Shown here: positions 1 through 63,557 of the stretch, in pieces
Position numbering within the stretch: the stretch's first letter is position 1
Layout of the letters: every line of letters starts with the position of its first letter
NCBI GenBank assembly: GCA_003243955.1
Contig: QHCE01000055.1
Location: 1 to 63,557 of the forward strand
DNA from: Acidimicrobiales bacterium
GTDB lineage: Bacteria > Actinomycetota > Actinomycetes > Mycobacteriales > QHCE01
Direction of reading: 5' to 3'
Length of the DNA stretch: 63,557 nucleotides
The notes under the pieces: model-generated
Seen by the model: the letters and a program-made list of their open reading frames with translations, nothing else
The model's database searches: none
Told to the model about the DNA's origin: nothing
Position numbers and translations under genes: made by a program

Positions 1-481
1 TTACACCCCCTGAAGGCAAGAGCTCTTGTCGCGCGGCAAGTAACTCGAGTAACCGCTCTGTAAGCTCTTCGTGGGATTCCTCACCTAATGCCCGGGTAAC
101 GAGTTCCCGGGCGTAGTTCGGAGTTCGCAACAACTCAGGTAAGCCTGACGAATTGAATGAAAGAACGCTCGCAGCGGCATGAGTTAGCTCGTAGCTTCTC
201 AAAGCTGGTAGCGAGACGACGTCTTTGTAGCTCTGCAAACGACCCACTATCGCTGCCTGTTCCCGCAACGTAAGCAATGGGGCTTGTTGCTTTTCGTCTA
301 CACCGTAGTAGCGCATGAGGGCTATAAGATTGGGTATTGTGATAACTACTTTTTCAGTTTCGTATTTATCCAGCGAAGATTTCGAAAGGTTCATACCGAC
401 AGCGGCTTCCCCTATGGTCTCGGCTCTAGCTTCTCGGAGACGCCGAAGCTCCGCCGCAACCTGCGGCGCGCCAGAGCCGGA
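1..481 (-). CDS. XRE-family HTH + DUF5753 regulator, partial (runs off left edge; probable 5' frameshift)
   Basis: Not in ORF track (no stop in window). Manual minus-strand translation: QVAAELRRLREARAETIGEAAVGMNLSKSSLDKYE...LMRYYGV...LPELLRTPNYARE; the expected upstream PALARRRL lies in another frame near 460. Confidence 0.7.
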
Positions 482-709
482 TCAAGGGGTGGGACCTGAA
501 TGCCCCTTTCCTCAAGGGTGGCTTTTCGCTCGGGAATACTTCCTCATTCCTAAGGCAGAAGGTGTGAGATTGGAGTATATGAAAGATGCCAGTGCTACAA
601 GTCTCTTTTTTCGGATTTAGTCGAAATTCGTGGTTGTTGATAAGGCGCCCTGGTACTTACCTCTTAGAGAGCGTTTGAACTGGATTCACTAGTGGCTGTT
701 GCGGCGAGT

Positions 710-784
710 GCACGCCCGTTAAGGGCACCAGATCCTAAGTCTGGCGCGTCTGCCATTTCGCCACTCGGACCGCGCATGCAGCAT
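710..784 (-). repeat. 75-bp copy of tRNA-Leu 5' part plus 14 bp upstream (matches 3071-3145); lacks most of the T-arm and the 3' acceptor strand
   Basis: Direct comparison gcacgcccgttaagggc...ggaccgcgcatgcagcat in both places. Confidence 0.9.
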
Positions 785-885
785 CATCTGGCCGCAATAC
801 ACGCGCTGATTTACTGAACGTTCCCTGGGGCTTAGCAGCACTCATTGCCGCAAAAACAGCTCAGATAACGAGGAATTATCTGTGG

Positions 886-1044
886 TTGTAAAAATCGTAG
901 CCTGCTCGTTACCCTGAGTGAGTGCGGCGGCTTGTCGTCCGGCAACGTGAACTGCGACACTATTAATCGCACGTCCCGGTGGGCGGCTCGTTGAGTGGAC
1001 TGTTCTCGGGGGTGACGGTGCCGGCTCCGGGTCGCCACCGGGCG
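886..1044. repeat. ~158-bp direct repeat, copy 1 (copy 2 at 3209-3367)
   Basis: ttgtaaaa(a)tcgtagcctgctcg...gggtcgccaccggg present twice with a few substitutions/indels. Confidence 0.9.
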
Positions 1045-1366
1045 ATGTTGGTTCCCAGGTGCTCGCGTTGATCACCGCCGTCTTTTCGGGGTGACGATCG
1101 GCGTCGGCGTGGTGGCCGGTCAGGTGCTGGGTGGCGAGCTGTTCGATGTTAATCTACTCGGCCTCGGCTGGCGAGTAGTCTTTCTGGTGAACGTGCCAAT
1201 CGGAATCGTCACCCTTGCTCTCGCTCAGCATCTGCTGCCCGAGAGCCGGGCGTCGGTTCGTCCAGGGCTGGACCCGGTGGATGTGATCGATGTGTCCGGC
1301 AGCCTAGCGCTCGCACTTGTCCCGCTTGTGCTGGGGCGAACCCGGGGTTGGGGCGCCTGGACCTAG
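1045..1366 (+). pseudogene. DHA2-type MFS transporter fragment
   Basis: Fragments MLVPQVLALITA and GVVAGQVLGG..LGWRVVFLVNVPIG in different frames; only ~100 codons remain. Confidence 0.7.
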
Positions 1367-1483
1367 ATGTGCCTTGCTGCCGCGGTGCCGGTGCCGGTGC
1401 CGGTGCCGGTGATGGTGTTGGCACTGCTATGGGAACGAGCGCTGGCAAGACGGGTGGCCAGCCGCTGCTAAGAAGGGCCGACC

Positions 1484-2989
1484 ATGTCACGCGAAGATGG
1501 GGTACTGCCGGCGGGGGAACACTTTTTCAATGCTGATCTGGATAATGTCCTCGCCCGTCCGGCAGCAGGCGAGGCGGAGCAGCGGGCGCTGGAGCTATTC
1601 CAGTCCGTGGTGGCGACGGTACCGGCCTACCGGACATTCCTCTCTGAACACAATGTCGACCCGGCGACGGTGCGGACAGTCGACGACTTCACAACCTTGC
1701 CGCTACTTACTAAAGATAATTACCTGCGCCGAAATGCACTCACCGAACTGTGCCGCAACGGCCGGCTGACGACCTGCGACATGATCGCGGTGTCTTCTGG
1801 CTCGACCGGCGAGCCCACCTTTTGGCCGCGGTCGGTGGCCGACGAGTTGGCCGTAGCCATCCGGTTCGAGCAGGTCTTTCACGACAGCTTTCGTGCCGAC
1901 GAGCGCACGACGCTGGCCGTGGTGTGTTTCGCGCTGGGAACCTGGGTCGGTGGGATGCACAGCGCGAGCTGCTGCCGGCACCTGGCGGCGAAAGGATACC
2001 CAATCACGGTAATTACCCCGGGCAACAATGTGGAGGAGATCCTGCGGGTCGTCACCGCGCTGGGTCCGCAGTTCGATCAGGTGGTGTTGCTCGGATATCC
2101 GCCGTTCCTCAAAGGGGTCATCGACACCGGTTTGGGCCGCGACATACCGTGGCGGGAATACCGCGTCAAGCTGGTGCTGGCCGGGGAAGTGTTCAGCGAG
2201 GAGTGGCGAACGCTGGTAGGCGAGCGTTTGGGCGGCGGCGAGCCGTGCTTTAGCTCCGCGTCGCTGTATGGCACGGCCGATGCGGGAGTGTTGGCCAACG
2301 AGACCCCGTTGTCGGTTTGCATCCGCCGTTACCTAGCGGCGCACCCGGCCGCCACGCGGGAACTGTTCGGCGAATCGCGGCTGCCGACGCTGGCCCAGTA
2401 CGACCCGTGCGACCGGCTGTTCGAGATGCACGAAGGCACGCTGCTATTCACCGGTGACAACGGGATCCCGCTGATCCGGTACCACATCGCCGATATCGGT
2501 GGAGTCACCTCATTTGAGGCAATGCTGACCTTTTTGGCCGACCATGGCTTCAACCCGATAACCGAGCTCTGCCAGGCTCATCCGGATGACCAGCGAGGCA
2601 TCCGCGAGCTACCATTCGTGCACGTATTCGGGCGCTCACAGTTTACGGTGTCCTATTTCGGCGCGAACATTTATCCGGAGAATATTACCGTCGGCTTGGA
2701 GCAACTACCAATTGCGGCGTGGGTCACTGGCAAGTTTGTGATGGTATCCAGAGAGGACAGCGACCGTAACCGCTACTTGGGCATCGCGGTCGAACTGGTG
2801 CCGGGCGTGGTCGGCACCGAGGAAATGCAGTCCACGATCGCACAGGAGATTGCCCGCCAGCTGCGGCGCCTCAACAGCGAGTTTGCCCACTACACCCCGC
2901 CGGAGCACCAGATTCCGCAAGTGAGCCTGCACCCAACCGGTGACCCCGAATACTTCCCCCGCGGCGTCAAACACAGATACTCTCGCTAA
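1484..2989 (+). CDS. Phenylacetate-CoA ligase (PaaK)-family adenylate-forming enzyme
   Basis: 501 aa; SSGSTGEP P-loop, YGTAD, PLIRYHIAD, GR..FTVSYFGANIYPE motifs. Confidence 0.85.
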   Translation: MSREDGVLPAGEHFFNADLDNVLARPAAGEAEQRALELFQSVVATVPAYRTFLSEHNVDPATVRTVDDFTTLPLLTKDNYLRRNALTELCRNGRLTTCDMIAVSSGSTGEPTFWPRSVADELAVAIRFEQVFHDSFRADERTTLAVVCFALGTWVGGMHSASCCRHLAAKGYPITVITPGNNVEEILRVVTALGPQFDQVVLLGYPPFLKGVIDTGLGRDIPWREYRVKLVLAGEVFSEEWRTLVGERLGGGEPCFSSASLYGTADAGVLANETPLSVCIRRYLAAHPAATRELFGESRLPTLAQYDPCDRLFEMHEGTLLFTGDNGIPLIRYHIADIGGVTSFEAMLTFLADHGFNPITELCQAHPDDQRGIRELPFVHVFGRSQFTVSYFGANIYPENITVGLEQLPIAAWVTGKFVMVSREDSDRNRYLGIAVELVPGVVGTEEMQSTIAQEIARQLRRLNSEFAHYTPPEHQIPQVSLHPTGDPEYFPRGVKHRYSR

Positions 2990-3047
2990 GCCTGCCTAGA
3001 TGCACCGCTTGGCTTTGACTGTAACAAATTGTGGCGCGTTACATCGG

Positions 3048-3131
3048 TGTCCGAGGCGGGAGTTGAACCCGCACGCCCGTTAAGGGCACCAGATCCTAAG
3101 TCTGGCGCGTCTGCCATTTCGCCACTCGGAC
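3048..3131 (-). tRNA. tRNA-Leu (anticodon TAG)
   Basis: Reverse complement folds as cloverleaf: acceptor GTCCGAG/CTCGGAC, anticodon arm CCAGA-CTTAGGA-TCTGG, long variable arm, GGTTCAACTCC T-loop; CCA not encoded. Confidence 0.95.
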
Positions 3132-3208
3132 CGCGCATGCAGCATAACCGAAGCCGCTGGGTCGACTGAACGCGTACCGCGATATTGGTATGAGCCAGCA
3201 TGTAACGA

Positions 3209-3367
3209 TTGTAAAATCGTAGCCTGCTCGTTATCCTGAGTGAGTGCGGCGGCTTGTCGTCCGGCAACGTGAACTGCGACACTATTAATTGCACGTCCCG
3301 GTGGGCGGCTCGTTGAGTGGACTGTTCTCGGGGGTGACGGTGCCGGCTCCGGGTCGCCACCGGGGCG
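3209..3367. repeat. ~158-bp direct repeat, copy 2
   Basis: Near-identical to 886-1044. Confidence 0.9.
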
Positions 3368-3378
3368 TGTTGCAACCC

Positions 3379-3440
3379 GGCGTTTTCCCGGAAAATGTCA
3401 TCAAGACCGGTCGTGTACCGACGGTTTCAGGGAAAACGCC
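3379..3440. repeat. Paired 21-bp palindrome doublet A
   Basis: ggcgttttc-ccg-gaaaatgtc (3379-3399) + 20 bp + gacggtttc-agg-gaaaacgcc (3420-3440). Confidence 0.85.
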
Positions 3441-4600
3441 GTAAGCCACGCTGCCACCGCCACTCCAACACCCAGCGCGAGCGTGGTCGCGGTGCACCAC
3501 CTAGCCAGCTCACTCGACCACGGCACCGCAACGTGACCTTGGGAGAACACGGCCGCGTCGGTAAGTGCCCCCAGCACCGCCAGGCACACGGCGGAAAGCC
3601 CCGCTGTAAACGGTGCTGATGGATGATTGCGCAGCGCCAATACAGCGGCTGCTACGGCGGCGAGTGCGGCCAATGTGCCGTATGTTTCGGTAGTCAATAG
3701 CTGCGTGAGCACACCGAGACCTGTTACGCCGGCATCCAGCGCCCGACCAACGCTGTCGGTCAGTTCCGCGGCTGTGGCCAGAATGAGTAGACCACCCAGA
3801 GCGATGTTGGCTGCACGGGTACCGCGAGTGATTCTGCGCATCCCTGCCATCAGTACCACTATTGCGCAGACCACACCGAACATCCCCGCCCACCACCAGG
3901 AAGTCTGCGGGGGTGGTAGATAGTCCAACGTTCCGCGCAGCTCGACCGCAGCCGAGCTCACCTGGGTCGTGGACAAAAACGTGGCGCGATCGCGCTGTCC
4001 GCCCTCGATTCGCAGCGCGATCTTCCATACGCGGATTCGATGCTGGTGGTCGGAGGACTGGCGCACTACCGGCGGCTGTTGCGTGCTCATCCAATGGGTG
4101 CGGTGATCATGCCATCGAATAGTTGAAGTATCGCTGAGTTTGCGCCAGTGCGGCGCTGCGGCAGGACTAACACTCATATTATCGGGCTGCTGCGACACAC
4201 CCAGATCGCCGTTGATATACACCGAGGCGGATGCGGTGTTAGCGTACGTGCTCTTTGGTGTGATACGCAGGTATGGCTCGCCTCCGTAACCGAGCACTTC
4301 AATGGTGCGACCAGTGTGGTTCCTCAGTTGAAGTCGGGTGCCGTTCTGCACCACTGCCACAGACAAGCCGGTCACAGCAGGCGCTATCTCAGTCAGCCGG
4401 GTCACATAATCACTGGCGGCAGGTGAACTTTCCGCGTGCGCCTGCGCGGCCGAGGCCGGAGCGAGCACAGTTGTGAGCGCGCACAGTAGAGCTATAACGA
4501 ACCTAGCGGCGCAGAACTTAGCGGTGCAGAACCTAGCGGCGCCCACTTTAACTACCCTGCGCAGCCTGCCTCGGCGCGGCTGCGCAGGGTAGGCAATCAT
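3401..4600 (-). CDS. Exported/membrane hypothetical protein (signal peptide, soluble domain, ~5 C-terminal TM helices)
   Basis: 399 aa; AQA-H cleavage-like site, WHDHRTHWM motif, hydrophobic C-terminus; last gene of doxX-dsbA operon. Confidence 0.75.
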   Translation of the reverse strand: MIAYPAQPRRGRLRRVVKVGAARFCTAKFCAARFVIALLCALTTVLAPASAAQAHAESSPAASDYVTRLTEIAPAVTGLSVAVVQNGTRLQLRNHTGRTIEVLGYGGEPYLRITPKSTYANTASASVYINGDLGVSQQPDNMSVSPAAAPHWRKLSDTSTIRWHDHRTHWMSTQQPPVVRQSSDHQHRIRVWKIALRIEGGQRDRATFLSTTQVSSAAVELRGTLDYLPPPQTSWWWAGMFGVVCAIVVLMAGMRRITRGTRAANIALGGLLILATAAELTDSVGRALDAGVTGLGVLTQLLTTETYGTLAALAAVAAAVLALRNHPSAPFTAGLSAVCLAVLGALTDAAVFSQGHVAVPWSSELARWCTATTLALGVGVAVAAWLTAFSLKPSVHDRS

Positions 4601-4618
4601 GAAGGTCGCCGCCTACGG

Positions 4619-5494
4619 CTACTTCGCCGCATCGTGCGTCGGCGCAGCGCTGCTTCCTGAATTTGCGGCAGCGTCGGCGATGGCATGTTTAAGTTGTTCG
4701 ATGAAATCTTCCATGCTGCTCCTGGGCTTTGGGAGGAGCTGTTTACCGTTCACCGCCACGGTTGGCGTGCCGGTGACACCGGCTTTGTCCGAGGCATTGG
4801 TTAGACCGAGCGCCCAGTCCTGATACGTGCTCTTGCGCACGCAGGTCGCGAATTCTGGCGAGTCCAGTCCTGAGAGCTTTCCCACCTTGACAAGGTCATC
4901 GCGAGTGAGTCTGCCGTTCTGCTTGAACACCTCAGTGGTAAAACGTGGGAGCGCATCCTTGTCGCTGGCGCAGCCCGCCGCCGCCGCCGCCCACACTGAG
5001 TAGCCGTTGAGGATACTGATCGGGTGATAGGTCAGCTTCACTGAACCTGACTGCACCTGCTGAGCGAAATAGTTCCCGACGGCGCGTTCAAAATCTCGAC
5101 AGTGCGGACATTCAAAGTCCACGTAGAGATCCACTTTAGCCGGCGCGTTGTCCTGGCCAATGGTGACTCCCTCACGGGTAGCGCCGTGGGGAATCGCATA
5201 GTGCGTCGCTGGTCTAGCGGTACGGTCCGGTAGATCCGAGGGCTGCAGCGTGCGGTACACCACCCACCCCACGACCGCGGCAATGAGCAAAATGCCAGCC
5301 CCAAGCAACGACCGGTAGGTCACCGATCGACGACGTTGTGTCGATCGATGTGCCGCGATTCGCTGCTGATCCACCATGCGCGGTTCGCGGGAGCGCCGCG
5401 GAGTCTGCTTGGGGGGCGCACTGCCCGCGGAGCTCTGCTTGCCGCCCGCGCCGCTCGATGTGTGAGGCTTCTTTTTCTTGTCTCGCTGACTCAT
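4619..5494 (-). CDS. Membrane-anchored DsbA-family thioredoxin-fold protein
   Basis: DFECPHC active site, GVTGTPTV cis-Pro loop, one N-terminal TM. Confidence 0.9.
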   Translation of the reverse strand: MSQRDKKKKPHTSSGAGGKQSSAGSAPPKQTPRRSREPRMVDQQRIAAHRSTQRRRSVTYRSLLGAGILLIAAVVGWVVYRTLQPSDLPDRTARPATHYAIPHGATREGVTIGQDNAPAKVDLYVDFECPHCRDFERAVGNYFAQQVQSGSVKLTYHPISILNGYSVWAAAAAGCASDKDALPRFTTEVFKQNGRLTRDDLVKVGKLSGLDSPEFATCVRKSTYQDWALGLTNASDKAGVTGTPTVAVNGKQLLPKPRSSMEDFIEQLKHAIADAAANSGSSAAPTHDAAK

Positions 5495-6081
5495 TCACTC
5501 ATCCTCTGTGTGCTGGTGTTGGCTGCGGCCACGCGGGTGGTGGATGCAGCATTGTCGTTGGATGCAGAATTGCTTTCAGATGCGGCTCGGTTGTCCAGGC
5601 TGAACCGGCTAGCCGGCCAGATCGCCAGTAGCGCCGCGATCAGCAGCAGTGCGCTGTCCCGGACAATTTCGCGCAAGTACTGGGTGGACTGTTCAGCGGT
5701 GAGGTCTCCGCCGCCGCCAAAGCATCCGCAGTCGATTCGCAGGCCACGCGCCGCCGCTGAAATGATCCCGATCAGGAAAGCCACCTGCAAGACGGCCGAA
5801 ACCGCCGCCCCGAAACGCGTGGCGAACCCGATCAGCAGCGTTACCCCCAACGCTATCTCCACCATGGGGAGCGCGGCGCCTACCACTGGCTCGATCGTGT
5901 TGGGCAGCAGCCGGAATGCCCGAACTGCCGCCACAGAGCTTTCCAGATCACTGACTTTGCTCGCACCGGCCCAAATCCAGAAACCGGCCAGGACGAGCCG
6001 GGCTATCAGGGATAGCCACGGTTGGTAGCAACCTCTAAGCCGGTTGGAGCGACTTTGCGCCGCGAGAGCAGTTCTCATCAC
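5491..6081 (-). CDS. MauE/DoxX-family redox membrane protein
   Basis: LPMVEIALG and RGLRIDCGCFG motifs; 4-bp overlap with dsbA-like gene. Confidence 0.88.
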   Translation of the reverse strand: MMRTALAAQSRSNRLRGCYQPWLSLIARLVLAGFWIWAGASKVSDLESSVAAVRAFRLLPNTIEPVVGAALPMVEIALGVTLLIGFATRFGAAVSAVLQVAFLIGIISAAARGLRIDCGCFGGGGDLTAEQSTQYLREIVRDSALLLIAALLAIWPASRFSLDNRAASESNSASNDNAASTTRVAAANTSTQRMSE

Positions 6082-6086
6082 GCTTA

Positions 6087-6115
6087 TAGTCGCGGCCGGC
6101 GTAGCAAAAGTTCCC
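6087..6115 (-). promoter_or_regulatory. SigC-type ECF promoter GGGAAC-N17-CGACTA (probably leaderless doxX transcript)
   Basis: Minus strand gggaac-ttttgctacgccggccg-cgacta, 5 nt before GTG at 6081; same motif at 6827. Confidence 0.75.
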
Positions 6116-6123
6116 GGCCGATC

Positions 6124-6185
6124 GACGTTTTCGCCGAAAACGACGGAAGTGACGGCCTGATCGCGGCATTTTCCCTGAAAACGCC
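6124..6185. repeat. Paired 21-bp palindrome doublet B
   Basis: gacgttttc-gcc-gaaaacgac (6124-6144) + 20 bp + ggcattttc-cct-gaaaacgcc (6165-6185). Confidence 0.85.
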
Positions 6186-6189
6186 GCGA

Positions 6190-6774
6190 TTACACATGGG
6201 CGGCATGTCGCAGCGCGGCGATCAGGTCTTCTCGGGCGCGAGCTACCCGAGATCTGATGGTGCCTATGGGCACTTGTTCGATCTGCGCGACTTCGGCGTA
6301 GCTGCATCCTAGTACCGCGGTGAGCACGAAAGCGGTGCGTCGTTCATCGGTGAGCTCGCCCAGGATGTCAGCGGTGCTTGCGTGTCCTGCCGGATCGGGT
6401 TCGGTGGCTGGGCGAACCTTGCGCAGCAGCGAGTCGAGCATGCGGCGTCGCTGGACGCCCCGTAGATGATCTGCGCAGGTGCGTCGCGCAATGCCGAGCA
6501 GCCAGGTGCGTGCACTGGATCGGGCCAGGAAGCTGGGAAGGGCGCGAAATGCCCGCAGGTAGACCTCTTGGGTGAGGTCGTCTGCGTCATTGGACGAGCA
6601 CAGCGCGGCACAGTTACGCCACACATCGCTTTGAGAAAGCCGGACAAACGCTGCCTGGGCGATAACGTCACCGTCTTGAGCCCGTAGTGCCCACTCGGTG
6701 AGTTCGTCTCGAGGCTGTTCGTGCACGTTCGCTGAGCCACCGAAGTCAGAGCCACTGAAGCCACCGCGGATCAC
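6190..6774 (-). CDS. ECF sigma factor, SigC-like
   Basis: ADDLTQEVYLRAF, ARTWLLGIARR, SYAEVAQIEQVPIGTIRSRVARAR; copper-gene context. Start may be GTG near 6726. Confidence 0.9.
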   Translation of the reverse strand: MIRGGFSGSDFGGSANVHEQPRDELTEWALRAQDGDVIAQAAFVRLSQSDVWRNCAALCSSNDADDLTQEVYLRAFRALPSFLARSSARTWLLGIARRTCADHLRGVQRRRMLDSLLRKVRPATEPDPAGHASTADILGELTDERRTAFVLTAVLGCSYAEVAQIEQVPIGTIRSRVARAREDLIAALRHAAHV

Positions 6775-6826
6775 CCGGCCGAGCGTAGCGACCGAACGCA
6801 GCCGCCCTGAACTGGAGGTGCCAGTC

Positions 6827-6855
6827 GGGAACTTTCTCTACCCCGGTTTCGACTA
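6827..6855 (+). promoter_or_regulatory. SigC-type ECF promoter GGGAAC-N17-CGACTA (probably leaderless)
   Basis: gggaac-tttctctaccccggttt-cgacta, 7 nt before ATG 6863. Confidence 0.75.
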
Positions 6856-6862
6856 ATCGGTC

Positions 6863-7510
6863 ATGAACACTGAACTGGCATGTGCCGACGTGCGTGCGGC
6901 GGTGTCGGCGTTGTTAGACGGGGAAGAACCAGGCGTACTTGACCGGCAACTTGTTGGCCACCTTCATGAGTGTGCGCAGTGTGAGCGTTGGCGCTCTCTC
7001 GCATTGCAAGCCAGCGCCGCCGCGCGACAGACCGTACCGCTGGCCCCTGACTCACAGCAGCTGACAGCGCGGGTACTCACGGCGGTGGCTGGCGATCCCG
7101 ATGCGGCACAGCGCCGTCAGGCGCAGCGCGTTAAGCGCCGTGCGCTGCGGGTGGCGCTGGCCGCAACCGCGCTGGGTCAATTGCTGCTCGCTTTGCCGTT
7201 GTTGGGCACTACCGTGGGGCCAGCCGCGCGACTGAGCTGGGAGACAGGTTCGCTGAACATCGCAATTGCGGTGGGTTTTGGATACGCGGCGCTGCGGCCG
7301 ACATTGGCTGTGGCGCTGTTGCCGATTGCGGTAGTCCTCGCCGTTTTCTTCCTGACCGCCGGTGTGCACGACGTTAGTGCTGATCCAGCCACGATGTCCT
7401 ATCACGCCGGGCATTTGGTCGTGCTGCTGCAGGCTGCTCTGTTGTGGTCATTAGCACGGATTCCGCTGCCGCGGCCGTCCCAGGCGTTTTCCCTGAAAAC
7501 ATCAGCATGA
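6863..7510 (+). CDS. zf-HC2 membrane anti-sigma factor-like protein
   Basis: C..VR...SALLDGE and HLHECAQC (HxxxCxxC), four TM segments. Confidence 0.85.
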   Translation: MNTELACADVRAAVSALLDGEEPGVLDRQLVGHLHECAQCERWRSLALQASAAARQTVPLAPDSQQLTARVLTAVAGDPDAAQRRQAQRVKRRALRVALAATALGQLLLALPLLGTTVGPAARLSWETGSLNIAIAVGFGYAALRPTLAVALLPIAVVLAVFFLTAGVHDVSADPATMSYHAGHLVVLLQAALLWSLARIPLPRPSQAFSLKTSA

Positions 7511-7544
7511 GTCACTTTTTTCCGACGTTTTCGGGGAAAACGTC
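7483..7544. repeat. Paired 21-bp palindrome doublet C
   Basis: ggcgttttc-cct-gaaaacatc (7483-7503) + 20 bp + gacgttttc-ggg-gaaaacgtc (7524-7544); spans the ATGA gene junction. Confidence 0.85.
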
Positions 7545-9219
7545 AAGGTGGTTCGTTGCGATATGCACTGCTGTGCTCAGCGGTCTGTTGGTGTTGCTGT
7601 GGGCCATTCCGGCGCAGGCGCACGCCGTGCTCGTGCAGACCAACCCGGCCGCTGGCAGCATTCTGAGTAGTTCGCCTGAGCGGATCTCCCTGCGGTTTTC
7701 CGAGCGTATATCGCTAGCTAGCAAGCAGGTTACCGTGCTGGCACCCGACGGTGCCGCGGTGCAGCGCGGCCCTGCCCAGCGGATCGACTCCGGACGCGGT
7801 TACAGCCAGCCGCTGCGCGCCAACCTTGATCGCGGCACTTATGTGGTGAGTTACCGGGTGATCTCAGCCGATGGTCATCCAGTGGGCGGCGGGTTCAGCT
7901 TTAGCGTGCTGGAGCCTTCCGCGCCCGCGGCAGCGCCAAACACAAGCGCTCAGGCGCCAGTGCGGCCAGAAGTGCGCGGCGCGGTGTGGGTAGGCCACTT
8001 TGGCGGTTATGCGGGCGCGACGTTGCTGGCGGGTGCTTTCGTGATGGCTCGGGCGCTGTGGCCGCGCCGGCTCAATGTGCGGCTACTCGCCCCTCTGGCC
8101 GTAACCGGATGGGTGCTGATAGTGGTCAGCGCCGTACTGAGCCTGTTTGCTGAGGTGCCTTATGCCTACGGCGGTTCGTTTGCTGAGATCGGGCTAGGCG
8201 AACTCGCGGATGTGCTTGACAGCCAGGTGGGTTTGGCCTACCTCACACGTATCGGTCTGCTTGGGTTGGCCGCCCCACTGCTGTGGTGGTTGCTGATCCG
8301 GCCGGTCCAGCATCCCGCCATCCTAGCTCGCGCCAGCCGGCAGGTCCGGCTGGTTGCTGCCGGTATTTTGCTAGTAGCCGCCTTCACGTGGCCGCTAGCT
8401 GGACATGCCGCGACCGGCGCAGCGTGGCAGCTTGGCGTTGCGGCCGATGCGGTACATGTGGCCGCGGCGGCGATGTGGCTGGGTGGCTTGGTGGTGCTCG
8501 TGGCTGTGCTGCTTAGGCGGGCCTCTCGTGCTGAGCTTGCGGCGATTCTCCCAGCCTGGTCACGGTGGGCTGGATATGCCATAGCGGCCATTGCCACAAC
8601 CGGTGTGGTGCAGGCACTACTGCGGTTACACCAGCCCAGTGATCTGCTCGACGACGGCTACGGCCAACTTGTGCTGATCAAGGGCTGCGGGCTGCTCGCC
8701 ATAATGGCTGTCGCGCTGATCTCCCGGCGCGCGGTTCGTTGCAGATTGGCTGCCGATGGCGCGGCTGGGACCGCTGCGCTGCGCCGCGGCGTTGCCGTGG
8801 AAATCGCACTCGCGGCAGCGGTGTTGGTAGCCGCAACGGTGCTCACGACGACCGCGCCCCCGCAGGGCAACGCCCACGGCTCGACACAGGCTTCATTGCC
8901 GTACAGCACCACTGCCGACAGCGGCGGCCTCAAACTGCAGATTGATGTGGATCCAGCGCGGCAGGGCAACAACTCAGTGCATCTGACTGCTTTCTCGCCC
9001 ACCGGCGCGCCGGTGGAAGTCAAGGAATGGAGTGCGACCGCCGCGCTTGCGAGCAAAAATATCGCTCCGATAAATATTGCGCTGCTGACTATTTCACCTA
9101 GTCACGTAGTGGGAGAAGCTGAACTCCCCTTTGCCGGATTGTGGGAGCTACGGGTCACGTTACGGATATCGGACATCGACCAAATGACTATTGCGCGAAA
9201 GGTTGCCATCGCGCAGTAA
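7507..9219 (+). CDS. CopC-CopD fusion copper resistance/uptake protein
   Basis: AQA-HAVL..TNP start, YRVISADGHPV (CopC), GHA and HVAAAAMWLGGL (CopD); ATGA coupling at 7507. Confidence 0.9.
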   Translation: MSHFFPTFSGKTSRWFVAICTAVLSGLLVLLWAIPAQAHAVLVQTNPAAGSILSSSPERISLRFSERISLASKQVTVLAPDGAAVQRGPAQRIDSGRGYSQPLRANLDRGTYVVSYRVISADGHPVGGGFSFSVLEPSAPAAAPNTSAQAPVRPEVRGAVWVGHFGGYAGATLLAGAFVMARALWPRRLNVRLLAPLAVTGWVLIVVSAVLSLFAEVPYAYGGSFAEIGLGELADVLDSQVGLAYLTRIGLLGLAAPLLWWLLIRPVQHPAILARASRQVRLVAAGILLVAAFTWPLAGHAATGAAWQLGVAADAVHVAAAAMWLGGLVVLVAVLLRRASRAELAAILPAWSRWAGYAIAAIATTGVVQALLRLHQPSDLLDDGYGQLVLIKGCGLLAIMAVALISRRAVRCRLAADGAAGTAALRRGVAVEIALAAAVLVAATVLTTTAPPQGNAHGSTQASLPYSTTADSGGLKLQIDVDPARQGNNSVHLTAFSPTGAPVEVKEWSATAALASKNIAPINIALLTISPSHVVGEAELPFAGLWELRVTLRISDIDQMTIARKVAIAQ

Positions 9220-9257
9220 CGACACCAGTTGTATCTAATTGAAAGGAAGTATTATTT

Positions 9258-10016
9258 ATGTTTACTGAGCGCTCTAACTCAGGATTCATCCGGAGATGGG
9301 GACGCGCGGTCTCGATATGCGCAACCGGAATAATCAGCGTGACAATGCTGGTAATGCTGAGCGCTGCACCAGCGCTCGCCCATGTCACGGTGAACCCTAA
9401 TTCTGCGCCTAGAGGCGGCAACGCGACGGTCTCGTTCCGGGTACCTAACGAACGCGACAACGCCGCAACGGTGAAGCTGGAGATTGTGCTGGACTCTGCC
9501 ACGGTGATTCCTGATGCCAGCGTGCGACCGATTCCAGGATGGGATGCCGCGGTGACCACCCGCACGCTGCAGAAACCAATCAAAACCGGACACGGCGAGT
9601 CCGCCCAGGCGGTGGACCGAATCACGTGGACTGCCACCAACGGCACTAAGATTTCCGCTGGCCAGTTCCAACAATTTGACGTCTCGTTCCAACAGCTGCC
9701 GGACACGGACACAGTTGTGCTCAAGGCGTTACAGACCTACGACGACGGCAGCGTAGTTCGTTGGATCGACGTACATCCAGACGCTGAAAATCCAGCTCCG
9801 CAGCTGCACTTAACTAAAACCACAAGCAATCACCACGACTCGAAAGACCCTGCCGCCCATGGTGATGAGTCCCACTCCGCGGAGCATTCCGAAGGTGTCA
9901 GCGCGACCAGTGTCGTGGCACTGGTGATAGCTGGTGCGGCGCTGCTTGTGGGTTCGGCAGCTCTGTGGCTCAGCGTGCGTCGTCGGCGATCTGACCAGTT
10001 AGTGTCCGAGAGCTAG
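9258..10016 (+). CDS. YcnI (DUF1775) copper-binding membrane protein
   Basis: ALA-HVTVNP, FRVPNE, QTYDDGSVVRW, His-rich linker, C-terminal TM. Confidence 0.9.
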   Translation: MFTERSNSGFIRRWGRAVSICATGIISVTMLVMLSAAPALAHVTVNPNSAPRGGNATVSFRVPNERDNAATVKLEIVLDSATVIPDASVRPIPGWDAAVTTRTLQKPIKTGHGESAQAVDRITWTATNGTKISAGQFQQFDVSFQQLPDTDTVVLKALQTYDDGSVVRWIDVHPDAENPAPQLHLTKTTSNHHDSKDPAAHGDESHSAEHSEGVSATSVVALVIAGAALLVGSAALWLSVRRRRSDQLVSES

Positions 10017-10118
10017 TCGGTGCTATGAGCTCTGCCTGTGGTGCTTCTGGGGGCTACAGGCAGAGCTCAGGGGGTATTATTCTCCCTGCGGGTGGGTTTA
10101 CTTCTTTCCTGGAGGTTC

Positions 10119-10502
10119 ATGATGGGGCTGGCACGCGTCGGCTTTTTCCGGGAGCTTGCCCATGGCATGCCATCTGGTCTGAGTCTGGGTGAGTGTCTAC
10201 GGGAGTCAGGAATTCCCGACGAGGCGAGGATCGTTGGCTACCTCAACGGGGGAGCGACGCTTGCCGCAACGGGCTCTATGGTCAATGACTATTTCGATGG
10301 AACCAAGCAGGCCATCGCGCCTTTGGAAATCGCAACCGACGGTAGTTGGGTTTGGCCGCGGGATTTGGCCTACTATGTCCGCCAATATCATGCGGTCTTG
10401 CCAGAGGAATTCGTGGAGCACATGCGGCGAGACGGCTGGAAGCCCTCGAAATTTACGCGCGAGGAGATGGAGAGACTGGAAACAGAGTACCTGATGTCGT
10501 AG
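10119..10502 (+). CDS. Hypothetical protein (TDGxWxWPxDLxYYV type)
   Basis: GGAGG just upstream of ATG 10119; 127 aa. Confidence 0.65.
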   Translation: MMGLARVGFFRELAHGMPSGLSLGECLRESGIPDEARIVGYLNGGATLAATGSMVNDYFDGTKQAIAPLEIATDGSWVWPRDLAYYVRQYHAVLPEEFVEHMRRDGWKPSKFTREEMERLETEYLMS

Positions 10503-10721
10503 GAGGGCGCGCGTGGCGCGCGAAGTAGGAGCCCAATGTTAGGTGTATGCGCAGCAGGCGCCATCCGGCCTTGACTATGCCTATGGTTCCGGTTGTAGGC
10601 AGGGCTCGACGAAGATTTAGGTGGACATCTTTGGCATTCGGTAGCCTTAGCGGCCACAATTGAGAGATGATGCGTATCACAGCATGCTCACGTCGCGAAA
10701 TATCGGTTAGCTCATTTCAGC

Positions 10722-12716
10722 ATGGCGCGCGATGTGTTGTGGAAGTCTGCGGGAGGCGAGGTCGCAATGCCGGGAACGCCGTCTGCGCTTGCCGCGCCGC
10801 CTCCTGGCCCTCCGGGTCCTAAACCGCCGGCCATTGGTAGGTTCCGTCCCCGCATTTCCGTTGCTGAAATCTCCCGCGCCGCTGAGCTTTCGCGGGCCGC
10901 AGCCGAGCCCGAGCCTCGTTCGGCACCGCAGTCGCCAGCCAGCTCCTCTCGATCGTCGGAGCTGGTCGTGCGGGGGCTATCGTCGCGAGCCGCGGCACGG
11001 CTAGAGCGCCGCCTCAACCGCCTACCCAGTGTCTTTGCGATCGTAAGCCACGCCACTGACCGGGCCACTATCTCGCATGACCCTTCCCTGGTTTCGATAG
11101 CCCAGGTGATGCACGTAGTCCAAAAATCTGGATTCGCGGTGGAAACCAGTGATGTGCATCGCAGCCCCGGGGCCGCCGCCGGCGAATCGCAGGTAGACGC
11201 CCTTGGCCGGGCAATTTCGGCCGATACGACGTTGTCTGAGCTTACCGAGCTGCGTAACCGTGCCGTGGCCGCGTCTTTACTCGCTATTCCGGTGCTGGCG
11301 CTCTCACTTACCCCGTCCTGGCAGGCTCATGGATGGCAGTGGGTGGCTATGGTGTTTGCCATCCCCGCTGTGCTGTGGGCCGCGGTACCTTTGCACACGG
11401 CTGCTTTTCGGGATTCGGCCGCCCTGTCCGACATGCGCGACTTCCTGGCTTCTCTCGCGGTGTCAGCCACTTTTTGCTGGAGCATGTGGGTGGCCATGAG
11501 CGGCTCGGAACCGCCGTATTTCCACATTCCAGTGTTGATTGCGGCCGTGGGCTTATGGCTGCGATGTGTCGAACGCAGTGTGCTGCACCGTGCTGGCGCA
11601 ACTTCTCGGCTGCTGCTGCGAAGTGGCGCGGCCGAAGCCAGGATTCGGGTAGACGGCACCGAGCGCCGCATCGCCAGCCAACGGTTGCATCCGGGGGACT
11701 ACCTCGTTATCGGTCCGGATGAAAAAGCTGCCGCTGACGCAATCGTGGTGGAGGGCCACTCGTCCATGGATGTTGCCGCGCTTACCGGCGAGGATGTTCC
11801 GGTCAGCGTTGGTCCGGGTCGTCCTGTCGCGTGTGGCGCGACCAACGTTGGCGATCGCCTGGTTGCGCGGGTTGCGCGGGTGGGAGCCGACACGGGCCTG
11901 GCGCAAGCCATTCGGGTGATGGAGCGCGCGCAGGCTGAGCAGAGCGTGTTGCGTCGCCGAGCCGATCGTGGAGGTGCTGCGATTGTGGCGGCGGCCGTCG
12001 TGTTGGCTGGGGCCACGCTACTGAGTTGGCTGAGCAACGGTAGCAGTAACCACGACGCGCTGTTTGCGGCTATCTCGGTGCTGCTGATCGCATCGCCAAG
12101 CGCGCTTGCGCTCGCCATATCCACTCCTATTCAGGTAGGCGTTGGCCGCGGTATTCAGCTGGGCATTGTGCTCAATCGGCTGTCGGCTGTGCGGCGCGCC
12201 AGCCATATAGATGCCGTGGTCGCCGACCGCAGCTTGGAATCAATAGTCGCGTCCCGCGGTGAACTCAACCGACAGATGCAGCGAGTCCGACTGGAAAGCA
12301 TGTTCATTAGTCGGGGCGGGATGGACGAGGCAATCCGGCAGTTACGCGCTAGAAAGTTTTGCGTAGCGCTTGCGCTTGATGTCAGTGGCCGAGTGCCGCC
12401 CGATGGCACAATTTTTTCGCAGGCATGCATCGGTATCGCGGTGGGTGCTGGCACGTTCGGACCGGTGCCCGGGGCTCACATTACGCTTGCCCGGCAAGGC
12501 TTGCTCGCGGTCGCTGATGGTTTCGCGTTAGCACAACGAATTTCCCGCACTATTTCTGGCAATTTAATCTGGGCCGTGCTGTACCACGTGATCGCGCTAC
12601 CGATTGCTGTGACCGGGGCGGTCAGCCCAATCGTGGCCAGCATTATCGCCGGTACAGCCGGCATCATTGTGGTAGTCAACAGCCTGCGGTTGCGCCGCTT
12701 CACGGTCCACGCCTGA
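10722..12716 (+). CDS. Degenerate heavy-metal P1B-type ATPase-like membrane protein
   Basis: HMA-like region, A-domain LTGE, TM pattern and VVVNSLRLRRF C-terminus, but no CxxC, CPC, DKTGT or GDGxND. Confidence 0.8.
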   Translation: MARDVLWKSAGGEVAMPGTPSALAAPPPGPPGPKPPAIGRFRPRISVAEISRAAELSRAAAEPEPRSAPQSPASSSRSSELVVRGLSSRAAARLERRLNRLPSVFAIVSHATDRATISHDPSLVSIAQVMHVVQKSGFAVETSDVHRSPGAAAGESQVDALGRAISADTTLSELTELRNRAVAASLLAIPVLALSLTPSWQAHGWQWVAMVFAIPAVLWAAVPLHTAAFRDSAALSDMRDFLASLAVSATFCWSMWVAMSGSEPPYFHIPVLIAAVGLWLRCVERSVLHRAGATSRLLLRSGAAEARIRVDGTERRIASQRLHPGDYLVIGPDEKAAADAIVVEGHSSMDVAALTGEDVPVSVGPGRPVACGATNVGDRLVARVARVGADTGLAQAIRVMERAQAEQSVLRRRADRGGAAIVAAAVVLAGATLLSWLSNGSSNHDALFAAISVLLIASPSALALAISTPIQVGVGRGIQLGIVLNRLSAVRRASHIDAVVADRSLESIVASRGELNRQMQRVRLESMFISRGGMDEAIRQLRARKFCVALALDVSGRVPPDGTIFSQACIGIAVGAGTFGPVPGAHITLARQGLLAVADGFALAQRISRTISGNLIWAVLYHVIALPIAVTGAVSPIVASIIAGTAGIIVVVNSLRLRRFTVHA

Positions 12717-12837
12717 CCCGTCCTACCCGTACTCTAAGCTTTGTCCTTGAGATGATGTGAGAGTTCTAACGTGGAGCCGGTTGAGCTGGATGGCTGGCAA
12801 GGCCGCAGTGCCGTGTACAGAAACGGAGCGCAGCGGA

Positions 12838-14295
12838 GTGGGTACACAAGCGAGCGAGAACGCAGCTAGGCGCCAGCTCAACCGGCCGCCTAGAGTGAGG
12901 TTTGCACCCTCTCCCACCGGCATGTTGCACGTGGGTGGCGCGCGTTCCGCGCTGTTCAACTGGGTGTTCGCCAAGCGCCACGGCGGGGCGCTTGTGCTGC
13001 GGATCGAAGACACTGATGCATCCCGTAATCGTCCGGAGTGGACTCAGGGAATCATCGACTCCCTCGCGTGGCTGGGTATTACTCCTGCGGAGTACGAGGG
13101 TCCGCATCTTCAATCTGAATATGCCGAGCAGCATGCGCAGGCCCAGCGCACGCTGCTGGAGGCAGGGGATGCCTACTACTGTGACTGCGCGCGCGAGGCG
13201 GTCGTGGCGCGCACCGGAGACACCCACCGTGGATACGACGGTTTCTGTCGCGACCGGGGTCTAAGCCCCGCCGGCGCGGCGCTGCGGTTTCGTACTCCTG
13301 ATGTGGGTAGCACCGTCATCAACGACCTGGTGCGGGGCGAAGTGAGCTTTGAGCACGCTGCGCTGGAGGATTTCGTCATCGCCCGTGGCGATGGTTCGAC
13401 GACGTTCCTGCTGGCCAACGTCGTTGATGACGCGACGGCGCGAATCACGCACGTAATTCGCGCCGAGGAGCACCTGTCCAACGCGCCAAAGCAGCAGCTG
13501 CTCTGGCAGGCGCTGGGCTATCCGCCGCCTACCTGGGCCCATGTCTCGATTCTGGTCGATCACGCGCGCAAAAAGCTGTCCAAGCGCCGGAACAAAGTAG
13601 CGCTTGAGGCGTATCGGAATGAAGGTTTCCTCGCCGAGGCGATGCGCAACTACTTGATGCTGCTGGGCTGGTCACCAGGCGGTGATCGTGAAATTGTGCC
13701 GTGGAAGCTCATTGAGGCCGAATTCGAACTTTCCGAGGTCACATCTTCTCCAGCGTTTTTTGATGTAGACAAGCTCCGGGCATTCAACGGCGAATACATC
13801 CGCGCCCTGCCGTTGGCGGAATTCATTACCGCATGTCAGCCGTGGTTAGTGGGCGAATCGGCTCCGTGGCAGATCACAGAGTTCGACGCCGACGTTTTCG
13901 TCGCGCTCGCCCCGCACGCACAGACTCGGATTGTGCTGCTGAGCGAGATAGTGCCGATGGTGGACTTTGCGTTCCTACCTCATCCAGTTCGGGACGAACA
14001 GTCGTGGAACAAGGCCATGAAGGATCCCGCTGAGCAGATTCTTGATGCTGCTATCACGGCGTTCGCCGACGTGAAATGGGAGCCGCTCGCGCTCAAGGCG
14101 GCCATGGAACAGATAAGTTTGGGGCTAGGGCTCAAGCTGGGTAAAGCGCAGGCTCCGGTCCGCGTTGCTGTGACTGGCCGTACTGTAGGCCTTCCGCTTT
14201 TTGAATCGCTGGCCATACTGGGCAGGAAACGTACGCTACAGCGGCTCGCGGACGCACAGCGAGCGCTACAACAGTCAAGGCTAACGACGCCCTAA
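12838..14295 (+). CDS. gltX: Glutamate-tRNA ligase
   Basis: [14 protein letters not shown] (HIGH), LRIEDTD, KLSKR; start uncertain. Confidence 0.95.
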
Positions 14296-14316
14296 ACCAG
14301 TTAAGAAAAGGACGCC

Positions 14317-15144
14317 ATGAGCACAGTTGCAACCATCACCTTCGCCAACGGAATTCCTACCCCGCAGCTGGGATTCGGTACGTTTCAAACCGAGCCTGCG
14401 CGGACCGCCGAAGCCGTGTCCGTCGCTTTGGAGACCGGCTACCGCAGCATTGACACCGCCGCGGTGTATGCCAATGAATCCGGCGTTGGCAAGGCTATCG
14501 CCGAGTCTGGTATCAGCCGCGGTGAGCTGTTTGTGACCACGAAACTGTGGAACAGCGAGCAAGGTTTCGACTCCACCCTCGCGGCTTTTGACATCAGCTT
14601 GACCAAGCTCGGGTTGGACTACATCGATCTGTATCTCATCCACTGGCCCATTGCGAGTAAGGACCTGTACTTAGACACCTGGCGAGCGTTGGAGAGCATC
14701 GCTGAACAGGGTTTGGTTCGGTCGATTGGAGTCTCCAACTTTCAGCCGGCACATCTACGGCGGCTGCTTGCCGAAAGCTCAACCCCGCCCGTGCTGAATC
14801 AGATTGAGCTGCATCCGAATCTGCCGCAAGACCAGCTCCGAGAGTTCCATGCCCAACACGGGATCCTAACTCAGGCGTGGAGTCCGCTAGCTCGAGGCGG
14901 CGCGCTGTTAACCAACGAAACGATCCAGCGGCTCGCCGCCAAACACTCCAAGACGCCGGCCCAAGTCGTACTGCGGTGGCATATTCAGCTCGGTAATGTG
15001 GTGATTCCCAAATCTGTTACACCGAGTCGGATCCGGGAGAACTTCGCCATCTTCGATTTCTCGCTGGACTCCAATGACCTGACCGCTATTGCCGCGTTGA
15101 GCACCGGTGAGCGGATGGGCCCCGACCCGGACACATTCGGATAG
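14317..15144 (+). CDS. Aldo/keto reductase (2,5-DKG reductase-like)
   Basis: IDTAAVY, TTKLWN, DLYLIHWP, IGVSNF, IPKS. Confidence 0.95.
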   Translation: MSTVATITFANGIPTPQLGFGTFQTEPARTAEAVSVALETGYRSIDTAAVYANESGVGKAIAESGISRGELFVTTKLWNSEQGFDSTLAAFDISLTKLGLDYIDLYLIHWPIASKDLYLDTWRALESIAEQGLVRSIGVSNFQPAHLRRLLAESSTPPVLNQIELHPNLPQDQLREFHAQHGILTQAWSPLARGGALLTNETIQRLAAKHSKTPAQVVLRWHIQLGNVVIPKSVTPSRIRENFAIFDFSLDSNDLTAIAALSTGERMGPDPDTFG

Positions 15145-15208
15145 GCGGGGGTTGCTTTGATGGAACTCCAACGGTACTTCGTGATCGCGATGCTGAGACA
15201 CTGGTCTG

Positions 15209-15634
15209 GTGAGCGAGGAGGGCATCGACTGGGGCGGGCGCCGTGAGGTTGCGACCCGGGCTGAGTTGGAGTTCGCGGCAGAGTTGGAGGGACGCTGCCC
15301 CGGCCTGGACTACTGGCTGCATCGAGACGACGAAGGCGTCGCGTGGTGCCTGGTATCCACAGACTTTGTGATCGGTAACGGGGTTCAGGGTACCCTGCGG
15401 CTGGATTTCGATGCGGCTGGCATCCGAGGCGGGTGGAGCCCGGCGTGTCTAAACTGGGATGCCGAAATGCGGGCTGGACCGGCCGGCATCGACACGGCCG
15501 GACTGGATGGCATCCATAAACCAGCCGCGGACCAGGCGCCTGCGGAGCTTGCCCGGGCCGCGGCCGAGTGGTTCGCTGAGCATCGGCGCCGGTGGTCGGC
15601 CAGCGAGCGCGCCGCCCGGTGGCGTAAGCGATAA
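15209..15634 (+). CDS. Hypothetical protein
   Basis: 141-aa ORF with high-GC codon pattern; no motif recognised. Confidence 0.55.
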   Translation: MSEEGIDWGGRREVATRAELEFAAELEGRCPGLDYWLHRDDEGVAWCLVSTDFVIGNGVQGTLRLDFDAAGIRGGWSPACLNWDAEMRAGPAGIDTAGLDGIHKPAADQAPAELARAAAEWFAEHRRRWSASERAARWRKR

Positions 15635-15836
15635 GGGTATCGACGTGCCGGCCGGCTTGGGCGGCGGGAACCGCGGGCGGCCGCGAAGGCAATATTGGTA
15701 AGGCTGTTGGTCAGGTTAGCCGCAAGAGCTGCTGGTGGCTGACCGAGGCTGCCAGACACCGCATAGATCGTTAAAGTACTGTGGAGACTAACCCGCTACT
15801 TGACTTAGCTAAGCCCTTAACTCACCATAATAAGTA

Positions 15837-16064
15837 ATGGTGACCGTCGGAGTGCATGAGGCTAAGACCAGGCTGTCAGAGTTGCTGCGCCGGGTAGCCA
15901 CGGGTGAAGAAGTCACCATCACCAGTGGTGGAGCGGCGGGTGAGCCATTGGCGCGACTCGTACCGGCACAACGGCGACCTGAACGGATATTCGGCCGCGA
16001 CCGAGGTCTGTTTGAGGTACCGGACGATTTCAACGCTGCTCAGCCACTGGAATTTTCAGTGTGA
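15837..16064 (+). CDS. Phd/YefM-family antitoxin (orphan)
   Basis: VGVHEAKTRLSELLRRVATGEEVTIT and VPDDF; no toxin ORF follows. Confidence 0.85.
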   Translation: MVTVGVHEAKTRLSELLRRVATGEEVTITSGGAAGEPLARLVPAQRRPERIFGRDRGLFEVPDDFNAAQPLEFSV

Positions 16065-16273
16065 GCACACAGTCTCATAGCGGGCCTGGATGCGGCCTGC
16101 ATCAAGGCTCTCGCCCAGAAACAGCTGCCACTGAAGACACGGCGAGGACGTTCGGCTACTTGTAGCTCCGCTGCGGTAGGCGCCGGAAGTTCCAGGTAGG
16201 GACTGCTAGCTGAAATTCCACCGACAGGGTTGTTGGAAGTCAGGGCGCCCCCCGGCCGGTTCCAGACGGACTG

Positions 16274-17179
16274 TTAGGTTTCTGTCTCGATGTCGTTAGC
16301 GCCTGCCCAGATGGGGAGTGGCTCACACGCGGTGCGCCAGGGTTCTGGCAGACCGCCTATGCCGACGTGGGCGGCGACAATGCCTCCGACGATGGCGCAC
16401 GTGGTGTCGATGTCGCCACCAGTTCCGGCCGTGATCCAGATCGCCTGCTCGTAGTCGTTGAGGTTTCTAGCGGCGGCCCACAGCGCGAACGGCACTGTGT
16501 CATGGGCACTGGTGTATCGGCCGTTGCCAAGTTCGTGCGCGGCGATCTCCGGAGACGACACGTGTGCCAGACCTCGGGCAGCCCAGATGCCATGGTGAAC
16601 CCGACCGGGCGGCATCAGCGCAAGGACTTCGTCGAGGAAGTCTCTGGGGCCTGGCGGGTTGGAGTTGGCAGCGAGCGCGCTAGCCAAGGCGACGGCAATC
16701 GCGCCGGCCACTCCCTCGGGGTGGGTATGGGTCACTGTGGCCGACAACGCGGCCTGATGGGCGGCCTCAGCAAGATCGTCAGCGAACCACGCACCTAGTG
16801 GTGCAACGCGCATGGCGGCGCCGTTGCCCCACGAACCTTGGCCGTCGAAAAGTTCGGCCACCAGCTGGTGCCAGGCGCCGCCTTCTCGGATCAGGCGTAG
16901 CGCTCTATTCATGGATGGCCCGTAGCCACGATCGAAATCGTGGTGGGTGGCGAAACTCGCGGCCAACTGGTCTTGATCGACGTGGCCCAGACGCTGCAGC
17001 ACAGCGAAAACGGAGCATGCCATTTCGGTGTCATCGGTCCACTGCCATGGGGTAGGTGGCAGGTGACGTTGCTCGAGAGCGTCGCGGTTGTCGGGGATGA
17101 AGAATTGGGAGCCCAGCGCATCACCAAGGGCCAGGCCATGTAGGGAGTTCAGGGCACGTGCCAGACGGGTGGTGCTCAT
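16274..17179 (-). CDS. ADP-ribosylglycohydrolase family protein
   Basis: GDALG, WTDDT, GNGAAMR, GGDIDTT motifs. Confidence 0.92.
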   Translation of the reverse strand: MSTTRLARALNSLHGLALGDALGSQFFIPDNRDALEQRHLPPTPWQWTDDTEMACSVFAVLQRLGHVDQDQLAASFATHHDFDRGYGPSMNRALRLIREGGAWHQLVAELFDGQGSWGNGAAMRVAPLGAWFADDLAEAAHQAALSATVTHTHPEGVAGAIAVALASALAANSNPPGPRDFLDEVLALMPPGRVHHGIWAARGLAHVSSPEIAAHELGNGRYTSAHDTVPFALWAAARNLNDYEQAIWITAGTGGDIDTTCAIVGGIVAAHVGIGGLPEPWRTACEPLPIWAGANDIETET

Positions 17180-17412
17180 TGCGACCATCATCGCAGACCG
17201 GCCGAAGTTCGAGACCACCTCATAGGTTGACCAGACTGGTCACGCACCTCCGTAGCCGGCCACTATCCGCGCGAGCTCTAACGCCGGGGTGCGCGATAAA
17301 AATTTTTGCCACAAGTTCTCCTAACTTGGCAAACGCGCTGTTGCTGACCTTCGCTTCATCGACGATGAGGGCAGTAGCTTGCAATCGTGCACCGCCTCTA
17401 AGCTAAGTGCTC

Positions 17413-19275
17413 ATGTGCGGAATTGTGGGATACACCGGTCATCGACGTGCGGTTAATGTAGTTATGGACGGCCTACGCCGGCTGGAGTATCGCGGTTACG
17501 ACTCCGCGGGGGTGGCGCTGCTGGACGCTGGTGAGTTGGTGGTTGAGAAACGCGCCGGCAAGCTCGCCAACCTCACTGAGGTGCTGAGCGGCCACAGCGG
17601 TCTGGCCGGGAGCACCGGAATCGGTCACACTCGATGGGCCACGCACGGTGCGCCCACCGATCGCAACGCGCACCCACATCTGGGCGCCGACGGGACGCTT
17701 GCCGTTATCCATAATGGCATCATCGAGAACTTTGCCGTGCTGCGCCGGGAGCTGGAAACCGGTGGTGTGACGTTTATTTCTGAAACCGACACCGAATGCG
17801 TTGCCCATCTGCTCGGGCAGGCTTATAGGGCGGTATCGGCGGAACGGTCAGACCGCCTTGCCGAGGCTATGCGGCGGGTGTGCCAACGGCTAGACGGCGC
17901 GTTCACGCTGCTTGTTGTGCACTCTGACCAGCCAGACCTAGTGGTTGGTGCCCGTCGCAATAGCCCGCTGGTTGCCGGTCGCGGCGATGGGGAGAACTTT
18001 CTTGCTAGCGATGTCTCTGCTTTCATCGAGTACACCCGAGAAGCTGTAGAGCTGGGACAAGATCAAGTCATTGAGGTCACTCCACAGGCCATTGTCATCA
18101 CCGATTTTTTCGGCGCTCCGGCCGTCGGTACGGACTACCACGTGGACTGGGATTCGGCCGCCGCGGAGAAGGGCGGCTACGACTTTTTCATGCTCAAGGA
18201 GATCGCCGAGCAGCCCCAAGCTGTGGCCGACACTTTGCGAGGTCGACTCACCGACACGGGCGAGGTTGTGCTTGATGATATGCACATGTCGCCGCGGCAG
18301 CTGCGTGATATCGATAAGGTCTTCGTCATTGGCTGCGGTACGGCCTACAACGCTGGGCTGATCGCCAAATACGCCATCGAACACTGGACTCGGATTCCGG
18401 TGGAGGTCGAGCTGGCTAGTGAGTTCCGGTATCGAGACCCGGTGCTTGGTCCCAACACGCTCACCATCGTGATTTCGCAATCGGGTGAGACGATGGATAC
18501 CATCATGGCGCTGCGCCATGCCAGCGAGCAGAAGGCGCCGGTGCTGGCGATATGTAACACCATCGGTTCGACCATCCCTCGGGAATCCGACGCGGTGCTG
18601 TACACCCATGCCGGACCGGAGGTTGCCGTAGCCTCGACGAAAGCCTTTTTGACCCAGGTCACTGCCGTGTATTTAGTGGGCTTATACCTGGCACAAGCAC
18701 GTGGCGTGCTCTTCGATGATGAGATCGGCGACATTGTCGCGGCACTCCGAAAAGCACCGGAGGCCATCGCCAAGGTGCTCACCTTGATGGATCCAGTGCG
18801 CCGACTCGCCGAGTCACTGCGAGATGCCGATCAAGTGCTGTTCCTCGGCCGGCACGTCGGTTATCCGGTGGCCCTGGAAGGGGCGTTGAAGCTGAAGGAA
18901 CTGGCCTATATGCATGCCGAAGGTTTTGCCGCCGGCGAGCTCAAACATGGTCCTATTTCGCTCATCGAGGAAGGCACTGTCGTGGTGGTCACGGTTCCCT
19001 CACCGCGGGGCCGAAGTGTGCTGCACGACAAGATCGTGAGCAATATTCAGGAAGTGCGAGCACGAGGAGCGCGCACCGTGGTGATCGCTGAGGAAGGTGA
19101 CGATGCGGTTGTGCCGTATGCCGATGAGCTGATTCGCGTACCGCATGTTGCCACGTTGCTCGCTCCGTTGGTGACCACCGTTCCGCTGCAAGTGTTGGCC
19201 TGCGGTATTGCCGCCGCACGCGGCAACGATGTGGACCAGCCCCGCAACCTAGCTAAATCTGTCACCGTAGAGTAG
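17413..19275 (+). CDS. glmS: Glutamine-fructose-6-phosphate transaminase
   Basis: MCGIVGY, GHTRWATHG, SQSGET, PRNLAKSVTVE. Confidence 0.98.
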   Translation: MCGIVGYTGHRRAVNVVMDGLRRLEYRGYDSAGVALLDAGELVVEKRAGKLANLTEVLSGHSGLAGSTGIGHTRWATHGAPTDRNAHPHLGADGTLAVIHNGIIENFAVLRRELETGGVTFISETDTECVAHLLGQAYRAVSAERSDRLAEAMRRVCQRLDGAFTLLVVHSDQPDLVVGARRNSPLVAGRGDGENFLASDVSAFIEYTREAVELGQDQVIEVTPQAIVITDFFGAPAVGTDYHVDWDSAAAEKGGYDFFMLKEIAEQPQAVADTLRGRLTDTGEVVLDDMHMSPRQLRDIDKVFVIGCGTAYNAGLIAKYAIEHWTRIPVEVELASEFRYRDPVLGPNTLTIVISQSGETMDTIMALRHASEQKAPVLAICNTIGSTIPRESDAVLYTHAGPEVAVASTKAFLTQVTAVYLVGLYLAQARGVLFDDEIGDIVAALRKAPEAIAKVLTLMDPVRRLAESLRDADQVLFLGRHVGYPVALEGALKLKELAYMHAEGFAAGELKHGPISLIEEGTVVVVTVPSPRGRSVLHDKIVSNIQEVRARGARTVVIAEEGDDAVVPYADELIRVPHVATLLAPLVTTVPLQVLACGIAAARGNDVDQPRNLAKSVTVE

Positions 19276-19318
19276 CTGAGCGCTTGGCTAATTCCGGTTG
19301 TACAGCTAAGCTAATTGC

Positions 19319-19636
19319 ATGACAATAACTAAAGACGTTAAGCGAACCGCGGTTCCCGTGCGTCAGTTGCAGCGAAACGCTAGCGAGTGGATTAATCGCG
19401 CCCGGCAAGGCGAACAGATCGATATCACCAATCACGGCAAGCTTGTCGCCCATCTCACCCCGCCAGACCCAGAAGAAGAGCTGTGGCAGCAACTCATAGA
19501 TCGTGGATTAGTGGATCCAAACCAGGGCAAACCAGGTGGCCTTTCTGGCTGGCGTACTCCGCCACGCAGGCCAGGGGAGGACACGGGCTCCCTTTCGGAG
19601 GCAATCATCGAAATGAGAAATGAAGAGACACGGTGA
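19319..19636 (+). CDS. vapB: Phd/YefM-type antitoxin (VapB)
   Basis: VRQLQRNASEWINRARQGEQIDITNHGKLVAHL; GTGA overlap with PIN toxin. Confidence 0.85.
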   Translation: MTITKDVKRTAVPVRQLQRNASEWINRARQGEQIDITNHGKLVAHLTPPDPEEELWQQLIDRGLVDPNQGKPGGLSGWRTPPRRPGEDTGSLSEAIIEMRNEETR

Positions 19637-20031
19637 TCTATCTCGATTCCTGTGCGTTGGTCAAGGTAGTTCTGCCAGAAGCTGAGTCCCAGGCGCTGCA
19701 GGTGTTTCTGGACCGACATTCCGAGACTCGCCAGGTCAGTAGCGCGATCGTTCGTACCGAGCTACGTCGTGCTCTCCTTCGGAAGGAAGCTCAGCAGTAC
19801 CGGTTCGAGCTAGCTGAGCAGGTCTTGGCCAGTCTTCGGATGGTCGATGTCGCGGCGCCTTTGCTAGATGCTGCTGGGGCGATTCCCGGAAAGCCGTTGC
19901 GGAGCCTGGACGCAATACACCTCGCTACCGCTGAGCTATTGCAACCCAACGTCCACATGTTCGTTACCTATGACCAGAAGCTCGCTGCTGCGGCTGAGGA
20001 ACGCGGTTTTCGAGTAGCAGCACCGGCATGA
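19633..20031 (+). CDS. vapC: VapC PIN-domain toxin
   Basis: [27 protein letters not shown]. Confidence 0.92.
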
Positions 20032-20402
20032 TCATCGGTACAGGCATCGATGTCGTTCTGGTGCAGCGGTTTGCCGCCGCGCTCAAGCGCACACCGTTGC
20101 TGGCTGAGCGTTTATTCACTGAAGCTGAGCGGCTCACCGTATCCGGCAACCCGCGTTCGTCAGAGTCGCTTGCGGCCCGATTTGCGGCCAAGGAAGCGGT
20201 AGCTAAGGCGCTGGGCGTGCCCGGCGGCTTGCAGTGGCACGACTGCGAAGTGGTAACAGATTCCGATGGGCGGCCGTGGCTTACCACGACCGGTACCGTC
20301 TCGGCTGCCGCGGCCGCGCTGGGCATCACGCGCTGGCACCTCTCGCTTTCCCATGACGGTGGCATAGCTTCCGCCACGGTAATCGCCGAGGGTGAAGGCT
20401 GA
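20028..20402 (+). CDS. acpS: Holo-ACP synthase
   Basis: [32 protein letters not shown]. Confidence 0.96.
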
Positions 20403-20408
20403 GCTCTC

Positions 20409-22064
20409 GTGAGCACTGCTCGGTTAGATTCCACGGACACGTCGCACGCCGCGTGGTCGGTGGCCGCGGTACGAGCGGCTGAGAATCGGGTGCTCGCTAC
20501 GTTGCCTGAAGGCACTCTCATGGCGCGCGCGGCATATGGGCTAGCCCATGAGTGCATACAGTTATTGCGCGGCTATGGGCACCGGTTATATGGCGCTCGG
20601 GTGATCGTGCTGGCTGGGAGCGGCAACAATGGCGGTGACGCGCTGTATGCGTCCGCCCAGCTTGCTCGCCGCGGAGCGGCTGTTACCGCAGTGCTGGCTG
20701 CCGATCATCAGGCTAGGGTGCATTCGGCGGCTCTGAACGCGTTACACGCCGCAGGTGGACGATCTGTGCTGGCTAGCTCGCAGCACGGACACGCGTTACC
20801 GTGCGACGCTGAACTGATCATCGACGGACTCGTAGGCATGGGCATGGTCGGTGCGCTCCGCGGCTCGGCGGCGGAGTTGGTGCAAGCCGCTCAGGTGGCC
20901 AAAGAACGAGGCAGCCTAGTAGTGGCGGCTGATATTCCAAGCGGCGTGAATGCCGATACTGGCGAGGTCGACAATCCCGCGGCCACGATCGACGCGGATG
21001 TTACGGTCACCTTTGGGTGCGCCAAACCTGGACTGCTGTTGGCTCCTGGCGCCCATCGCGCGGGTGCGTTGCGTGTTGTGCCGATTGGCATGGAGAATGC
21101 GCTGACCGAACATGCCATCCCGGTGCTTGTGGCCGGTAGCGGCGAGGAAGCCCGGCGTAGCTGGCCACGACCCCAGCCCGATGATGACAAATACGATCGC
21201 GGTGTCTTGGGTATTGCCGCCGGTTCCACGACGTATCCAGGCGCGGCGCTGCTGGCGGCTGGCGGTGCGTTGGCAGGACCGATCGGCGCGCTGCGCTGCG
21301 TCATAGGCCAGGCAAGCTCGGCAGCCGGGATACTGGCCCGTTACCCAGAAGCGCTTGTCACGCCCACCTTCGAGGCCACCGGCCGAGTCCAGGCGTGGGT
21401 TGTTGGGCCAGGCCTGGATACCGACGATCGCGCCGAGCGGACGCTACGCAATGTGCTCGGCGCGCGGCTACCCACGGTGATCGACGGCGACGCTCTCACG
21501 CTACTGGCGCGCATGATTGCTGGGGGCTTCCAGCTGCGTGCTGGCGCGCACGGGGTTAGCGATGCCGCTAACCCCGTAGCTGGAGCCGGCATCGTGCTGA
21601 CACCGCACCGACGAGAGTTCGCGCGCCTGATAACAGCACTGGGTAAACCCGGAGAGTCTGAGCATCCGCTGGCTGCGGCACGCCGCCTCGCGGATTTTCT
21701 GGGCGTCACGGTGTTACTCAAGGGAGCACGCACCCTCATTGTGAGCCCGGGAGAGATACCGCGCGTGAACCTTACTGGGTCCCCGGCGCTGGCCACAGCC
21801 GGCTCGGGCGACGTGCTGGCCGGCCTGCTGGGCGCGCTGTTGGCCGCCGGCTGTCAACCGCACGCAGCCGCGGGCATAGCCGCTTACGTACATGGTCTTG
21901 CGGGTCAGCGAGCGGAACTAAACGGCACGGTCACCGCGTCCGCGCTTGTGCGAGAACTACCGACTGTAGTCGCTAGGCTGGTCAACCCCTTACGACAACT
22001 AGACACTAGTTGTCGTAAGGGGACCGCTGGGGTTTCGTCCCCGTTGAGGATAGTCCACACTTAG
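20409..22064 (+). CDS. nnr: Bifunctional NAD(P)HX epimerase/dehydratase
   Basis: GSGNNGGD, DIPSG, LTPH..EF, LATAGSGDVLAG. Confidence 0.93.
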   Translation: MSTARLDSTDTSHAAWSVAAVRAAENRVLATLPEGTLMARAAYGLAHECIQLLRGYGHRLYGARVIVLAGSGNNGGDALYASAQLARRGAAVTAVLAADHQARVHSAALNALHAAGGRSVLASSQHGHALPCDAELIIDGLVGMGMVGALRGSAAELVQAAQVAKERGSLVVAADIPSGVNADTGEVDNPAATIDADVTVTFGCAKPGLLLAPGAHRAGALRVVPIGMENALTEHAIPVLVAGSGEEARRSWPRPQPDDDKYDRGVLGIAAGSTTYPGAALLAAGGALAGPIGALRCVIGQASSAAGILARYPEALVTPTFEATGRVQAWVVGPGLDTDDRAERTLRNVLGARLPTVIDGDALTLLARMIAGGFQLRAGAHGVSDAANPVAGAGIVLTPHRREFARLITALGKPGESEHPLAAARRLADFLGVTVLLKGARTLIVSPGEIPRVNLTGSPALATAGSGDVLAGLLGALLAAGCQPHAAAGIAAYVHGLAGQRAELNGTVTASALVRELPTVVARLVNPLRQLDTSCRKGTAGVSSPLRIVHT

Positions 22065-22069
22065 TCAGC

Positions 22070-23197
22070 ATGGCACAAACAGAAGCAGTCATCGATCTGG
22101 CGGCCATTCGCTCCAATACCGCGCATTTACGTGCTAACACCTCAGCCGAAGTCATGGCGGTGGTGAAGGCAAACGGCTATGGGCATGGCGCCGTGCAAGC
22201 GGCTACGGCCGCGCTGGCTGGCGGGGCCAGCTGGTTAGGCGTCTGCACGATCGATGAAGCTCTCCAGCTACGCCGCGCTGGCATCACCGCCCCTATTCTG
22301 GCGTGGCTATATAGCCCTGGTCAGCCGTGGGAGCAGGCACTGGCGGCGCGAATCGACCTTTCAGTGAGCAGCGTCGAGCTACTCACACAGGTGCTTGTCG
22401 CGGCGCGCCAGACCGGTAATGCTGCGCGAGTGCATCTCAAAGCTGACACTGGTCTGTCTCGCGGCGGGGCGAGCGTGCGGCAATGGCCCGACCTCGTCAC
22501 GGCGGCCGCCAAAGCGCAAGCTGAAGGTGCGATAGAAGTCATCGGCATCTGGAGTCATTTCGCGTGTTCTGACGAGCTTGGCCATCCGTCGATCGCCGCA
22601 CAGCTACAGGTATTCGATCAAGCACTTGCTTTGGCCGGGCAGCAAGACGTACAGCCACAACTGCGACATATTGCCTGCTCCGGGGCGACGCTCACGCTAC
22701 CCGCAGCGCATTATGACCTGATCCGACCAGGCATCGCGTTGTATGGTTACTCACCAATCCCACACACATATCGCAGCTATGGGCTACGGCCAGCCATGAC
22801 GTTGCAGGCGGAGGTGATGCTGGTCAAAGACGCGCCGGTCGGTGCTGGAGTCTCCTACGGCCACCACTACACAACGGCCCGCGCCACCACGCTGGCGGTG
22901 ATTCCACTGGGCTACGCCGATGGTGTGCCCCGGCATGCCAGCAATTGCGGGCCGGTGCAGCTGGGCGGCCGCCGAATGAGCATTGCTGGCACCGTATGCA
23001 TGGATCAGTTTGTAGTTGACCTTGGTGAGTCGGCTACGACAGTTGCGGCCGGAGACCGAGCAGTGCTGTTTGGGCCAGGCGACGATGGCGAGCCCAGCGC
23101 CGATGACTGGGCGGAGCTCGTAGGCACGATTAGCTATGAGCTCCTGGTACGGGTAGGCGCTCGGGTACAGCGGGTATACCGTGGCGGTGGAGTGTGA
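22070..23197 (+). CDS. alr: Alanine racemase
   Basis: AVVKANGYGHG, HLKADTG, GYADG, CMDQ. Confidence 0.97.
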   Translation: MAQTEAVIDLAAIRSNTAHLRANTSAEVMAVVKANGYGHGAVQAATAALAGGASWLGVCTIDEALQLRRAGITAPILAWLYSPGQPWEQALAARIDLSVSSVELLTQVLVAARQTGNAARVHLKADTGLSRGGASVRQWPDLVTAAAKAQAEGAIEVIGIWSHFACSDELGHPSIAAQLQVFDQALALAGQQDVQPQLRHIACSGATLTLPAAHYDLIRPGIALYGYSPIPHTYRSYGLRPAMTLQAEVMLVKDAPVGAGVSYGHHYTTARATTLAVIPLGYADGVPRHASNCGPVQLGGRRMSIAGTVCMDQFVVDLGESATTVAAGDRAVLFGPGDDGEPSADDWAELVGTISYELLVRVGARVQRVYRGGGV

Positions 23198-23691
23198 CCG
23201 AGCCTATGCTGACCACCGCCGCGACGCCAGCCCAGATGCACGCCCTTGGCGCCGCGCTGGCCACAGTGCTGCGCGCGGGCGACCTGGTGGTCTTGACTGG
23301 ACCGCTGGGGGCAGGTAAGACCGCGCTTACTCAAGGCATTGGTGCTGGCCTGGGTGTGTGCGGGGACGTATTGAGCCCCACGTTCGTCATCGCCCGAGTG
23401 CATCCGCCTGACCCGGAGCGCGGCGGTTCGCTCGCGTTGGTGCACGCCGATGCATACCGGCTTGCGGGACGACTCGAGGTCGATGACCTGGACCTTGACG
23501 CCGACCTGGCGAGCTCGGTCACTGTGGTGGAATGGGGCGCTGGCGTGGTCGAGCAGCTTTCGCCAGTCCGTCTGGAGATCACGATCAGTCCGGATCCGGT
23601 CAGTGGACGCCGCGAGTTGGAGCTCACAGCCGTCGGTGGCGACTGGGAGCAACGACTTGTGCAGTTGCACGGCCGCTTACCGGTGGTATAG
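23194..23691 (+). CDS. tsaE: t6A biosynthesis ATPase TsaE
   Basis: GPLGAGKT, SPTF, HADAYRL, VEWG. Confidence 0.95.
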   Translation: MTEPMLTTAATPAQMHALGAALATVLRAGDLVVLTGPLGAGKTALTQGIGAGLGVCGDVLSPTFVIARVHPPDPERGGSLALVHADAYRLAGRLEVDDLDLDADLASSVTVVEWGAGVVEQLSPVRLEITISPDPVSGRRELELTAVGGDWEQRLVQLHGRLPVV

Positions 23692-23727
23692 AGATACTCC
23701 TCAATGGCATAGAGGTAGGGTTCATAG

Positions 23728-24414
23728 ATGTTTGTGCTGACTCTGGACACCGCGACGCCGGCTGTTACCGCGGGAGTTGTCGAGCTTGACGGGGACGGCG
23801 CGGTGGTACTGCTAGCTGAGCGCATCACCCTAGATTCCCGTCGACACACCGAAGCGCTGTTGCCGCAGATTCGTGACTGTTTGACGCAGCTGGAGGTGTC
23901 TCCTGCCAACCTCGGCGCTGTGGTGATCGGTGTGGGACCGGGACCGTTCACTGGCCTGCGGGTAGGAGTGGCGACCGCGCAAGCGTTTGCCGATGCCGTC
24001 GAGCTGCCGCTCTATGGTGTCTGCTCACTCGATGCCCTTGCCGATGCGGCGCGGCAAGCTGAGCCATTGTTGGTTGCCACAGACGCCCGCCGCCGTGAAG
24101 TGTATTGGGCGCTCTATGGCGGAAATGGGCAACGATTAACCTCGCCCGCGGTCGATACTCCAGCGCAGCTGCGTTTGCTGCTCGATGATGGCACGGTCCA
24201 CGCGGGGTTCGCCGTGGGTGAAGGAGCCAGCATCTACGCCGACGTGTTGCAACTGCCCGTGCACTCCGTTTCGTATCCGACGTGTATCGGACTTGCACGC
24301 GGCGCGCGGGCCCGGTTGCTCGCCGGTGCGCCTAGCGAATTCCCGCGCCCGCTCTACTTGCGTCGACCCGATGCCACTCCGCAGGTCGAGGTGCGCGAAG
24401 CCGTCGCGTTATGA
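23728..24414 (+). CDS. tsaB: t6A biosynthesis protein TsaB
   Basis: LDTAT, GPGPFTGLRVG, DARRREVY, PLYLRRPDA. Confidence 0.95.
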   Translation: MFVLTLDTATPAVTAGVVELDGDGAVVLLAERITLDSRRHTEALLPQIRDCLTQLEVSPANLGAVVIGVGPGPFTGLRVGVATAQAFADAVELPLYGVCSLDALADAARQAEPLLVATDARRREVYWALYGGNGQRLTSPAVDTPAQLRLLLDDGTVHAGFAVGEGASIYADVLQLPVHSVSYPTCIGLARGARARLLAGAPSEFPRPLYLRRPDATPQVEVREAVAL

Positions 24415-25022
24415 GGAGCAATTACGTAGGAGGCTCTGCCAAAAAGGCATCTGCCAAGGCCGCAGGCGCCGCCACCTACGGAGGTAGGCAAGGTGATGAG
24501 AACACCGGTAGGGGCTTTTTAGCAGAGCCGCGGAGTTGGCCGCAGTTAACGCCGCTGCAATGGTGGGAAATTCCAGAACTGCTGCCGCTGGAACGGGAGT
24601 TATTCGGCACCGAGCAGTGGTCGGAAGCGATGTTCTGGTCAGAGCTGGCGCAGCACGATACGCGGTGGTACCGGTTAACCAGAGATGATTACGGGCGCGT
24701 GCTGGGGTACATCGGACTGTGTGTGTACAGCACCGAACAGGCTTGGGTGCAGACGCTGGCGGTCCGTGCCGATGCCCAACGTCAGGGCGTGGGTGCCGCC
24801 CTGCTGACCGCGCTGCTAGATCGTGCGTCGGTGCTGGGAGTAACTACTGTCGCACTGGAGGTGCGGGCAGACAACGTAGCAGCCACCGCGTTGTACGCGC
24901 GACACGGTTTCCAGGCCGTAGGTGTACGACCGGCCTACTACCAGCCCAGCGGCGCGGATGCACTGGTCATGATGCGCGAGGGTAGCGAGCGGATAACGCA
25001 ATCACAAAGAGCGGAGCAGTAA
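24411..25022 (+). CDS. rimI: Ribosomal-protein alanine N-acetyltransferase, with repeat-derived N-terminal insert
   Basis: [22 protein letters not shown]; between tsaB and tsaD. Confidence 0.92.
24432..24529 (-). repeat. ~100-bp structured dispersed element, copy 1
   Basis: Terminal IR ggctctgc-c-aaaaag / cttttt-a-gcagagcc; core shared with 26693, 58807, 62536. Confidence 0.85.
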
Positions 25023-25026
25023 GCGC

Positions 25027-26100
25027 ATGACCGTGTTGGCGATGCAACCACAGAGTCCGCTCGTCCTAGGCATCGAGACCTCCTGCGACGAGACCAGTGT
25101 GGGCATTGTGCGTGGTAACACGTTGCTGGCCAATGTTGTGGCTTCCAATATGCAGTTGCATGTTCGATTTGGTGGTGTCGTCCCCGAGGTGGCGAGCCGG
25201 GCACATCTGGAAGCCATGACGCCGACGATGCACCAGGCACTCGCAGAGGCCGGGATTAAGCTAGCTGACGTTGATGCCCTCGCCGTCACCGCTGGGCCAG
25301 GTTTGGCTGGCGCGCTGATGGTGGGGATCGCGGCGGCGAAAGCCTATGCCTACGCCGCGGACAAGCCGCTGTATGGGGTAAACCACTTGTGCGGCCATGT
25401 AGCGGTGGATGTGCTTGAGCACGGCTCGATTCCTACCCCGACGATGGCGTTGTTGGTCTCGGGTGGTCATTCCTCATTGTTTCTAGTACGCGGCTTCAGT
25501 GGCTCAGCTGCCGATGTCGTCGCTGTAGGTAGCACTAGGGACGACGCTGCTGGCGAGGCATATGACAAGGTGGCGCGGCTGTTGGGCTTTGGATATCCGG
25601 GCGGCCCAGCAATAGACGCGGCTGCTCGCGGAGGTAACCCCACAGCGGTGGCTTTTCCCCGAGCGCTGACCTCGTCGGCAGATCGGAAATTCCGCCGCTT
25701 CGACTTGTCGTTTTCCGGCCTTAAGTCCGCGGTGGCGCGATACTTGCATATCCAGCAGGGCTCTGGTCAGCCGCTGGCTACAGCTGATATCGCGGCATCG
25801 TTTCAGGCGGCAGTCATTGATGTACTTACCGCCAAGGCTGTCGATGCTTGCCAGGCGTATGAGGTGAATACGCTGATCATCGCGGGGGGAGTGGCGGCCA
25901 ATTCGGCACTGCGCGCGCTGGCGGCACAGCGCTGTGCCGCGGCGGGAATCACGTTGCGTGTGCCACGGCCAGGATTGTGCACAGACAACGGAGTGATGAT
26001 TGCCGCCCTAGGAGCGCAGCTGGTCTCCTCGGGGGCTGCGCCCTCATCATGGGAAATTGGCGCGAACTCGTCACTTCCAGTGACGTGCGTACAGGTATAG
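25027..26100 (+). CDS. tsaD: t6A threonylcarbamoyltransferase TsaD
   Basis: [38 protein letters not shown]. Confidence 0.97.
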
Positions 26101-26133
26101 AAGTGTTTCTGACTCCTTAAAACACGCTCGAAA

Positions 26134-26160
26134 TTGGCACTCGCCTTGACGGAGTGCTAA
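26134..26160. promoter_or_regulatory. CIRCE element (HrcA operator)
   Basis: TTGGCACTC-N9-GAGTGCTAA upstream of groES. Confidence 0.93.
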
Positions 26161-26299
26161 GTCGACGAATAAAGTCTGCATCAACTGCTCGGCACCCGCG
26201 ACGACGGGCAGTTGATGTCCACCCAGCCCGCGGCACATGCCGCAGGCTGGTATCTGCAAGCCTGAGAAAATCATTACCCCAAAGGGGGAGGATCACACT

Positions 26300-26611
26300 G
26301 TGACGACCGCGACCAAGGTCAGAATCAAACCGCTGGAAGACCGCATTGTTGTACAGGCCAATGAGGCCGAAATGACTACGGCTTCTGGCATCGTAATTCC
26401 CGACACGGCCAAAGAGAAGCCGCAAGAGGGTACCGTTATCGCTGTTGGACCAGGCCGCTTCGCCGAAGACGGTAGTGAGCGGATTCCGCTCGACGTCTCG
26501 GTGGGCGACACCGTTCTGTATTCCAAGTATGGTGGCACCGAGGTCAAGTACAACGGCGAAGAGTACCTCGTGCTCTCCGGGCGTGACGTGCTCGCGATCG
26601 TGGAGAAGTAA
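26300..26611 (+). CDS. groES: Co-chaperonin GroES
   Basis: [44 protein letters not shown] before GTG. Confidence 0.98.
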
Positions 26612-26643
26612 CTCACATCTCGACGCGCGATAGTAGTTAGCCG

Positions 26644-26686
26644 GTCGCCCTGGGGTCCACGTGTGAAGTGTGATCCCAGGGCGATC
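26644..26686 (+). terminator. Probable intrinsic terminator after groES
   Basis: tcgccctggg...cccagggcga stem followed by tcttt. Confidence 0.55.
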
Positions 26687-26692
26687 TTTGTG

Positions 26693-26798
26693 CTAAGAGC
26701 GTCCAAAAAGTCCCTGCCGGCGTTCTCGTCGCCTTGCCTACCTTCGTAGGCGGCGGCTCCTGCGGCCTTGGCAGATGCCTTTTTGCGGACGCTCTTAG
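26693..26798 (+). repeat. ~100-bp structured dispersed element, copy 2
   Basis: Terminal IR ctaagagcgtcc / ggacgctcttag with shared core. Confidence 0.88.
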
Positions 26799-26989
26799 AG
26801 GTAGCTCGTAGGCCACCTTTTGTGGCCTTGCGAACCGCTGGCGATCGGAGATAGTAGGGGCAAGGTGTATCGCAGCTTCAAGCATGCACGTAGTGTTACA
26901 TTTGCCCCCTGATCGGCTGTGCTGAGCGTCAATGCACTCAGCCCGTCGGCTTCAGGACGATCAGCTTGTGTGCTAACTGTCGATGTGTG

Positions 26990-27016
26990 CGTAACGACCC
27001 GGCCCGGAGTAACGAT
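26990..27016 (+). promoter_or_regulatory. SigD/ShbA-type autoregulatory promoter candidate
   Basis: CGTAAC-N17-CGAT immediately upstream of the sigma gene, resembling the known SigD/ShbA consensus. Confidence 0.55.
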
Positions 27017-27607
27017 ATGTATCAAGAGAGCAACGAGCTCGACATGAGCATGCTGGTTGCTCTCGCGGCTAAAGGAGACCGCGCCGCCACAGACGAACTC
27101 ATTCGTCAAATACGTCCCATGGTGGTTCGATACTGCCGAGCCAAGTTAGGTCGGTCGGGCAGTGGTTCCTACACCACGGCCGAAGATGTTACGCAGGAGG
27201 TGTGTTTCGCTGTGACACGTGCGCTGTCTCGTTACCAGGATAAGGGTAAACCTTTTTCGGCCTTTGTGTTTAAGATCGCCTCCCATAAACTCGCTGATGC
27301 TGGTCGCAGCGCGGCTCGTAGCAGAACGCAGCCGTATGAGCAAGTGCCGGATCGAGCTGCTTCGGCTGATAGTGGTCCAGAAGCTCGGGTCCTGGAGTCT
27401 GCTGAAGTTCAGCGCATACGCAAGCTAATGGCGGCGTTACCGGAGACGCATCGGGAAGTGGTCGTGCTTCGAACTTTGGTGGGGCTTTCAGCTGAAGAGA
27501 CAGGGCAGGCGCTAGGAATGAAAGCTGGTGCGGTGCGTGTTACGCAGCATCGAGCAATGAATAAACTGCGGCAGTTGTACCCCGCGACTGCGGAGGTGAC
27601 GGCATGA
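27017..27607 (+). CDS. sigD: ECF sigma factor SigD/ShbA
   Basis: [38 protein letters not shown]; conserved position before guaB. Start could be 27044. Confidence 0.88.
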
Positions 27608-28689
27608 ACCACTCCGAGGACGTAGGGCAGTTCGGTAGCGGTCTACCGCTGCGGGCCGCCAGTAACGGCGGCACCCACATGTACACCGACACCGACATGA
27701 CGGCCGACTCTGATTCCGATGATCTCGATGAGATGGCCCAGCTACGCGACGATGCTCTGATCAATGCTTTGGCTAAAGGTGTGCTACCAGCCGAATATGC
27801 CGCTGACCCTCTGGCGAGCGCGCTGTGGAGCTGGCGAGAGGACCTGGCCAATGGCCCAGTGGAACTGAATCCCCATGCGGTGCTATCTTCGGTGGCAACC
27901 CTCAATGCCCCGCTGGCTGTCGAGGCGGAGTTGGCTAAGATCGATAACGGCACCAATCATGCGGCGGAACGCAAAGTACTCGCGTCGAAACGGCGTTCAG
28001 GTGGGCTCGCGCGGCCTTCTAAGTCCAGCTCGATCCCATCATGGTTTCGGCTGCCCTTCAAACTAACCCAGCTGCATCTGGGGCGCCGTCTGGTGTTGAG
28101 TATGGCTGCTGCCACATTAGGTGTGGTGTCACTGGGAAGCGTGGCCGCGGCTAGCTCTGCCCAGCCCGGAGACGTGCTGTGGCCGCTGACCAAAGTAGTC
28201 AACGCCGAGCGAGCCCAGTCTTTGGAAGCGCGCGAGGAAGCGTTTGACCGGTTGCATGAAGCGCGGAGTGCGGCAAAGCAGAATAAACTCCAAACCGCAC
28301 GTGAGAGCCTGCGGATCGCCTTGTCTGACGCCGAAAAAGTGCGTGATAAGGATGGGCGCGAGCAGCTGCGCCAGCAGCTTGGGGTCATGCAGGCGCAGCT
28401 GGGTGGTCCGGCTAGCCAGACTGATCCAGCAACGTTACCTACGTCGACACCACCGCCTCCTGCACCGACACCTACACCACCGCCCCCTACGTCGACACCA
28501 CCACCACCGCCTACGTCGACACCACCGCCTCCTGCGCCGACACCTACACCACCGCCTAAGCCGCCCCCTCCGCCTAGCCCGTCGCCCAGCAGCTCACCTC
28601 CGGATTCCAGCTCGAAAACCGACGCTAAATCTCACCGCGATTCGGCCCCACCGTCGTCGAGTGGCCCCACCGAAGCATCCACCAGCTAA
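27604..28689 (+). CDS. rsdA: Anti-sigma-D factor with Pro/Thr-rich tail
   Basis: [14 protein letters not shown]-domain, [12 protein letters not shown] motif; coupled to sigD. Confidence 0.75.
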
Positions 28690-28822
28690 TAGATGCCGGA
28701 TGGGTGCTTTGTTGACGCTTAAGCCTGAGATTGACATCACATACCTAAAAACCTGCGGCTCGAAGTGGCTTTACCTCTTGAACGGGGTCACGAGCGATGC
28801 GGCGACCCAGTAGGGTATAGGG

Positions 28823-29197
28823 GTGCACGACGAGCCACTAGACCCATTCGCCGGGGATCCCGTTGACCCGACGTTCGTTGTGGACGCTGTAAGTGAGCAT
28901 TCCACCGCCCTCAACCCATCCGAGCGGCAGGATGTTCTCGACGACTTGGCCGACTTGGAGGCGTTCGAGTCACTGTTGTCTCCGCGGCGGATTCGTGGCT
29001 TGGTCGTGGATTGCGAAGACTGCAAGGTTCCCCACTACTTCGCATGGGACCTGCTGCGCTCCAACCTTAAACAGCTGCTTGAAGCCGGCTGTAGCCGAGT
29101 GCACGAACCGGCGTTCAACCCCGATCCCAATGACTATGTTTCGTGGGAGTATGCCCGAGGCTATGCCGACGGTACACAAGATGCGCTCGAAGAGTAA
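28823..29197 (+). CDS. Conserved actinobacterial protein (DUF5319)
   Basis: DPFAGDP, VDCEDC, HEPAFNPDP..YVSWEYARGY; upstream of guaB. Confidence 0.85.
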   Translation: MHDEPLDPFAGDPVDPTFVVDAVSEHSTALNPSERQDVLDDLADLEAFESLLSPRRIRGLVVDCEDCKVPHYFAWDLLRSNLKQLLEAGCSRVHEPAFNPDPNDYVSWEYARGYADGTQDALEE

Positions 29198-30838
<1,641 letters not shown>

Positions 30839-30846
30839 GAGCCAGC

Positions 30847-31968
30847 ATGGGCGAATTAGTGGAAATCGGCATGGGCAAAACCGCTCGTCGCGGGTACCAC
30901 CTACATCAGGTAGCCATTGTTCCGTCCCGCCGAACGAGAGACACTGATGACGTGTCCACAGCTTGGCAACTGGATGCGTTCGAGTTCACTATTCCCCTGA
31001 TGGCGCATCCCTCTGACGCCACCATGAGCCCGCAGACGGCAGTTGCGCTGGGGAAGCTCGGTGGTTTGGGTGTCCTCAATGCCGAAGGCGTGTGGACGCG
31101 CTACAGCGACCCACTGCCGTTGCTGGCCAAGCTGGCTGCCGCGGCCGATGCTGAACGTACTGCTGTGGCGCAGCAAATCTACGCGGAGCCGGTCAAGCCC
31201 GAGTTGATCACCGAGCGCATTGTTTCGATGCGCAGTGCTGGAGTGCCCATCGCGGTGCGAATCTCACCCCAGCACACGTTGGAGTACGCACCGTTGGCTG
31301 TGGCGGCGGGCGTAGATGTTCTGGTCATTCAAGGAACTATCGTTTCAGCAGAGCATGTGTGCAACACCGATGCTCCACTTAACCTTAAGCAGTTCATCGG
31401 CGAACTGGAGGTGCCAGTGGTTGTGGGCGGTTGCGCAAACTATCAAACCGCGCTGCATCTGATGCGGACCGGTGCTGCGGGCGTCATTGTGGGTATGGGT
31501 GCTAACCGTTGGATCACCAGCGACCAGGTACTGGGGATTCGGGTTCCGATGGCGACGGCGATTGCCGATGCCGCAGCGGCACGGCGTGATTATCTCGATG
31601 AGACCGGCGGACGTTATGTCCATGTGGTGGCCGATGGCGATGTGCACACCAGCGGCGATATTGGTCGGGCTATTGCGTGCGGAGCTGATGCGGTGATGCT
31701 TGGTGAGCCGCTGTCGATAGCCGCGCAAGCGCCGGGGCATGGTGCCTGGTGGCATCCGGTGTCAACGCATCCTAAGCTGCCCCGTGGTGTCATAGCTCAT
31801 GCCGCCCCGCGGCAGCCGCTTGCGGACTTGGCAGCCGTGCTGCATGGCCCCTCCGATGACCCGGGCGGCGCCCTCAACCTCTTTGGCGGCTTACGGCGAA
31901 TAATGGCCAAGACCGGCTACCGCGATGTGAAATCCTTCCAAAGGGTTGATTTGGTGCTGGACCTGTAG
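30847..31968 (+). CDS. guaB3: GuaB3-family IMP dehydrogenase-related protein
   Basis: VEIGMGKTARRGY, PSRRTRD, ALHLMRTGAAGV, DYLDETGGRYVH. Confidence 0.93.
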   Translation: MGELVEIGMGKTARRGYHLHQVAIVPSRRTRDTDDVSTAWQLDAFEFTIPLMAHPSDATMSPQTAVALGKLGGLGVLNAEGVWTRYSDPLPLLAKLAAAADAERTAVAQQIYAEPVKPELITERIVSMRSAGVPIAVRISPQHTLEYAPLAVAAGVDVLVIQGTIVSAEHVCNTDAPLNLKQFIGELEVPVVVGGCANYQTALHLMRTGAAGVIVGMGANRWITSDQVLGIRVPMATAIADAAAARRDYLDETGGRYVHVVADGDVHTSGDIGRAIACGADAVMLGEPLSIAAQAPGHGAWWHPVSTHPKLPRGVIAHAAPRQPLADLAAVLHGPSDDPGGALNLFGGLRRIMAKTGYRDVKSFQRVDLVLDL

Positions 31969-31982
31969 ATACTTTCGCGAAG

Positions 31983-32615
31983 TCATCCGCCATTTTGTTT
32001 GGCGCTTGGACTTGCGCTGGGGGTCACCGGGCTGCCGTTTGGCTGCACAGTTACGCTGGGAACTGGCGGTTCGTGCTGGTTGCCCTGCTTGCTCCGCCCG
32101 ATGAGATAGCCAATCACTCCGATGACGGCGGTGAGGGCCAGAATTACCACTAAGGCAATAAACGCACCTTTGATATCAGGACGCTTCCACGAGGCGCCCT
32201 TGGCCAACGGTGGAATTTTGCGGTGCACTCGCACTCGACCCGAGTTTTGCTTCTCGACATTCACACGCGTCCCGGTCGGAAGGAAGTCCAGTGCTGGCAC
32301 CGTGATTTTAAGCTGCTCCGGCCCATGATCGCTGACGTAGGTGATGCGAGTGTCGTAGCGCTTGGCTAGTACGCCATCAGAATTGGGCTGCCAGAGCGAA
32401 ATTGCCGCCGTGACCTTACCCGGATACAGCGCGAAGCGGCTTTGCTCTACCGCGGTTGTTTCTGCCGAGCGCTCGTCGGCAGCAATACTGGGCTCCGTCA
32501 TGCCGCGGGAGAGCGGAATCGACGGAAGTTCATCGATGTCGTCAATGCTGACGTCTGGCATTTTTGGGTAGCGCTTGCGCACCCGTCTCGGGCTGGTCAT
32601 TGCGGTCACCGCCAA
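31983..32615 (-). CDS. Hypothetical protein with one C-terminal TM
   Basis: 210 aa; hydrophobic AFIALVVILALTAVIGVIGYLI segment. Confidence 0.6.
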   Translation of the reverse strand: MAVTAMTSPRRVRKRYPKMPDVSIDDIDELPSIPLSRGMTEPSIAADERSAETTAVEQSRFALYPGKVTAAISLWQPNSDGVLAKRYDTRITYVSDHGPEQLKITVPALDFLPTGTRVNVEKQNSGRVRVHRKIPPLAKGASWKRPDIKGAFIALVVILALTAVIGVIGYLIGRSKQGNQHEPPVPSVTVQPNGSPVTPSASPSAKQNGG

Positions 32616-32686
32616 GAATCATGTCATCGCGGGTATCTCATATGACCCGTAGCTTACGGGCTGTCTAGCGAAGATTATTAATAAGG

Positions 32687-32748
32687 GGCATTTTCCGGGA
32701 AAACGCTGGTTGAAAAACAAAATTCATGACGTTTTCCCGGAAAACGCC
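32687..32748. repeat. Paired 21-bp palindrome doublet D
   Basis: ggcattttc-cgg-gaaaacgct (32687-32707) + 20 bp + gacgttttc-ccg-gaaaacgcc (32728-32748). Confidence 0.85.
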
Positions 32749-32785
32749 CCCATTTTGGGCAACCACGTGCAGTAATCTTTTTCTT

Positions 32786-33742
32786 ATGGTGTCAGATCCC
32801 CCCGTCGATCAACCCGCGCCCAATCCAGCTGCGGTGCCTCCTGTGCCTCCTGTGGAGTCGCCCCTGGAGGTGGAAACCGCTTTTCTCACGTCTCCCACTG
32901 ACGCGGCTCTGGAAGATCAACGGGAGCGGCTACGGCTGCTGATGGACCGTGGTGCGCTGGTCGTGTTGCTCGTTGCCGCGATCACGTTTTTCGCCGCGGT
33001 GATCAATTCGCTACGGGGCAACTTTCAGTTCACGCACTGGATCTTCCCCGTCGTGGCAGTGCTGATGGGGGTTGGGCTATATTTCGGGGCCGAGCGCATG
33101 GCTAGCCGCCCAGACCACGCGGTTGAAGTTCCCGCTGACCTGGCGTCGGTGCTCAACGATTTAACGATCGCGCGAGGTGAGGTCATTGCTACCGCGCCGC
33201 GAGTGCTTAACCCCGATGAACTCACCCAGGTGCTCAGCGATACGCAAGAGCGACACACGGCTGCTTTCAGCGCGGCCCAGGAAACGCTAAAGGCTCTTCG
33301 TGCTGGGGATATAGAGCGCGCATCGGCTTTGGGAACCGAGGTGTACCGCCACACCGATATTATTGAGCACATACGGGACGATCTACAGGGGGAATGGGAA
33401 GCATCTACGCCGATACCCGAAGGTTACATCGGTGATGTGGAAGCGCCTGAAGTAAGTGGGTCACGAAGGTCTGGCCTCGCAGAGCCGGGCTATTTTGCGG
33501 CGCCCGTACAGCCAACAGAGCCGGGCTACCCGGCTAGTTACCCTGTAGAGCCGAGCTCGCCCGTGCAGCCTCCGCCGTCGGGCTATTCCACTGCGCCTGT
33601 ACAGCCGGGTTATGACGCTGCAATCCCCGCGGCGGAGGCGAGTAGGGCGTTTTGGTCTCGTCCCGATTCGACTCAGAATCCCAGTGCGGCTCCTCGGCCG
33701 GATGAGGGCCGATCGGGCAGATCTTCTGGGCCGGTGGATTGA
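32786..33742 (+). CDS. Hypothetical 2-TM membrane protein with helical domain and Pro-rich tail
   Basis: Two hydrophobic segments then helical region; co-oriented with the T4SS genes. Confidence 0.65.
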   Translation: MVSDPPVDQPAPNPAAVPPVPPVESPLEVETAFLTSPTDAALEDQRERLRLLMDRGALVVLLVAAITFFAAVINSLRGNFQFTHWIFPVVAVLMGVGLYFGAERMASRPDHAVEVPADLASVLNDLTIARGEVIATAPRVLNPDELTQVLSDTQERHTAAFSAAQETLKALRAGDIERASALGTEVYRHTDIIEHIRDDLQGEWEASTPIPEGYIGDVEAPEVSGSRRSGLAEPGYFAAPVQPTEPGYPASYPVEPSSPVQPPPSGYSTAPVQPGYDAAIPAAEASRAFWSRPDSTQNPSAAPRPDEGRSGRSSGPVD

Positions 33743-33905
33743 TCTAGTACTACCCGTTTCGTGTAGTTTTACTCGGTATTCTGGTTTTGCGTTAGTAATA
33801 GACGTTCAGCGGAGCTTCTCGGCTGTCGCCGGCGGCGCATAATTGGATTAGGCAGCCTAGGTGGGCGTCGGCTCAGTACCATGCACCGCGAAGGGGGTGG
33901 CGCGC

Positions 33906-35540
33906 GTGAGTGCTAACAACAGCGGCAACCGGCAGCAGAATCAGCCTGGCACGGCTGGCTGGATGCCATCCGCGCCGCCCGCATATCGCGGTCCAGCTCA
34001 GCTGAGCCCACCGCACTCAGGACAAAGTAGCCCCATGCCGGTTTCTGGCCGCCCGGTATCCGGCCCAACCCAGTACGGCCGTCCGACCAGCGCTCCGGCA
34101 GGTCCACCAGGGAGGCAGGGTGCTCCCGCTAGCGTTCCCCCCGGCTATGCGCCATCTACTAGCGGCTTTCCGGGCAGCTACGGTCCTCAGGGCTCCCCAA
34201 CCCATCCGGGTGCGCCTGGCATGTTCGCCCCACAGCAGAACCGGTATCCAGAGCCTGGAACAATTGAACAACTGCCCGGAGGAAAAAACAAGAAAAAGAA
34301 GCGGTCGCTGTGGGACGCTTTTATGGGCGACCTGGGCAAGAACAAACGTAACCAGGGCCGCAAATCACGTTCACGCTCACCCGAAAGCCCCTCGCCGTTG
34401 GCGGCATACGGCAGCCTGGATCACCGCCTCGGGATGTCTGAAGGCGTGTTGCAGCAGCAACCGCCAGGCTTTCGGGTAGAAGACGGCGTAGTCGTTCCCG
34501 ATGATGCTCGACTGAAAAAAGCTCGTCGTCGTGGTCCGGGCATGGGCGGCGGGCGCTGGCAACGCTTTGCTTTCCTCACCGCGATGCTGCTAGCGATGGC
34601 GCTGTTGATGGCACTCGGGGTGGCCCGTTTGGTGGCCGGCGCTCCCACGAACGACGCAAAGCTTTCGGCGGGAACGAACTTTCCGAGCGAAGGCGCCGCC
34701 GGATACGTCGAGCGGTTTACCAAGATTTTCTTTAGCTGGAATGAAGGAGACCCACCGCCACGGCAGAACGCACTCGCAACCTATTTTCCAGCGGCTGGTC
34801 AGACCAACTACGGCTGGAACACCAAAGGTCATCAAGAGGTATCTGATATGCCGGTGACGCTGCACATCGATGTGGAAAACGACCATCGGGCGGTGATTAC
34901 CACTGGCGCGTCGGTGGTAATGAACCCGGGTAATCCGAAGCCAGACGTGAGATTTTTGTGCTCGGCTACCTCGGTGTATGCGGCAAATAAAGACTCATAT
35001 GCCATCGACTCGTACCCGGCATTGGTGGCCTGTCCACCGCCGGCCGCGGTAAACGTGAAGCAGGATCAGCCCGACCTGGATAGCAGCGCAGCCGCCGCTG
35101 AAATCAAAAACATAGTCGAAAAATTCTTTACAGCATACGCGACAAACGACTCGGGCACATTCGACCTCGTGCTCGACCAAGGAGCCAATGTTACCGCTGG
35201 TTTAAACGGGGATCGCAAGATTGACGGAAAGCCAACGGTGCGGGTGGTCAAACCCGCCGAGGGCGCGGATGCTTCGCTGCGTGAGGTTCGCGTTCAGGTC
35301 AATTGGCTGCAAACAGAGGGCGGTTCAAGCTCAAGCCTGTCGGAGTATGCCATCACCGCCAAGCTGGTAGGTGGCAGCTGGAAGATTGCTAAGTTGCGCC
35401 CCGCTCTGCCCTCGGCGGATCTGCAGCCTGAGACGAGTGCTGAGCAACGAAAGCAGCTTCAGAACAATGCTCCTGGTTCCACCGGTGCCAATAGCGGCCA
35501 ATCTGCTACGTCGAGCGGTCGAGCTAACGGCGGTCCTTAG
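33906..35540 (+). CDS. TcpC/ConB (VirB8-like) conjugal transfer protein
   Basis: Pro/Gly-rich N-terminus, one TM, two repeated domains beginning YVERFTKIFFSW and IVEKFFTAYA; position before tcpE/virB4. Confidence 0.7.
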   Translation: MSANNSGNRQQNQPGTAGWMPSAPPAYRGPAQLSPPHSGQSSPMPVSGRPVSGPTQYGRPTSAPAGPPGRQGAPASVPPGYAPSTSGFPGSYGPQGSPTHPGAPGMFAPQQNRYPEPGTIEQLPGGKNKKKKRSLWDAFMGDLGKNKRNQGRKSRSRSPESPSPLAAYGSLDHRLGMSEGVLQQQPPGFRVEDGVVVPDDARLKKARRRGPGMGGGRWQRFAFLTAMLLAMALLMALGVARLVAGAPTNDAKLSAGTNFPSEGAAGYVERFTKIFFSWNEGDPPPRQNALATYFPAAGQTNYGWNTKGHQEVSDMPVTLHIDVENDHRAVITTGASVVMNPGNPKPDVRFLCSATSVYAANKDSYAIDSYPALVACPPPAAVNVKQDQPDLDSSAAAAEIKNIVEKFFTAYATNDSGTFDLVLDQGANVTAGLNGDRKIDGKPTVRVVKPAEGADASLREVRVQVNWLQTEGGSSSSLSEYAITAKLVGGSWKIAKLRPALPSADLQPETSAEQRKQLQNNAPGSTGANSGQSATSSGRANGGP

Positions 35541-35633
35541 AGTGAGGGTGAGGCAGATGCATGATTGTCGCTGAATTGAAGTTCAGGCCGCGTTGTCGGT
35601 GCCAGCGATGGCGCTGAGATAAAGGAGATTGTC

Positions 35634-35918
35634 ATGATTCACGAGTTTGCCGCACAGGTTGTGGCCACCCACGGCGCTGACGTGCTGTACCTGGCTACAG
35701 ATGGCAATAAAATTGCAGGTGGCGTCAGGGATTTCATCGCGCCGCTTGCCGCGATCATCATCGGAGTGATGGGGATCCGATATTTAATTGGTGACCAGCG
35801 CTCTATGGCCGGATTCATCGGATTCCTGCTACTGGGCATCATTGTGTATGCGTTCATCAAGTACGGCAAGGAAATTCTTGACTCCTTCAGCCAGCTTTTA
35901 CAGGGTTGGCTCGCCTAA
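35634..35918 (+). CDS. Small 2-TM protein (TcpD/ConC positional equivalent; possibly pilin-like)
   Basis: 94 aa, AAGGAG RBS, two hydrophobic helices, between tcpC and tcpE. Confidence 0.65.
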   Translation: MIHEFAAQVVATHGADVLYLATDGNKIAGGVRDFIAPLAAIIIGVMGIRYLIGDQRSMAGFIGFLLLGIIVYAFIKYGKEILDSFSQLLQGWLA

Positions 35919-35970
35919 GGCTGGGTCGCGAGAAGCGATTGTCATCTGATGTGCGTGGGGAGGAGGAGCG

Positions 35971-36414
35971 ATGCTGGTCCGGACTTTTACCAGTACCTGG
36001 AACCTGCGTACCAAAATCTATGCGTTTGAAGATGTCAAGGTTCCGATCAAGGGTGGCATCACTGTGCCGCAAATCCTTGCCGGCCTTGGTGTGGCCATGG
36101 TCTGGATCCCGCTCTGCCTAATCATTCAGATGCCCTCATGGATTCCCAATCCCGGCATTCTGGTCGGAATTATGGGAGTTCCGCCGGTGCTTGCGCTGCT
36201 GAAAGCTGATACGCCAGTAGCGCATGAGAAAACCACGGAAGAGTGGCTCACTTCCTGGCTTACCCGCCAGAGCGAACCGCGCCGAGTAGGGGCACTAGGG
36301 GTGGTTCCCAAAGGCCACAAAGTGCTCTTAACCGCCACGCATTGGGTGCCCCGTTGGGGTCGCGATGAGTGGCTTCGATCCACAGCGCGTTTCCAGGAAA
36401 GAGGTAGCGGCTAA
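35971..36414 (+). CDS. TcpE/ConD (VirB3-like) membrane protein
   Basis: RTFTSTWNLRTKIYAFEDVKVP..ITVPQ N-terminus, 2 TM, coupled to virB4. Confidence 0.78.
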   Translation: MLVRTFTSTWNLRTKIYAFEDVKVPIKGGITVPQILAGLGVAMVWIPLCLIIQMPSWIPNPGILVGIMGVPPVLALLKADTPVAHEKTTEEWLTSWLTRQSEPRRVGALGVVPKGHKVLLTATHWVPRWGRDEWLRSTARFQERGSG

Positions 36415-39400
36415 TGGGCGGTTTCATTACCATTGTTATCATTTTCCTGCTGGTTGGTGTGGGCGGATACGTATATACCGAGTGGCAAAAGCGAGGCAGC
36501 CTACAGCGGGACAAGCCGGCGCTTCCGCACCGGCTTTCGCTGCGCTACCTCGACAACACCGTGCTGCTCTCTGAACACGAGGCGTGGACGTATCTTCGGC
36601 TACCTACAGTCTCGGTGGAATTCAAAACCGCCGAGGACTGGGACCGGCTCATCTCCGCGTTCGGCCATGCATTGGCTGGCCTGACGGATTGCCGCATCCA
36701 TCTCAAGACCGCGTTTCGCGGGTATAACATTGCTAAATGGGCCGAGCAGCTAGACAAGCGCACCTATCACCCAGCACCTGGCTGGTCTGAACTGCTCATT
36801 AAGCAGCAAGAGCACCTTTGGTATGAGCAGTTCATGCAGAAGGAAGTGTATCTAGGGGTTCGGCTGGGTTACCGGAACAATGAGGCTTCTAATCAGTTCA
36901 AGAACGCACTACGGAGCATCAAGAACTTTCTCAATGTGACCGCAGACGCCCTGCTGGGGCAAGACGACGCAGTCGAGGCTAAAGAGATCGCGCGTTGGCA
37001 TGCCGCGGCCGGTCCCATTCAGCGGCTGCTGCGTGGCAGTGTCTACCAGGCAGTGCCTGCTACCTCCGATGAGGTGGCGTGGCTTTTCCGGCATCACATG
37101 CACCCCGAGATGCCGGCTCCGCCACCACCGGCGCGTGAGGGCCAGCCGTGGGGGCGCGGTGAGGTTCAATCGCTGATCGAAGGCTTGGTGGATCAGAGCG
37201 AAAGCCCGTACTACCTCAAGGTTACCCAGCCCAACTGGGATTTTCTGAACCAGCAGCGTGCCCATGAGCGCAACCCTTCAGTAACACCCAAGCCCGACAC
37301 CTCGTTCACGTCATATACGGCCACCCTGTGCATCAGTCGTATTCCTACCGAAATGGACACCTGGGACGGTAATCCGTGGATTCACCACGCCGAAGATCCT
37401 TCGTTGGGCTTTGCGGTGGAGTTCTCCGGTTACTTTGACATCACCACCCCGGCTAAGGCTAAAAAGGATGTCGAAAAGCAGGTACAGAAAGTCTCCGCCC
37501 AGCAGCGCCATATTGAGCAGGCAGGTGCTGAAGTCCCCACCCGCGTTGCCGATGCGTTCATTGCCGGTAAGCATCTGGACTCTGAGGTAGAGCGGGAACG
37601 TAAATTCTTGGTGTACGGCGCTGGCAGGCTACTGGTGTGCGCCGAAGACGCTGAAGAGCTCACCCGGCGCTGTGAGACGCTGATCGAGCATTATCGTGAC
37701 ATTGGTATTGACGTGGCTTGGACGCCCAACGATCAGTTGAGGCTGTTCATCGAGCAGTTCCCAGGGGACCGGCCACGGCTCAAGGTGCGGGCCTATCGGC
37801 AGGTGCAAGAGCTGGAGACTGTGACGGCGGGCTTGTTTACCGCGTCGAACTCCCTTGGTGACGGGGAGGGTCCATATTTGGGGCGTACTACTGGACGTAG
37901 CCAAGAAATCGTGCACTTCGATCCGCTATACGCCCCACGCAACAACAAGCCGCCTGGCGTGGCCATCGTGGGCGCCCCCGGTGGTGGGAAGACTTTCACG
38001 ACGTTGGCCACTGCCTACCAGACGGCAATGCGGGGCATAACCACTGTGCTGCTGGACCCCAAAGGTGACGCCAAAGGACTGGCGACCATTCAGGGTCTAG
38101 GAGATGTCCGAATCCTGGAGCTCGGTGCCCGCATGGCCGGGTTGCTGGATCCGTTCTCCTTGGTTGCCAGTCGTGAAGAGGGCACGCTGCTGGCCATGGA
38201 AACCATGCGTTTGCTGCTCGGTGGCGAGATGACTTCGGATCGAGAAAACGCCATCGTTTCGGCTATTCGCTATATCGCGGTGCAGCCCGAGCCTAACCTG
38301 CGTAAAGTGGTGGAGCTGTTGCTCGCGGGTGGAGTGGAGGGAATCAACCCCACCGGCACGCCCTATAACGACCAGCAGACAGCTGTCGCCAAATCAGCCG
38401 GAAACCTGCTCGAGGTGATCTCGGAGCTTCCGCTGGGCAACCTGTGCTTTTCCAACGCTCAGTCACAGGTAAAGATCGCGCAAGGCCGGCTCACGATCAT
38501 CACGTTGGCAGGGTTAACGCTGCCGTCGGCAGCAACACCACAGGATCGTTACACTTATGCGCAGCGGTTGTCGGTGACCCTGCTGTACCTGGTTACGCAT
38601 TATTCGCGATCGCTGGTTATCGACCCGCTCTACACTGGGCCGAAAGCGCTGGTTATTGATGAGGCGTGGGCCATCACGCAGACCTCGCAGGGCGCGCAGC
38701 TTGTGGCCGAAGTTGCCCGGCTTGGCCGATCGCGTAATACAGCTCTCATTCTGGTGTCTCAAAACGCTGGTGACTTGCTGGCCGAGGATGTGAAGAACTG
38801 TCTAACTACGATGTTTGTGTTCCGCTCTGAAGATCCAGCAGAGATTGCCGCGGACCTGGAGCTGCTGCGCGTTTCCGACAACCCCGAGCACCGCAACATT
38901 ATCGCCAGTTTGCCCACAGGCAAACATTCTGAGTGCATCATGCGTGATATTCGAGGCCATGTGGGCACAATGCGGGTGGACATGTCCTACCTGCCCGATG
39001 TTGTAGTCGCGTTTGACAGCACACCCGATGACGGTAGTGGCCGTATTCAGTCCGCCGCGCGCCGGATCATCACCGATGAGAGCGGCAAGATTCTAGGTGT
39101 GGTAAACACCGATGCCGAGGGCGAGCAGTTGCGGGCTTCGATTGCCGCCCAACAGCAGGCCGCTTTCGGCGGCCAGGTTCCGGTTGCGGTGCCGTTGCCG
39201 CACAGCGCCGCGCCTAGAAACACGGCTATACCAGCAAATTCTGTGCCCCCAACTTCTGTGCCACCACTGGTCGTGCCACCGATTTCGGCGCCGGCAGTGC
39301 GCTCGGCGCGGGTGGGTACCATGCCTAGTTCAGCTGCCCCAACAGGGCGAATGGGGGCAGCTGCTCCGCCAGCTTCGGTTTCACCAACTTCGGCACCTCA

Positions 39401-39584
39401 AGTTCCTGCGCATGACCCGATCAGCACTCAGGGAACGGTGTATACCAGTTCGGGACATGACGCTGATCGCGATACTGGTGTCGATGTTGACAATGCTCAT
39501 GACGCTGCCGAAAACTCTGAGCCCTCCCCAGCGCAACCACGGCGCAGGAGCTCCGCGGCACCGTCATGGTCGACTAGAGAGTAG
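36414..39584 (+). CDS. virB4: VirB4-like ATPase (TcpF/ConE type)
   Basis: Walker A GAPGGGKT, LLDPKGD, Walker B LVIDEAW, RLGRSRNTALILVSQ; low-complexity C-tail. Confidence 0.9.
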   Translation: MGGFITIVIIFLLVGVGGYVYTEWQKRGSLQRDKPALPHRLSLRYLDNTVLLSEHEAWTYLRLPTVSVEFKTAEDWDRLISAFGHALAGLTDCRIHLKTAFRGYNIAKWAEQLDKRTYHPAPGWSELLIKQQEHLWYEQFMQKEVYLGVRLGYRNNEASNQFKNALRSIKNFLNVTADALLGQDDAVEAKEIARWHAAAGPIQRLLRGSVYQAVPATSDEVAWLFRHHMHPEMPAPPPPAREGQPWGRGEVQSLIEGLVDQSESPYYLKVTQPNWDFLNQQRAHERNPSVTPKPDTSFTSYTATLCISRIPTEMDTWDGNPWIHHAEDPSLGFAVEFSGYFDITTPAKAKKDVEKQVQKVSAQQRHIEQAGAEVPTRVADAFIAGKHLDSEVERERKFLVYGAGRLLVCAEDAEELTRRCETLIEHYRDIGIDVAWTPNDQLRLFIEQFPGDRPRLKVRAYRQVQELETVTAGLFTASNSLGDGEGPYLGRTTGRSQEIVHFDPLYAPRNNKPPGVAIVGAPGGGKTFTTLATAYQTAMRGITTVLLDPKGDAKGLATIQGLGDVRILELGARMAGLLDPFSLVASREEGTLLAMETMRLLLGGEMTSDRENAIVSAIRYIAVQPEPNLRKVVELLLAGGVEGINPTGTPYNDQQTAVAKSAGNLLEVISELPLGNLCFSNAQSQVKIAQGRLTIITLAGLTLPSAATPQDRYTYAQRLSVTLLYLVTHYSRSLVIDPLYTGPKALVIDEAWAITQTSQGAQLVAEVARLGRSRNTALILVSQNAGDLLAEDVKNCLTTMFVFRSEDPAEIAADLELLRVSDNPEHRNIIASLPTGKHSECIMRDIRGHVGTMRVDMSYLPDVVVAFDSTPDDGSGRIQSAARRIITDESGKILGVVNTDAEGEQLRASIAAQQQAAFGGQVPVAVPLPHSAAPRNTAIPANSVPPTSVPPLVVPPISAPAVRSARVGTMPSSAAPTGRMGAAAPPASVSPTSAPQVPAHDPISTQGTVYTSSGHDADRDTGVDVDNAHDAAENSEPSPAQPRRRSSAAPSWSTRE

Positions 39585-39590
39585 CCGACC

Positions 39591-41720
39591 ATGACGGCCG
39601 CCGTGCACCATAGACGGTTGGCGAGAAGCGAGCTTTGCGTTGTCTCCGCCAGCGGCACCTCAGCCGCGTTTGTTGCGGAACTTTCCCGCCAGGCCGAGCT
39701 TTCCGCGCACCGGGTTCGGTTGGTCGCCGCTACATCAGGACCAAGTTGGCGGCGAGTGCTGATTAAGGTGGTGTGGCCTATATCGCCACGGTCCAAATCT
39801 AGATCAGCCTACCGCGGTCTACGGCTACCGGGGGTTGTTGCGTTGTTGCTCGGGGTGCTGCTTTCGGCGTATTTCCTAAATGCGGGCAGCGTTTCCGAAC
39901 ACTCGAATAAGCTTGTCGGAGGCTCATCCCTAGCCGCAGCGGGTTGCCCATTCATTCCACTGCCGGATACAGCTCCGAATCCCTTTGGGGACAACATAGA
40001 TCTCAAGCCATTTAAGCAGAGTTTGAATAACTTCTGCGATGCGCTCGGGAACTTTGCCAAAAATCTAAAAGATCACATACCCCAAGGCATTAAAGATGGC
40101 TTGAAATCGGCGTTCAATCAAAATCGATTCTGCTTTTCTTCCCGAGTGGCTCTAAGCCCAGAAGATCCGAATCAAGGGCTCAATAGCTTGATGACCCGGG
40201 GAGTCGGATTCTTGTTTGGATCGGACAAGGGTAACAGTACTTCTCCAACCACATGGAACCAGTACGGTACCGCGGGGGCTACGTGGAATACATATTTTCT
40301 GGACTGTTGGAATAGTGGCGGAAATGAAACCGTCAACTACGCGGCAAATTTCATATTTGATGTATCAAAAGTATTTTCTGTGATTGCTATTTTGCTGTTT
40401 CAGGAGACTTTTAACAATCAGATTGTTGATTATTTTTTCGTGGCGCATAATGGTGCTCCGCAGTCTCCGATAGATACCATACTTCAGCAACTCAATGTTG
40501 GTATCTATGTGAACTTCTTCGCTGTCGCGGTGGTCCTTGGCGCACTCATACTGCTGTACAACAACGTGCTCCGCGGTAATGGTCTCTCCGACGCGCTAGG
40601 CAAGATCGGAATCATGGTTGCCGTAGCGGCTTTTGCCGCGGTGTTCGTCTCACAGGGCAGTAGCTACGTACAGAAAGCAAATGCCTATACCAATGAGGTG
40701 GGGGCATCAGTGCTGTCCGCGCTGACTGGCACTAGCTGCACGGACTCTGCTGGCAAAGCCATTACGACCACACCTTACGACTGCGCCGCACAGACCATGT
40801 ATGACGCTTTGGTGTTTCGTCCGTGGGCCAGCGGATACATCGGGGAATTGGAAGTACTGAACAATCCTCGCGAGACGCAGGCCCGGCGTGCGCTAGCCAT
40901 GAAGATGCTGCAGCAAAACGCCTACTCTTCGGAAGAAAGTGCTGAGATTGCACGTACGGGTACCTCGGCGCAACGGTTCATTGACGCAAAGCAGCAGAAC
41001 CGAAAGGACATGGTTCTTGGCTGGGGGGCGAGATTCATTGCCAAAGATGGCCAGCCCGCGACTACCGCATCCGATCCAAACTCTAAATTCGACCCCAACT
41101 CGTGGCGACCATACAGCCACGTGGAGACCGATCGACCCGAATATTGGAATCTCTGGAGCGGTGGAGCGGCTAATCAGCAGATGGTTGTGGCTACGCTGGC
41201 GCTCATCGCAAGTTTTGCGATGGGTACAGTACTTATCACGCTGACGGCGGCCTATTTAGTACTGCAGCTGCTGACCGTGTTGTTGGCGATAGTCGCACCG
41301 ATCATCTTTCTTATTGGGTTGGTCCCCAAATTTGGTCTTCCCGTTGTACTGCATTGGGGTGAGACCTTTATGCAGCTGTTTTTGAAACGGATAGCCCTAG
41401 TGGTCTTCGTCGGTGTGCTGTTGGCGATGTTGCACATTGTTTTCGCGCTAGCGTTGCCGTGGTGGATGCAGCTGATCCTGGTACTCGGCGTAGCTATAGC
41501 GGGCCGGGGGCACCGGCGTCAGTTTACTAATTGGGCATCCTCCGGTATGCGCGGTATGGGAAACGTCGCCGAAATCGGAACTGGCGGGGTGCGGGGCATA
41601 ATGCATACTCGTAGATCACTGAAACAGGCCCGGCAAGGTTGGCGGTCGTCGGACGGTCTCGCACTGAATGAACGGGTCGGGGTAGCCGGCCGCTCCGGAT
41701 ACGCGGGATTTGATCGCTGA
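39591..41720 (+). CDS. VirB6/ConG/TcpH-like polytopic membrane protein, paralogue 1
   Basis: Multiple TM clusters around a large loop; shares TTWxxYGxAGxxWxTYFLxC and PWAxG motifs with paralogues. Confidence 0.72.
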   Translation: MTAAVHHRRLARSELCVVSASGTSAAFVAELSRQAELSAHRVRLVAATSGPSWRRVLIKVVWPISPRSKSRSAYRGLRLPGVVALLLGVLLSAYFLNAGSVSEHSNKLVGGSSLAAAGCPFIPLPDTAPNPFGDNIDLKPFKQSLNNFCDALGNFAKNLKDHIPQGIKDGLKSAFNQNRFCFSSRVALSPEDPNQGLNSLMTRGVGFLFGSDKGNSTSPTTWNQYGTAGATWNTYFLDCWNSGGNETVNYAANFIFDVSKVFSVIAILLFQETFNNQIVDYFFVAHNGAPQSPIDTILQQLNVGIYVNFFAVAVVLGALILLYNNVLRGNGLSDALGKIGIMVAVAAFAAVFVSQGSSYVQKANAYTNEVGASVLSALTGTSCTDSAGKAITTTPYDCAAQTMYDALVFRPWASGYIGELEVLNNPRETQARRALAMKMLQQNAYSSEESAEIARTGTSAQRFIDAKQQNRKDMVLGWGARFIAKDGQPATTASDPNSKFDPNSWRPYSHVETDRPEYWNLWSGGAANQQMVVATLALIASFAMGTVLITLTAAYLVLQLLTVLLAIVAPIIFLIGLVPKFGLPVVLHWGETFMQLFLKRIALVVFVGVLLAMLHIVFALALPWWMQLILVLGVAIAGRGHRRQFTNWASSGMRGMGNVAEIGTGGVRGIMHTRRSLKQARQGWRSSDGLALNERVGVAGRSGYAGFDR

Positions 41721-41874
41721 TGAGACCTACAATTACCGCAAACAGCGCGGATGGACCGCGGAACTACGCCTATGCTGGTGTTATTGCACCACGGCTGTAC
41801 GGCGAACCCGGCACCTCTGGGGGAGCAACCCGGCATGCAGCGGGGCACGTGTATCACGAGCGATCGGACACCTG

Positions 41875-44304
41875 ATGAGCCAGTACCTATCGCCAAGTCC
41901 TGTCGGGACTACCCCCGCGCATGCTCGTCGAACGCCTGCGCTACGGGTATGTACGCCTGTCGGCACAAACGCGGATTTTATCGCCGAGCTACACTCCGAT
42001 TGCACGGTGATGCAGGCATCAGGTGGGGTGTCGTGGTTGCGCCGAGCGGCGCGCTGGCTGCTACCCACGCTTGGGCGGCGAGCCAAGTCAGCCGTTGTGC
42101 TGGTCGCGATAGTCCTGGCCGTGCTGCTAGGTAATTTCAGTGTGCTGCCACGCCACAATGATCCAGTAGGTGCCGCATCGGTGGCGGTCGCCTTCCCTAT
42201 CGAGTGTGGTCCGCTGAAGTTTGCTTGCGATGAGCTCGATGCCATAGTTAGCTCTATTGGAACGTTTATCGCCGATGGGCTACGGGGAATTGTTGATAGC
42301 GCGATCAGTCCCAACAGTTGGTGTAATCGCATCACTATGGCGCCGGAGAGGCCCGACACCGGCTGGAGCGGAAGTATTCTTTCGGCGGCCCGAAGCAAAA
42401 GTCAATTTTTCGAGAGCTACAACACCGACGCCGGTACCACCTGGTCTAGGTATGGTGCCGCTGGGACAACATGGAATACCTATTTTTTGGATTGTCTCTC
42501 GGCTGGAAATATCGCAAACTTTGCCGCTAATGCTGTTTTCGATTTTGCCAAGCTCGTTTCGGTTCTCGCCATAGTAATATTTCAGCAGACGTTCAATAGT
42601 GGACTGCTCAATATCTTTTTGGGCGGAGACCCGCCTCCTGTACAGCAGATAATCGATAGCCTAAACCTGCAAATTTATGCAAACCTCGCCGCGCTGGCTA
42701 TTGTAATCGGTGCGCTCATACTTGCCTACCGCGCAATTCTCCGGGGTTTTGGTATGGCGGACTTTTTAAGCAAGTTCCTGGTTATGGTCGCAGTTTCTGC
42801 ATTTGCGGTGCTATTTTTCCACAACGCTATTCCCTGGATTCGGTGGGGTAACCAGCAAGTAAATGACATTACTAACAGCGTGATGACCGCGCTTCGCGGC
42901 AGTGAATGCACCAATGCTGAAGGTAAACCAATACAGCTGAAACCCGTGGATTGTACGGCCGAAAGCGTATACAACACACTGGTGTATACACCGTGGGCCA
43001 ACGGTGAGGTTGGGTCGCTCAGTTCGACGAATGGCCAGGGCAATACCGCAGACGACAAGCGCAAACTCGCCGCACGGATCTTGGATCAGCAAGCTTTCAC
43101 CTGGGCTGATGTTAAGGGAGTGGACACTGAGATCATCGGCCAAAGGGTGAAATCAACGGAGGGTCCCATCACTGGCGCTCGTGTGGACTCAGGGCTGATA
43201 GATAAGGCCAAAGCTAAAGTCGCGGATCGTGACAAAATGGTTAAAGATGATTGGGGTCTGGTCATTCGAGATGACAAAGGTAAAGAAACCCCGTTTAATC
43301 CCGAAGGCATAGAGGGCTACTCCCAGGCCCATCCCACCAAACAAAGTGAGACCGTGTGGTCCATGTGGTCGGGAGGCAAAGGCGGCGAGCGCTTCGGTAT
43401 AGCGGTGCTGGCCGTTGTTGGTGCCTGGGCGTTTGGTGGAATGCTGATCGCTATCGCTTTTACCTATTTGGTGCTACAGATCGCTACGGTGTTGTACGCG
43501 CTCGTCTCGCCTCTCGCCTTCTTGGCCGGGTTAGTACCGGTGTATGGCACGCGAGTGTTCTTGGCTGTAGCGGAGGGATTTTTAGGCACATTCATCAAAC
43601 GGGTCGCTATGGCAGTGTTCGTCGCGCTACTCCTCACGTTGTATCAGGTGATTCTGGGCGCTGAGGGGGTTCCGTGGTGGCTACAGATGGTGTTGATTCT
43701 AGCCATTGCCGGAGGCGGTGCTAGTTATCGCAAGAAACTGACTTCGCTGTCTACGTTGGGATTTGGCGGCGGCGGCGGTGGAGGAGGCGGTGGTGGCTTG
43801 GGTTCATCGGCGGCCAGAGCATCCGCTATGCGAAGCACGTGGCAAACCGCTCGTGATCTGGCCATTATCGACCGGGTAGCCGCCGCCACTCGCGCTGGGG
43901 CCAATCCTGGCTCGGGTGGCAGCGGTGTTCGATCGGGCGGCTTAGTGAATCACGGCTCCTCTGAGCGTATTTTGCCACGCGATCAGCAAGCGGCGGCTCG
44001 CAACGCCGCCCGTTCCGGCAGGCAGCGAAATTACACGCCGGGGTCACGCCCGGATGGCCGGACGTCGGGCCGATATCCCGTAAACGGTTCAGGTCCAGGA
44101 GGGACCCGGGCGGTGAACGCGTCACCCAGAGCATTGAATCGAGGGAACGTTTACAACGCGCGGCAACAGCATGCCCAGCCGCAACACGCTTCACCGCAAC
44201 AGCATGCCCAGCCGCAACATTCCCAACCGCAGCCACAATCACTACCTCCGGGTCGACAGCCGCGCCCGGATCGGCCACCGGGGAAGGGCATGGGTAATGG
44301 TTAG
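41875..44304 (+). CDS. VirB6/ConG/TcpH-like polytopic membrane protein, paralogue 2
   Basis: Same motifs; poly-Gly and Gln/Pro-rich tail. Start uncertain (ORF open from 41710). Confidence 0.72.
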   Translation: MSQYLSPSPVGTTPAHARRTPALRVCTPVGTNADFIAELHSDCTVMQASGGVSWLRRAARWLLPTLGRRAKSAVVLVAIVLAVLLGNFSVLPRHNDPVGAASVAVAFPIECGPLKFACDELDAIVSSIGTFIADGLRGIVDSAISPNSWCNRITMAPERPDTGWSGSILSAARSKSQFFESYNTDAGTTWSRYGAAGTTWNTYFLDCLSAGNIANFAANAVFDFAKLVSVLAIVIFQQTFNSGLLNIFLGGDPPPVQQIIDSLNLQIYANLAALAIVIGALILAYRAILRGFGMADFLSKFLVMVAVSAFAVLFFHNAIPWIRWGNQQVNDITNSVMTALRGSECTNAEGKPIQLKPVDCTAESVYNTLVYTPWANGEVGSLSSTNGQGNTADDKRKLAARILDQQAFTWADVKGVDTEIIGQRVKSTEGPITGARVDSGLIDKAKAKVADRDKMVKDDWGLVIRDDKGKETPFNPEGIEGYSQAHPTKQSETVWSMWSGGKGGERFGIAVLAVVGAWAFGGMLIAIAFTYLVLQIATVLYALVSPLAFLAGLVPVYGTRVFLAVAEGFLGTFIKRVAMAVFVALLLTLYQVILGAEGVPWWLQMVLILAIAGGGASYRKKLTSLSTLGFGGGGGGGGGGGLGSSAARASAMRSTWQTARDLAIIDRVAAATRAGANPGSGGSGVRSGGLVNHGSSERILPRDQQAAARNAARSGRQRNYTPGSRPDGRTSGRYPVNGSGPGGTRAVNASPRALNRGNVYNARQQHAQPQHASPQQHAQPQHSQPQPQSLPPGRQPRPDRPPGKGMGNG

Positions 44305-45982
44305 AGACGGTGAGCAAATAACCGGACCTAGCCCACACCACGATCGGTCCTCTCGAGCTGTGCGTGGCGCGCGGCGGCGTCGCCTTGTCATGGAGCTGCC
44401 TCGGCAGCTATCCACCCGAGCCCTACGTGGAGTGCGGTCGGCGCTGCGCGCAGCGGTTCGAAACGTATGGCGCGGTATCGCTGGTGCGGGTCCGGCGGCG
44501 ATGGCTGCGCTGCGGCGCAGTGTTGCGACTCAGCGCACTATTCGTCCGGAGCCGATCGGTCCGCGTAAACGTAACCTGCGCCGGATTTACTCCATCGCGC
44601 TGCTGGGTGTGGCGGCCCTGATTGTGGTAGCGCGGATCAATAATGCCCAAGGCTTTTCTACGGCGTTTTTCATAGCGCTACTGCTGGGTTTGATTTTCAT
44701 TGCCTGGACGGGGTATCGCAGTGCGTTGGCCACGGCGGCTGCGATCGGGTGGTGGCTGATCACAACACCGCTGATCTCACTAGCCGCCGCCTCAGGTCTT
44801 CCGGTGCAAGAGGTTTTGGTGCGCGCCGCTACCTCAAACGAAGCCGTTATCGGTACCGGTATCGCGGTGTGGGTCTGCGCGGTGCTCATGCGGGCACGCC
44901 GCAGCTGGATCACCATTCTCGGGTGTTGGTTCTTAAATGTGGCGGCGATTTTAGCCACAGGCGCCCTTGCGCCACGCCTCGCGCTTGCCGGGGGCTGGCT
45001 GGCTATAGCCCTGTACTTGGGGTGGCGAGCCGGATGGCTGCTGACCGCCTATGATCGGCTCAACGGCCGAGCTCGAATGGGCCGCGTTTTCCAGGTGGCT
45101 ACCGAGGAACAGTACGAGGTCTATGGCCACCTGGCGGAGCTTGGCAACGGCTTTGTCCGCCGATATCAGCTGGCCGTGCCCGACGAATATAACCCAGCCA
45201 CAACATTGGACGCACTAGTTGTGGGACCTACGGGGCTGTTTCAGATCACCGCGGTGGACGGTTTAGGCCGGATCGTGGTGAACACCAGCGAACGACGCCG
45301 GGTCACGGTAGAGGGCGCTTCCATTGATGCTGAACTCACCGATATTGCCCGTACGGCGCAGGCGTTGGCCCGTGCGCTGCGGGTGGAAGTTGTGCCGCTA
45401 GTCGCCATGTGCGGTTCAACATTTCCCGAAGGCAACCACGGCCTGATCTCAATCGCGATAACGCTTCCGCCGCCACAAGCCACAGACGGCCGCGAAACCA
45501 AAGCCGATCTGATTCCGTTGACGCTGATTGACGCGGAGCTATTGGCTCGTCGGATCGCTTTTGGTTCGGCGGTGTACACCACTGGGCAGGTGCAGCGCAT
45601 CATTCACCGCGTGGGCACTGTGCTCTGGCCGGCCGCCGGTGCTGCTGATCGACGCATCACTCGCCGGCGCCGGGGCACTAAGCGAGATACTTTCGCCCCG
45701 GGTGTCGAGGTGGAATGGGTCGATGAGTCAGGCATTTGGTCCGGATGGGTATGTGTTTCTCGGGTGACCGTACTAGATGAGGTCCCTAAAGGTCCGCTCG
45801 CGAGTACGCTTTCAGTAAAAGACAAAGTGGTCTGGATCGTGGCAAAGGCAGAATGGGATCGAGCGCGCAGCGTTGGCAGTGATCCAAGCCCCGAGCTAGT
45901 GCAACCAGTGGCATCTAGTGCGCTTCGGTTAGCTACGCCTAATAAGCATCAGACATCTCCGGCAGAGGACGGCGCATCGTGA
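44297..45982 (+). CDS. Multi-TM membrane protein with degenerate NERD-like domain
   Basis: ~6 TM, then TLDALVVGPTGLFQITAV..GRI resembling NERD IDHxxxGPxGxFxIETK; overlaps both neighbours. Confidence 0.6.
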   Translation: MVRDGEQITGPSPHHDRSSRAVRGARRRRLVMELPRQLSTRALRGVRSALRAAVRNVWRGIAGAGPAAMAALRRSVATQRTIRPEPIGPRKRNLRRIYSIALLGVAALIVVARINNAQGFSTAFFIALLLGLIFIAWTGYRSALATAAAIGWWLITTPLISLAAASGLPVQEVLVRAATSNEAVIGTGIAVWVCAVLMRARRSWITILGCWFLNVAAILATGALAPRLALAGGWLAIALYLGWRAGWLLTAYDRLNGRARMGRVFQVATEEQYEVYGHLAELGNGFVRRYQLAVPDEYNPATTLDALVVGPTGLFQITAVDGLGRIVVNTSERRRVTVEGASIDAELTDIARTAQALARALRVEVVPLVAMCGSTFPEGNHGLISIAITLPPPQATDGRETKADLIPLTLIDAELLARRIAFGSAVYTTGQVQRIIHRVGTVLWPAAGAADRRITRRRRGTKRDTFAPGVEVEWVDESGIWSGWVCVSRVTVLDEVPKGPLASTLSVKDKVVWIVAKAEWDRARSVGSDPSPELVQPVASSALRLATPNKHQTSPAEDGAS

Positions 45983-48621
45983 GGCTCACTAACAGCCAGA
46001 ACCTCGGAAACCAGCAGTACGGCGGCGCGGGGTCCGGTATGGACAGCGTCGCGGTCGGAATCATATCGGGTGTCATCCTGGCGGCCATGATTGTGGGATT
46101 CGTACTCAGCCTGTTGTTTTGGTTCTCTGGTCAGCTTTCTGGCCTGATCTGGGGCGGTAACTGGCCGAATGCCGCCCCTAGCGATTCGGTGCGCATCTTC
46201 ATCAAAGCGTTCTCGAATTTGGGGGATCCGGCAGCTGCCTGGCCAGCGCCAGCTCGCGATGACGTGGGCCCAGCCGCTGTGGTGTACATCCTGTTTTTGA
46301 TTCTGGCCGCACCCGTGGCGTGGGGGCTCACTCTTGGTGGTCAGTACGCAATGCGCTTTCGGCGCCGCCGGGAAAACCGTGTATTCCGGCTGGGCTTTGC
46401 CGACGGTGGTGAAATACGTAGACTGCTGTCCTCGCGAGCGGTAATAAAAAAGGCCAAGTCCGTCCGGCCGTCTTATAAGGGCAAGCACAATATCAACCCG
46501 CAAGATGTCGGGTTCTTTTTGGGCAAAGACACTCGTTCGCACCGAAAGCTCTACTGCTCAGTGGAAGACGTCATGCTGGTGGTGGCCCCGCCCCGGCAGG
46601 GTAAAGACGTACATTTTTGCATCCCCAACATCATCGACGCTCCTGGTCCGTGTGTAGCGACCACTACGCGTGCTGACATGTTCGCTGCTACTGTCTCGCT
46701 ACGTGAAAAGGTAGGCCACGTCTGGGTCTTTGACCCTAATGATATGACTAACTGGCCTAGCCAGCTGCGTTGGTCGCCGGTGAATGGTTGTCACGAGCCA
46801 CTGGTGGCGCTGAACCGCGCGGCGGCTTTTGTGGCCGGCGCCGGAGTGGGTGAAGGTGTGCAGAATGCGTCCTACTGGACTGGTGTCGCTACCGCTATTT
46901 TGCGCTGCTATTTCTTGGCCGCGGCTACCTCTGGCCGCACGATCACCGATGTGGTGCGCTGGTCGACCCAGCCCACCAACCCGGAACCCATCCAGATTTT
47001 ACGCAAGCAAGAAACACTTGGCCGGGCGCCGCAAGGCTGGGCGGGTGAGTTAGAGAGCGGGGCTTCGGCCGACGGTGAAACCCGGGGCAACATGTGGGCA
47101 GGTGTCCGACGAGCGCTGGACTGCTTCGCTGATCCACGAGTCTTGGCCGCGTGTTCACCGGGCCCGGGCGATGTGTTCGACGTCGCAACCTTCGTTAAGG
47201 GCCGTAATACCCTGTATGTTTTGGGAAAAGAAAAGAAGAACGGTAGCGTCGCGCCGCTGGTCACAGCGATGATGGAAGACATTTTTGACCAAGTGCGCAG
47301 GATCGCTAGCCGGTTGCCCAACAGCCGCATCGATCCACCGCTTACCGTTGAGCTCAATGAGGTGGCCCATATCGCGCCCATGCCGAACCTGCCGGGCTAC
47401 ATGGGTGACTCCGGTGGTTTCTCGATTGCGCTGCATGTGTACTTGCAGTCGCTGGGGCAGGCGCGCGGCAAGTGGGGCAACGATGAAGCGGCTGTTATGT
47501 GGGACACCGCGGCCATCCGGGTGGTAATGGGTGGTTCGGGTTATGTCAACGACCTTGAGGACATCTCCCGACTGCTCGGTGAGGTAGACGAGAAGACAAA
47601 GAGTGTGTCGACCGGCTCTGGCGGCAGAAGTACGTCCTATAGCAAACAGAAACGGCGTGTACTCACGCTTGATGAGCTACGGACACTGAAATTTGGCACC
47701 GCCGTAGTGATTGCGCGTGCCGCGCGCCCAGTCGAGGCCAAGCTGACCCCATACTTTAAGCGCAAGGACGCTAAAGAAATCTCTGCTGGGCAAGCACGGG
47801 TCGGTAAAGTGATTGCCGCGGAAGAGAATCCGATGAATGCCTTCTCTGGGCTGACGTCGACCGGTTTGTTAACTCCACCCGATAGTAGTGGCGCTGGTGG
47901 AGCGGGTGCGTATTCAGGCAGCGGCGGTGGCGGCAACGGAGGTGGGGGAGGCGGCGGAGCTGGCGTAGCGCTGCCCGCGGCTGCGCTTCCAGCTGGAGCA
48001 GCTTACGGGCATGACGGTTACTCCGCGGCTAACCCTGGTTACGCCAATGCCTCCGCCCAGCAGGGGTTTGTGCAGCAAAGTCCTGCCTGGCAGTCCACCG
48101 CCCCAAGCCAACCTCCGCAGACGTGGGGTGCTCCCGCTGCCGCCACCGCGCCAAGTGTGGAGCCACCACCTCGTGCGGCGTACCAGCTCCCGGGACCATC
48201 GGGTTGGGGCTCTGGTTCGGCACCGGAAACCGCGTATCCAACGGCTCCGCACCCACCAGCGGCGATCCCCGCTGCATACGAGACGCCACTGGATGCCCAG
48301 GCCTATCTGGAGCAGGTCGGCCCACAGCAGCCGGTGCCACCGACGTTCCAGCCCGCTGAGCCTCAATCCCAGAGTGGCACGCTTCCTCAGCTTTACCAAC
48401 CTGGTGCAGTCAGTCAGCCTAGTTACGGACAGTCGTCAAGCTATGACGCTGGTGCCTATAGTGCGCAGATGCCAGGGGCGGCTGTGGCCACCAATGGATA
48501 CGGCGCCGCGAGCCCTCCGCCTGCGGCCACCGCTGAGCAAGAGCGTCCGGCTGGCCCTAAACTTGCCTCAGGTTGGGGACCGGTCCGCGGACCGACCAAG
48601 AGTGACGCTGATCGAGACTGA
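45979..48621 (+). CDS. virD4: VirD4/TraG-like type IV coupling protein
   Basis: Two N-terminal TM, APPRQGKD, VFDP, RIDPPLTVELNE, LQSLGQARGKWG, LEDISRLLGE; long low-complexity tail. Confidence 0.88.
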   Translation: MRLTNSQNLGNQQYGGAGSGMDSVAVGIISGVILAAMIVGFVLSLLFWFSGQLSGLIWGGNWPNAAPSDSVRIFIKAFSNLGDPAAAWPAPARDDVGPAAVVYILFLILAAPVAWGLTLGGQYAMRFRRRRENRVFRLGFADGGEIRRLLSSRAVIKKAKSVRPSYKGKHNINPQDVGFFLGKDTRSHRKLYCSVEDVMLVVAPPRQGKDVHFCIPNIIDAPGPCVATTTRADMFAATVSLREKVGHVWVFDPNDMTNWPSQLRWSPVNGCHEPLVALNRAAAFVAGAGVGEGVQNASYWTGVATAILRCYFLAAATSGRTITDVVRWSTQPTNPEPIQILRKQETLGRAPQGWAGELESGASADGETRGNMWAGVRRALDCFADPRVLAACSPGPGDVFDVATFVKGRNTLYVLGKEKKNGSVAPLVTAMMEDIFDQVRRIASRLPNSRIDPPLTVELNEVAHIAPMPNLPGYMGDSGGFSIALHVYLQSLGQARGKWGNDEAAVMWDTAAIRVVMGGSGYVNDLEDISRLLGEVDEKTKSVSTGSGGRSTSYSKQKRRVLTLDELRTLKFGTAVVIARAARPVEAKLTPYFKRKDAKEISAGQARVGKVIAAEENPMNAFSGLTSTGLLTPPDSSGAGGAGAYSGSGGGGNGGGGGGGAGVALPAAALPAGAAYGHDGYSAANPGYANASAQQGFVQQSPAWQSTAPSQPPQTWGAPAAATAPSVEPPPRAAYQLPGPSGWGSGSAPETAYPTAPHPPAAIPAAYETPLDAQAYLEQVGPQQPVPPTFQPAEPQSQSGTLPQLYQPGAVSQPSYGQSSSYDAGAYSAQMPGAAVATNGYGAASPPPAATAEQERPAGPKLASGWGPVRGPTKSDADRD

Positions 48622-48727
48622 TTCGAAACTCATCAAACGGGGTCCTGATACGAGCAGGGGGCGACATGCACACGTGGAGTAGTGCTTGCCAATCGTCGCT
48701 GTGTTGGGAAGTCGGGGTAGCACCACC

Positions 48728-50941
48728 ATGGCCGACCTAACAGTTATTTCCCGAGGTAGGCAACCGCGTTTGGTGGTTAGCTCACTTAGTGGCATCAATG
48801 CGCAATTTGCTCAGCTGCTGCAGACTAATCCGGCCCCCTTGCAGGCCGGTTCCGGCTACCGCAAACTGCTGCGCAGTGGATTCACCATACTGCGGAGAAA
48901 GCACCGTTGGCGAAAACCAGTCGTAGGCGTCATGCTCGGTGCGTTTGTGGCCACGTTTTTGCTGGGAATGAGCGTATCGCCAGGCGCTGAAGGGCAACGG
49001 GTAGGCGCTATCACGGTTGCACAAGCGGAAGAGGGTGATTGTCTCGCCGACGACTTTAATATTCCCATTCTCCCCGGATTCCTGCAGGGTGTGATCAAAA
49101 AACCGATTAACGCGGTATGTCGAGCCTTTCATGCTGCCGCAAAGCTTATATCGGAATATGTCCTCAATCCCATCGGAAACTTTTTGTGGAGCGCATTTCA
49201 GGCCAATCTGTGTTCGTCGCGTACCAGCATTGATCCTGATGACCCCCAGGCTGGGCTGAGCAGTTTAATGGTGCAAGGCGCGGAAGTTCTGGTGGGTAAG
49301 AATGCTGAATCTCCGGCGCAGACTACCTGGCGAGAATATGGTGTAGCTGGTACTTCATGGGGCACCTACTTCTTGAACTGTACCGATTTTTCTACCCAAA
49401 TACAAAATTACGGTGCAAACTTCGTATTTTCTGTTTCTAAAGTATTTTCGCTCATTGCTATCTTGTTATTTCAGGAGACGTTTAACAGTAAAGTTGTTGA
49501 CTATTTTTTTCTTCCGCAAGGCGGGGCGCCCAAATCGGCTATCGATACCATTGTTAACCAACTCCATTTCGGTCTTTATATGAATATGATGGCTGTCGCT
49601 GTCGTGATCGGTGCCGCTATTATATTGTACAGATCCATCATTCTTAGAGGGGGTTTGGGCGAAGCCCTGAGTAAAATTGGAATCATGGCGCTCGTGGCCG
49701 GTGTAGCGTTGGTGTATGTCAGTCAGGGTTCGCAGATTATTCAGAAAGTTAGCGCCTTTACGGATGAGACGGGTGCAGCGGTACTCGGGGCACTCAGTGC
49801 CGGAGGCTGCAATAACAGTGATGATCGTGCTGTACCAGGTGGTGCGAAGCCATATGAATGCGCCGCGCAAACTATGTACCATGTACTGATTTATATTCCA
49901 TGGGCTAATGGTGAAGTTGGGACCATTGATGTTTTTGGTGATGCCGTCTATAGCCAGCAGCGCAAAGACCTCGCATATCGCATTCTACACCAACAAGCTT
50001 ATGATCGAAAAGAAAGCGGAATAGTTAACAATCCCGCGACCGATGGCGCCGAGCGGTCGAAACAAACTCAAAAGCTTATACAGGCCAAAGAAGACGACCG
50101 GTTCAAGATGGTTAAAGACGACTGGGGAGCGCGGTTTATTGCCAAGGGCGGCAAGCCCGAAGAATTCGCGGTTACCGGCGAAGCCGCGAAGCGCCCCTAT
50201 GAAGACGTAGATGTTGACTACCCAGAATATTGGTTAATGTTCTCGGGAAAAGAGGCTGGGCAGCGTTACATCATCGCAATCATGGCTCTGCTTGCGTCAT
50301 TTTCCTTAGGTCTGGTTCTGATCTCCGTCACGTTCGCGTATCTGGCGCTGCAGCTCATGACGATCGTCCTTGCCATGGTTGCACCAGTGGCCTTCCTAGT
50401 GGGACTGGTGCCAACATACGGGTACCGAATATTCCTCAAGTGGTTTGAGCTTGGCGCCGGGCTGTACATCAAACGACTCGCATTGGTGGTCTTCGTGGGG
50501 ATATTGCTCGGTGGGTTGCAGTTAATCTTCAAAGTACCCGCCCCGTGGTGGCTGCACGTGGTATTCGCTTTCTGTATTGGGTGGTTTGGTCTGGCTTACC
50601 GGCATCAACTCAGTAGTTGGGCCAGTACTGGTATGGAGGGGATGGGTAAGTTCGCGGGCATTGCTACCGGGGGCTTGCTGGGCATGAAAGACGGGGTTAA
50701 ATCCGTCAGATATGCGAAAGCCACCTGGCAGGGTACTCGCGGTTTACCGGCGCGACAGCGAGCTCGGGCGGCTGTGGGTTCGGCATATACCGCGAACCAA
50801 ACCGGCGCCTCACCCGCTCAGTACACTGGTCCGCGGCGCGGAGCCCAAGCAACTGGTGCGGGCAAACCTTTGTCAAAGCGCCAGCAGCGTAAGGCCCAGC
50901 GTCGTTCGTCACGCAACGGCTCCTACACGTATCAGCCCTGA
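48728..50941 (+). CDS. VirB6/ConG/TcpH-like polytopic membrane protein, paralogue 3
   Basis: Most similar by eye to paralogue 1 (SKVFSxIAILLFQETFN in both). Confidence 0.72.
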   Translation: MADLTVISRGRQPRLVVSSLSGINAQFAQLLQTNPAPLQAGSGYRKLLRSGFTILRRKHRWRKPVVGVMLGAFVATFLLGMSVSPGAEGQRVGAITVAQAEEGDCLADDFNIPILPGFLQGVIKKPINAVCRAFHAAAKLISEYVLNPIGNFLWSAFQANLCSSRTSIDPDDPQAGLSSLMVQGAEVLVGKNAESPAQTTWREYGVAGTSWGTYFLNCTDFSTQIQNYGANFVFSVSKVFSLIAILLFQETFNSKVVDYFFLPQGGAPKSAIDTIVNQLHFGLYMNMMAVAVVIGAAIILYRSIILRGGLGEALSKIGIMALVAGVALVYVSQGSQIIQKVSAFTDETGAAVLGALSAGGCNNSDDRAVPGGAKPYECAAQTMYHVLIYIPWANGEVGTIDVFGDAVYSQQRKDLAYRILHQQAYDRKESGIVNNPATDGAERSKQTQKLIQAKEDDRFKMVKDDWGARFIAKGGKPEEFAVTGEAAKRPYEDVDVDYPEYWLMFSGKEAGQRYIIAIMALLASFSLGLVLISVTFAYLALQLMTIVLAMVAPVAFLVGLVPTYGYRIFLKWFELGAGLYIKRLALVVFVGILLGGLQLIFKVPAPWWLHVVFAFCIGWFGLAYRHQLSSWASTGMEGMGKFAGIATGGLLGMKDGVKSVRYAKATWQGTRGLPARQRARAAVGSAYTANQTGASPAQYTGPRRGAQATGAGKPLSKRQQRKAQRRSSRNGSYTYQP

Positions 50942-51004
50942 GCATCTACGTCCGGATGTGCCTGAGGTTTGGCCGTCCTCTAATTAGCCATTAGCACAGT
51001 CCTA

Positions 51005-52594
51005 ATGTTCACGGAGGCAGAAACGCTCATGAGTACGCCCGCACCCGTTCTTGTCGTAGATTTTGGTGCGCAGTATGCACAGCTTATTGCTCGACGCGTG
51101 CGTGAGCTTGATGTCTACTCCGAAATCGTGCCGCACACCTTGTCAATGAGTCAGATTGCTGCGCGCAAACCGGCGGCGATTATTCTCTCCGGCGGCCCGG
51201 CATCGGTGTACGCCGACAATGCGCCGCAACTAGATCCAGCGCTGTTTGAGCTCGGAGTGCCGATCTTGGGGATCTGTTACGGATTTCAGGCGATGACTCA
51301 GGCGCTCGGGGGTACGGTAGGGCGCGCCGAGCTTTCCGAGTACGGCCGCACCACGTTGACAGTCGGCACACCTGGCATGTGTTTGGCGCAGCTGCCTAGC
51401 CAACAGTCTGTTTGGATGAGCCACGGCAGCGCGGTCACTGCCGCGCCGCCAGAGTACGTGGTGACCGCTAGTACACCTGGTTCACCGGTTGCCGCATTTG
51501 AGCACACTGGGCGCAAAGCCGCCGGGGTGCAGTTTCATCCTGAGGTCTTGCACACCGAGTACGGCCAGCACATTCTGCGTCGATTTCTCCTTGACCTAGC
51601 CGGTATCGCCCCTAACTGGAGCACCGGCGCGATACTCGATGAGCTAGTTGCCGACATTCGAGCTCAAGTGGGCGATAAGAAAGTTATCTGTGGACTTTCT
51701 GGCGGAGTGGATTCAGCCGTGGCGGCCGCCCTTGTCCAGCGCGCTGTCGGCTCGCAGCTTAACTGCGTGTTTGTTGATCATGGTTTGTTGCGCGCCGGTG
51801 AAGCCGAGCAGGTGGAACGCGACTACGTAGCGGCCACATCGGTGAGCTTGACCGTGGTAGATGCCCGGAAACGTTTTCTTGTCGCACTTGCTGGCGTCAC
51901 AGATCCAGAAGCCAAACGCAAGATCATCGGTCGGGAATTCATTCGGGTTTTTGAAGCGGCCGAGCGTGAGCTGGTGGCGCGGGCGGGTGCCCGCGGGGAA
52001 TCGATCGAGTTCTTGGTACAGGGCACGCTCTATCCTGATGTCGTGGAGTCTGGCGGAGGTAGCGGCACAGCAAATATCAAAAGCCATCACAACGTGGGCG
52101 GTTTGCCGCCAGATCTTCGTTTTTCGCTGATAGAGCCGCTGCGGACGCTATTCAAGGATGAAGTGCGCCAGCTTGGCGTTGCGCTAGGGCTGCCGGAAGC
52201 AATGGTGTGGCGCCAGCCGTTTCCTGGTCCGGGGCTAGCAATTCGAATTGTTGGCGAAGTGACCGCGGACCGTCTGGAAACGCTGCGGGTCGCGGACACT
52301 ATTGCCCGCGAAGAGCTGACAGCCGCTGGCCTGGATCGTGAAATTTGGCAATGTCCGGTTGTATTGCTGGCTGACGTTCGTTCCGTTGGTGTGCAAGGGG
52401 ACGGACGTAGTTACGGCCATCCCATTGTGCTGAGGCCAGTATCCAGCGAAGATGCGATGACCGCGGATTGGACTCGGGTGTCGCATGAGGTTCTGGCCAG
52501 CATTTCGACTCGGATCACCAACGAGGTGTCCGAAGTCAACCGCGTTGTCCTGGATGTGACCAGTAAGCCACCTGGCACTATTGAGTGGGAGTAG
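51005..52594 (+). CDS. guaA: GMP synthase (glutamine-hydrolysing)
   Basis: [39 protein letters not shown]. Confidence 0.98.
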
Positions 52595-52598
52595 GGTA

Positions 52599-53570
52599 GT
52601 GGAAGCACGAAATCTGCGAGTTCGCACAGCACGTAACCCCGCACGACCCCCGCGGCAGCGCCGTTGGGGACGGGGTTTTCGACGGGGCGCTACTTTGGCG
52701 CGACGTTTTTTAGGTGTACCAGTTCGGGTGCTGCGTTCACCGGTACGTGTACTTAAGTTTCGCCGCAACACTGCGGGCAACCCGGCTGATGCGGTAACTG
52801 CCGTTGCGCAGCTGTCCCTGGCTCCACACGCTCAACCAACGCATGCTGCCATGCTCACCGGTGAGCACACTGTTGCGCGCCGGGTTCGGTTCGCACTGGT
52901 GAATCTGTGCACGCTGACTAGTGTCAGTTTGGGTATGGCCGCGGTGCTTCTCGCGGTGCGAGACCAGCTACAGATAGGTGGGTTGCTCCTGCTGGGCTGC
53001 GTATTCTTCGATGGCTTAGATGGCGCGCTGGCCCGGGCTTGGAAAGTGAGCACCCCATTTGGGATGCAGATGGATTCGCTGGCCGACATGTGTTCGTTCG
53101 GAATGGCCACTCCGGTGCTGGCCTATTTCTGGCTGGAAGACAGCAGCCCCGCCTACATGGTGGTGCCAGCCTGCATGCTTATGGGTGGCTGTGCAGCTGT
53201 CCGTCTAGCTCGCTTCAACGTCTCCCCAAAGGATGGCACATTTTTCTCGGGGGTTCCGACTACCGTGGCGGCCGGTATTGTGGTGATCTTCACGCTGGTC
53301 TTACCTAACCCCATGCCAGTGCTGCCGGTGATGGGAGTGGGAATCATCGCGCTGCTGATGGTAAGCAGCTTCCCCTACATGAAGTTGCAGCGATGCTTTG
53401 GCTTCCCTATATGGTTGTGGAGCATTCCAGCAATCGTTGCCTACTTTAGCGTCGCCGTGGCATTTGGCCTGGTCGTTATGGTGTATGTGCTGAGCGGCCC
53501 AGCTGCATGGGCGCGGCAACGCCGGGTGGTGGCGACTGCTCCGCTGCATACCCCGCCGGGGATTATCTAA
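52599..53570 (+). CDS. pssA: CDP-diacylglycerol-serine O-phosphatidyltransferase
   Basis: DGLDGALAR..FG..MDSLAD signature, RLARFN, FSGVP; near psd. Start uncertain. Confidence 0.88.
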   Translation: MEARNLRVRTARNPARPPRQRRWGRGFRRGATLARRFLGVPVRVLRSPVRVLKFRRNTAGNPADAVTAVAQLSLAPHAQPTHAAMLTGEHTVARRVRFALVNLCTLTSVSLGMAAVLLAVRDQLQIGGLLLLGCVFFDGLDGALARAWKVSTPFGMQMDSLADMCSFGMATPVLAYFWLEDSSPAYMVVPACMLMGGCAAVRLARFNVSPKDGTFFSGVPTTVAAGIVVIFTLVLPNPMPVLPVMGVGIIALLMVSSFPYMKLQRCFGFPIWLWSIPAIVAYFSVAVAFGLVVMVYVLSGPAAWARQRRVVATAPLHTPPGII

Positions 53571-53637
53571 CGATTTTCCCTGCAATCTTAGACTCCGCTA
53601 AGGGCCTGAGCTGTCTCACATGGTCAATCGCTGGGAT

Positions 53638-53904
53638 CTAGCGCTTGTTTTTGTAGACCTGACCACGCGGTTGTACGCGTATAATGTCGATGACTAGGAG
53701 GTCGTCGTAAACGTCATAGAGGACGCGCCAGCCACCGACCCTGATCCTCCAGCCGAACTTCCGGCCGGCGAGTTTGTCTACTCCTGGGGGATGTGGATCT
53801 TCGGCTAAGGCACGAATCGCCGCAGCGATTCGTTTAGCGATTTGAGAGTCGAGCTTGCCAAGGTCTTTTTCGGCGCTACGGGTGATTTCTACGCGGTAAG
53901 CCAC
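53638..53904 (-). CDS. RelE/ParE-family toxin
   Basis: YRVEITRSAEKDL, WRIRVGGWRVLY, RGQVY. Confidence 0.9.
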   Translation of the reverse strand: MAYRVEITRSAEKDLGKLDSQIAKRIAAAIRALAEDPHPPGVDKLAGRKFGWRIRVGGWRVLYDVYDDLLVIDIIRVQPRGQVYKNKR

Positions 53905-53909
53905 TAGCC

Positions 53910-54185
53910 CTATACGCCCAACTCTCGGGCAACGTCTTCGAACGGCCGCCGGGGTTCGCCATCGGCAGCCGCCATAGTTGCTACATCGTTTGCGTCTTCT
54001 AAAGCAGCGAGCGCTTCGTGGGCGAGCTCGGCGGGCATGACTGCGACCTTTTGCTGTTGGCGTCGATGTAGGTAGATCACCTTGCCGTGCTCAGCTTCAT
54101 CTATCGCACGGTCAATAGGCCCCGCGAGGTCAAACGCGGCGCTTTCGGAGTTACTTACAGGCGAGTTACTTACCGGCTGGGCCAT
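53910..54185 (-). CDS. Cognate antitoxin (Phd-like)
   Basis: Small acidic ORF directly upstream of toxin; LEDAND and PFEDVARELG. Confidence 0.75.
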   Translation of the reverse strand: MAQPVSNSPVSNSESAAFDLAGPIDRAIDEAEHGKVIYLHRRQQQKVAVMPAELAHEALAALEDANDVATMAAADGEPRRPFEDVARELGV

Positions 54186-54244
54186 GCCTCCATCGTAAAC
54201 GAAGACACCACAGTTAGCGCACTCTGGCAGTATCTTGTTTGGTT

Positions 54245-54976
54245 TTAGCGCTTCCAACGTGCGATGATGGTTTCGCCGCCCAGCACCCGGTCTCCCACAG
54301 CGACGCAAGGCAGTGCCGCGCCGACTGGTAAGTAGACATCGGTGCGGGAGCCGAACCGGATTAGGCCAAAGCGCTCCCCAGCGTTCAACCGTTTCCCCAC
54401 CTGGGCTCTATTTACTATCCGCCGTGCGACCAGCCCGCTTCGCTGCGCTACGCCGACCTTGCCGCGGGATGTTTCTAGCAGCGTGTACTGCGCCACATTG
54501 TGCTCAGCACCGCTGGTCTGGGCAGCCGCATAGCCGCCTACTGATTCGGTGATTGCCAGCACTCGACCCGAGACCGGCGAGCGATTGACGTGTACATCCA
54601 GTACAGACAAGAACACCGCGATGCGTAGCCACTCGCCAGCGCCTAGTCGCTCATCGGTGACGTGTCCGATGGAGAGTACGCGGCCATCTGCCGCGGCCAC
54701 CACGGCGTCGGAATCGGTGGGAGTGCGTCGAGTTGGGTCGCGGAAGAACGCTGTGACTGGAACGGCGGCCGCGGCCGGCAGCAGCCATGCTCGAGACCAC
54801 GGCAGCACCGTCTTGGCGACCAACGCCACACCAGTGAGCAGCGCGGCGGCGGCAATACCGTTAACGTCTACCCCCATGTTTGGGGTGAGCTGCACGCGCG
54901 TCTTCCGACCCGATATTAACCCAACGACAGTTCCACTGAAACGAAAAAACCGACGTGCGGCAGGGTAAGGGCTCAT
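54245..54976 (-). CDS. psd: Phosphatidylserine decarboxylase proenzyme
   Basis: FFRDP.R, AADGRV, FLSVLDVHVNRSP, RFGSRTD cleavage motif. Confidence 0.95.
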   Translation of the reverse strand: MSPYPAARRFFRFSGTVVGLISGRKTRVQLTPNMGVDVNGIAAAALLTGVALVAKTVLPWSRAWLLPAAAAVPVTAFFRDPTRRTPTDSDAVVAAADGRVLSIGHVTDERLGAGEWLRIAVFLSVLDVHVNRSPVSGRVLAITESVGGYAAAQTSGAEHNVAQYTLLETSRGKVGVAQRSGLVARRIVNRAQVGKRLNAGERFGLIRFGSRTDVYLPVGAALPCVAVGDRVLGGETIIARWKR

Positions 54977-54994
54977 CGCTATAGATGCTACCGC

Positions 54995-55056
54995 GACGTT
55001 TTCAGGGAAAACGTCGCGGTACGGGTGCTTTTTAGGACGTTTTCCCTGAAAACGTC
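54995..55056. repeat. Paired 21-bp palindrome doublet E
   Basis: gacgttttc-agg-gaaaacgtc (54995-55015) + 20 bp + gacgttttc-cct-gaaaacgtc (55036-55056). Confidence 0.88.
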
Positions 55057-55089
55057 GTTAGGCGTGGCGCTGTGGCTTTGCTCAGCAGC

Positions 55090-55804
55090 TGGGCTGCACG
55101 ATAAAGTCATGCACACTCTGGCGCTAATTCAGCGTCGCGCCGACGATCCGCGCGAGGTCTCCCGCATTGCTCGCGGCCAGGAACGGGAACTTCGGAGCTG
55201 GCTATATGGAACCGCAGCCGCAGCCGCCGTCGATCAGCAGTTTAGTGCGGCGATGCAAGCCGTAGCCGCGGAAGTCGAAGATGCTTACGCGGTCACAGTA
55301 GAAACTGTTGTAGTTGGCGATGTCGGGCTCGATGAGTCGACCCATGCTTTGGTTGCGGCAACTCGGGAGGCGCTACTGAACGCGGCTAAGCACGCTGAGG
55401 TCACCAAGATCTCGCCATACGCCGAGGTTGCTGCCGGGGCTGAGGGGATAAGCGTGTATGTCCGTGACCGTGGCGTCGGGTTTGAGCTTGCGACGGTGCC
55501 GGCTGATCGTCACGGTGTGCACCATTCGATCATCGAGCGAATGCGACTTGCTGGCTTCGTGCTCGATGCCTTTACATATGGTGATCCTGCCGCGTCATCT
55601 GATGGCGAGCTTGACATGCTGACCGCACGAGAGCGAGAGGTGATGCGGCTACTGGCCGGGGGTATGCCTATAAAGAGATCGCAGCAGAGCTGTTCATCTC
55701 GATCAAGACGGTAGAGAGTCACTCCTCCGCGGTGCTTGCGCAAACTTCAGCTTTCTAGTCGGTACGAGCTGTCTCGCTGGGCCGTGGATCGAAAGATCGT
55801 TTAA
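55090..55804 (+). pseudogene. Fused remnant of a sensor histidine kinase and LuxR-type response regulator
   Basis: LHD..HTLALIQR, REALLNAAKHA, VRDRGVGF, then abruptly LAGFVLDAF..LTAREREVMRLLA; HTH (GYAYKEIA..LFISIKTVESH, RKLQLSSRYEL) continues through two frameshifts. Confidence 0.85.
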
Positions 55805-56445
55805 CTTTCCTAGCGGGTATGGCGGTAGTCCTTAGACGGGGGTAAGAATTCCAGCGGATGGTGGCCTGATTCCCTCGCCCGGAGAATCAGGCCAAAAACA
55901 CCATTAAATTCGCAGACCCTGGCAGGACGCCTGAGGTGAACCGCTAGGAGTACAGGTCCACGATCAGCTGATCATCGAGTCGCACGGAGTACTACACGTC
56001 GATCTGTGCTCAGTGCGGCGACCTGCGCCGTGGCCCTGCATTCCCACCTCTACGAGTTAGAGTCGCCTCCCGGCTAATGAATTCGGTGTTGTGATCATCG
56101 CGGCAACTTCTGAGAACGTGGAATTGTGTTACAAGTCGATTACGCTGGCTTATTGCGCCCAACACCCCTCGCCCATAGCCTAGCTGCAGGTTAGACCGCC
56201 CAACGGGTGCTATATGGCGCGAAACTGCCGCGTGCCTCCACTGCATAATGCCCCCAGCCGGGTCCTCGGCTGGGGGGTAGCTAGATATTATCGTTGTGTG
56301 TAGCGAAATAGGCGGGATGCCGGTAACACTGAGAATGAGTCGCCGTCAGCGGATCGTGTTGTCCGACGAGGCTTTAATAACCGGCAGCATGATGTTTGGG
56401 TCCACGTGTTGCCACGTATCGAAATGTTTGCATCGGGGGTGAGCA

Positions 56446-58290
56446 TTGACGTTAGCCGCGTCTGCCGGCGAATCGCACGGCTTTCCGATCTCTCCTGTGT
56501 CCTCAACTTCTGTGTCTCCAACTTCTGTGCACACAACTTCTGTGTCTCCACCGCGCCCGGCGGGCTCGAGTCAGCAGGCGCTTAACATCACTGGCCTGCT
56601 GCGCGCACATAGAGTGCACCATCCGCGAGCCGATACCCGAGCTATTCGCCGGGCATACCGGGTGGCGCACCGAGCGCACGAGGGGCAGACACGCAAAAGT
56701 GGCGAGCCGTACATCACCCATCCCCTCGCGGTGGCGCTCATCCTCGCCGAGCTGGGCATGGACACAACCACGCTCATCGCCGCGCTGCTGCACGATACCG
56801 TTGAGGACACCCCCTACACCCTCGGCCAGCTCTCTCATGACTTCGGTACCGATGTTGCCCACCTTGTTGATGGCGTCACCAAACTCGACAAGGTGCGCTT
56901 TGGCGGGATCGCGGAGGCCGAGACTGTACGAAAGCTGCTCCTAGCCGCCGGTAGAGATGTTCGCGTCTTTGTGATCAAGCTTGCCGATCGGCTGCACAAC
57001 ATGCGCACGCTCGGCGCTAAATCTGCCGCGTCTCGCCGACGTATCGCCACGGTTACCCGAGATATTTTAATTCCGTTGGCTGGACGGCTCGGCGTGCAGG
57101 CAATCAAGCGGGAGCTCGAGGATTTGGTGCTAGCCGCGCTAGAGCCAGAAACTTACGCCACGATCCAACGAGAAGTCGCTGCACGGGAATCGCCGCGCCG
57201 GGCCTACATGGCGCAGTTAGTGGCGCAGCTTGCCGACGCTCTGCGGACTGACTCGATCAGCGCCCGCATCCTAGATCGCCCGCGGCACTACACATCTATT
57301 GCCGAGCGAATTATGGTGAGCGAGGAAGCATCTGGTCCGGTGCGAGCGCTCCACGACGATCCGCGCGTGGTCTTAGTGGTATCTGGGAACTCCGATGAGT
57401 GCTACGCGGCCCTAGGCGTTGTGCATGGAACGTGGCGACCGGTGGCCGGTAGATTCAAAGACTTTATTGCCACCCCAAAATTCAACCTGTACAAATCGCT
57501 GCATACGACGGTGCTAGGACCAGAGCATCGACCGGTGGACATCTTAATTCGTACTGAACACATGCACCTGATTGGTGAAGCCGGCATCGCGGCTCGATGT
57601 CGGCCACCTAATCGAGGGCAGGGCCGCATAGCATTGGCACTGCGGCCCCGTTCGGCCAGACGCACCAGCGAAGCCGCGACGCAAACCTGGCTGGGCGAGA
57701 CCGCTGAGCTAGATTGGCTGCAGCAGATGCTCGACTGGCAACACCAGACCAGCGCGGACCAGTTTCTCGAGTCATTACAGTTCGACCTCGCCGACCACGA
57801 AATCTCCATTTTCACTACCGATGGTCAATCGTTGACTCTTCCAGTCCGATCCACACCAGTAGATGTGGCTTACGCGCTGGGGTCAGAGAGTGGTGATCAA
57901 TGTATTGGCGCGCGCGTCAATGGCCAGCTCGCTCCGCTTTCAGCACCGCTAGCAGCCGGCGACGTAGTAGAGGTGCTGACCTCGCAGTATGGTGGCCCCG
58001 AGCGCGAATGGTTGGAGTTTGTGCGCAGCTCACGCGCCCACGTTCAGATTCAGCAGTGGTTCGCCGAACATGAAGTCGCCACGCTAAAGGCGCGTCGACT
58101 AGGTAAGCGGGTCATCGTCGAAGCTATGGTGGCCGCTGAGCGGGTACTGATGTATGAGCAGCCATTGGTCGCCGTCGCCAGCGTTCTGGGGCTCAGCGAC
58201 GTGGACGCACTGTATGTGGCCGTGTACGAAGGAAAAATTTCCGCCCCTGACGTAGTGGAACGCCTCATCGCCATGGTGGATACCGGCTAA
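56446..58290 (+). CDS. RelA/SpoT-family paralogue (HD hydrolase, degenerate synthetase, TGS; no ACT)
   Basis: GQTRKSGEPYITHP, LHDTVED, KLADRLHNMRT, TPVDVAY. Start uncertain. Confidence 0.9.
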   Translation: MTLAASAGESHGFPISPVSSTSVSPTSVHTTSVSPPRPAGSSQQALNITGLLRAHRVHHPRADTRAIRRAYRVAHRAHEGQTRKSGEPYITHPLAVALILAELGMDTTTLIAALLHDTVEDTPYTLGQLSHDFGTDVAHLVDGVTKLDKVRFGGIAEAETVRKLLLAAGRDVRVFVIKLADRLHNMRTLGAKSAASRRRIATVTRDILIPLAGRLGVQAIKRELEDLVLAALEPETYATIQREVAARESPRRAYMAQLVAQLADALRTDSISARILDRPRHYTSIAERIMVSEEASGPVRALHDDPRVVLVVSGNSDECYAALGVVHGTWRPVAGRFKDFIATPKFNLYKSLHTTVLGPEHRPVDILIRTEHMHLIGEAGIAARCRPPNRGQGRIALALRPRSARRTSEAATQTWLGETAELDWLQQMLDWQHQTSADQFLESLQFDLADHEISIFTTDGQSLTLPVRSTPVDVAYALGSESGDQCIGARVNGQLAPLSAPLAAGDVVEVLTSQYGGPEREWLEFVRSSRAHVQIQQWFAEHEVATLKARRLGKRVIVEAMVAAERVLMYEQPLVAVASVLGLSDVDALYVAVYEGKISAPDVVERLIAMVDTG

Positions 58291-58322
58291 GTTCCTTACA
58301 TCATGAAAAGGAAAGGAACATC

Positions 58323-58808
58323 ATGAGCTTTCCGGAGCGGCTGCTTACCGAAGACGAATCTGTGGTCATTCACCAGCACCCGCATTGGAAAGCACTATTT
58401 TGGCCAGTGCTGGGGCTGCTGCTGATCTGTGCCGTAATGGGATTTGGACTGGCGTGGTTTAGCGCACCAGCTGCCCAACTGGTTGTTGGTTTGGTGGCAC
58501 TTCTTGCGGCCAGCTACATATTTCTCCGGCCGCTGCTGCGCTGGGTGAGTACCCATTTCGTGCTCACAACCCATCGAGTACTGACGCGGCAAGGAATTCT
58601 CTACCGCAAAGGCCGCGATGTTCCGCTATCGCGCATTAACGATGTCTCGTTTGAACACTCGCTATTTGAACGGATTCTGGGCTGCGGCACCTTAGTGGTC
58701 GAGTCAGCGGGGGAGCGTGGCCAGATCACCCTGACCGACGTGCCGCGCGTGGAATACGTGCAGACGACGCTATATCGGTTGATGGAAACCGCCGAACTCC
58801 GGGCGTAG
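58323..58808 (+). CDS. Bacterial PH-domain membrane protein
   Basis: HPHWK, 2 TM, PLSRINDVSF..RILGCGTLVVESAGE. Confidence 0.88.
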   Translation: MSFPERLLTEDESVVIHQHPHWKALFWPVLGLLLICAVMGFGLAWFSAPAAQLVVGLVALLAASYIFLRPLLRWVSTHFVLTTHRVLTRQGILYRKGRDVPLSRINDVSFEHSLFERILGCGTLVVESAGERGQITLTDVPRVEYVQTTLYRLMETAELRA

Positions 58809-58907
58809 GGCGGTCCAATCGGCCCCTGCCGGCGTTCTCGTCGCCTTGCGTGCCTCTAAGCACGCGGCGGCTCCTGCGGCCTTGGCAGGAACCAATTGGA
58901 CCGCCCT
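58807..58907 (+). repeat. ~100-bp structured dispersed element, copy 3
   Basis: Terminal IR agggcggtccaat / attggaccgccct with shared core; between convergent genes. Confidence 0.88.
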
Positions 58908-58912
58908 TGGGT

Positions 58913-59416
58913 TTAGACCGAGATCAGATCGTTTTTGGAATTCGGTGGTTCCTGCGGGAGCTTGGCCCCAGCGTCGGCGGTTAGCCATATCCAGCGGCGG
59001 TAGGACCAGAATCGGAATACCATGGCGACACCGATGCCGAACATGTTGGCCGCGTTGAGTAGCAGTGCGTCTGTGCTGTCAAAACCATATTTGGCTAGCG
59101 CGACCGATCCGGCTTGGATGGCAAGCCCCACCGCGTTGAAGAGCAGGAACAGTACCGTTTCCCGGTGGAGCTGCTGCCGTTTCCGATGCCGGAACGCCCA
59201 ATGTCGATTCATCACGTAGGCGCCAGCGGTCGCGATGAGCGACGCCACGATTTTCGTTTTCACCTCAGAGTTGGGAAACGCCAAGTTCAACAGATTCCAT
59301 AGCCCAACATCGACCACGGTATTGATCACACCAATAGTTCCGAATTTGGCAAATTCACGAGTGGTCTGTTGAAACCGGCGTCGGCCGTGCTCGAGCGCCT
59401 GATGCAGTAACTTCAC
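58913..59416 (-). CDS. GtrA-family membrane protein
   Basis: EFAKFGTIG, NRHWAF, FRFWSYRRW; usual position divergent from purK. Confidence 0.88.
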   Translation of the reverse strand: MKLLHQALEHGRRRFQQTTREFAKFGTIGVINTVVDVGLWNLLNLAFPNSEVKTKIVASLIATAGAYVMNRHWAFRHRKRQQLHRETVLFLLFNAVGLAIQAGSVALAKYGFDSTDALLLNAANMFGIGVAMVFRFWSYRRWIWLTADAGAKLPQEPPNSKNDLISV

Positions 59417-59489
59417 CCGTTGAGCATACTTGAGCGGGAAAGCGGAGCTGTTCCGCCGGGGGGATAGCGAGCCCAATAAGCTAACTCCC

Positions 59490-60686
59490 GTGACCGATCC
59501 TTGTGTGCCTTCTGACCAGCTCCCCACGATCGCCATGGTGGGAGCCGGGCAGTTAGCTCGCATGACGCAGCAAGCGGCGATCTCGCTCGGGCTGTCGTTG
59601 CGCATACTGGCCGGCGCCGCTGATGAGTCCGCCGCGCTCGTGGCCGCGGGTGCACAGCTGGGGGACGGGTCTGATCTGGAAACGCTGCGCGGCTTTGCCC
59701 GCGGCGCCGACGTGTTGACATTTGACCACGAACACGTCCCGTTGTCGGTAGTGAATGCCCTACAGGCCGACGGTGTGCGGGTATTTCCGGCGGCGCATGC
59801 ACTGCGCTACGCCCAAGACAAACTTGCCATGCGGGAACGATTGGGTGCGGCGGGTTTCCCCAGCCCTAAGTTTCGCGCGGTCGCCGACGTTGACCAGCTG
59901 TTGGCCTGCGGGCAGACCTTTGGTTGGCCGCTGATCGTGAAGACGCCAAGCGGGGGCTACGACGGCAAAGGCGTGTGGCAGGTGAGCGATGCGGCAGCCG
60001 CGCGAGAGCAGCTCGTACCGCTGTTTAGCGAGCATCCGCGGCTGCTCGTGGAGGAGCGAGTGGCGATGCGGCGAGAGCTCTCGGCGGTGGTGGCTCGCTC
60101 CCCGTACGGGCAGGTGGCGTGCTGGCCGGTGACCGAAACCGTGCAGCATGACGGCATTTGCGTGCAAACTCTCACCCCCGCGCCGGGGCTCTCCGATGAG
60201 CGAGCGGAGGAGATTACACGGCTGGCGATTTCGATCGCAACGGAGCTGGATGTGGTGGGCGTGCTGGCTGTGGAGTTTTTTGATATTGGCAGCGGGGTGC
60301 TGATCAACGAACTCGCGATGCGACCGCACAACTCCGCGCACTGGACCATTGAGGGCGCCCGCACCAGCCAGTTCGAGCAACACCTACGAGCGGTGCTGGA
60401 TTACCCGTTAGGCAGCACCGCGCTCACCGCCCCGGCCGTGGTGATGGCCAACGTGCTCGCTGGGGAGCTGCCGCCCGGCACGCCGAGCCTCGACGAGCGG
60501 CTGCATCACCTGTTCGCGCACGACCCGGCGGCGAGAGTGCATCTATACGGCAAATCGCCACGTGCCGGGCGCAAGGTTGGTCACGTCACCGTGCTCGCTG
60601 AATCACCTGACGATTCTGTGAGCGCACTCCGAGCACGCGCAAACGCCGCGGCCCAATGGTTGGGCCACGGCGTTTCGCTTACCTAG
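59490..60686 (+). CDS. purK: N5-carboxyaminoimidazole ribonucleotide synthase
   Basis: GAGQLARM, TFDHEHV, GGYDGKG, NELAMRPHNS, RKVGHV. Confidence 0.96.
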   Translation: MTDPCVPSDQLPTIAMVGAGQLARMTQQAAISLGLSLRILAGAADESAALVAAGAQLGDGSDLETLRGFARGADVLTFDHEHVPLSVVNALQADGVRVFPAAHALRYAQDKLAMRERLGAAGFPSPKFRAVADVDQLLACGQTFGWPLIVKTPSGGYDGKGVWQVSDAAAAREQLVPLFSEHPRLLVEERVAMRRELSAVVARSPYGQVACWPVTETVQHDGICVQTLTPAPGLSDERAEEITRLAISIATELDVVGVLAVEFFDIGSGVLINELAMRPHNSAHWTIEGARTSQFEQHLRAVLDYPLGSTALTAPAVVMANVLAGELPPGTPSLDERLHHLFAHDPAARVHLYGKSPRAGRKVGHVTVLAESPDDSVSALRARANAAAQWLGHGVSLT

Positions 60687-60728
60687 AACTCCGTGCTGCG
60701 ATAGTTACCTGGCGGCTACTGCGGCAGA

Positions 60729-61703
60729 TTAATGCCCACGACCACATACCGGCCAGGCTCCCATGCCCTGGGTTTTCTTTACATTTTCGGCGACCCGGAT
60801 TTGCTCCGCCTGACTGGCACCTGCAGGATTGCCTGCGCCACCGTTATCATGCCAGGTGCTTGGGAGGAACTGTAGCCCACCGAAGTACCCGTTACCGGTG
60901 TTGGTGCTCCAGTTTCCGCCGGACTCGCACTGGGCGACTGCACCCCAGTTAGTGCCGGATGAGCCGCCCCCGGGCGCCACTGGTGGTGCTGGGCGCCGCG
61001 GTGCTGCTGGCCGTCCCGGCCGTGCCGGTGCTAGCGGCGACGCGGCGTCTCCGCTGGGATTTACTCCTGGCTGGTAGCGGGATGGCCGATGTCCTCTGCC
61101 GCCGTTCCCGGGCTGCCCTGGCCCTCCGCCAGGTGGGTAGCCGGGCTGTCCTTGCTCTTGTCCTCTGCCGGATGGGTAACCACTGTGCCGCCCGCGCCCT
61201 CCGCGAGGATCCTGACCCCGTCCATCTGGTGGGGGCGCCACCTCTCCGGAGGACCCTGGCCGGTAATTATCCGGCCCCCCTTGCTGATCACCATTGGAGG
61301 AGCCTCCTCTGCGGGAGTTCCCTCGCCTCCCATGCCCCGAGCCGCCGTGGCCGCGGCTACCGCGGAACTCCTCGGTCTGGTCACCGGCACTGTTGTCATC
61401 GAGCACTGCAGCTTGCTGCTCACCAACACCGTTGCTACTCAGCGTTTCGGCTTGCTGGTCATCGACGTTGTTGTCATCGAGTGAATCGGCTTGCTGATCG
61501 TCGGCGCTGCTGGTGTAGCCGGGTGAGGATATGGCCTTAACTAGATTCGTTGGTGATGTCGCCGACTTGAGCATCGGCTGCTGATCTGAGCTCACCGCGG
61601 TCACTGGAGTAAGAGAATCTGGGGGTTCGCTGGAGTGGGAGGGGCCCTGGTTGGCCATCGCCGCGGCAACTACGGCTGCCACTAACGCGGATAACTTACT
61701 CAT
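60729..61703 (-). CDS. Resuscitation-promoting factor (C-terminal Rpf domain, long low-complexity linker)
   Basis: [36 protein letters not shown]; signal-like N-terminus. Start uncertain. Confidence 0.92.
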
Positions 61704-61940
61704 GTCCATAAGGTTCGACATCATGATTAAGCTCACTTCGTTGGGGGTGTACACCCAACTTAGGTTCGCGGTGACCGCCTGCGATAGGTCGAGCGCGGTA
61801 AAGTAACCTGTTGCGCCATCACGTTGCATCCGAAAGGACGACGTGACACACGTTTCGATGGATGTGTGCGTCGTTGCTCCGCGTGTCTGATTCATCGTGG
61901 TGCTCGGCTGCTAGTTCCGATTGGTGATAAAGGTTTGTAT

Positions 61941-62537
61941 ATGAGCGCTGACTCGAATGTTCGATCGCTGCACGTGGCGCAGTCCGAGGCGCCGTTGGTC
62001 GGAGTGATCATGGGTAGCGACTCTGATCTATCCACAATGTCGGCTGCGGCCGATGCCCTGGAAGAGTTCGGGATACCGCACGAGGTGAGGGTGGTCTCAG
62101 CTCACCGGACACCTCGGGCGATGCTCGAATACGCCGAAGGTGCCGCGGCGCGCGGGCTACGCGTCATCATCGCCGGGGCTGGAGGGGCGGCTCACTTGCC
62201 AGGCATGGTGGCGGCGGCAACTGTGCTGCCGGTGATTGGTGTACCAGTGCCGCTGACGTATCTGGACGGGATGGATTCGCTGTTGTCCATTGTGCAGATG
62301 CCGGCTGGGGTTCCGGTGGCTACCGTGAGCATCGCGGGGGCGCGTAACGCTGGTCTGCTCGCGGTGCGAATCTTGGCTAGCTCGCCTGACGCTATCGGTA
62401 CGCAACTTCGTCGACAGATGCACGACTTCCAAGAGTCGCTTGCCGACGTGTCAAACGGCAAAGCAACCGGCAAGGTGGGCTTTAAGCCAGCCCGCACGAT
62501 AGCTAAGAAAAGCGCCGTGCTGCGCACGAGTTCGTAG
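61941..62537 (+). CDS. purE: N5-CAIR mutase
   Basis: [35 protein letters not shown]. Confidence 0.97.
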
Positions 62538-62639
62538 AGCGTCACCAACTGGGTTCTGCCAAGGCCGCAGGAGCCGCCGCCTACGAGAAAAGTAGGCAAG
62601 GCGACGAGAACGCCGGCAGGGACCAGTTGGTGACGCTCT
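62536..62639 (-). repeat. ~100-bp structured dispersed element, copy 4
   Basis: 17-bp perfect terminal IR agagcgtcaccaactgg / ccagttggtgacgctct; fills the gap between two convergent stop codons. Confidence 0.88.
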
Positions 62640-63557
62640 TACTCCATTTTTCGGATGGCGCCGACTAGCCGCCGCACATCACGCCGTCCGCGTTCGTAGC
62701 CGGCACCAACGACCAGCAGTGTGGCACCAGCAACGGCAAGTGGCACCCAGACTGGGAGCTCCGCGGTGATCCGGGGGAGCAGCGGGGATCCGACCCGTGC
62801 CGCGACGGCGGCTACGGTGAGCACGCCCAGTATGAATGGTGCTTGTCGCCCACTGATCGCTCCGAGGCCGATAAGTAGCAGCGCCACCGTTCCAAGGATG
62901 AGCGCTCGCAGCGGCTCGGATGAGCCAAACAGCACTACGGCCAACGTCGGCACGATTCCCATCAGTAGTGCGGGCCCGAAAGTGACCCACGATGATTTCT
63001 CAGGCTTATTCCGCTGAGAGAGCAGCCCGACGAGCACCAGCGCCAGCGCGAGTGGAATGGTGTAGCCCTCGACGGTATGTATCTGGGCCGCTCGAAGCCA
63101 CAGCCCCACGGCCAATACCCCAAGGCCGAGCGCCCACCAGATGGCCGCTCGCCGGGACTCGCGTAGTGCGATCGCGGCAAGCAGCGCCGCCAAGATGGTG
63201 ACCATCAGGGCACACCCCAGCGGGCTTGTAAGCGAGAGCATGACCGCGACCAGCGCGCCGATCCCCGCGCTCACCTCCAAAGTAACGCTGTATGCGAGAG
63301 CCGCCGCCCAGCTGGTGGTAGCTATGGCTGTGGCGGTACCGATGAGCGCTACTACCCCAATCAACAGCAGGTAGGAGGCCAGCAGCTCGCCCCCGCCGAC
63401 GTAGGCCGTGATGGGTCCGGCGAGCGCCAGCAGCGCCAGCGAGCTCACCGCGGTGGAGCTCACTCGCACGGAACCGGACTTGGTCAGCGCTGCCACCGTC
63501 GCATACAGCACGACGATCGCGACTATGGTGGCGATCATGGTGCTGGGCGGCTGGGCG
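62639..63557 (-). CDS. Polytopic membrane protein, C-terminal part (SCO7613-like); starts beyond right edge
   Basis: Highly hydrophobic; VEGYTIP, SSWVTFGP, PVWVPLAVAG..GAGYE. Confidence 0.7.
   Translation of the reverse strand, partial: AQPPSTMIATIVAIVVLYATVAALTKSGSVRVSSTAVSSLALLALAGPITAYVGGGELLASYLLLIGVVALIGTATAIATTSWAAALAYSVTLEVSAGIGALVAVMLSLTSPLGCALMVTILAALLAAIALRESRRAAIWWALGLGVLAVGLWLRAAQIHTVEGYTIPLALALVLVGLLSQRNKPEKSSWVTFGPALLMGIVPTLAVVLFGSSEPLRALILGTVALLLIGLGAISGRQAPFILGVLTVAAVAARVGSPLLPRITAELPVWVPLAVAGATLLVVGAGYERGRRDVRRLVGAIRKME

Follow-up and report, generated by a model that had tools for sequence, protein, structure and literature searches.

Paired 21-bp palindromes of fixed period bracket an AbiEi-like/Vsr-like nuclease gene in an actinomycete and may be spread by it

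We analysed a 63,557-nucleotide stretch of DNA from an Acidimicrobiales bacterium (the window) together with the genome that it comes from (G000). Both hold a family of small inserted elements, each made of two palindromes at a fixed period, which occupy sites that are empty in relatives and bracket a gene for a nuclease with a two-domain fold and intact conserved nuclease residues. The reading that we judge somewhat probable is that this nuclease likely binds the doublets, cuts at or beside them and so spreads them by cut-and-repair copying. The sequence data point to a partnership of repeats and nucleases that is common among actinomycetes. Two parts of the original prediction, a REPIN-like mobile unit and a bipartite protein-binding site of about four helical turns, held up, while the free spacer sequence and the guide-RNA cassette that it also proposed did not.

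Scanning of the window recovered the five predicted pairs, i.e. ten palindromes with starts 41 bp apart within each pair, and confirmed the five spacer sequences as first read. Palindrome strand-matches numbered 20 against 0.26 expected by chance, and none of 100 shuffles came near this value. Doublet 1 (3379..3440; palindromes 3379-3399 and 3420-3440, spacer 3400-3419) covers the 3' end of an ORF on the minus strand (3401-4600), and the duplication 891-1050/3213-3372 ends 6 bp before it, in agreement with the earlier placing of a copy at the end of this duplication. In a sister lineage about 89% identical, 9 of the 20 spacer letters of doublet 1 differ without any indel in the spacer, and relative G001 carries at this site a different palindromic element of about 63 bp. 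Doublet 2 (6124..6185) lies 4 bp past the stop of an ECF sigma gene (6190-6774, minus strand), and the hairpin of its right palindrome is lengthened by 5 nt through a flank complementary to the spacer. Doublet 3 (7483..7544), at the junction of an anti-sigma gene (6863-7510) and copCD, provides the anti-sigma stop. The claim that copies are even translated stands as far as the predicted ORFs 3401-4600 (FSLKP...) and 6863-7510 (FSLKTSA) reach into doublets, their translation being a prediction.

Doublet 4 (32687..32748) is found between divergent genes (31983-32615, minus strand; 32726-33742, plus strand), and the motif is absent from this site in G001 and G003. That this copy is an att site was ruled out, because relatives G001-G004 are all syntenic at the start of the adjoining T4SS-like cluster. 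Doublet 5 (54995..55056), whose left hairpin is 6 nt longer, lies at the breakpoint of a 2.5-3.4-kb deletion between psd (54245-54976) and a kinase/response-regulator remnant (55085..55804, plus strand), where homology to relatives begins about 29 bp past the doublet. The location of this copy at a truncation point was borne out, since the additional 2.5-3.4 kb that G002, G003 and G004 hold before the kinase remnant falls at the gap of about 90 bp that contains doublet 5.

The predicted fixed period extends to the whole genome. At up to 2 mismatches G000 contains 72 palindromes, and the neighbour distances below 300 bp are 41 (26 times), 39, 42 and 116 bp. When relaxed partners were admitted, 33 doublets were obtained, 29 at exactly 41 bp and the others at 39, 40, 40 and 42 bp, which left 11 of the 72 palindromes unpaired. 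In the stem CGTC pairs with GRCG around a loop of 3 nt, with no tail; the unit as a whole is an inverted repeat, and no conserved letters were detected beyond the 21-bp palindromes in 29 units. Twenty-nine of the 33 doublets are not entirely within a called gene, and two were verified inside carB. Palindromic sites of 21 bp in fixed phase, 5/33 of the doublets lying between divergent genes, and the description of AbiEi-family proteins as repressors (PMC7319586) would fit operators of an ordinary transcription regulator with a regulon; this is nevertheless very improbable, as the majority of copies are found at 3' ends, between convergent genes or in coding sequence, their neighbours have no common function, four relatives lack the motif at the orthologous sites, and of 400 genomes of the order only 5 have the motif (4 of 399 besides G000 with looser patterns).

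The comparison with relatives proposed earlier revealed empty sites, which support the view of a mobile unit. The two doublets inside carB are in frame (+23-26 codons relative to G002, G003, G004 and G027, the insertion ends being approximate, and any MITE-type target-site duplication blurred, in these diverged relatives) and are absent in all four. No exact strict doublet was present in 59 relatives or, as a weak negative, in viral contigs. Against spread by the nuclease, the doublets are older than the present site of its cassette: a sister lineage about 90% identical has no nuclease gene at greA and seemingly already holds the first three doublet sites of the window.

The spacers are not free in sequence, as they share a positional A/T consensus with phased A/T tracts. 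The positional A/T score is 4.55 compared to 2.03 ± 0.21 in 5000 shuffles, the positions having been picked after viewing the spacers. This consensus is symmetric in G000, and the spacers of G027, a genome of another family, follow a different one. The spacers of the two doublets around the nuclease gene are identical at 19/20 positions and every other pair at 14/20 or fewer; apart from this pair, no spacer match at up to 2 mismatches was found elsewhere in the genome. The repeat-spacer-repeat layout with a constant spacer length of 20 nt had suggested that each doublet is a single-spacer guide-RNA cassette resembling a mini-CRISPR. We consider this extremely improbable: the phased tracts, the symmetric consensus and the different consensus of G027 argue against guide RNAs, as do the lack of self targets at that threshold and the Rfam search of the window and seven doublet loci, which matched only tRNA (with no match at E≤1 in 3130-3460). 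Extension of the hairpin by at least 5 nt between flank and spacer was observed in 12/58 half-units against 0.45 expected. Since in these half-units the A-tract is retained in the spacer and a T-tract is gained in the flank (2.4 vs 0.9), the flanks were likely copied from spacers.

A nuclease gene beside the copies, which the original prediction proposed to look for, is present and belongs to neither RAYT nor cas. The cassette is located outside the window (G000:C2:30670-31817), and in it the one full-length AbiEi-like/Vsr-like (DUF559) nuclease gene of G000 sits between two doublets forming direct repeats; a search of the genome with profile A1 gave 5 matches, of which 1 was full-length. It is an intergenic ORF between greA and a convergent ABC permease, which, with no Rfam match in locus L001, gives no support to an intron- or intein-encoded nuclease. 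No toxin gene (nucleotidyltransferase) follows among its neighbours, and a DnaA-box-like motif lies upstream. The N-terminal part resembles AbiEi 6y8q (Z 10.4, residues 7-196, rmsd 6.0, 175 aligned; Foldseek E 5.8e-4), while the catalytic part resembles I-Bth0305I 3r3p (Z 12.1, residues 201-304, rmsd 2.5, 95 aligned) and 1cw0 (Z 9.8). Residues D236, E247, H253 and D262 are invariant across 116 nuclease sequences. A DUF559/AbiEi-like homolog was detected in 46/60 genomes searched, in up to 14 copies.

Such bracketing is not confined to G000. In G027 the same motif brackets a homolog 44% identical and forms 23 doublets genome-wide, and in metagenome locus L193 it brackets, at 42 bp, a homolog 49% identical; a first metagenome scan with a single protein as query had found nothing. 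We then scored each locus for a repeat of its own shared upstream and downstream of the gene (score at least 40, about 60 bp). Of 60 genome loci, i.e. the best-scoring 64 of 138 matches minus 4 whose flanks were short or masked, a set with paralogs that are not independent, 39 were bracketed and 21 were not, compared to 0/60 far windows, 1/232 paralog cross-pairs and 2/600 cross-genome pairs. In this same set drawn from the best 64 of 138 matches, strong inverted repeats were present in 24/39 brackets against 1/60 controls, with a median span of 60 bp, and the copies differed less in the arms (7-12%) than in the central 0-9 bp (31%/21%). The metagenome, at the same threshold, gave 20/45 dereplicated loci bracketed (25/45 not) compared to 38/1980 cross-pairs, so that controls overall stand at 0-2%. 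Among 142 loci examined over a range of 25-70 bp, 13 loci yielded 23 distinct palindrome pairs of six motifs, with periods of 40 (1), 41 (11), 42 (9) and 51 bp (2), that is 40-42 bp in 21/23. This recurrence of the period with unrelated palindromes beside homologous nuclease genes supports the putative bipartite protein-binding site. The 51-bp family of G016 comprises 75 palindromes genome-wide and none in three other genomes. Two Paenibacillus matches with another spacing and no nuclease nearby were taken as unrelated.

The motif and the enzyme do not track simply, since the same motif accompanies nucleases of G000 and G027 that are not sisters in a quick, unfinished tree (2 changes needed). 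Moreover, G072 (4 doublets), G001 (4) and G043 (1), whose assemblies are 89-96% complete, carry the motif and showed no nuclease bracketed by it. Both observations, like the unbracketed loci above, speak against spread by the nuclease and, together with an excess of copies between convergent genes (10/33 vs 233/1362 background gaps with a rough gene caller) as in terminator-like REPs, would suit REP-type repeats that are useful to the host or inert and owe their spread to another enzyme, the nuclease gene just inserting into them as a safe site or having them only as its operator. We find this distinctly unlikely, because each paralog has its own repeat (by the cross-pair control above, within the best 64 of 138 matches), the 40-42-bp period is common to unrelated motifs beside this nuclease family, and RAYT (Y1 HUH transposase, PF01797) is absent from G000 (94.8% complete; controls matched in 6/14) and from 6/6 genomes of the family of G027.

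A loss of whole cassettes was also considered, in which the doublet-gene-doublet unit hops and solo doublets are the scars left by direct-repeat recombination, in solo-LTR fashion. The greA-ABC permease junction of G001 holds one decayed doublet and no gene; in contigs X10 and X12 of the sister lineage, both from one study, the cassette is skipped with 43 letters between, which by length would fit one palindrome plus spacer, and in contig X11 it is skipped with 7 letters between. The cassette doublets are moreover direct repeats with near-identical spacers. Against this, a 1.2-kb cassette intermediate would have broken carB twice, the nuclease gene is single-copy, and no bracketed remnants were found at other doublets, which makes such scars an unlikely general origin.

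In the preferred reading, spread by the nuclease, each 21-bp palindrome would be bound by the AbiEi-like N-terminal part. The spacing of four helical turns and the A/T tracts every ~10 bp would place two complexes on one DNA face along a bendable segment, and we propose that the length and A/T phasing of the spacer are therefore kept while its sequence drifts. A cut that is mended from another copy or through fold-back synthesis could produce doublet insertion, spacer-complementary flanks and occasional deletions. The upstream doublet may have a second role as an autorepressing operator, and the DnaA-box-like motif hints at a possible coupling to replication.

Some features of this proposal have counterparts in described systems. 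According to bioRxiv 10.1101/2021.07.10.451892, REPIN-RAYT systems likewise join pairs of short conserved palindromes around a variable spacer, scattered and lineage-specific, to a single-copy enzyme gene between its own repeats; REPINs are almost wholly extragenic and typically number hundreds, and the 33 doublets lie mostly outside genes. Here, however, the partner combines an AbiEi-like with a Vsr-like PD-(D/E)XK fold in place of HUH, there is no unpaired terminal (GTAG-type) tag, the 41-bp period is strict, copies are in the tens (33) and not hundreds, and the nuclease gene itself changes site. The CGTC-tagged REPs (Di Nocera 2013, PMC3733652) share stems of 8-9 bp, dimers with variable spacers, some in frame in genes, and no tyrosine transposase; theirs have an unpaired CGTC tag, a CCA tail and a loop of 4-5 nt, whereas here CGTC is stem-paired, with a 3-nt loop. 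The main text of that survey, on which this comparison draws, mentions neither "Actinobacteria" nor a nuclease partner. The Rickettsia RPE-4 and RPE-6 repeats, as cited there, lie in frame in conserved proteins and add 20-30 residues, as the doublets do in carB, but belong to another phylum and have no nuclease partner named in that source; the likeness noted here is one of description.

AbiE type IV toxin-antitoxin systems have in common with the cassette the AbiEi-like fold and paired repeats of ~21-23 bp before the gene (AbiEi, Rv2827c), AbiEi binding 23-bp inverted repeats and bending DNA (PMC7319586). In contrast, the repeats here flank both sides and are dispersed genome-wide, the protein carries a fused nuclease domain, its gene is not followed by a toxin gene, and the gap between repeats is 20 bp compared to 3 for AbiEi and 13 and 4 for Rv2827c. 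The EDxHD homing endonuclease I-Bth0305I, a dimer with contacts of up to 60 bp (PMC3239194), shows the same Vsr-like catalytic fold behind an N-terminal DNA-binding part, and its contact length is close to the 62-bp unit. The nuclease described here differs in being free-standing, in having another DNA-binding domain, and in a gene flanked by its presumed sites rather than disrupting one.

The REP survey (PMC3733652) leaves unanswered how palindromic repeats spread without RAYT, and our literature search, which mostly did not cover subscription journals, found no description of a repeat-nuclease link. Tentatively, and with slightly more doubt than belief, we propose a second, RAYT-independent class of repeat and enzyme: actinomycete-wide, often multi-copy AbiEi-like/Vsr-like nucleases, each recognising a private two-site element of ~60 bp whose ruler is helically phased at 4 or 5 turns, autorepressing via this element under DnaA-box control, and spreading copies of it round the chromosome, some of them in frame within core genes. 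Such a family would amount to a natural library, and a large one, of site-specific nucleases with targets readable from gene-flanking DNA. This names a candidate spreading enzyme of another fold, with a defined putative substrate and a measurable spacing rule. It would give a role to the very common family annotated as hypothetical, AbiEi antitoxin or very-short-patch-repair endonuclease, would account for the odd deletions and in-frame loops of actinomycete genomes, and would supply enzyme-target pairs ready for bench testing. Among the stem-loop families of M. tuberculosis listed in PMC2267715, the main text of which does not contain the word "endonuclease", Myt-1 and Myt-8 could be repeats of the doublet kind.

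The ten palindromes and five spacers of the window's doublets (two 21-bp palindromes around a 20-bp spacer, starting at 3379, 6124, 7483, 32687 and 54995) were all read back as described. Across the genome (2.42 Mb, 59.6% GC, 94.8% complete), 33 doublets were found, 29 of them with exactly 41 bp start-to-start, and 11 of the 72 good palindrome matches were unpaired. Random spacing or mostly single copies, which would speak against the original prediction, are thus not observed. According to a rough gene caller, 13 doublets lie in co-directional gaps, 10 in convergent and 5 in divergent ones, 4 within genes and 1 at a contig edge; operators of a regulon would be a poor fit, a reading that we consider highly improbable. 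Of 400 genomes of the order, 5 carry the fixed-period pattern; they belong to two genera, with counts of 28 in the present genome (G000), 23 in G027, 4 each in G001 and G072, and 1 in G043. A divergent intergenic region (C23:30361-30497) clusters at least three palindromes, i.e. a decayed doublet and a further copy.

Judged by sequence comparison with relatives, the doublets are insertions, and they are mobile. Two of them lie in frame within carB (C23:19585 and C23:20203), adding 23-26 codons compared with G002, G003, G004 and G027, and in carB of G001 one of the two sites still holds a degraded copy that keeps the 41-bp period. The palindrome motif (≤3 mismatches) is absent from the stretches retrieved from the relatives G001-G004 that are orthologous to the window's sites, except for an unrelated G001 site past psd. 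Doublet 5 (54995) sits at the breakpoint of a 2.5-3.4-kb deletion; at 55085-55804, a C-terminal kinase remnant is joined via further deletions to a response-regulator remnant, the frame being broken compared with G002 and G004. Doublet 1 (3379) is also found in a ~89% identical sister lineage (contigs of runs X10-X12, two studies), and it is suggestive that 9 of its 20 spacer letters differ there while the spacer has no indel, the mostly coding surround differing at 144 of 1323 letters. At the orthologous G001 site (C70, ~1530-1600; L070), the place of doublet 1 is taken by a different ~63-bp inverted-repeat element, as though repeat families were replacing one another at a single site.

The spacer sequence, originally thought to be free, has a positional consensus over 29 units, with A favoured at positions 4-7 and T at 14-17. 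Its A/T score, at positions picked after viewing the units, is 4.55 of 8 compared to 2.03 ± 0.21 for shuffled spacers (maximum 2.9 in 5000 shuffles). Together with the palindromes' TTTT/AAAA, these tracts give six A/T tracts ~10 bp apart. Among the 58 half-units, 12 have an outer flank that is reverse-complementary to the adjoining spacer over 5-12 nt (0.45 expected by chance, maximum 5 in 20,000 permutations). As the A-tract stays in these spacers and the flanks acquire a T-tract, the spacer is likely the template of the flank. Guide-RNA cassettes fit poorly and are extremely improbable.

The only DUF559 gene of the genome, and the only full-length match of five in a profile search, has greA on one side and an ABC permease on the other. 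Doublets at C2:30670 and C2:31756, with 19 of 20 spacer positions identical, flank it, and its reading frame continues into the second. The predicted model (pLDDT 93.9) comprises an AbiEi-like domain (residues 7-196) and an I-Bth0305I/Vsr-like nuclease domain (201-304) with invariant D236, E247, H253 and D262; databases name the homologs hypothetical, AbiEi antitoxin or very-short-patch-repair endonuclease. The greA/permease junction holds one decayed doublet and no nuclease gene in G001 and a plain hairpin in G004, and sister-lineage contigs pass over the cassette. Solo doublets as scars of lost whole cassettes, an unlikely origin, would agree with this site and are at odds with the two carB insertions.

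Homologs gave 138 matches in 46 of 60 genomes; among the best 64, which were fetched, 60 had usable flanks. An element shared by both sides of the gene was present at 39 of these 60 loci (one non-bracketed G010 locus included), compared to 0/60, 1/232 and 2/600 in controls. A second, independent set comprised 80 metagenome loci, of which 57 had both flanks and 45 remained after dereplication; 20 of these 45 were bracketed versus 38/1980 controls. This strong, controlled association ties the doublets, at the sequence level, to an uncharacterised nuclease family. Most brackets are inverted repeats, 60 bp at the median, in which the arms are conserved and the centre varies. The window's own motif also flanks homologs in G027 (44% identical) and at metagenome locus L193 (49%, period 42). 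Over 142 loci (G010 excluded, some near-duplicates kept), 23 palindrome pairs occur at 13 loci and represent six motifs; their period is 40-42 bp in 21 cases and 51 bp in 2. The 51-bp family of G016, with 75 palindromes, is scattered over its genome and has no copies in the 3 other genomes tested. The nuclease of genus g10 occupies seemingly one conserved locus, with an internal stop and decayed doublets in G085 (C57, L161) and an intact copy with three plus two palindromes in G027 (C45, L162).

A DnaA-box-like 9-mer (≤1 mismatch to the consensus) lies just upstream of 24/59 genes of the genome set, compared to 2/59 downstream, 0/59 far upstream and 71/2180 ordinary G000 genes, and of 19/45 versus 1/45 in the metagenome set. 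By the same consensus, two occur between the upstream doublet and the nuclease gene of G000:C2 (L001, 734-742 and 751-759).

Beyond the observed element family, geometry, insertion, bracketing and fold, we lean towards a model in which the nuclease would occupy both palindromes of a doublet on one helical face, repress its own gene and cut, repair then copying the doublet to new places. We propose binding and cutting because AbiEi-like domains are inverted-repeat binders that also bend DNA, in the available text of PMC7319586, and the I-Bth0305I dimer, in that of PMC3239194, covers up to 60 bp and nicks or cuts. Spreading by another enzyme, the nuclease being a passenger, is quite unlikely; it would agree with the 35-55% of homologs lacking brackets, with the doublets of G001, G072 and G043, for which no nuclease bracketed by them was found, and with a quick tree that does not place the G000 and G027 enzymes as sisters.

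The doublet-nuclease system would work similarly to REPIN-RAYT as presented in the available text of bioRxiv 10.1101/2021.07.10.451892, but the doublets differ in having neither a RAYT (partner transposase) gene nor a terminal tag; RAYT was found neither in G000 nor in the genomes of G027's family searched. They do not qualify as CGTC REPs as defined in the text, figures aside, of PMC3733652, which leaves these repeats without a mobilising enzyme. The available part of PMC3424549 lists DUF559, Vsr and a homing endonuclease together and draws no repeat link. A literature search, confined for REP surveys to passages of the main text, found no description of a repeat-nuclease link.

The window also holds an unrelated ~85-bp structured repeat family (24440-24520, 26701-26785, 58813-58899 and 62545-62630), with 66 loci genome-wide by blastn and many matches in G001-G003; adjacent copies showed no nuclease gene between them. 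A conserved, apparently non-coding stretch follows tRNA-Leu (3215-3375; copy at 891-1050, tRNA-Leu fragment copy at 710-784). In G001 it is conserved at 83% identity and includes a long, nearly invariant core; pieces of it occur in G002 and G004. It has no Rfam match and is possibly an RNA of new type; its duplication looks like an integration-site relic. Between guaB and guaA, a conjugation-like cluster (33861-50941; TcpC, VirB4-like AAA_10, coupling protein) appears to be resident and not a recent ICE, since its portion up to 38000 is syntenic in G001-G004.

What the first reader, a model, noticed from the sequence alone, without database searches (positions are those of the whole stretch)
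33906..50941. Apparently domesticated Gram-positive type IV secretion system between guaB3 and guaA
Seen: nine co-oriented genes with VirB4 and VirD4 motifs in the order TcpC-small-TcpE-VirB4-VirB6, with several translational overlaps and no frameshifts; every long ORF from guaB3 to guaA is accounted for and none looks like a relaxase, integrase/excisionase, Rep, or NlpC/lysozyme wall hydrolase, and I see no flanking direct repeats. Known: this order matches ICEBs1 conB-C-D-E-G and pCW3 tcpC-D-E-F-H, which depend on a relaxase and a hydrolase (CwlT/TcpG). Inference: an intact machine fixed in a core locus, while nearby accessory genes decay, may have been co-opted for protein secretion, cell-contact killing/host interaction or chromosomal DNA exchange.
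Basis: partly seen in the sequence, partly recalled or inferred. Interest (0 to 1): 0.88.

Follow-up and report, generated by a model that had tools for sequence, protein, structure and literature searches.

The report
Domesticated conjugation machine in soil actinobacteria
A family of uncultured soil actinobacteria keeps an 11-gene, plasmid-type secretion machine at one fixed spot in its core chromosome, inherited and conserved like a housekeeping gene set and with no recognisable DNA-mobilising genes, so it likely does an as yet untested job for the cell, most likely exporting proteins on contact with other cells.

Summary
Confirmed and extended. The cluster is a Gram-positive MPF_FA-type T4SS of 11 genes, not nine: two upstream membrane genes (31983-33742) also belong. 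It sits between guaB3 and guaA in 5 of 5 genomes of the host family and in a Fodinicola genome. The VirB4 tree matches the host tree, and VirB4 dN/dS (about 0.04) is as low as guaA's. Eight relaxase families gave no hit in this 95%-complete MAG, and the locus has no integrase, att repeats or excision joint. A mobile T4SS of the same genus, used as control, is patchy, 38-40% identical and has a relaxase. New details: this family lost the wall hydrolase and a second VirB8-like gene that relatives keep; VirB6 expanded to three copies; a membrane NERD protein lacks its nuclease motif in 12 of 12; VirD4 has a covarying Walker A/B swap (GKD with NE). Function is untested: protein export on contact is likeliest (0.4), relaxase-free DNA exchange next (0.3). 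Caveat: the nearest plasmid relatives also lack a recognised relaxase. Domesticated T4SSs are known (Streptomyces cmd, Patescibacteria), and this scan noted similar ones on other DNA. New variant of a known kind.

The parts
31983..32615 (-). Conserved single-TM accessory protein, divergently transcribed; no family match
   Evidence: Iterated HMM finds it beside the cluster in G001, G002, G004, G028, G059, G060, G061, G591 and G003; dN/dS about 0.11
32726..33742 (+). Conserved two-TM helical accessory protein with Pro-rich tail (true start probably near 32786); no family match
   Evidence: Present in the same 8 loci; dN/dS about 0.12; atlas best score 0.80, uninformative
33906..35540 (+). TcpC/ConB (VirB8-like) with long Pro-rich N-terminus
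   Evidence: PF12642 E 3e-12, over cut-off
35634..35918 (+). TcpD-like small two-TM protein
   Evidence: NF040686 E 1e-3, below cut-off; position and conservation
35971..36414 (+). TcpE (VirB3-like)
   Evidence: PF12648 E 3e-4, below cut-off; dN/dS about 0.07
36414..39584 (+). VirB4/TcpF ATPase; intact Walker A GAPGGGKT and Walker B IDEAW; N-terminal TM, low-complexity tail
   Evidence: PF12846 E 8e-49, NF052333 E 1e-58; motifs; dN/dS 0.039
39591..41720 (+). VirB6-like paralog a (polytopic, Cys-containing loops predicted extracellular)
   Evidence: NF046089 below cut-off; Nonomuraea homolog hits PF04610 TrbL/VirB6; tree
41875..44304 (+). VirB6-like paralog b (likely start 41875; longest ORF 41710)
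44390..45982 (+). Membrane-anchored NERD/PD-(D/E)XK pseudo-nuclease, overlapping virD4 by 4 nt (longest ORF 44171)
   Evidence: Atlas NERD score 0.93; VIA-align hits to PD-(D/E)XK proteins at Z 7.2-8.4 over residues 226-395; E-x-K absent in 12 of 12 orthologs
45979..48621 (+). VirD4 coupling protein with Walker A GKD and Walker B NE, and a Pro/Ala-rich C-terminal tail
   Evidence: PF02534, PF12696; motifs; dN/dS about 0.10
48728..50941 (+). VirB6-like paralog c (likely start 48728; longest ORF 48686)
30847..31968 (+). Left flank: guaB3 (core gene)
   Evidence: TIGR01304
51005..52594 (+). Right flank: guaA (core gene), intact, ends not duplicated
   Evidence: NF000848

Best explanation
The cluster is a former conjugation (MPF_FA) machine, now fixed and vertically inherited in the core chromosome, that likely works as an ATP-driven membrane channel exporting host-chosen proteins at cell contacts rather than transferring itself. 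Shown: fixed site, host-congruent tree, purifying selection, no mobility genes found, intact VirB4 motifs, family-specific loss of the hydrolase and second VirB8-like gene, VirB6 expansion, a NERD domain without its nuclease motif, and the VirD4 Walker swap. Inferred: TcpC/D/E, VirB4 and VirB6 form the channel; VirD4 still binds nucleotide (the swap looks compensatory) and selects substrates; the pseudo-nuclease, whose gene overlaps virD4, is an adaptor; the divergent VirB6 loops set partner or substrate specificity; wall opening would come in trans, for example from the M23 hydrolase of the second fixed cluster on contig C30. Domestication alone is about 0.9 likely. The confidence given is for the whole mechanism.
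For: Same site in G000, G001, G002, G004, G028 and, by both flanks, G003. 7 of 400 order genomes carry it: family 5 of 5, Fodinicola 2 of 2. The VirB4 tree agrees with the guaB3+guaA tree at resolved nodes, and a grouping of the G000 clade with Micromonosporaceae carriers is rejected (p-AU 3e-9). VirB4 identity to G028 is 75.0% versus 75.4% for GuaA. dN/dS 0.04-0.15 with pS like the flanks. Eight relaxase families negative in G000; nine relaxase queries gave no tblastn hit. None of 10 tyrosine-recombinase matches lies on this contig. A control mobile T4SS behaves oppositely. Loss of relaxase and nuclease activity with retention of VirD4 fits protein-secreting MOBless T4SSs (PMC4027160, PMC3548315, passages read).
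Against: No candidate effector or immunity gene lies in the locus, and no substrate was identified. Guglielmini et al. warn that actinobacterial MOBless T4SSs may reflect unknown relaxases (PMC3548315, passage). The nearest plasmid relatives (Nocardiopsis, 39-41%) have no annotated relaxase in the stretches shown and are typed non-mobilizable. The MAG is 94.8% complete, and contig C12 ends where the relaxase of its own element would lie. Without a local hydrolase, passage through the wall is unexplained. The system was not found in 12 of 12 f14 genomes or 398 of 401 f17 genomes, so it is dispensable in kin. In f17 carriers it sits at different sites and its VirD4s mix with Frankia and Actinomadura proteins.
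Confidence: 0.4

Rival explanations
1. A domesticated, relaxase-independent DNA exchange or import channel between kin cells (chromosomal exchange or repair), with the pseudo-nuclease as a DNA-binding guide and VirB6 loops for kin recognition.
For: All DNA-path parts are kept (VirD4, TcpC; Gram-positive VirB8 proteins bind DNA, PMC11753425, abstract only). A nuclease-fold domain sits next to VirD4. Housekeeping-level conservation. Non-canonical chromosomal transfer systems exist in actinobacteria (PMC12857230, passages).
Against: No relaxase, helicase or active nuclease in the locus. The motif II Asp is also lost in 3 of 12 orthologs. Mosaicism was not tested.
Confidence: 0.3
2. A membrane ATPase complex used inside one organism for envelope remodelling, division or chromosome partition, like Streptomyces CmdABCDEF, with no export to other cells.
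For: cmdA-F is a conserved chromosomal cluster with a VirB4-like ATPase; its deletion impairs sporulation and chromosome segregation but not plasmid transfer (PMC2782261, part 1 of 4 and passages). Other fixed T4SS-derived clusters occur in this genome (C30) and on the Nonomuraea chromosome.
Against: Patchy retention among kin. Diverging triplicated VirB6 loops suggest an outside partner. Homology to Cmd was not tested by sequence.
Confidence: 0.17
3. A still-conjugative or helper system using an unrecognised or trans-encoded relaxase: an immobilised ICE kept because it mobilises other elements or the chromosome.
For: Unknown-relaxase caveat (PMC3548315). Plasmid relatives without a recognised relaxase. 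G028 has six MOBC matches on other contigs and G001 a MOBP relaxase. Variable sites and two copies among f17 carriers.
Against: No integrase or att at the locus. No credible joint skipping the cluster in 8 runs. MOBC 0 of 5 in the family. The local hydrolase is lost. No plasmid homolog above 41% among 72,556 records.
Confidence: 0.1
4. A neutral, slowly decaying remnant.
For: Two genes lost in the family; frameshifts in the G002 and G059 assemblies.
Against: dN/dS far below 1 at near-saturated dS. Intact in G000, G001 and G004. Another record of the G059 species lists a full-length 970-aa VirB4, pointing to assembly error. Neighbouring accessory genes do decay or vary.
Confidence: 0.03

Closest known systems
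MPF_FA conjugation modules (pCW3 Tcp, ICEBs1 Con, Tn916 orf13-17; PMC4027160, passages)
   Same: TcpC-TcpD-TcpE-TcpF/VirB4-VirB6 order and families.
   Different: VirD4 instead of TcpA; no MOBT relaxase, integrase or local hydrolase; three VirB6; a pseudo-nuclease and two extra membrane genes; vertical inheritance.
Streptomyces cmdABCDEF, SCO4126-4131 (PMC2782261, part 1 of 4 and passages)
   Same: Conserved chromosomal, plasmid-related membrane cluster with a VirB4-like ATPase and a host role.
   Different: Not compared by sequence here. Cmd is recalled to be of the other monoderm class (FATA). No VirB6 triplication or pseudo-nuclease was seen in the parts of that paper read.
Patescibacteria chromosomal T4SS (PMC12102498, passages; PMC12857230, section 22)
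   Same: Relaxase-less, chromosomal, monoderm T4SS in small-genome bacteria, with VirD4.
   Different: MPF_FATA class with pilin arrays, in obligate epibionts. This host has 2.4 Mb and its own purine, histidine and riboflavin genes.
Streptosporangiales sister cluster (Nonomuraea chromosome near ispH-rmuC; Nocardiopsis plasmids)
   Same: Nearest well-sampled outside VirB4 clade (39-44%); same tcpC to virB6, VirB8-like, hydrolase order in Nonomuraea.
   Different: Keeps the hydrolase, has one VirB6, and no adjacent VirD4 or NERD gene in the stretches read. No description was found in the searches run.
Actinobacterial T4SS ICEs (PMC3429521, passages)
   Same: VirB4 and VirD4 in actinobacterial chromosomes.
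   Different: Those were defined by integrase plus TrwC relaxase, mostly at tRNA 3' ends. None of this applies here.

Membership tests
MPF_FA T4SS class | VirB4 of TcpF/ConE type | tested here: met
   PF12846 over cut-off; best NCBIfam match TcpF, E 1e-58, below its narrow cut-off
MPF_FA T4SS class | TcpC/Orf13 (VirB8-like) next to virB4 | tested here: met
   PF12642 47 bits, cut-off 27
MPF_FA T4SS class | Orf15/TcpH VirB6-like polytopic protein | tested here: met
   NF046089 60-86 bits, below cut-off 120; homolog hits PF04610 over cut-off; 7-8 predicted TM segments
MPF_FA T4SS class | VirB1-like wall hydrolase (Orf14/TcpG/CwlT) in the locus | tested here: not met
   Absent from the window cluster; present in orthologous loci of G028, G059, G060, G061
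MPF_FA T4SS class | Formal CONJscan profile classification | not testable with these tools
   CONJscan profiles are not on hand
ICE (conjugative element) | Relaxase | tested here: not met
   PF08751, PF13814, PF03432, PF02486, PF01076, PF03389, PF18555, PF07514 all negative in G000; MAG 94.8% complete; unknown families not excluded
ICE (conjugative element) | Integrase and att repeats | tested here: not met
   serine recombinases were not searched genome-wide
ICE (conjugative element) | Excision or patchy presence among close relatives | tested here: not met
   5 of 5 family genomes at one site; no credible skipping joint in contigs of 8 runs, which drop rare variants
MOBless (exapted) T4SS sensu Guglielmini | Chromosomal VirB4 system without neighbouring relaxase or integrase | tested here: met
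   As above
Effector-secreting T4SS | A demonstrated protein substrate | not testable with these tools
   Needs experiments; no candidate in the locus
NERD nuclease (PF08378) | PD-(D/E)XK fold | tested here: met
   Atlas 0.93, 190 shared features; PF08378 weak hit E 0.02; VIA-align Z 7.2-8.4, middling on its own
NERD nuclease (PF08378) | Catalytic E...D...E-x-K residues | tested here: not met
   E-x-K absent in 12 of 12; motif I Glu is Gln in 9 of 12; Asp kept in 9 of 12; 3 of 4 comparator NERDs have E-x-K
Streptomyces Cmd cluster | Orthology to CmdA-F and a developmental phenotype | not tested
   No Cmd sequences were fetched

The most novel reading that the evidence does not exclude
This is a dedicated, non-conjugative effector-translocating T4SS of free-living actinobacteria, fixed since the common ancestor of several Mycobacteriales families. 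It is driven by an undescribed coupling-protein subfamily in which the metal-binding Asp has moved from Walker B to Walker A, it is loaded through a membrane pseudo-nuclease adaptor, and its triplicated VirB6 proteins recognise partner or prey cells.
Probability: 0.3. Interest if true: 0.85.

Novelty: new variant of a known kind. Interest (0 to 1): 0.62.

Why it matters
A 2025 review calls it a long-standing question whether Gram-positive T4SSs have evolved into dedicated effector translocators (PMC12857230, section 22). This locus is a clean candidate: intact, ancient and under housekeeping-level selection, and an ortholog sits at the same site in cultured Fodinicola, so the question can be tested directly. 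It also shows that actinomycetes have repeatedly fixed conjugation machines in the core chromosome (two in this genome alone), and it reveals a VirD4 subfamily with a covarying Walker A/B swap.

Tried and rejected
Palindrome GACGTTTTC-nnn-GAAAACGTC at 32682-32750 and 54990-55057 as att site or regulon switch: rejected. There are 49 core matches genome-wide, often as pairs 41 nt apart, and none in the orthologous G001, G002 or G004 loci. guaA as classic integration target: its ends are not duplicated; that such islands use the 3' end is recalled (listing only). Positive selection on VirB6: 100-codon windows all have pN below pS, so divergence is faster but not shown adaptive. HUH motif scan: 25 matches among 2451 ORFs; 6 were scanned, giving 4 ordinary enzymes and 2 without a family; 19 were only judged by eye. 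Promoter and terminator scan at chance level. No Rfam match at 29000-56000. The window's only tRNA is far away. Expression: no RNA holder listed. Foldseek on the whole NERD protein gave nothing at E<=0.001. Viral contigs held no relative of the Frankia VirD4, so the context of the wider GKD clade is unknown. One 12.7-kb 'skip' in run X10 rests on 22 letters and was discounted; the joint table was cut (13 rows unseen). Paper searches found no description of this locus or of the Walker swap; most subscription papers are not searched and no supplements were read.
Full report
Observation. The window is contig C43 of a 2.42-Mb, 94.8%-complete MAG (G000) of an unnamed Mycobacteriales family, f1. Between guaB3 and guaA lie nine co-oriented intact genes: TcpC, a TcpD-like and a TcpE-like protein (both below their cut-offs), VirB4 of the TcpF type, three VirB6-like proteins, a membrane protein without a Pfam match, and VirD4. 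Gaps are at most 154 nt and the flanks share at most 10 nt. Two further genes, 31983-32615(-) and 32726-33742(+), accompany the cluster in eight other genomes and in G003, so the unit has 11 genes.

Mobility genes. Eight relaxase families gave no match in G000. The controls rang in each, except Replic_Relax, which rang in 7 of 14 relatives while f1 gave 0 of 5. Nine fetched relaxases found nothing in G000 by tblastn. Ten tyrosine-recombinase and four NlpC/P60 matches all lie on other contigs. Contigs of eight runs showed no credible joint skipping the cluster (contigs drop rare variants, and some runs may be the MAG's source). In run X12 one contig of a diverged strain runs from virB6b through guaA, while the nearby parE module is replaced in run X11.

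Fixed site and inheritance. The cluster lies between guaB3 and guaA in G000, G001, G002 and G004 and in the Fodinicola genome G028. In G003 both junctions are present on separate contigs. A VirB4 fragment at E<=1e-30 matched 7 of 400 order genomes: f1 5 of 5 and Fodinicola 2 of 2. It matched 3 of 401 in Micromonosporaceae-level family f17 and 0 of 12 in f14. In 11 other genomes the guaB3-guaA interval (0.4-10 kb) holds none of the cluster genes queried. RpoB groups f1, Fodinicola, f14 and f17 in one clade (SH-aLRT 99). The VirB4 tree places G004 outside (G002,(G000,G001,G003)) and joins Fodinicola with f17 (84/85), as the guaB3+guaA tree does; f1 monophyly itself is unresolved in the careful VirB4 tree and supported at 92 in the quick one. 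VirB4 identity from G000 is 94% to G001 and 75% to G028, against 92% and 82.5% for RpoB and 75% for GuaA to G028. Against G001, NG86 dN/dS is 0.039 for virB4, 0.07 tcpE, 0.10 virD4, 0.11-0.15 for six other genes, and 0.05-0.07 for guaB, guaB3 and guaA; tcpD and virB6c were saturated, and pS near 0.7 makes all ratios rough. Codon use is within the genome's range, with virB6a and c at the 91st and 95th percentile. The simplest reading is one old acquisition, retention in f1 and Fodinicola, and loss or relocation elsewhere; an old transfer between the two ancestors is not excluded.

Internal control. Contig C12 carries a different T4SS with DUF4913 and a ParA-like gene. Its VirB4 matched 1 of 4 other f1 genomes, at 38-40%, and the G001 copy has a MOBP relaxase about 3 kb beyond DUF4913. 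That is how a mobile element looks in this genus. C12 ends just after DUF4913, so its relaxase may be unassembled.

What changed in the family. Orthologous loci in G028, G059, G060 and G061 carry, after a single virB6, a roughly 240-aa gene and an M23/SLT/NlpC hydrolase. The 240-aa protein of G060 folds as an NTF2/VirB8-like domain (PrgL 7aed E 3e-4, TcpC 3ub1, VirB8 2cc3, among many NTF2 proteins). Both genes are missing from the f1 loci, and no full-length counterpart was found in G000. VirB6 instead has three copies in G000 and G001, two in G002 and one in G004, all in one f1 clade (99), with conserved cysteines and variable loops. A second fixed T4SS-derived cluster, between hisG/ribH and infC on C30, is present in G000, G001, G002 and G004 and keeps an M23 hydrolase but has no TcpC or VirD4 match. 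It could supply wall lysis in trans (inference).

Two unusual parts. The gene before virD4 has a NERD/PD-(D/E)XK domain but lacks E-x-K in 12 of 12 orthologs, so it is predicted to be catalytically dead. Its gene overlaps virD4 by 4 nt here and in one G062 locus. VirD4 has Walker A GKD and Walker B N(E/D) in 11 of 11 orthologs, while two other VirD4s from G000 and G028 have GKT/SKT with DE. Over 256 homologs, 77 had Asp at Walker A with Asn at Walker B, 161 had another residue with Asp, one had Glu, and 17 could not be scored. Most of the 77 are one clade, so they are not independent, but at least one lies outside it. A reciprocal swap suggests preserved metal binding (inference). The clade also holds sporadic Frankia and Actinomadura proteins of unknown context, so the swap may predate domestication.

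Against the reading. No substrate is known. Actinobacterial MOBless systems may use unknown relaxases (PMC3548315, passages). The nearest plasmid VirB4s (Nocardiopsis, 39-41%, best of 793 matching records) have no annotated relaxase in the stretches shown. In f17 the cluster sits at different sites (his operon, tad/dynamin region, near glyS and a T7SS), VirD4 is displaced in two genomes, and G062 has two copies, although no relaxase or integrase matched among the neighbouring ORFs scanned (not every ORF was scanned).

Mechanism. Best: a host-owned, ATP-driven channel exporting proteins at cell contacts (0.4). Rivals: relaxase-free DNA exchange among kin (0.3), a Cmd-like developmental or envelope complex (0.17), a cryptic conjugative or helper element (0.1), a decaying remnant (0.03). 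Domestication itself is about 0.9.

Comparison and novelty. It works like an MPF_FA channel but is not an ICE. MOBless T4SSs are a recognised class (PMC3548315, PMC4027160, passages). Streptomyces cmdA-F (PMC2782261, part 1 of 4 and passages) and the Patescibacteria system (PMC12102498, passages; PMC12857230, passages and section 22) are precedents for domestication. Nine paper searches found no description of this locus. This scan has unchecked notes on similar cases in other lineages but none with this sequence. Verdict: a real, new variant of a known kind, testable in cultured Fodinicola; interest 0.62.

Noticed in passing
window 32682-32750, 54990-55057, 7486-7545, 3383, 6127; genome-wide: Dispersed palindromic repeat GACGTTTTC-nnn-GAAAACGTC, often paired 41 nt apart; 49 core matches in G000. 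REP-like, absent from the orthologous loci of relatives; no partner transposase was sought.
   Followed up: partly
L044:3930-11663 (G000:C30): Second fixed T4SS-derived cluster (TcpD-, TcpE-like, VirB4, VirB6, about 200-aa gene, M23 hydrolase; no TcpC or VirD4 match) between hisG/ribH and infC, conserved in G001, G002 and G004 at 77-81% VirB4 identity.
   Followed up: partly
L076 (G000:C12) and L182 (G001:C122): Third T4SS, a mobile type with DUF4913, ParA-like and SLT/NlpC genes; the G001 copy has a MOBP relaxase.
   Followed up: yes
L124:10823-21579 (Nonomuraea, 11.85-Mb record filed as a plasmid): Sister MPF_FA cluster among core genes (xseA, ispH, rmuC). About 100 listed Streptosporangiales-type VirB4s at 38-43%, whose sampled tree follows families, suggest an order-wide domestication.
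   Followed up: partly
VirD4 homologs P0185, P0189, P0192-P0194, P0197-P0201, P0204, P0206, P0215: An Actinomadura-type subclade has Walker B NQ, also lacking the catalytic Glu; possible pseudo-ATPase coupling proteins.
   Followed up: no
window 55025-55801: PspC-type sensor kinase and response regulator fused by deletion; the adjacent pspC gene of relatives was not found in G000.
   Followed up: yes
window 10722-12716: Heavy-metal P-type ATPase with an open frame but only the E1-E2 domain matched; the catalytic part looks deleted.
   Followed up: partly
window 53638-54308 and 19319-20031: Two toxin-antitoxin modules (ParE-type, PIN-type). The ParE module is replaced in a related strain.
   Followed up: partly
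window 26237-26966: groES is not followed by groEL, unlike G028; groEL matches lie on contigs C66 and C85.
   Followed up: partly
L039:13576-15420 (G028) and L042 (G059): Fodinicola has a second copy of the pseudo-nuclease gene upstream of the cluster, and variable inserts (an HNH gene in G059) between nerd and virD4.
   Followed up: no
L040:13581-18002 (G028): G028 VirD4 ORF is 1473 aa, with about 870 C-terminal residues without a Pfam match.
   Followed up: no
window 60729-61895 (-): ORF with a resuscitation-promoting-factor domain between purK and purE, overlapping a + strand ORF.
   Followed up: no

Follow-up and report, generated by a model that had tools for sequence, protein, structure and literature searches.

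Gene content and organisation of the island

Three VirB6-like open reading frames (ORFs), namely B6a, B6b and B6c, lie in a 19-kb gene island of the core chromosome of an uncultured soil actinobacterium, where the island is wedged between guaB3 and guaA (Table 1). The genome concerned (G000; 94.8% complete, 2.4 Mb) is that of an actinobacterium from soil or sediment, and the window refers to the whole 63.5-kb stretch of DNA analysed. Intact ORFs are present at the three starts given in an earlier note on this DNA, i.e., 39591, 41875 and 48728, the latter two of which agree with the alignment beginnings of the orthologues in genome G001. An assembly artefact does not explain this arrangement, since positions 34593-51100 are covered, with 0 differences, by a 16,819-nt contig of a different study.

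The detected components of a type IV secretion system (T4SS) are all of the monoderm type. The host is itself a monoderm, VirB5 and VirB7-10 are absent, the components found do not make up the diderm VirB7-VirB11 scaffold, and no cell-wall hydrolase gene was found in the island. Considering the TcpC, TcpD, TcpE and TcpF profiles, TcpC alone scored above its cut-off, the rest giving significant or weak matches below theirs. The VirB4-type ATPase (1,056 aa) is 69-87% identical to its orthologues in the uncultured Mycobacteriales family of the host (f1) and in family f8, the TcpE-like protein is 82% identical to its G001 counterpart, and the TcpC-like gene is the fastest-diverging one with respect to a related strain (12.6% nucleotide differences). 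The coupling protein matches PF02534, PF12696 and NCBIfam CD1115, which are VirD4 families. As for o603, whose start was inferred from an Atlas record, Atlas features (0.88, 190 shared) point to a nuclease-related (NERD) protein as a lead only; this gene is present in two copies in genome G028. Near the left border, o210 is kept at the same position in G001, G002 and G004, and a second locus of G004 holds together an o210-type gene, an o338-like gene and a VirB6-like gene.

The block is co-directional, with gaps of 6, 154 and 106 nt and overlaps of 8 and 4 nt, B6a starting 6 nt past the VirB4 stop codon, and promoter or terminator signals within it show no excess over shuffle expectation. From this spacing and this lack of excess signals, the paralogues are likely co-transcribed.

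Table 1. Features of the island and of its borders, with positions in the window.
Feature	Position	Strand	Match or observation
guaB3-like IMPDH paralogue, left island border	30847..31968	+	Pfam IMPDH 3.3e-28
o210, small protein, one C-terminal hydrophobic helix, no family match	31983..32615	-	
o338, membrane protein, no family match	32726..33742	+	conserved in G001, G002, G004, G028, G059
TcpC-like (VirB8-type) cell-wall-spanning subunit	33861..35540	+	Pfam TpcC 3.1e-12, 47.2 bits, above cut-off
TcpD-like small membrane protein, weak match	35634..35918	+	NCBIfam TcpD_dom E 9.8e-4, below cut-off
TcpE-like (VirB3-type) small membrane protein, weak match	35971..36414	+	Pfam TcpE E 2.7e-4, below cut-off
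VirB4-type ATPase	36414..39584	+	Pfam AAA_10 8e-49; NCBIfam TcpF 1e-58, far below cut-off
B6a, VirB6-like paralogue a, 709 aa	39591..41720	+	
AT-rich synonymous-site dip, B6a conserved core	40284..40493	+	GC3 0.39 observed vs 0.65 expected
B6b, VirB6-like paralogue b, 809 aa, long Gly- and Gln/Pro-rich tail	41875..44304	+	
Homologous AT-rich dip, B6b	42472..42681	+	GC3 0.46 observed vs 0.65 expected
o603, polytopic membrane protein, weak NERD-like middle part, conserved C-terminal domain	44297..45982	+	Pfam NERD E 0.23
VirD4-type coupling protein	45979..48621	+	Pfam T4SS-DNA_transf 5.3e-29, TraG-D_C 4.2e-21
B6c, VirB6-like paralogue c, 737 aa	48728..50941	+	
Homologous AT-rich dip, B6c	49358..49567	+	GC3 0.44 observed vs 0.64 expected
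guaA, right island border	51005..52594	+	Pfam GATase 5.6e-45, GMP_synt_C 1.1e-37

Relationships, fold and composition of the three VirB6-like genes

The three ORFs are real paralogues with 37-45% identity at E-values of 1e-100 to 1e-158, e.g., 45% between B6a and B6c (2.5e-158) and 37% between B6a and B6b (1.1e-100). The shared motifs reported previously are invariant columns in the three-way alignment, namely (i) T220, T221, W222, Y225, G226, A228, G229, W232, T234, Y235, F236, L237 and C239, (ii) A252, N253, F256, K260, S263, A266, I267, F270, Q271, T273, F274 and N275, (iii) C398, A400, Y404, L407, P411, W412, A413 and G415, and (iv) the PWW motif at P623, W624 and W625. Conserved cysteines, also claimed then, occupy five columns common to the three copies (C149, C181, C239, C383 and C398), C181 and C239 being at least 90% conserved among 89 homologues. 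The copies had further been said to differ in the loop and tails, which holds insofar as the N-terminus, ectodomain, central loop and tail are 17-41% identical among paralogues, but the cores diverge too (37-55%). At identical residues, the third-codon identity among paralogues is 41-49% and thus no recent gene conversion has occurred. Compared with the related strain, B6a and B6b show 5.8% nucleotide differences vs 3.4% for the VirB4 region.

The VirB6/ConG-like nature of these proteins finds support in a profile match, in TrbL-bearing homologues, in a TrwI-like model and in the adjacency of VirB4. The NCBIfam profile NF046089 (CD3337/EF1877) matches both halves of all three proteins (E 2e-16 to 2e-24) with scores of 86.0, 59.9 and 81.0 bits, which lie under the curated 120-bit cut-off and make them relatives and not members by the curators' rule; in the Bacillus subtilis genome used as a control, which carries the ConG of ICEBs1, this profile passes its cut-off. 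The Pfam TrbL profile (PF04610) has no direct match in the three proteins, even at E<=10. Among 30 homologues sampled from a three-sequence profile search, it is found in 14, above cut-off in 9, in a region that aligns to the C-terminal helix bundle (residues ~530-655). An AlphaFold2 model (pLDDT 79.3) exhibits long helices at 245-379 and 527-657; of 48,161 chains, the one it matches best is R388 TrwI/VirB6 (7o3v_F; 254 of 261 residues aligned, rmsd 4.8) with a Z of 13.8, keeping in mind that a Z of ~13-14 can arise between unrelated helical bundles. Next in rank is a designed repeat protein (Z 10.3, 3.5 Z units below TrwI), DotA has a Z of 9.4, and Foldseek against the PDB returned no match at E<=0.001. 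Each paralogue possesses 7-8 hydrophobic segments, in agreement with a protein of at least five transmembrane helices. The topology is ambiguous, the membrane side of the central loop (~175 residues with a conserved Cys pair) depending on whether six or eight helices span the membrane; a simple hydropathy count would put this loop in the cytoplasm. Taken as a whole, the three proteins belong to the VirB6 superfamily and their predicted fold is VirB6-like.

Regarding base composition, the B6 genes are AT-shifted (GC 0.53-0.57 vs 0.59-0.62 in neighbours), but the AT-richness formerly assigned to the loops was misplaced, the GC3 dip sitting on the conserved core and not on the variable loop. The GC minimum falls on the most conserved segment, from W.TYFL.C through FQETFN (GC 0.37-0.41 and GC3 0.34-0.46 in 50-codon windows; GC3 0.34-0.45 in 40-codon windows), vs a variable-loop GC3 of 0.57-0.70 in B6a and 0.47-0.70 in B6b; only B6c is also low at the loop start (0.38).

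Duplication history and possible roles of the copies

The tree displays three starred clades, each with G000 and G001 and, for the c clade, also G003, where the a and c clades are sisters with b outside them and the copies of family f8 as outgroup. Judging from this tree, two duplications took place before at least two genera separated, and orthologues exist for each paralogue individually. Within family f1, G004 carries one copy in the island and a second at another locus, and two VirB6-like copies in G002 are decayed, with stop codons and frameshifts there and also in VirB4 and VirD4. Given such differences in copy number among family members, the machine as such does not depend on having all three. 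Neither is a multi-copy VirB6 routine in actinobacterial homologues, as anticipated in the earlier note: upon searching 400 Actinomycetota genomes, 13 of the 13 others with a match have one ORF, a second survey where three candidates were scored per genome gave one ORF in 18 of 18 genomes with a match, and the closest plasmid locus has one VirB6-like copy.

With a confidence that stays somewhat short of even, these three anciently duplicated and intact VirB6-superfamily genes, likely co-expressed, are proposed to build a differentiated and probably hetero-oligomeric platform for a single VirB4/VirD4 motor. The conserved transmembrane cores would sit around the translocation path where VirB6 does, and each copy would make a distinct contact through its divergent N-terminal ectodomain, central loop and tail, (i) outside, with the cell wall or a target surface, and (ii) inside, with the ATPases or the substrate. 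Such a machine would move something other than the DNA of the island itself.

It is less probable, and on the whole doubtful, that the subunits are interchangeable, i.e., that every paralogue assembles into a homomeric channel of its own that uses the shared ATPases and offers a different specificity for target, exclusion or substrate. Three orthologue lineages, the same ones, persist across at least two genera with no turnover, and all the genes lie in a single co-directional block without promoter or terminator signals of their own above shuffle expectation, which speaks against such an exchange of subunits, although the latter would suit a divergence concentrated in the ectodomain, loop and tails, the fact that the B6 and TcpC genes are the fastest-evolving of the island, and a copy number that differs among family members. 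In other systems, VirB6-type proteins are the partners on the donor side in entry exclusion. Interchangeable subunits would also recall the VirB6-Eex and TraY-ExcA interactions (PMC4027160, in the sections available).

A fixed site and the question of mobility

The island is found at the same site in 5/5 genomes of family f1 and in 2/2 genomes of genus g25, which belongs to another family, and its VirB4 shows about the same divergence as the gua genes on either side, the distances being parallel. No integrase or recombinase was found among the Pfam-scanned ORFs of the window (18 in one scan, 29 in another) or the 18 ORFs of the G028 island. No known relaxase family matched among the island proteins, and the TrwC, Relaxase, Rep_trans and MobA_MobL Pfam families have 0 matches in the nearly complete genome of the host. 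The island contains no tRNA or Rfam match, its borders are not paired by the 20 repeat families listed of 50, and the B6 lineage is nearly absent from plasmids (2 weak matches in 72,556). Lacking ICE hallmarks and equipped with a VirD4-type coupling protein, the island lends no support to the setting initially implied, that of a conjugative MPF-FA element or an ordinary actinobacterial ICE.

The fixed site, the parallel VirB4 distances and the negative searches make it improbable that the island is an integrative conjugative element of old date, perhaps mobilised in trans to this day, in which a VirB6 gene happened to duplicate and where the T4SS conjugates DNA via an unrecognised relaxase, the candidate being the NERD-like membrane protein o603 beside VirD4. 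Such an origin would nonetheless account for the site being empty in other relatives, guaB3 and guaA being adjacent (397-656 bp apart) in G011 and G044, which are of the same family as the island-bearing G028, and it would be consistent with the TraG-D_C domain of the VirD4-type coupling protein, with the weak NERD-like signals in o603 and with the statement of Guglielmini et al. that relaxases of Actinobacteria are probably missed (PMC4027160, in the sections available). The island may have started long ago as a mobile element, and a relaxase of an unrecognised family, e.g., o603, may be encoded. Least probable of all, and very much so, is that the copies are redundant duplicates drifting towards loss without distinct roles, as the decay in G002 and the lower GC3 of the three G000 genes relative to their neighbours could suggest, since all three are intact in G000 and G001, with orthologue cores 63-80% identical and motifs invariant, and the decay in G002 hits the whole system and not just the extra copies.

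Comparison with known systems

With VirB6/TrbL proteins (Agrobacterium VirB6, R388 TrwI, PDB 7o3v), the likeness is that of a polytopic helical membrane protein encoded beside VirB4, but the island proteins are 2-3 times longer (709-809 aa) and add an N-terminal cytoplasmic segment, a signal-anchor helix, a Cys-containing ectodomain and a long tail. With the ConG (ICEBs1)/TcpH (pCW3)/CD3337/EF1877 "mobilome membrane protein" family, the likeness comes from the NF046089 match and the TcpC/D/E/F-like neighbours; ConG and TcpH are the ICEBs1 and pCW3 relatives, likened here by name. As far as described in the available sections of PMC4027160, ConG/TcpH systems have one copy and reside on mobile elements with a relaxase, whereas the island has three copies and no known relaxase was found in it, and MPF-FA uses a TcpA-type coupling protein. 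This TcpA-type coupling, FtsK-like, is also that of the pCW3 Tcp system, in contrast to the VirD4-type coupling of the island.

VirB6 expansion is known mainly from Rickettsia-like bacteria. The Rickettsiales rvh T4SS, with 3-5 VirB6 paralogues in Anaplasma, Ehrlichia and Rickettsia, is likewise described as a chromosomal relaxase-less system with several diverged and partly tandem VirB6 genes (PMC7648143, PMC12857230, in the sections available). It is, however, a diderm MPF-T system of obligate intracellular bacteria and not a monoderm Tcp-like machine of a soil or sediment actinobacterium, and its VirB6 extensions are very large, up to 4,322 aa according to the text available of PMC7648143, while the island tails are modest. 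What the two share is limited to the multiplied VirB6 and the lack of a relaxase. The chromosomal T4SSs of Patescibacteria are also monoderm-type, mostly without relaxase and proposed to be co-opted for another role, but they belong to another phylum and VirB4 clade and their expansion concerns VirB2-like pilins, not VirB6 (PMC12102498, in the sections available). Finally, cmdABCDEF of Streptomyces (SCO4126-4131) is a chromosomally conserved operon with a VirB4-related ATPase and membrane proteins and a non-conjugative, developmental phenotype, likened to the island by description; the CmdB ATPase domain lies at residues 44-427, unlike the 1,056-aa island VirB4, and for this operon the available sections of PMC2782261 do not report VirB6 multiplication.

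Going beyond the differentiated platform favoured above, a broader proposal, judged rather unlikely as a whole, is that a soil actinobacterial lineage domesticated a monoderm conjugation-type machine into a fixed, chromosomal and relaxase-less secretion or contact system and independently evolved a Rickettsiales-style multi-paralogue VirB6 platform, where the copies would form a hetero-oligomeric channel and the ectodomains and tails would set what is delivered and to whom. If true, it would be the first such domesticated multi-VirB6 case in Actinomycetota.

Significance for monoderm type IV secretion

Among the core components of type IV secretion, VirB6 is understood the least, and to our knowledge hardly anything has been learned about it in monoderm bacteria. 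With its conserved transmembrane cores vs divergent exposed parts in one operon-like island, this natural and long-retained triplicate lends itself readily to the question of which parts of VirB6 govern assembly of the channel and which govern specificity. The island joins the few monoderm-type T4SSs that look domesticated and not conjugative, i.e., those of Patescibacteria and the Streptomyces cmd operon, and obligate intracellular Proteobacteria are not the only bacteria with multiplied VirB6 genes.

Three VirB6-like genes in an operon-like block

Three long-retained and intact genes of the VirB6 superfamily, hereafter B6a, B6b and B6c (709, 809 and 737 aa, respectively), reside in a single operon-like T4SS block, referred to as the island, and encode proteins with conserved helical cores but a divergent N-terminus, ectodomain, loop and tail. 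In a three-way alignment, B6a is 37% identical to B6b and 43% to B6c, and the motifs quoted in the earlier note all correspond to invariant columns. Considering regions separately, the two helical cores exhibit 37-55% identity among paralogues versus 17-41% for the N-terminal cytoplasmic part, ectodomain, central loop and tail. Queried against its own genome (G000), B6a matched exactly three places, namely the paralogues (E 0, 2.5e-158 and 1.1e-100). Since positions 34593-51100 are covered by one 16,819-nt contig from another study's assembly with 0 differences, the arrangement is no binning or assembly artefact. The tail of B6b contains a poly-Gly run and a 33-nt tandem repeat encoding a repeated Gln/Pro/His-rich peptide (43768-43796 and 44163-44228), the poly-Gly stretch drawing unrelated metagenome contigs when runs are aligned to the window; similar Gly-rich codon runs occur in the VirD4 gene at 47917-47960.

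Coordinates of the VirB6-like genes, their synonymous-site AT dips and the genes flanking the block
Feature	Coordinates	Strand	Remark
guaB3-like	30847-31968		left flank of block
B6a	39591-41720	+	intact ORF
AT dip in B6a	40284-40493		highly conserved segment
B6b	41875-44304	+	intact ORF
AT dip in B6b	42472-42681		same aligned segment
B6c	48728-50941	+	intact ORF
AT dip in B6c	49358-49567		same aligned segment
guaA	51005-52594		right flank of block

Every gene from 32726 to 52594 runs in the same direction, the order being o338 (an ORF without named family), TcpC-like (Pfam, 3.1e-12), TcpD-like and TcpE-like (weak matches), VirB4 (AAA_10, 8e-49), B6a, B6b, o603 (likewise without named family), VirD4 (T4SS-DNA_transf, 5.3e-29), B6c and guaA. 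Gaps are short (VirB4-B6a 6 nt, B6a-B6b 154 nt, VirD4-B6c 106 nt), B6b/o603 and o603/VirD4 overlap by 8 and 4 nt, respectively, and promoter-like sites (4 versus 9.0 expected from shuffled sequence) and terminator-like sites (19 versus 19.0) show no excess, from which we infer co-transcription of the island genes. A search of PADLOC and PHROGs returned nothing for the B6 proteins, o603, TcpC or o210 (an ORF without named family, 31983-32615, minus strand); a single row relating o338 to TmtA (E 0.0048) was taken as chance.

The most likely start of o603 is at 44297. The ORF (44297-45982; also L020:5577-7421 and L021:34-1449) encodes a conserved protein that is polytopic in the membrane, gives weak NERD-like (nuclease-related) signals and ends in a C-terminal domain of ~90 residues, likewise conserved; it always adjoins VirD4 and is duplicated in G028, an island-bearing genome of family f8. 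As a component, o603 is a candidate for DNA processing or substrate docking. Its AlphaFold2 model, built from an 11-row alignment, was too poor for a structure search (pLDDT 52, pTM 0.31).

The rest of the window is housekeeping, i.e., glmS, acpS, alr, tsaB/D, an ECF sigma factor, DUF5319, guaB, pssA, psd, a RelA/SpoT-type gene and purK/purE. Between glmS and acpS, a pair made of a Phd/YefM-like antitoxin and a PIN-domain toxin is inserted (19319-20031), and an ECF sigma factor gene (6190-6774) lies upstream of a copper-handling cluster (7444-12716) comprising a CopC-CopD fusion, DUF1775 (YcnI-like), a small ORF and a P-type ATPase.

Kinship with VirB6

No Pfam family matched the three B6 proteins even at E<=10. 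The NCBIfam model NF046089 (CD3337/EF1877 mobilome membrane protein) matched both halves of each (E 2e-16 to 2e-24), with scores of 60-86 bits lying below the 120-bit cut-off. The same model was above cut-off in a Bacillus subtilis control genome, a genome that carries ICEBs1 with ConG as its VirB6-like protein. A word-indexed protein search gave only 10 matches for B6a and 7 for o603. An exhaustive profile search for B6 homologues gave 811 representative proteins at E<=1e-3; in 14 of the 30 representatives scanned with Pfam, TrbL/VirB6 was found (9 above cut-off) on the part aligned to the C-terminal helix bundle. As for the fold, the AlphaFold2 model of B6a, obtained from an alignment of 89 homologues (pLDDT 79.3, pTM 0.72), was compared with 48,161 chains by an exhaustive structural aligner, and R388 TrwI/VirB6 (7o3v_F) ranked first (Z 13.8, rmsd 4.8, 254/261 residues aligned, model residues 267-657), followed by a designed repeat protein (Z 10.3) and Legionella DotA (9.4). 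Because Z values of this size may arise fortuitously between helical bundles, as the aligner itself warns, the TrwI match is taken as one of three lines of evidence; Foldseek against the PDB with the same model returned nothing at E<=0.001. When the three-protein profile was run against PDB sequences, the sole rows were V-ATPase a-subunits (E 0.3-0.9), taken as chance. The B6 proteins belong, as distant members, to the VirB6/TrbL superfamily; they are related to the ConG-like NCBIfam family but stay below its cut-off.

From hydropathy, each B6 protein has 7-8 hydrophobic segments. Together with the model, this gives a layout where an N-terminal Arg/Lys-rich part is followed by one signal-anchor helix and a Cys-containing ectodomain of ~150 residues, then by a three-helix core, a loop of ~175 residues, a second core ending in PWW and a basic tail. 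The near-invariant PW may be linked to the 'VQQPW' motif of TcpH, on which a search of the literature available found no paper. In Agrobacterium VirB6, the central loop faces out (PMC4027160); in the B6 proteins, whether this loop would face out or in depends on the number of truly membrane-spanning helices.

An AT-rich segment in the conserved core

The GC content of the three B6 genes (0.53-0.57) is lower than in their neighbours (0.59-0.62). The earlier note located this AT-richness in the loops, which does not hold, as the GC minimum falls on the segment with the strongest conservation, between W.TYFL.C and FQETFN (~B6a residues 232-301). There, GC3 is 0.39 in B6a, 0.46 in B6b and 0.44 in B6c; codon usage per amino acid in 24 other genes of the window would predict 0.64-0.65, which sets aside amino-acid composition as the cause. 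In the variable loop, GC3 is ordinary in B6a (0.57-0.70) and B6b (0.47-0.70), and only in B6c is the loop start low. In G000, the three paralogues all have the dip at one alignment position; their orthologues in G001, G003, G004 and G028 lack it (GC3 0.66-0.87). Recent gene conversion was rejected as its cause, third-position identity at identical residues being at chance level (41-49%) and the 226-nt repeat between B6a and B6c being only 70% identical.

Copy number and history of the paralogues

That several copies are unusual, as first noted, was borne out. With all candidates scored, NF046089 matched 13 of 400 other Actinomycetota genomes (E<=1e-5), each by a single ORF. With the three-protein profile, and three candidates scored per genome, 18 of 300 genomes of the class matched by one ORF each, including 14/14 of family f21. 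Among 72,556 plasmids, B6c had two weak matches, both in Nocardiopsis (28% identity); the best plasmid VirB4 matches were 40% identical, and the Nocardiopsis locus had one VirB6-like ORF. By these genome and plasmid counts, multiple copies are not routine among actinobacterial homologues, and the literature searches brought up no account of a multiplied VirB6 gene in a monoderm bacterium.

The f21 VirB6-like ORF (~770-890 aa) adjoins VirB4 (40% identity) in the two genomes examined (G558, G572) and also a TcpC-like gene in G558 (L025 109-8511); no VirD4 or gua genes lie near these loci (L025; L026/L027), the best named relatives being Nocardiopsis and Nonomuraea records. A further T4SS-like locus, chromosomally conserved, thus seems to be present in those actinomycetes.

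A maximum-likelihood tree of 35 rows separates three starred clades. Clade a groups G000_a and G001_a (G001 to G004 being other genomes of family f1, that of the window) with four metagenome proteins; clade c groups G000_c, G001_c and G003_c with two metagenome proteins; clade b groups G000_b, the metagenome protein P0013 (95% identical to it) and G001_b (support 100), and P0019 joins it at 92. Clade c is sister to clade a (99), and b joins the pair (99). The two G004 copies form a separate sister clade, and the single-copy f8 proteins fall outside all. This topology implies two duplications after the split of the G004 lineage and before that of the genera of G000, G001 and G003, each copy being since retained, on the tree, as its own orthologue lineage. 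Between G000 and G001, orthologues are 63-80% identical in the cores, and synonymous sites are saturated at their protein identity of 57-61%.

The second VirB6-like gene of G004 lies outside the gua island, in a locus that follows smpB (contig C32, L016 6864-11533) and consists of an o210-like gene on the minus strand and then o338-like, VirB6-like and TcpC-like genes, which suggests that o210 and o338 travel with a VirB6-like gene as a module. In G000, a fourth and very distant VirB6-like gene (contig C30, 5802-7946, minus) was recognised by hhalign against an 89-sequence B6 alignment (probability 99.6%, E 1.1e-24). It belongs to a second T4SS-like locus (C30/L030, 3930-11337), which is flanked by hisG and rib genes and also encodes a VirB4-like protein (7943-10984, 27-29% identical), an M23 peptidase and a protein with LPXTG. 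Many families of the order have VirB4 matches at about this level of identity (28-30%), e.g., 12/12 f14 genomes.

Distribution and fixed site of the island

DNA near-identical to the window occurs in several studies' runs labelled soil or sediment metagenome, four of which were aligned to it; no RNA run is listed among the public runs with such DNA. Several of the soil and sediment runs contain strains that differ by a few percent. A search for related loci gave only 2 close loci. B6a, used as query, matched 8 of 60 genomes, namely G000 itself, the four other f1 genomes, two of four in f8 and, weakly, one of three in f15. With VirB4 as query in 300 genomes of the order, orthologues of 58-87% identity appeared only in f1 (4/4 others) and in genus g25 of f8 (2/2), all other matches being ~24-30% identical.

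By tblastn, the same gene order follows guaB/guaB3 in G001, G002, G004 and G028, and guaA is directly 3' of the block in G002, G003 and G004. The guaB3-guaA distance is 36.5 kb in G028, 656 bp and 397 bp in G011 and G044 (the other f8 genus), 3.2 kb in G005 (family f2) and 2.1 kb in G010 (flagged as unpublished). Such sharp differences among relatives point to a single site at which the block was either inserted or repeatedly deleted. Identities between G000 and G028 are 74% for VirB4, 73% for guaB, 70% for guaB3 and 76% for guaA, and the VirB4 tree leaves (G000, G001), G004 and G028 as a polytomy with short branches, which fits long vertical residence; an ancient transfer of the island between f1 and f8 is also conceivable. 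In G002, the island (L018 13043-19890, L019 238-4778) is decaying, with VirB4 in three frames, VirD4 in two and stop codons in both VirB6-like genes, between intact copies of guaB, guaB3 and guaA on its flanks. The T4SS is thus evidently dispensable and decaying in that lineage.

Possible roles of the three copies

Tcp-like parts together with a VirD4-type coupling protein do not make a clean MPF-FA system (PMC4027160). The Rickettsiales rvh system shares VirB6 multiplication (PMC7648143), but the machine here is an unrelated, monoderm one. The chromosomal and relaxase-less setting is akin to that of the Patescibacteria T4SS (PMC12102498) and, loosely, of the Streptomyces cmd operon (PMC2782261). 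DNA is still a possible substrate, given a coupling protein of VirD4 type and a membrane protein with NERD-like signals.

Plain redundancy of the copies is quite improbable. An old ICE with an unrecognised relaxase is scarcely better placed. Self-transfer is argued against by the lack of any relaxase or integrase: no such family matched any window ORF scanned or any of 18 ORFs of the G028 island, and TrwC, Relaxase, Rep_trans and MobA_MobL had 0 matches in the whole G000 genome (94.8% complete). Within the island, no tRNA or Rfam family was found, and none of the repeat families listed pairs its borders.

Within the island, divergence is fastest in TcpC and the B6 genes. Nucleotide differences from a related strain reach 12.6% in TcpC and 5.8% in B6a/b versus 3.4% in the VirB4 region, and protein identity to G001 is 51% for TcpC and 57-61% for B6 versus 84% for VirB4. 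The earlier note had offered two readings of the paralogues, i.e., a hetero-oligomeric channel or interchangeable specificity subunits. The latter ranks a close second and is somewhat unlikely. Tentatively preferred is a differentiated, probably hetero-oligomeric platform, because these three copies have been kept together, stably and in more than one genus, within a single transcription-like unit and because, by analogy, co-expression and interaction are reported for the VirB6 paralogues of Ehrlichia (a title cited in PMC12857230). A complex prediction for B6a 216-660 with B6c 209-657 gave no verdict (score 0.00) and speaks neither for nor against binding. In R388, the VirB6 assembly sits under the stalk (7o3v). 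The three B6 proteins would be made together and would occupy this VirB6 position, whether they share a single platform or build separate ones, and their exposed parts may give different contacts there.
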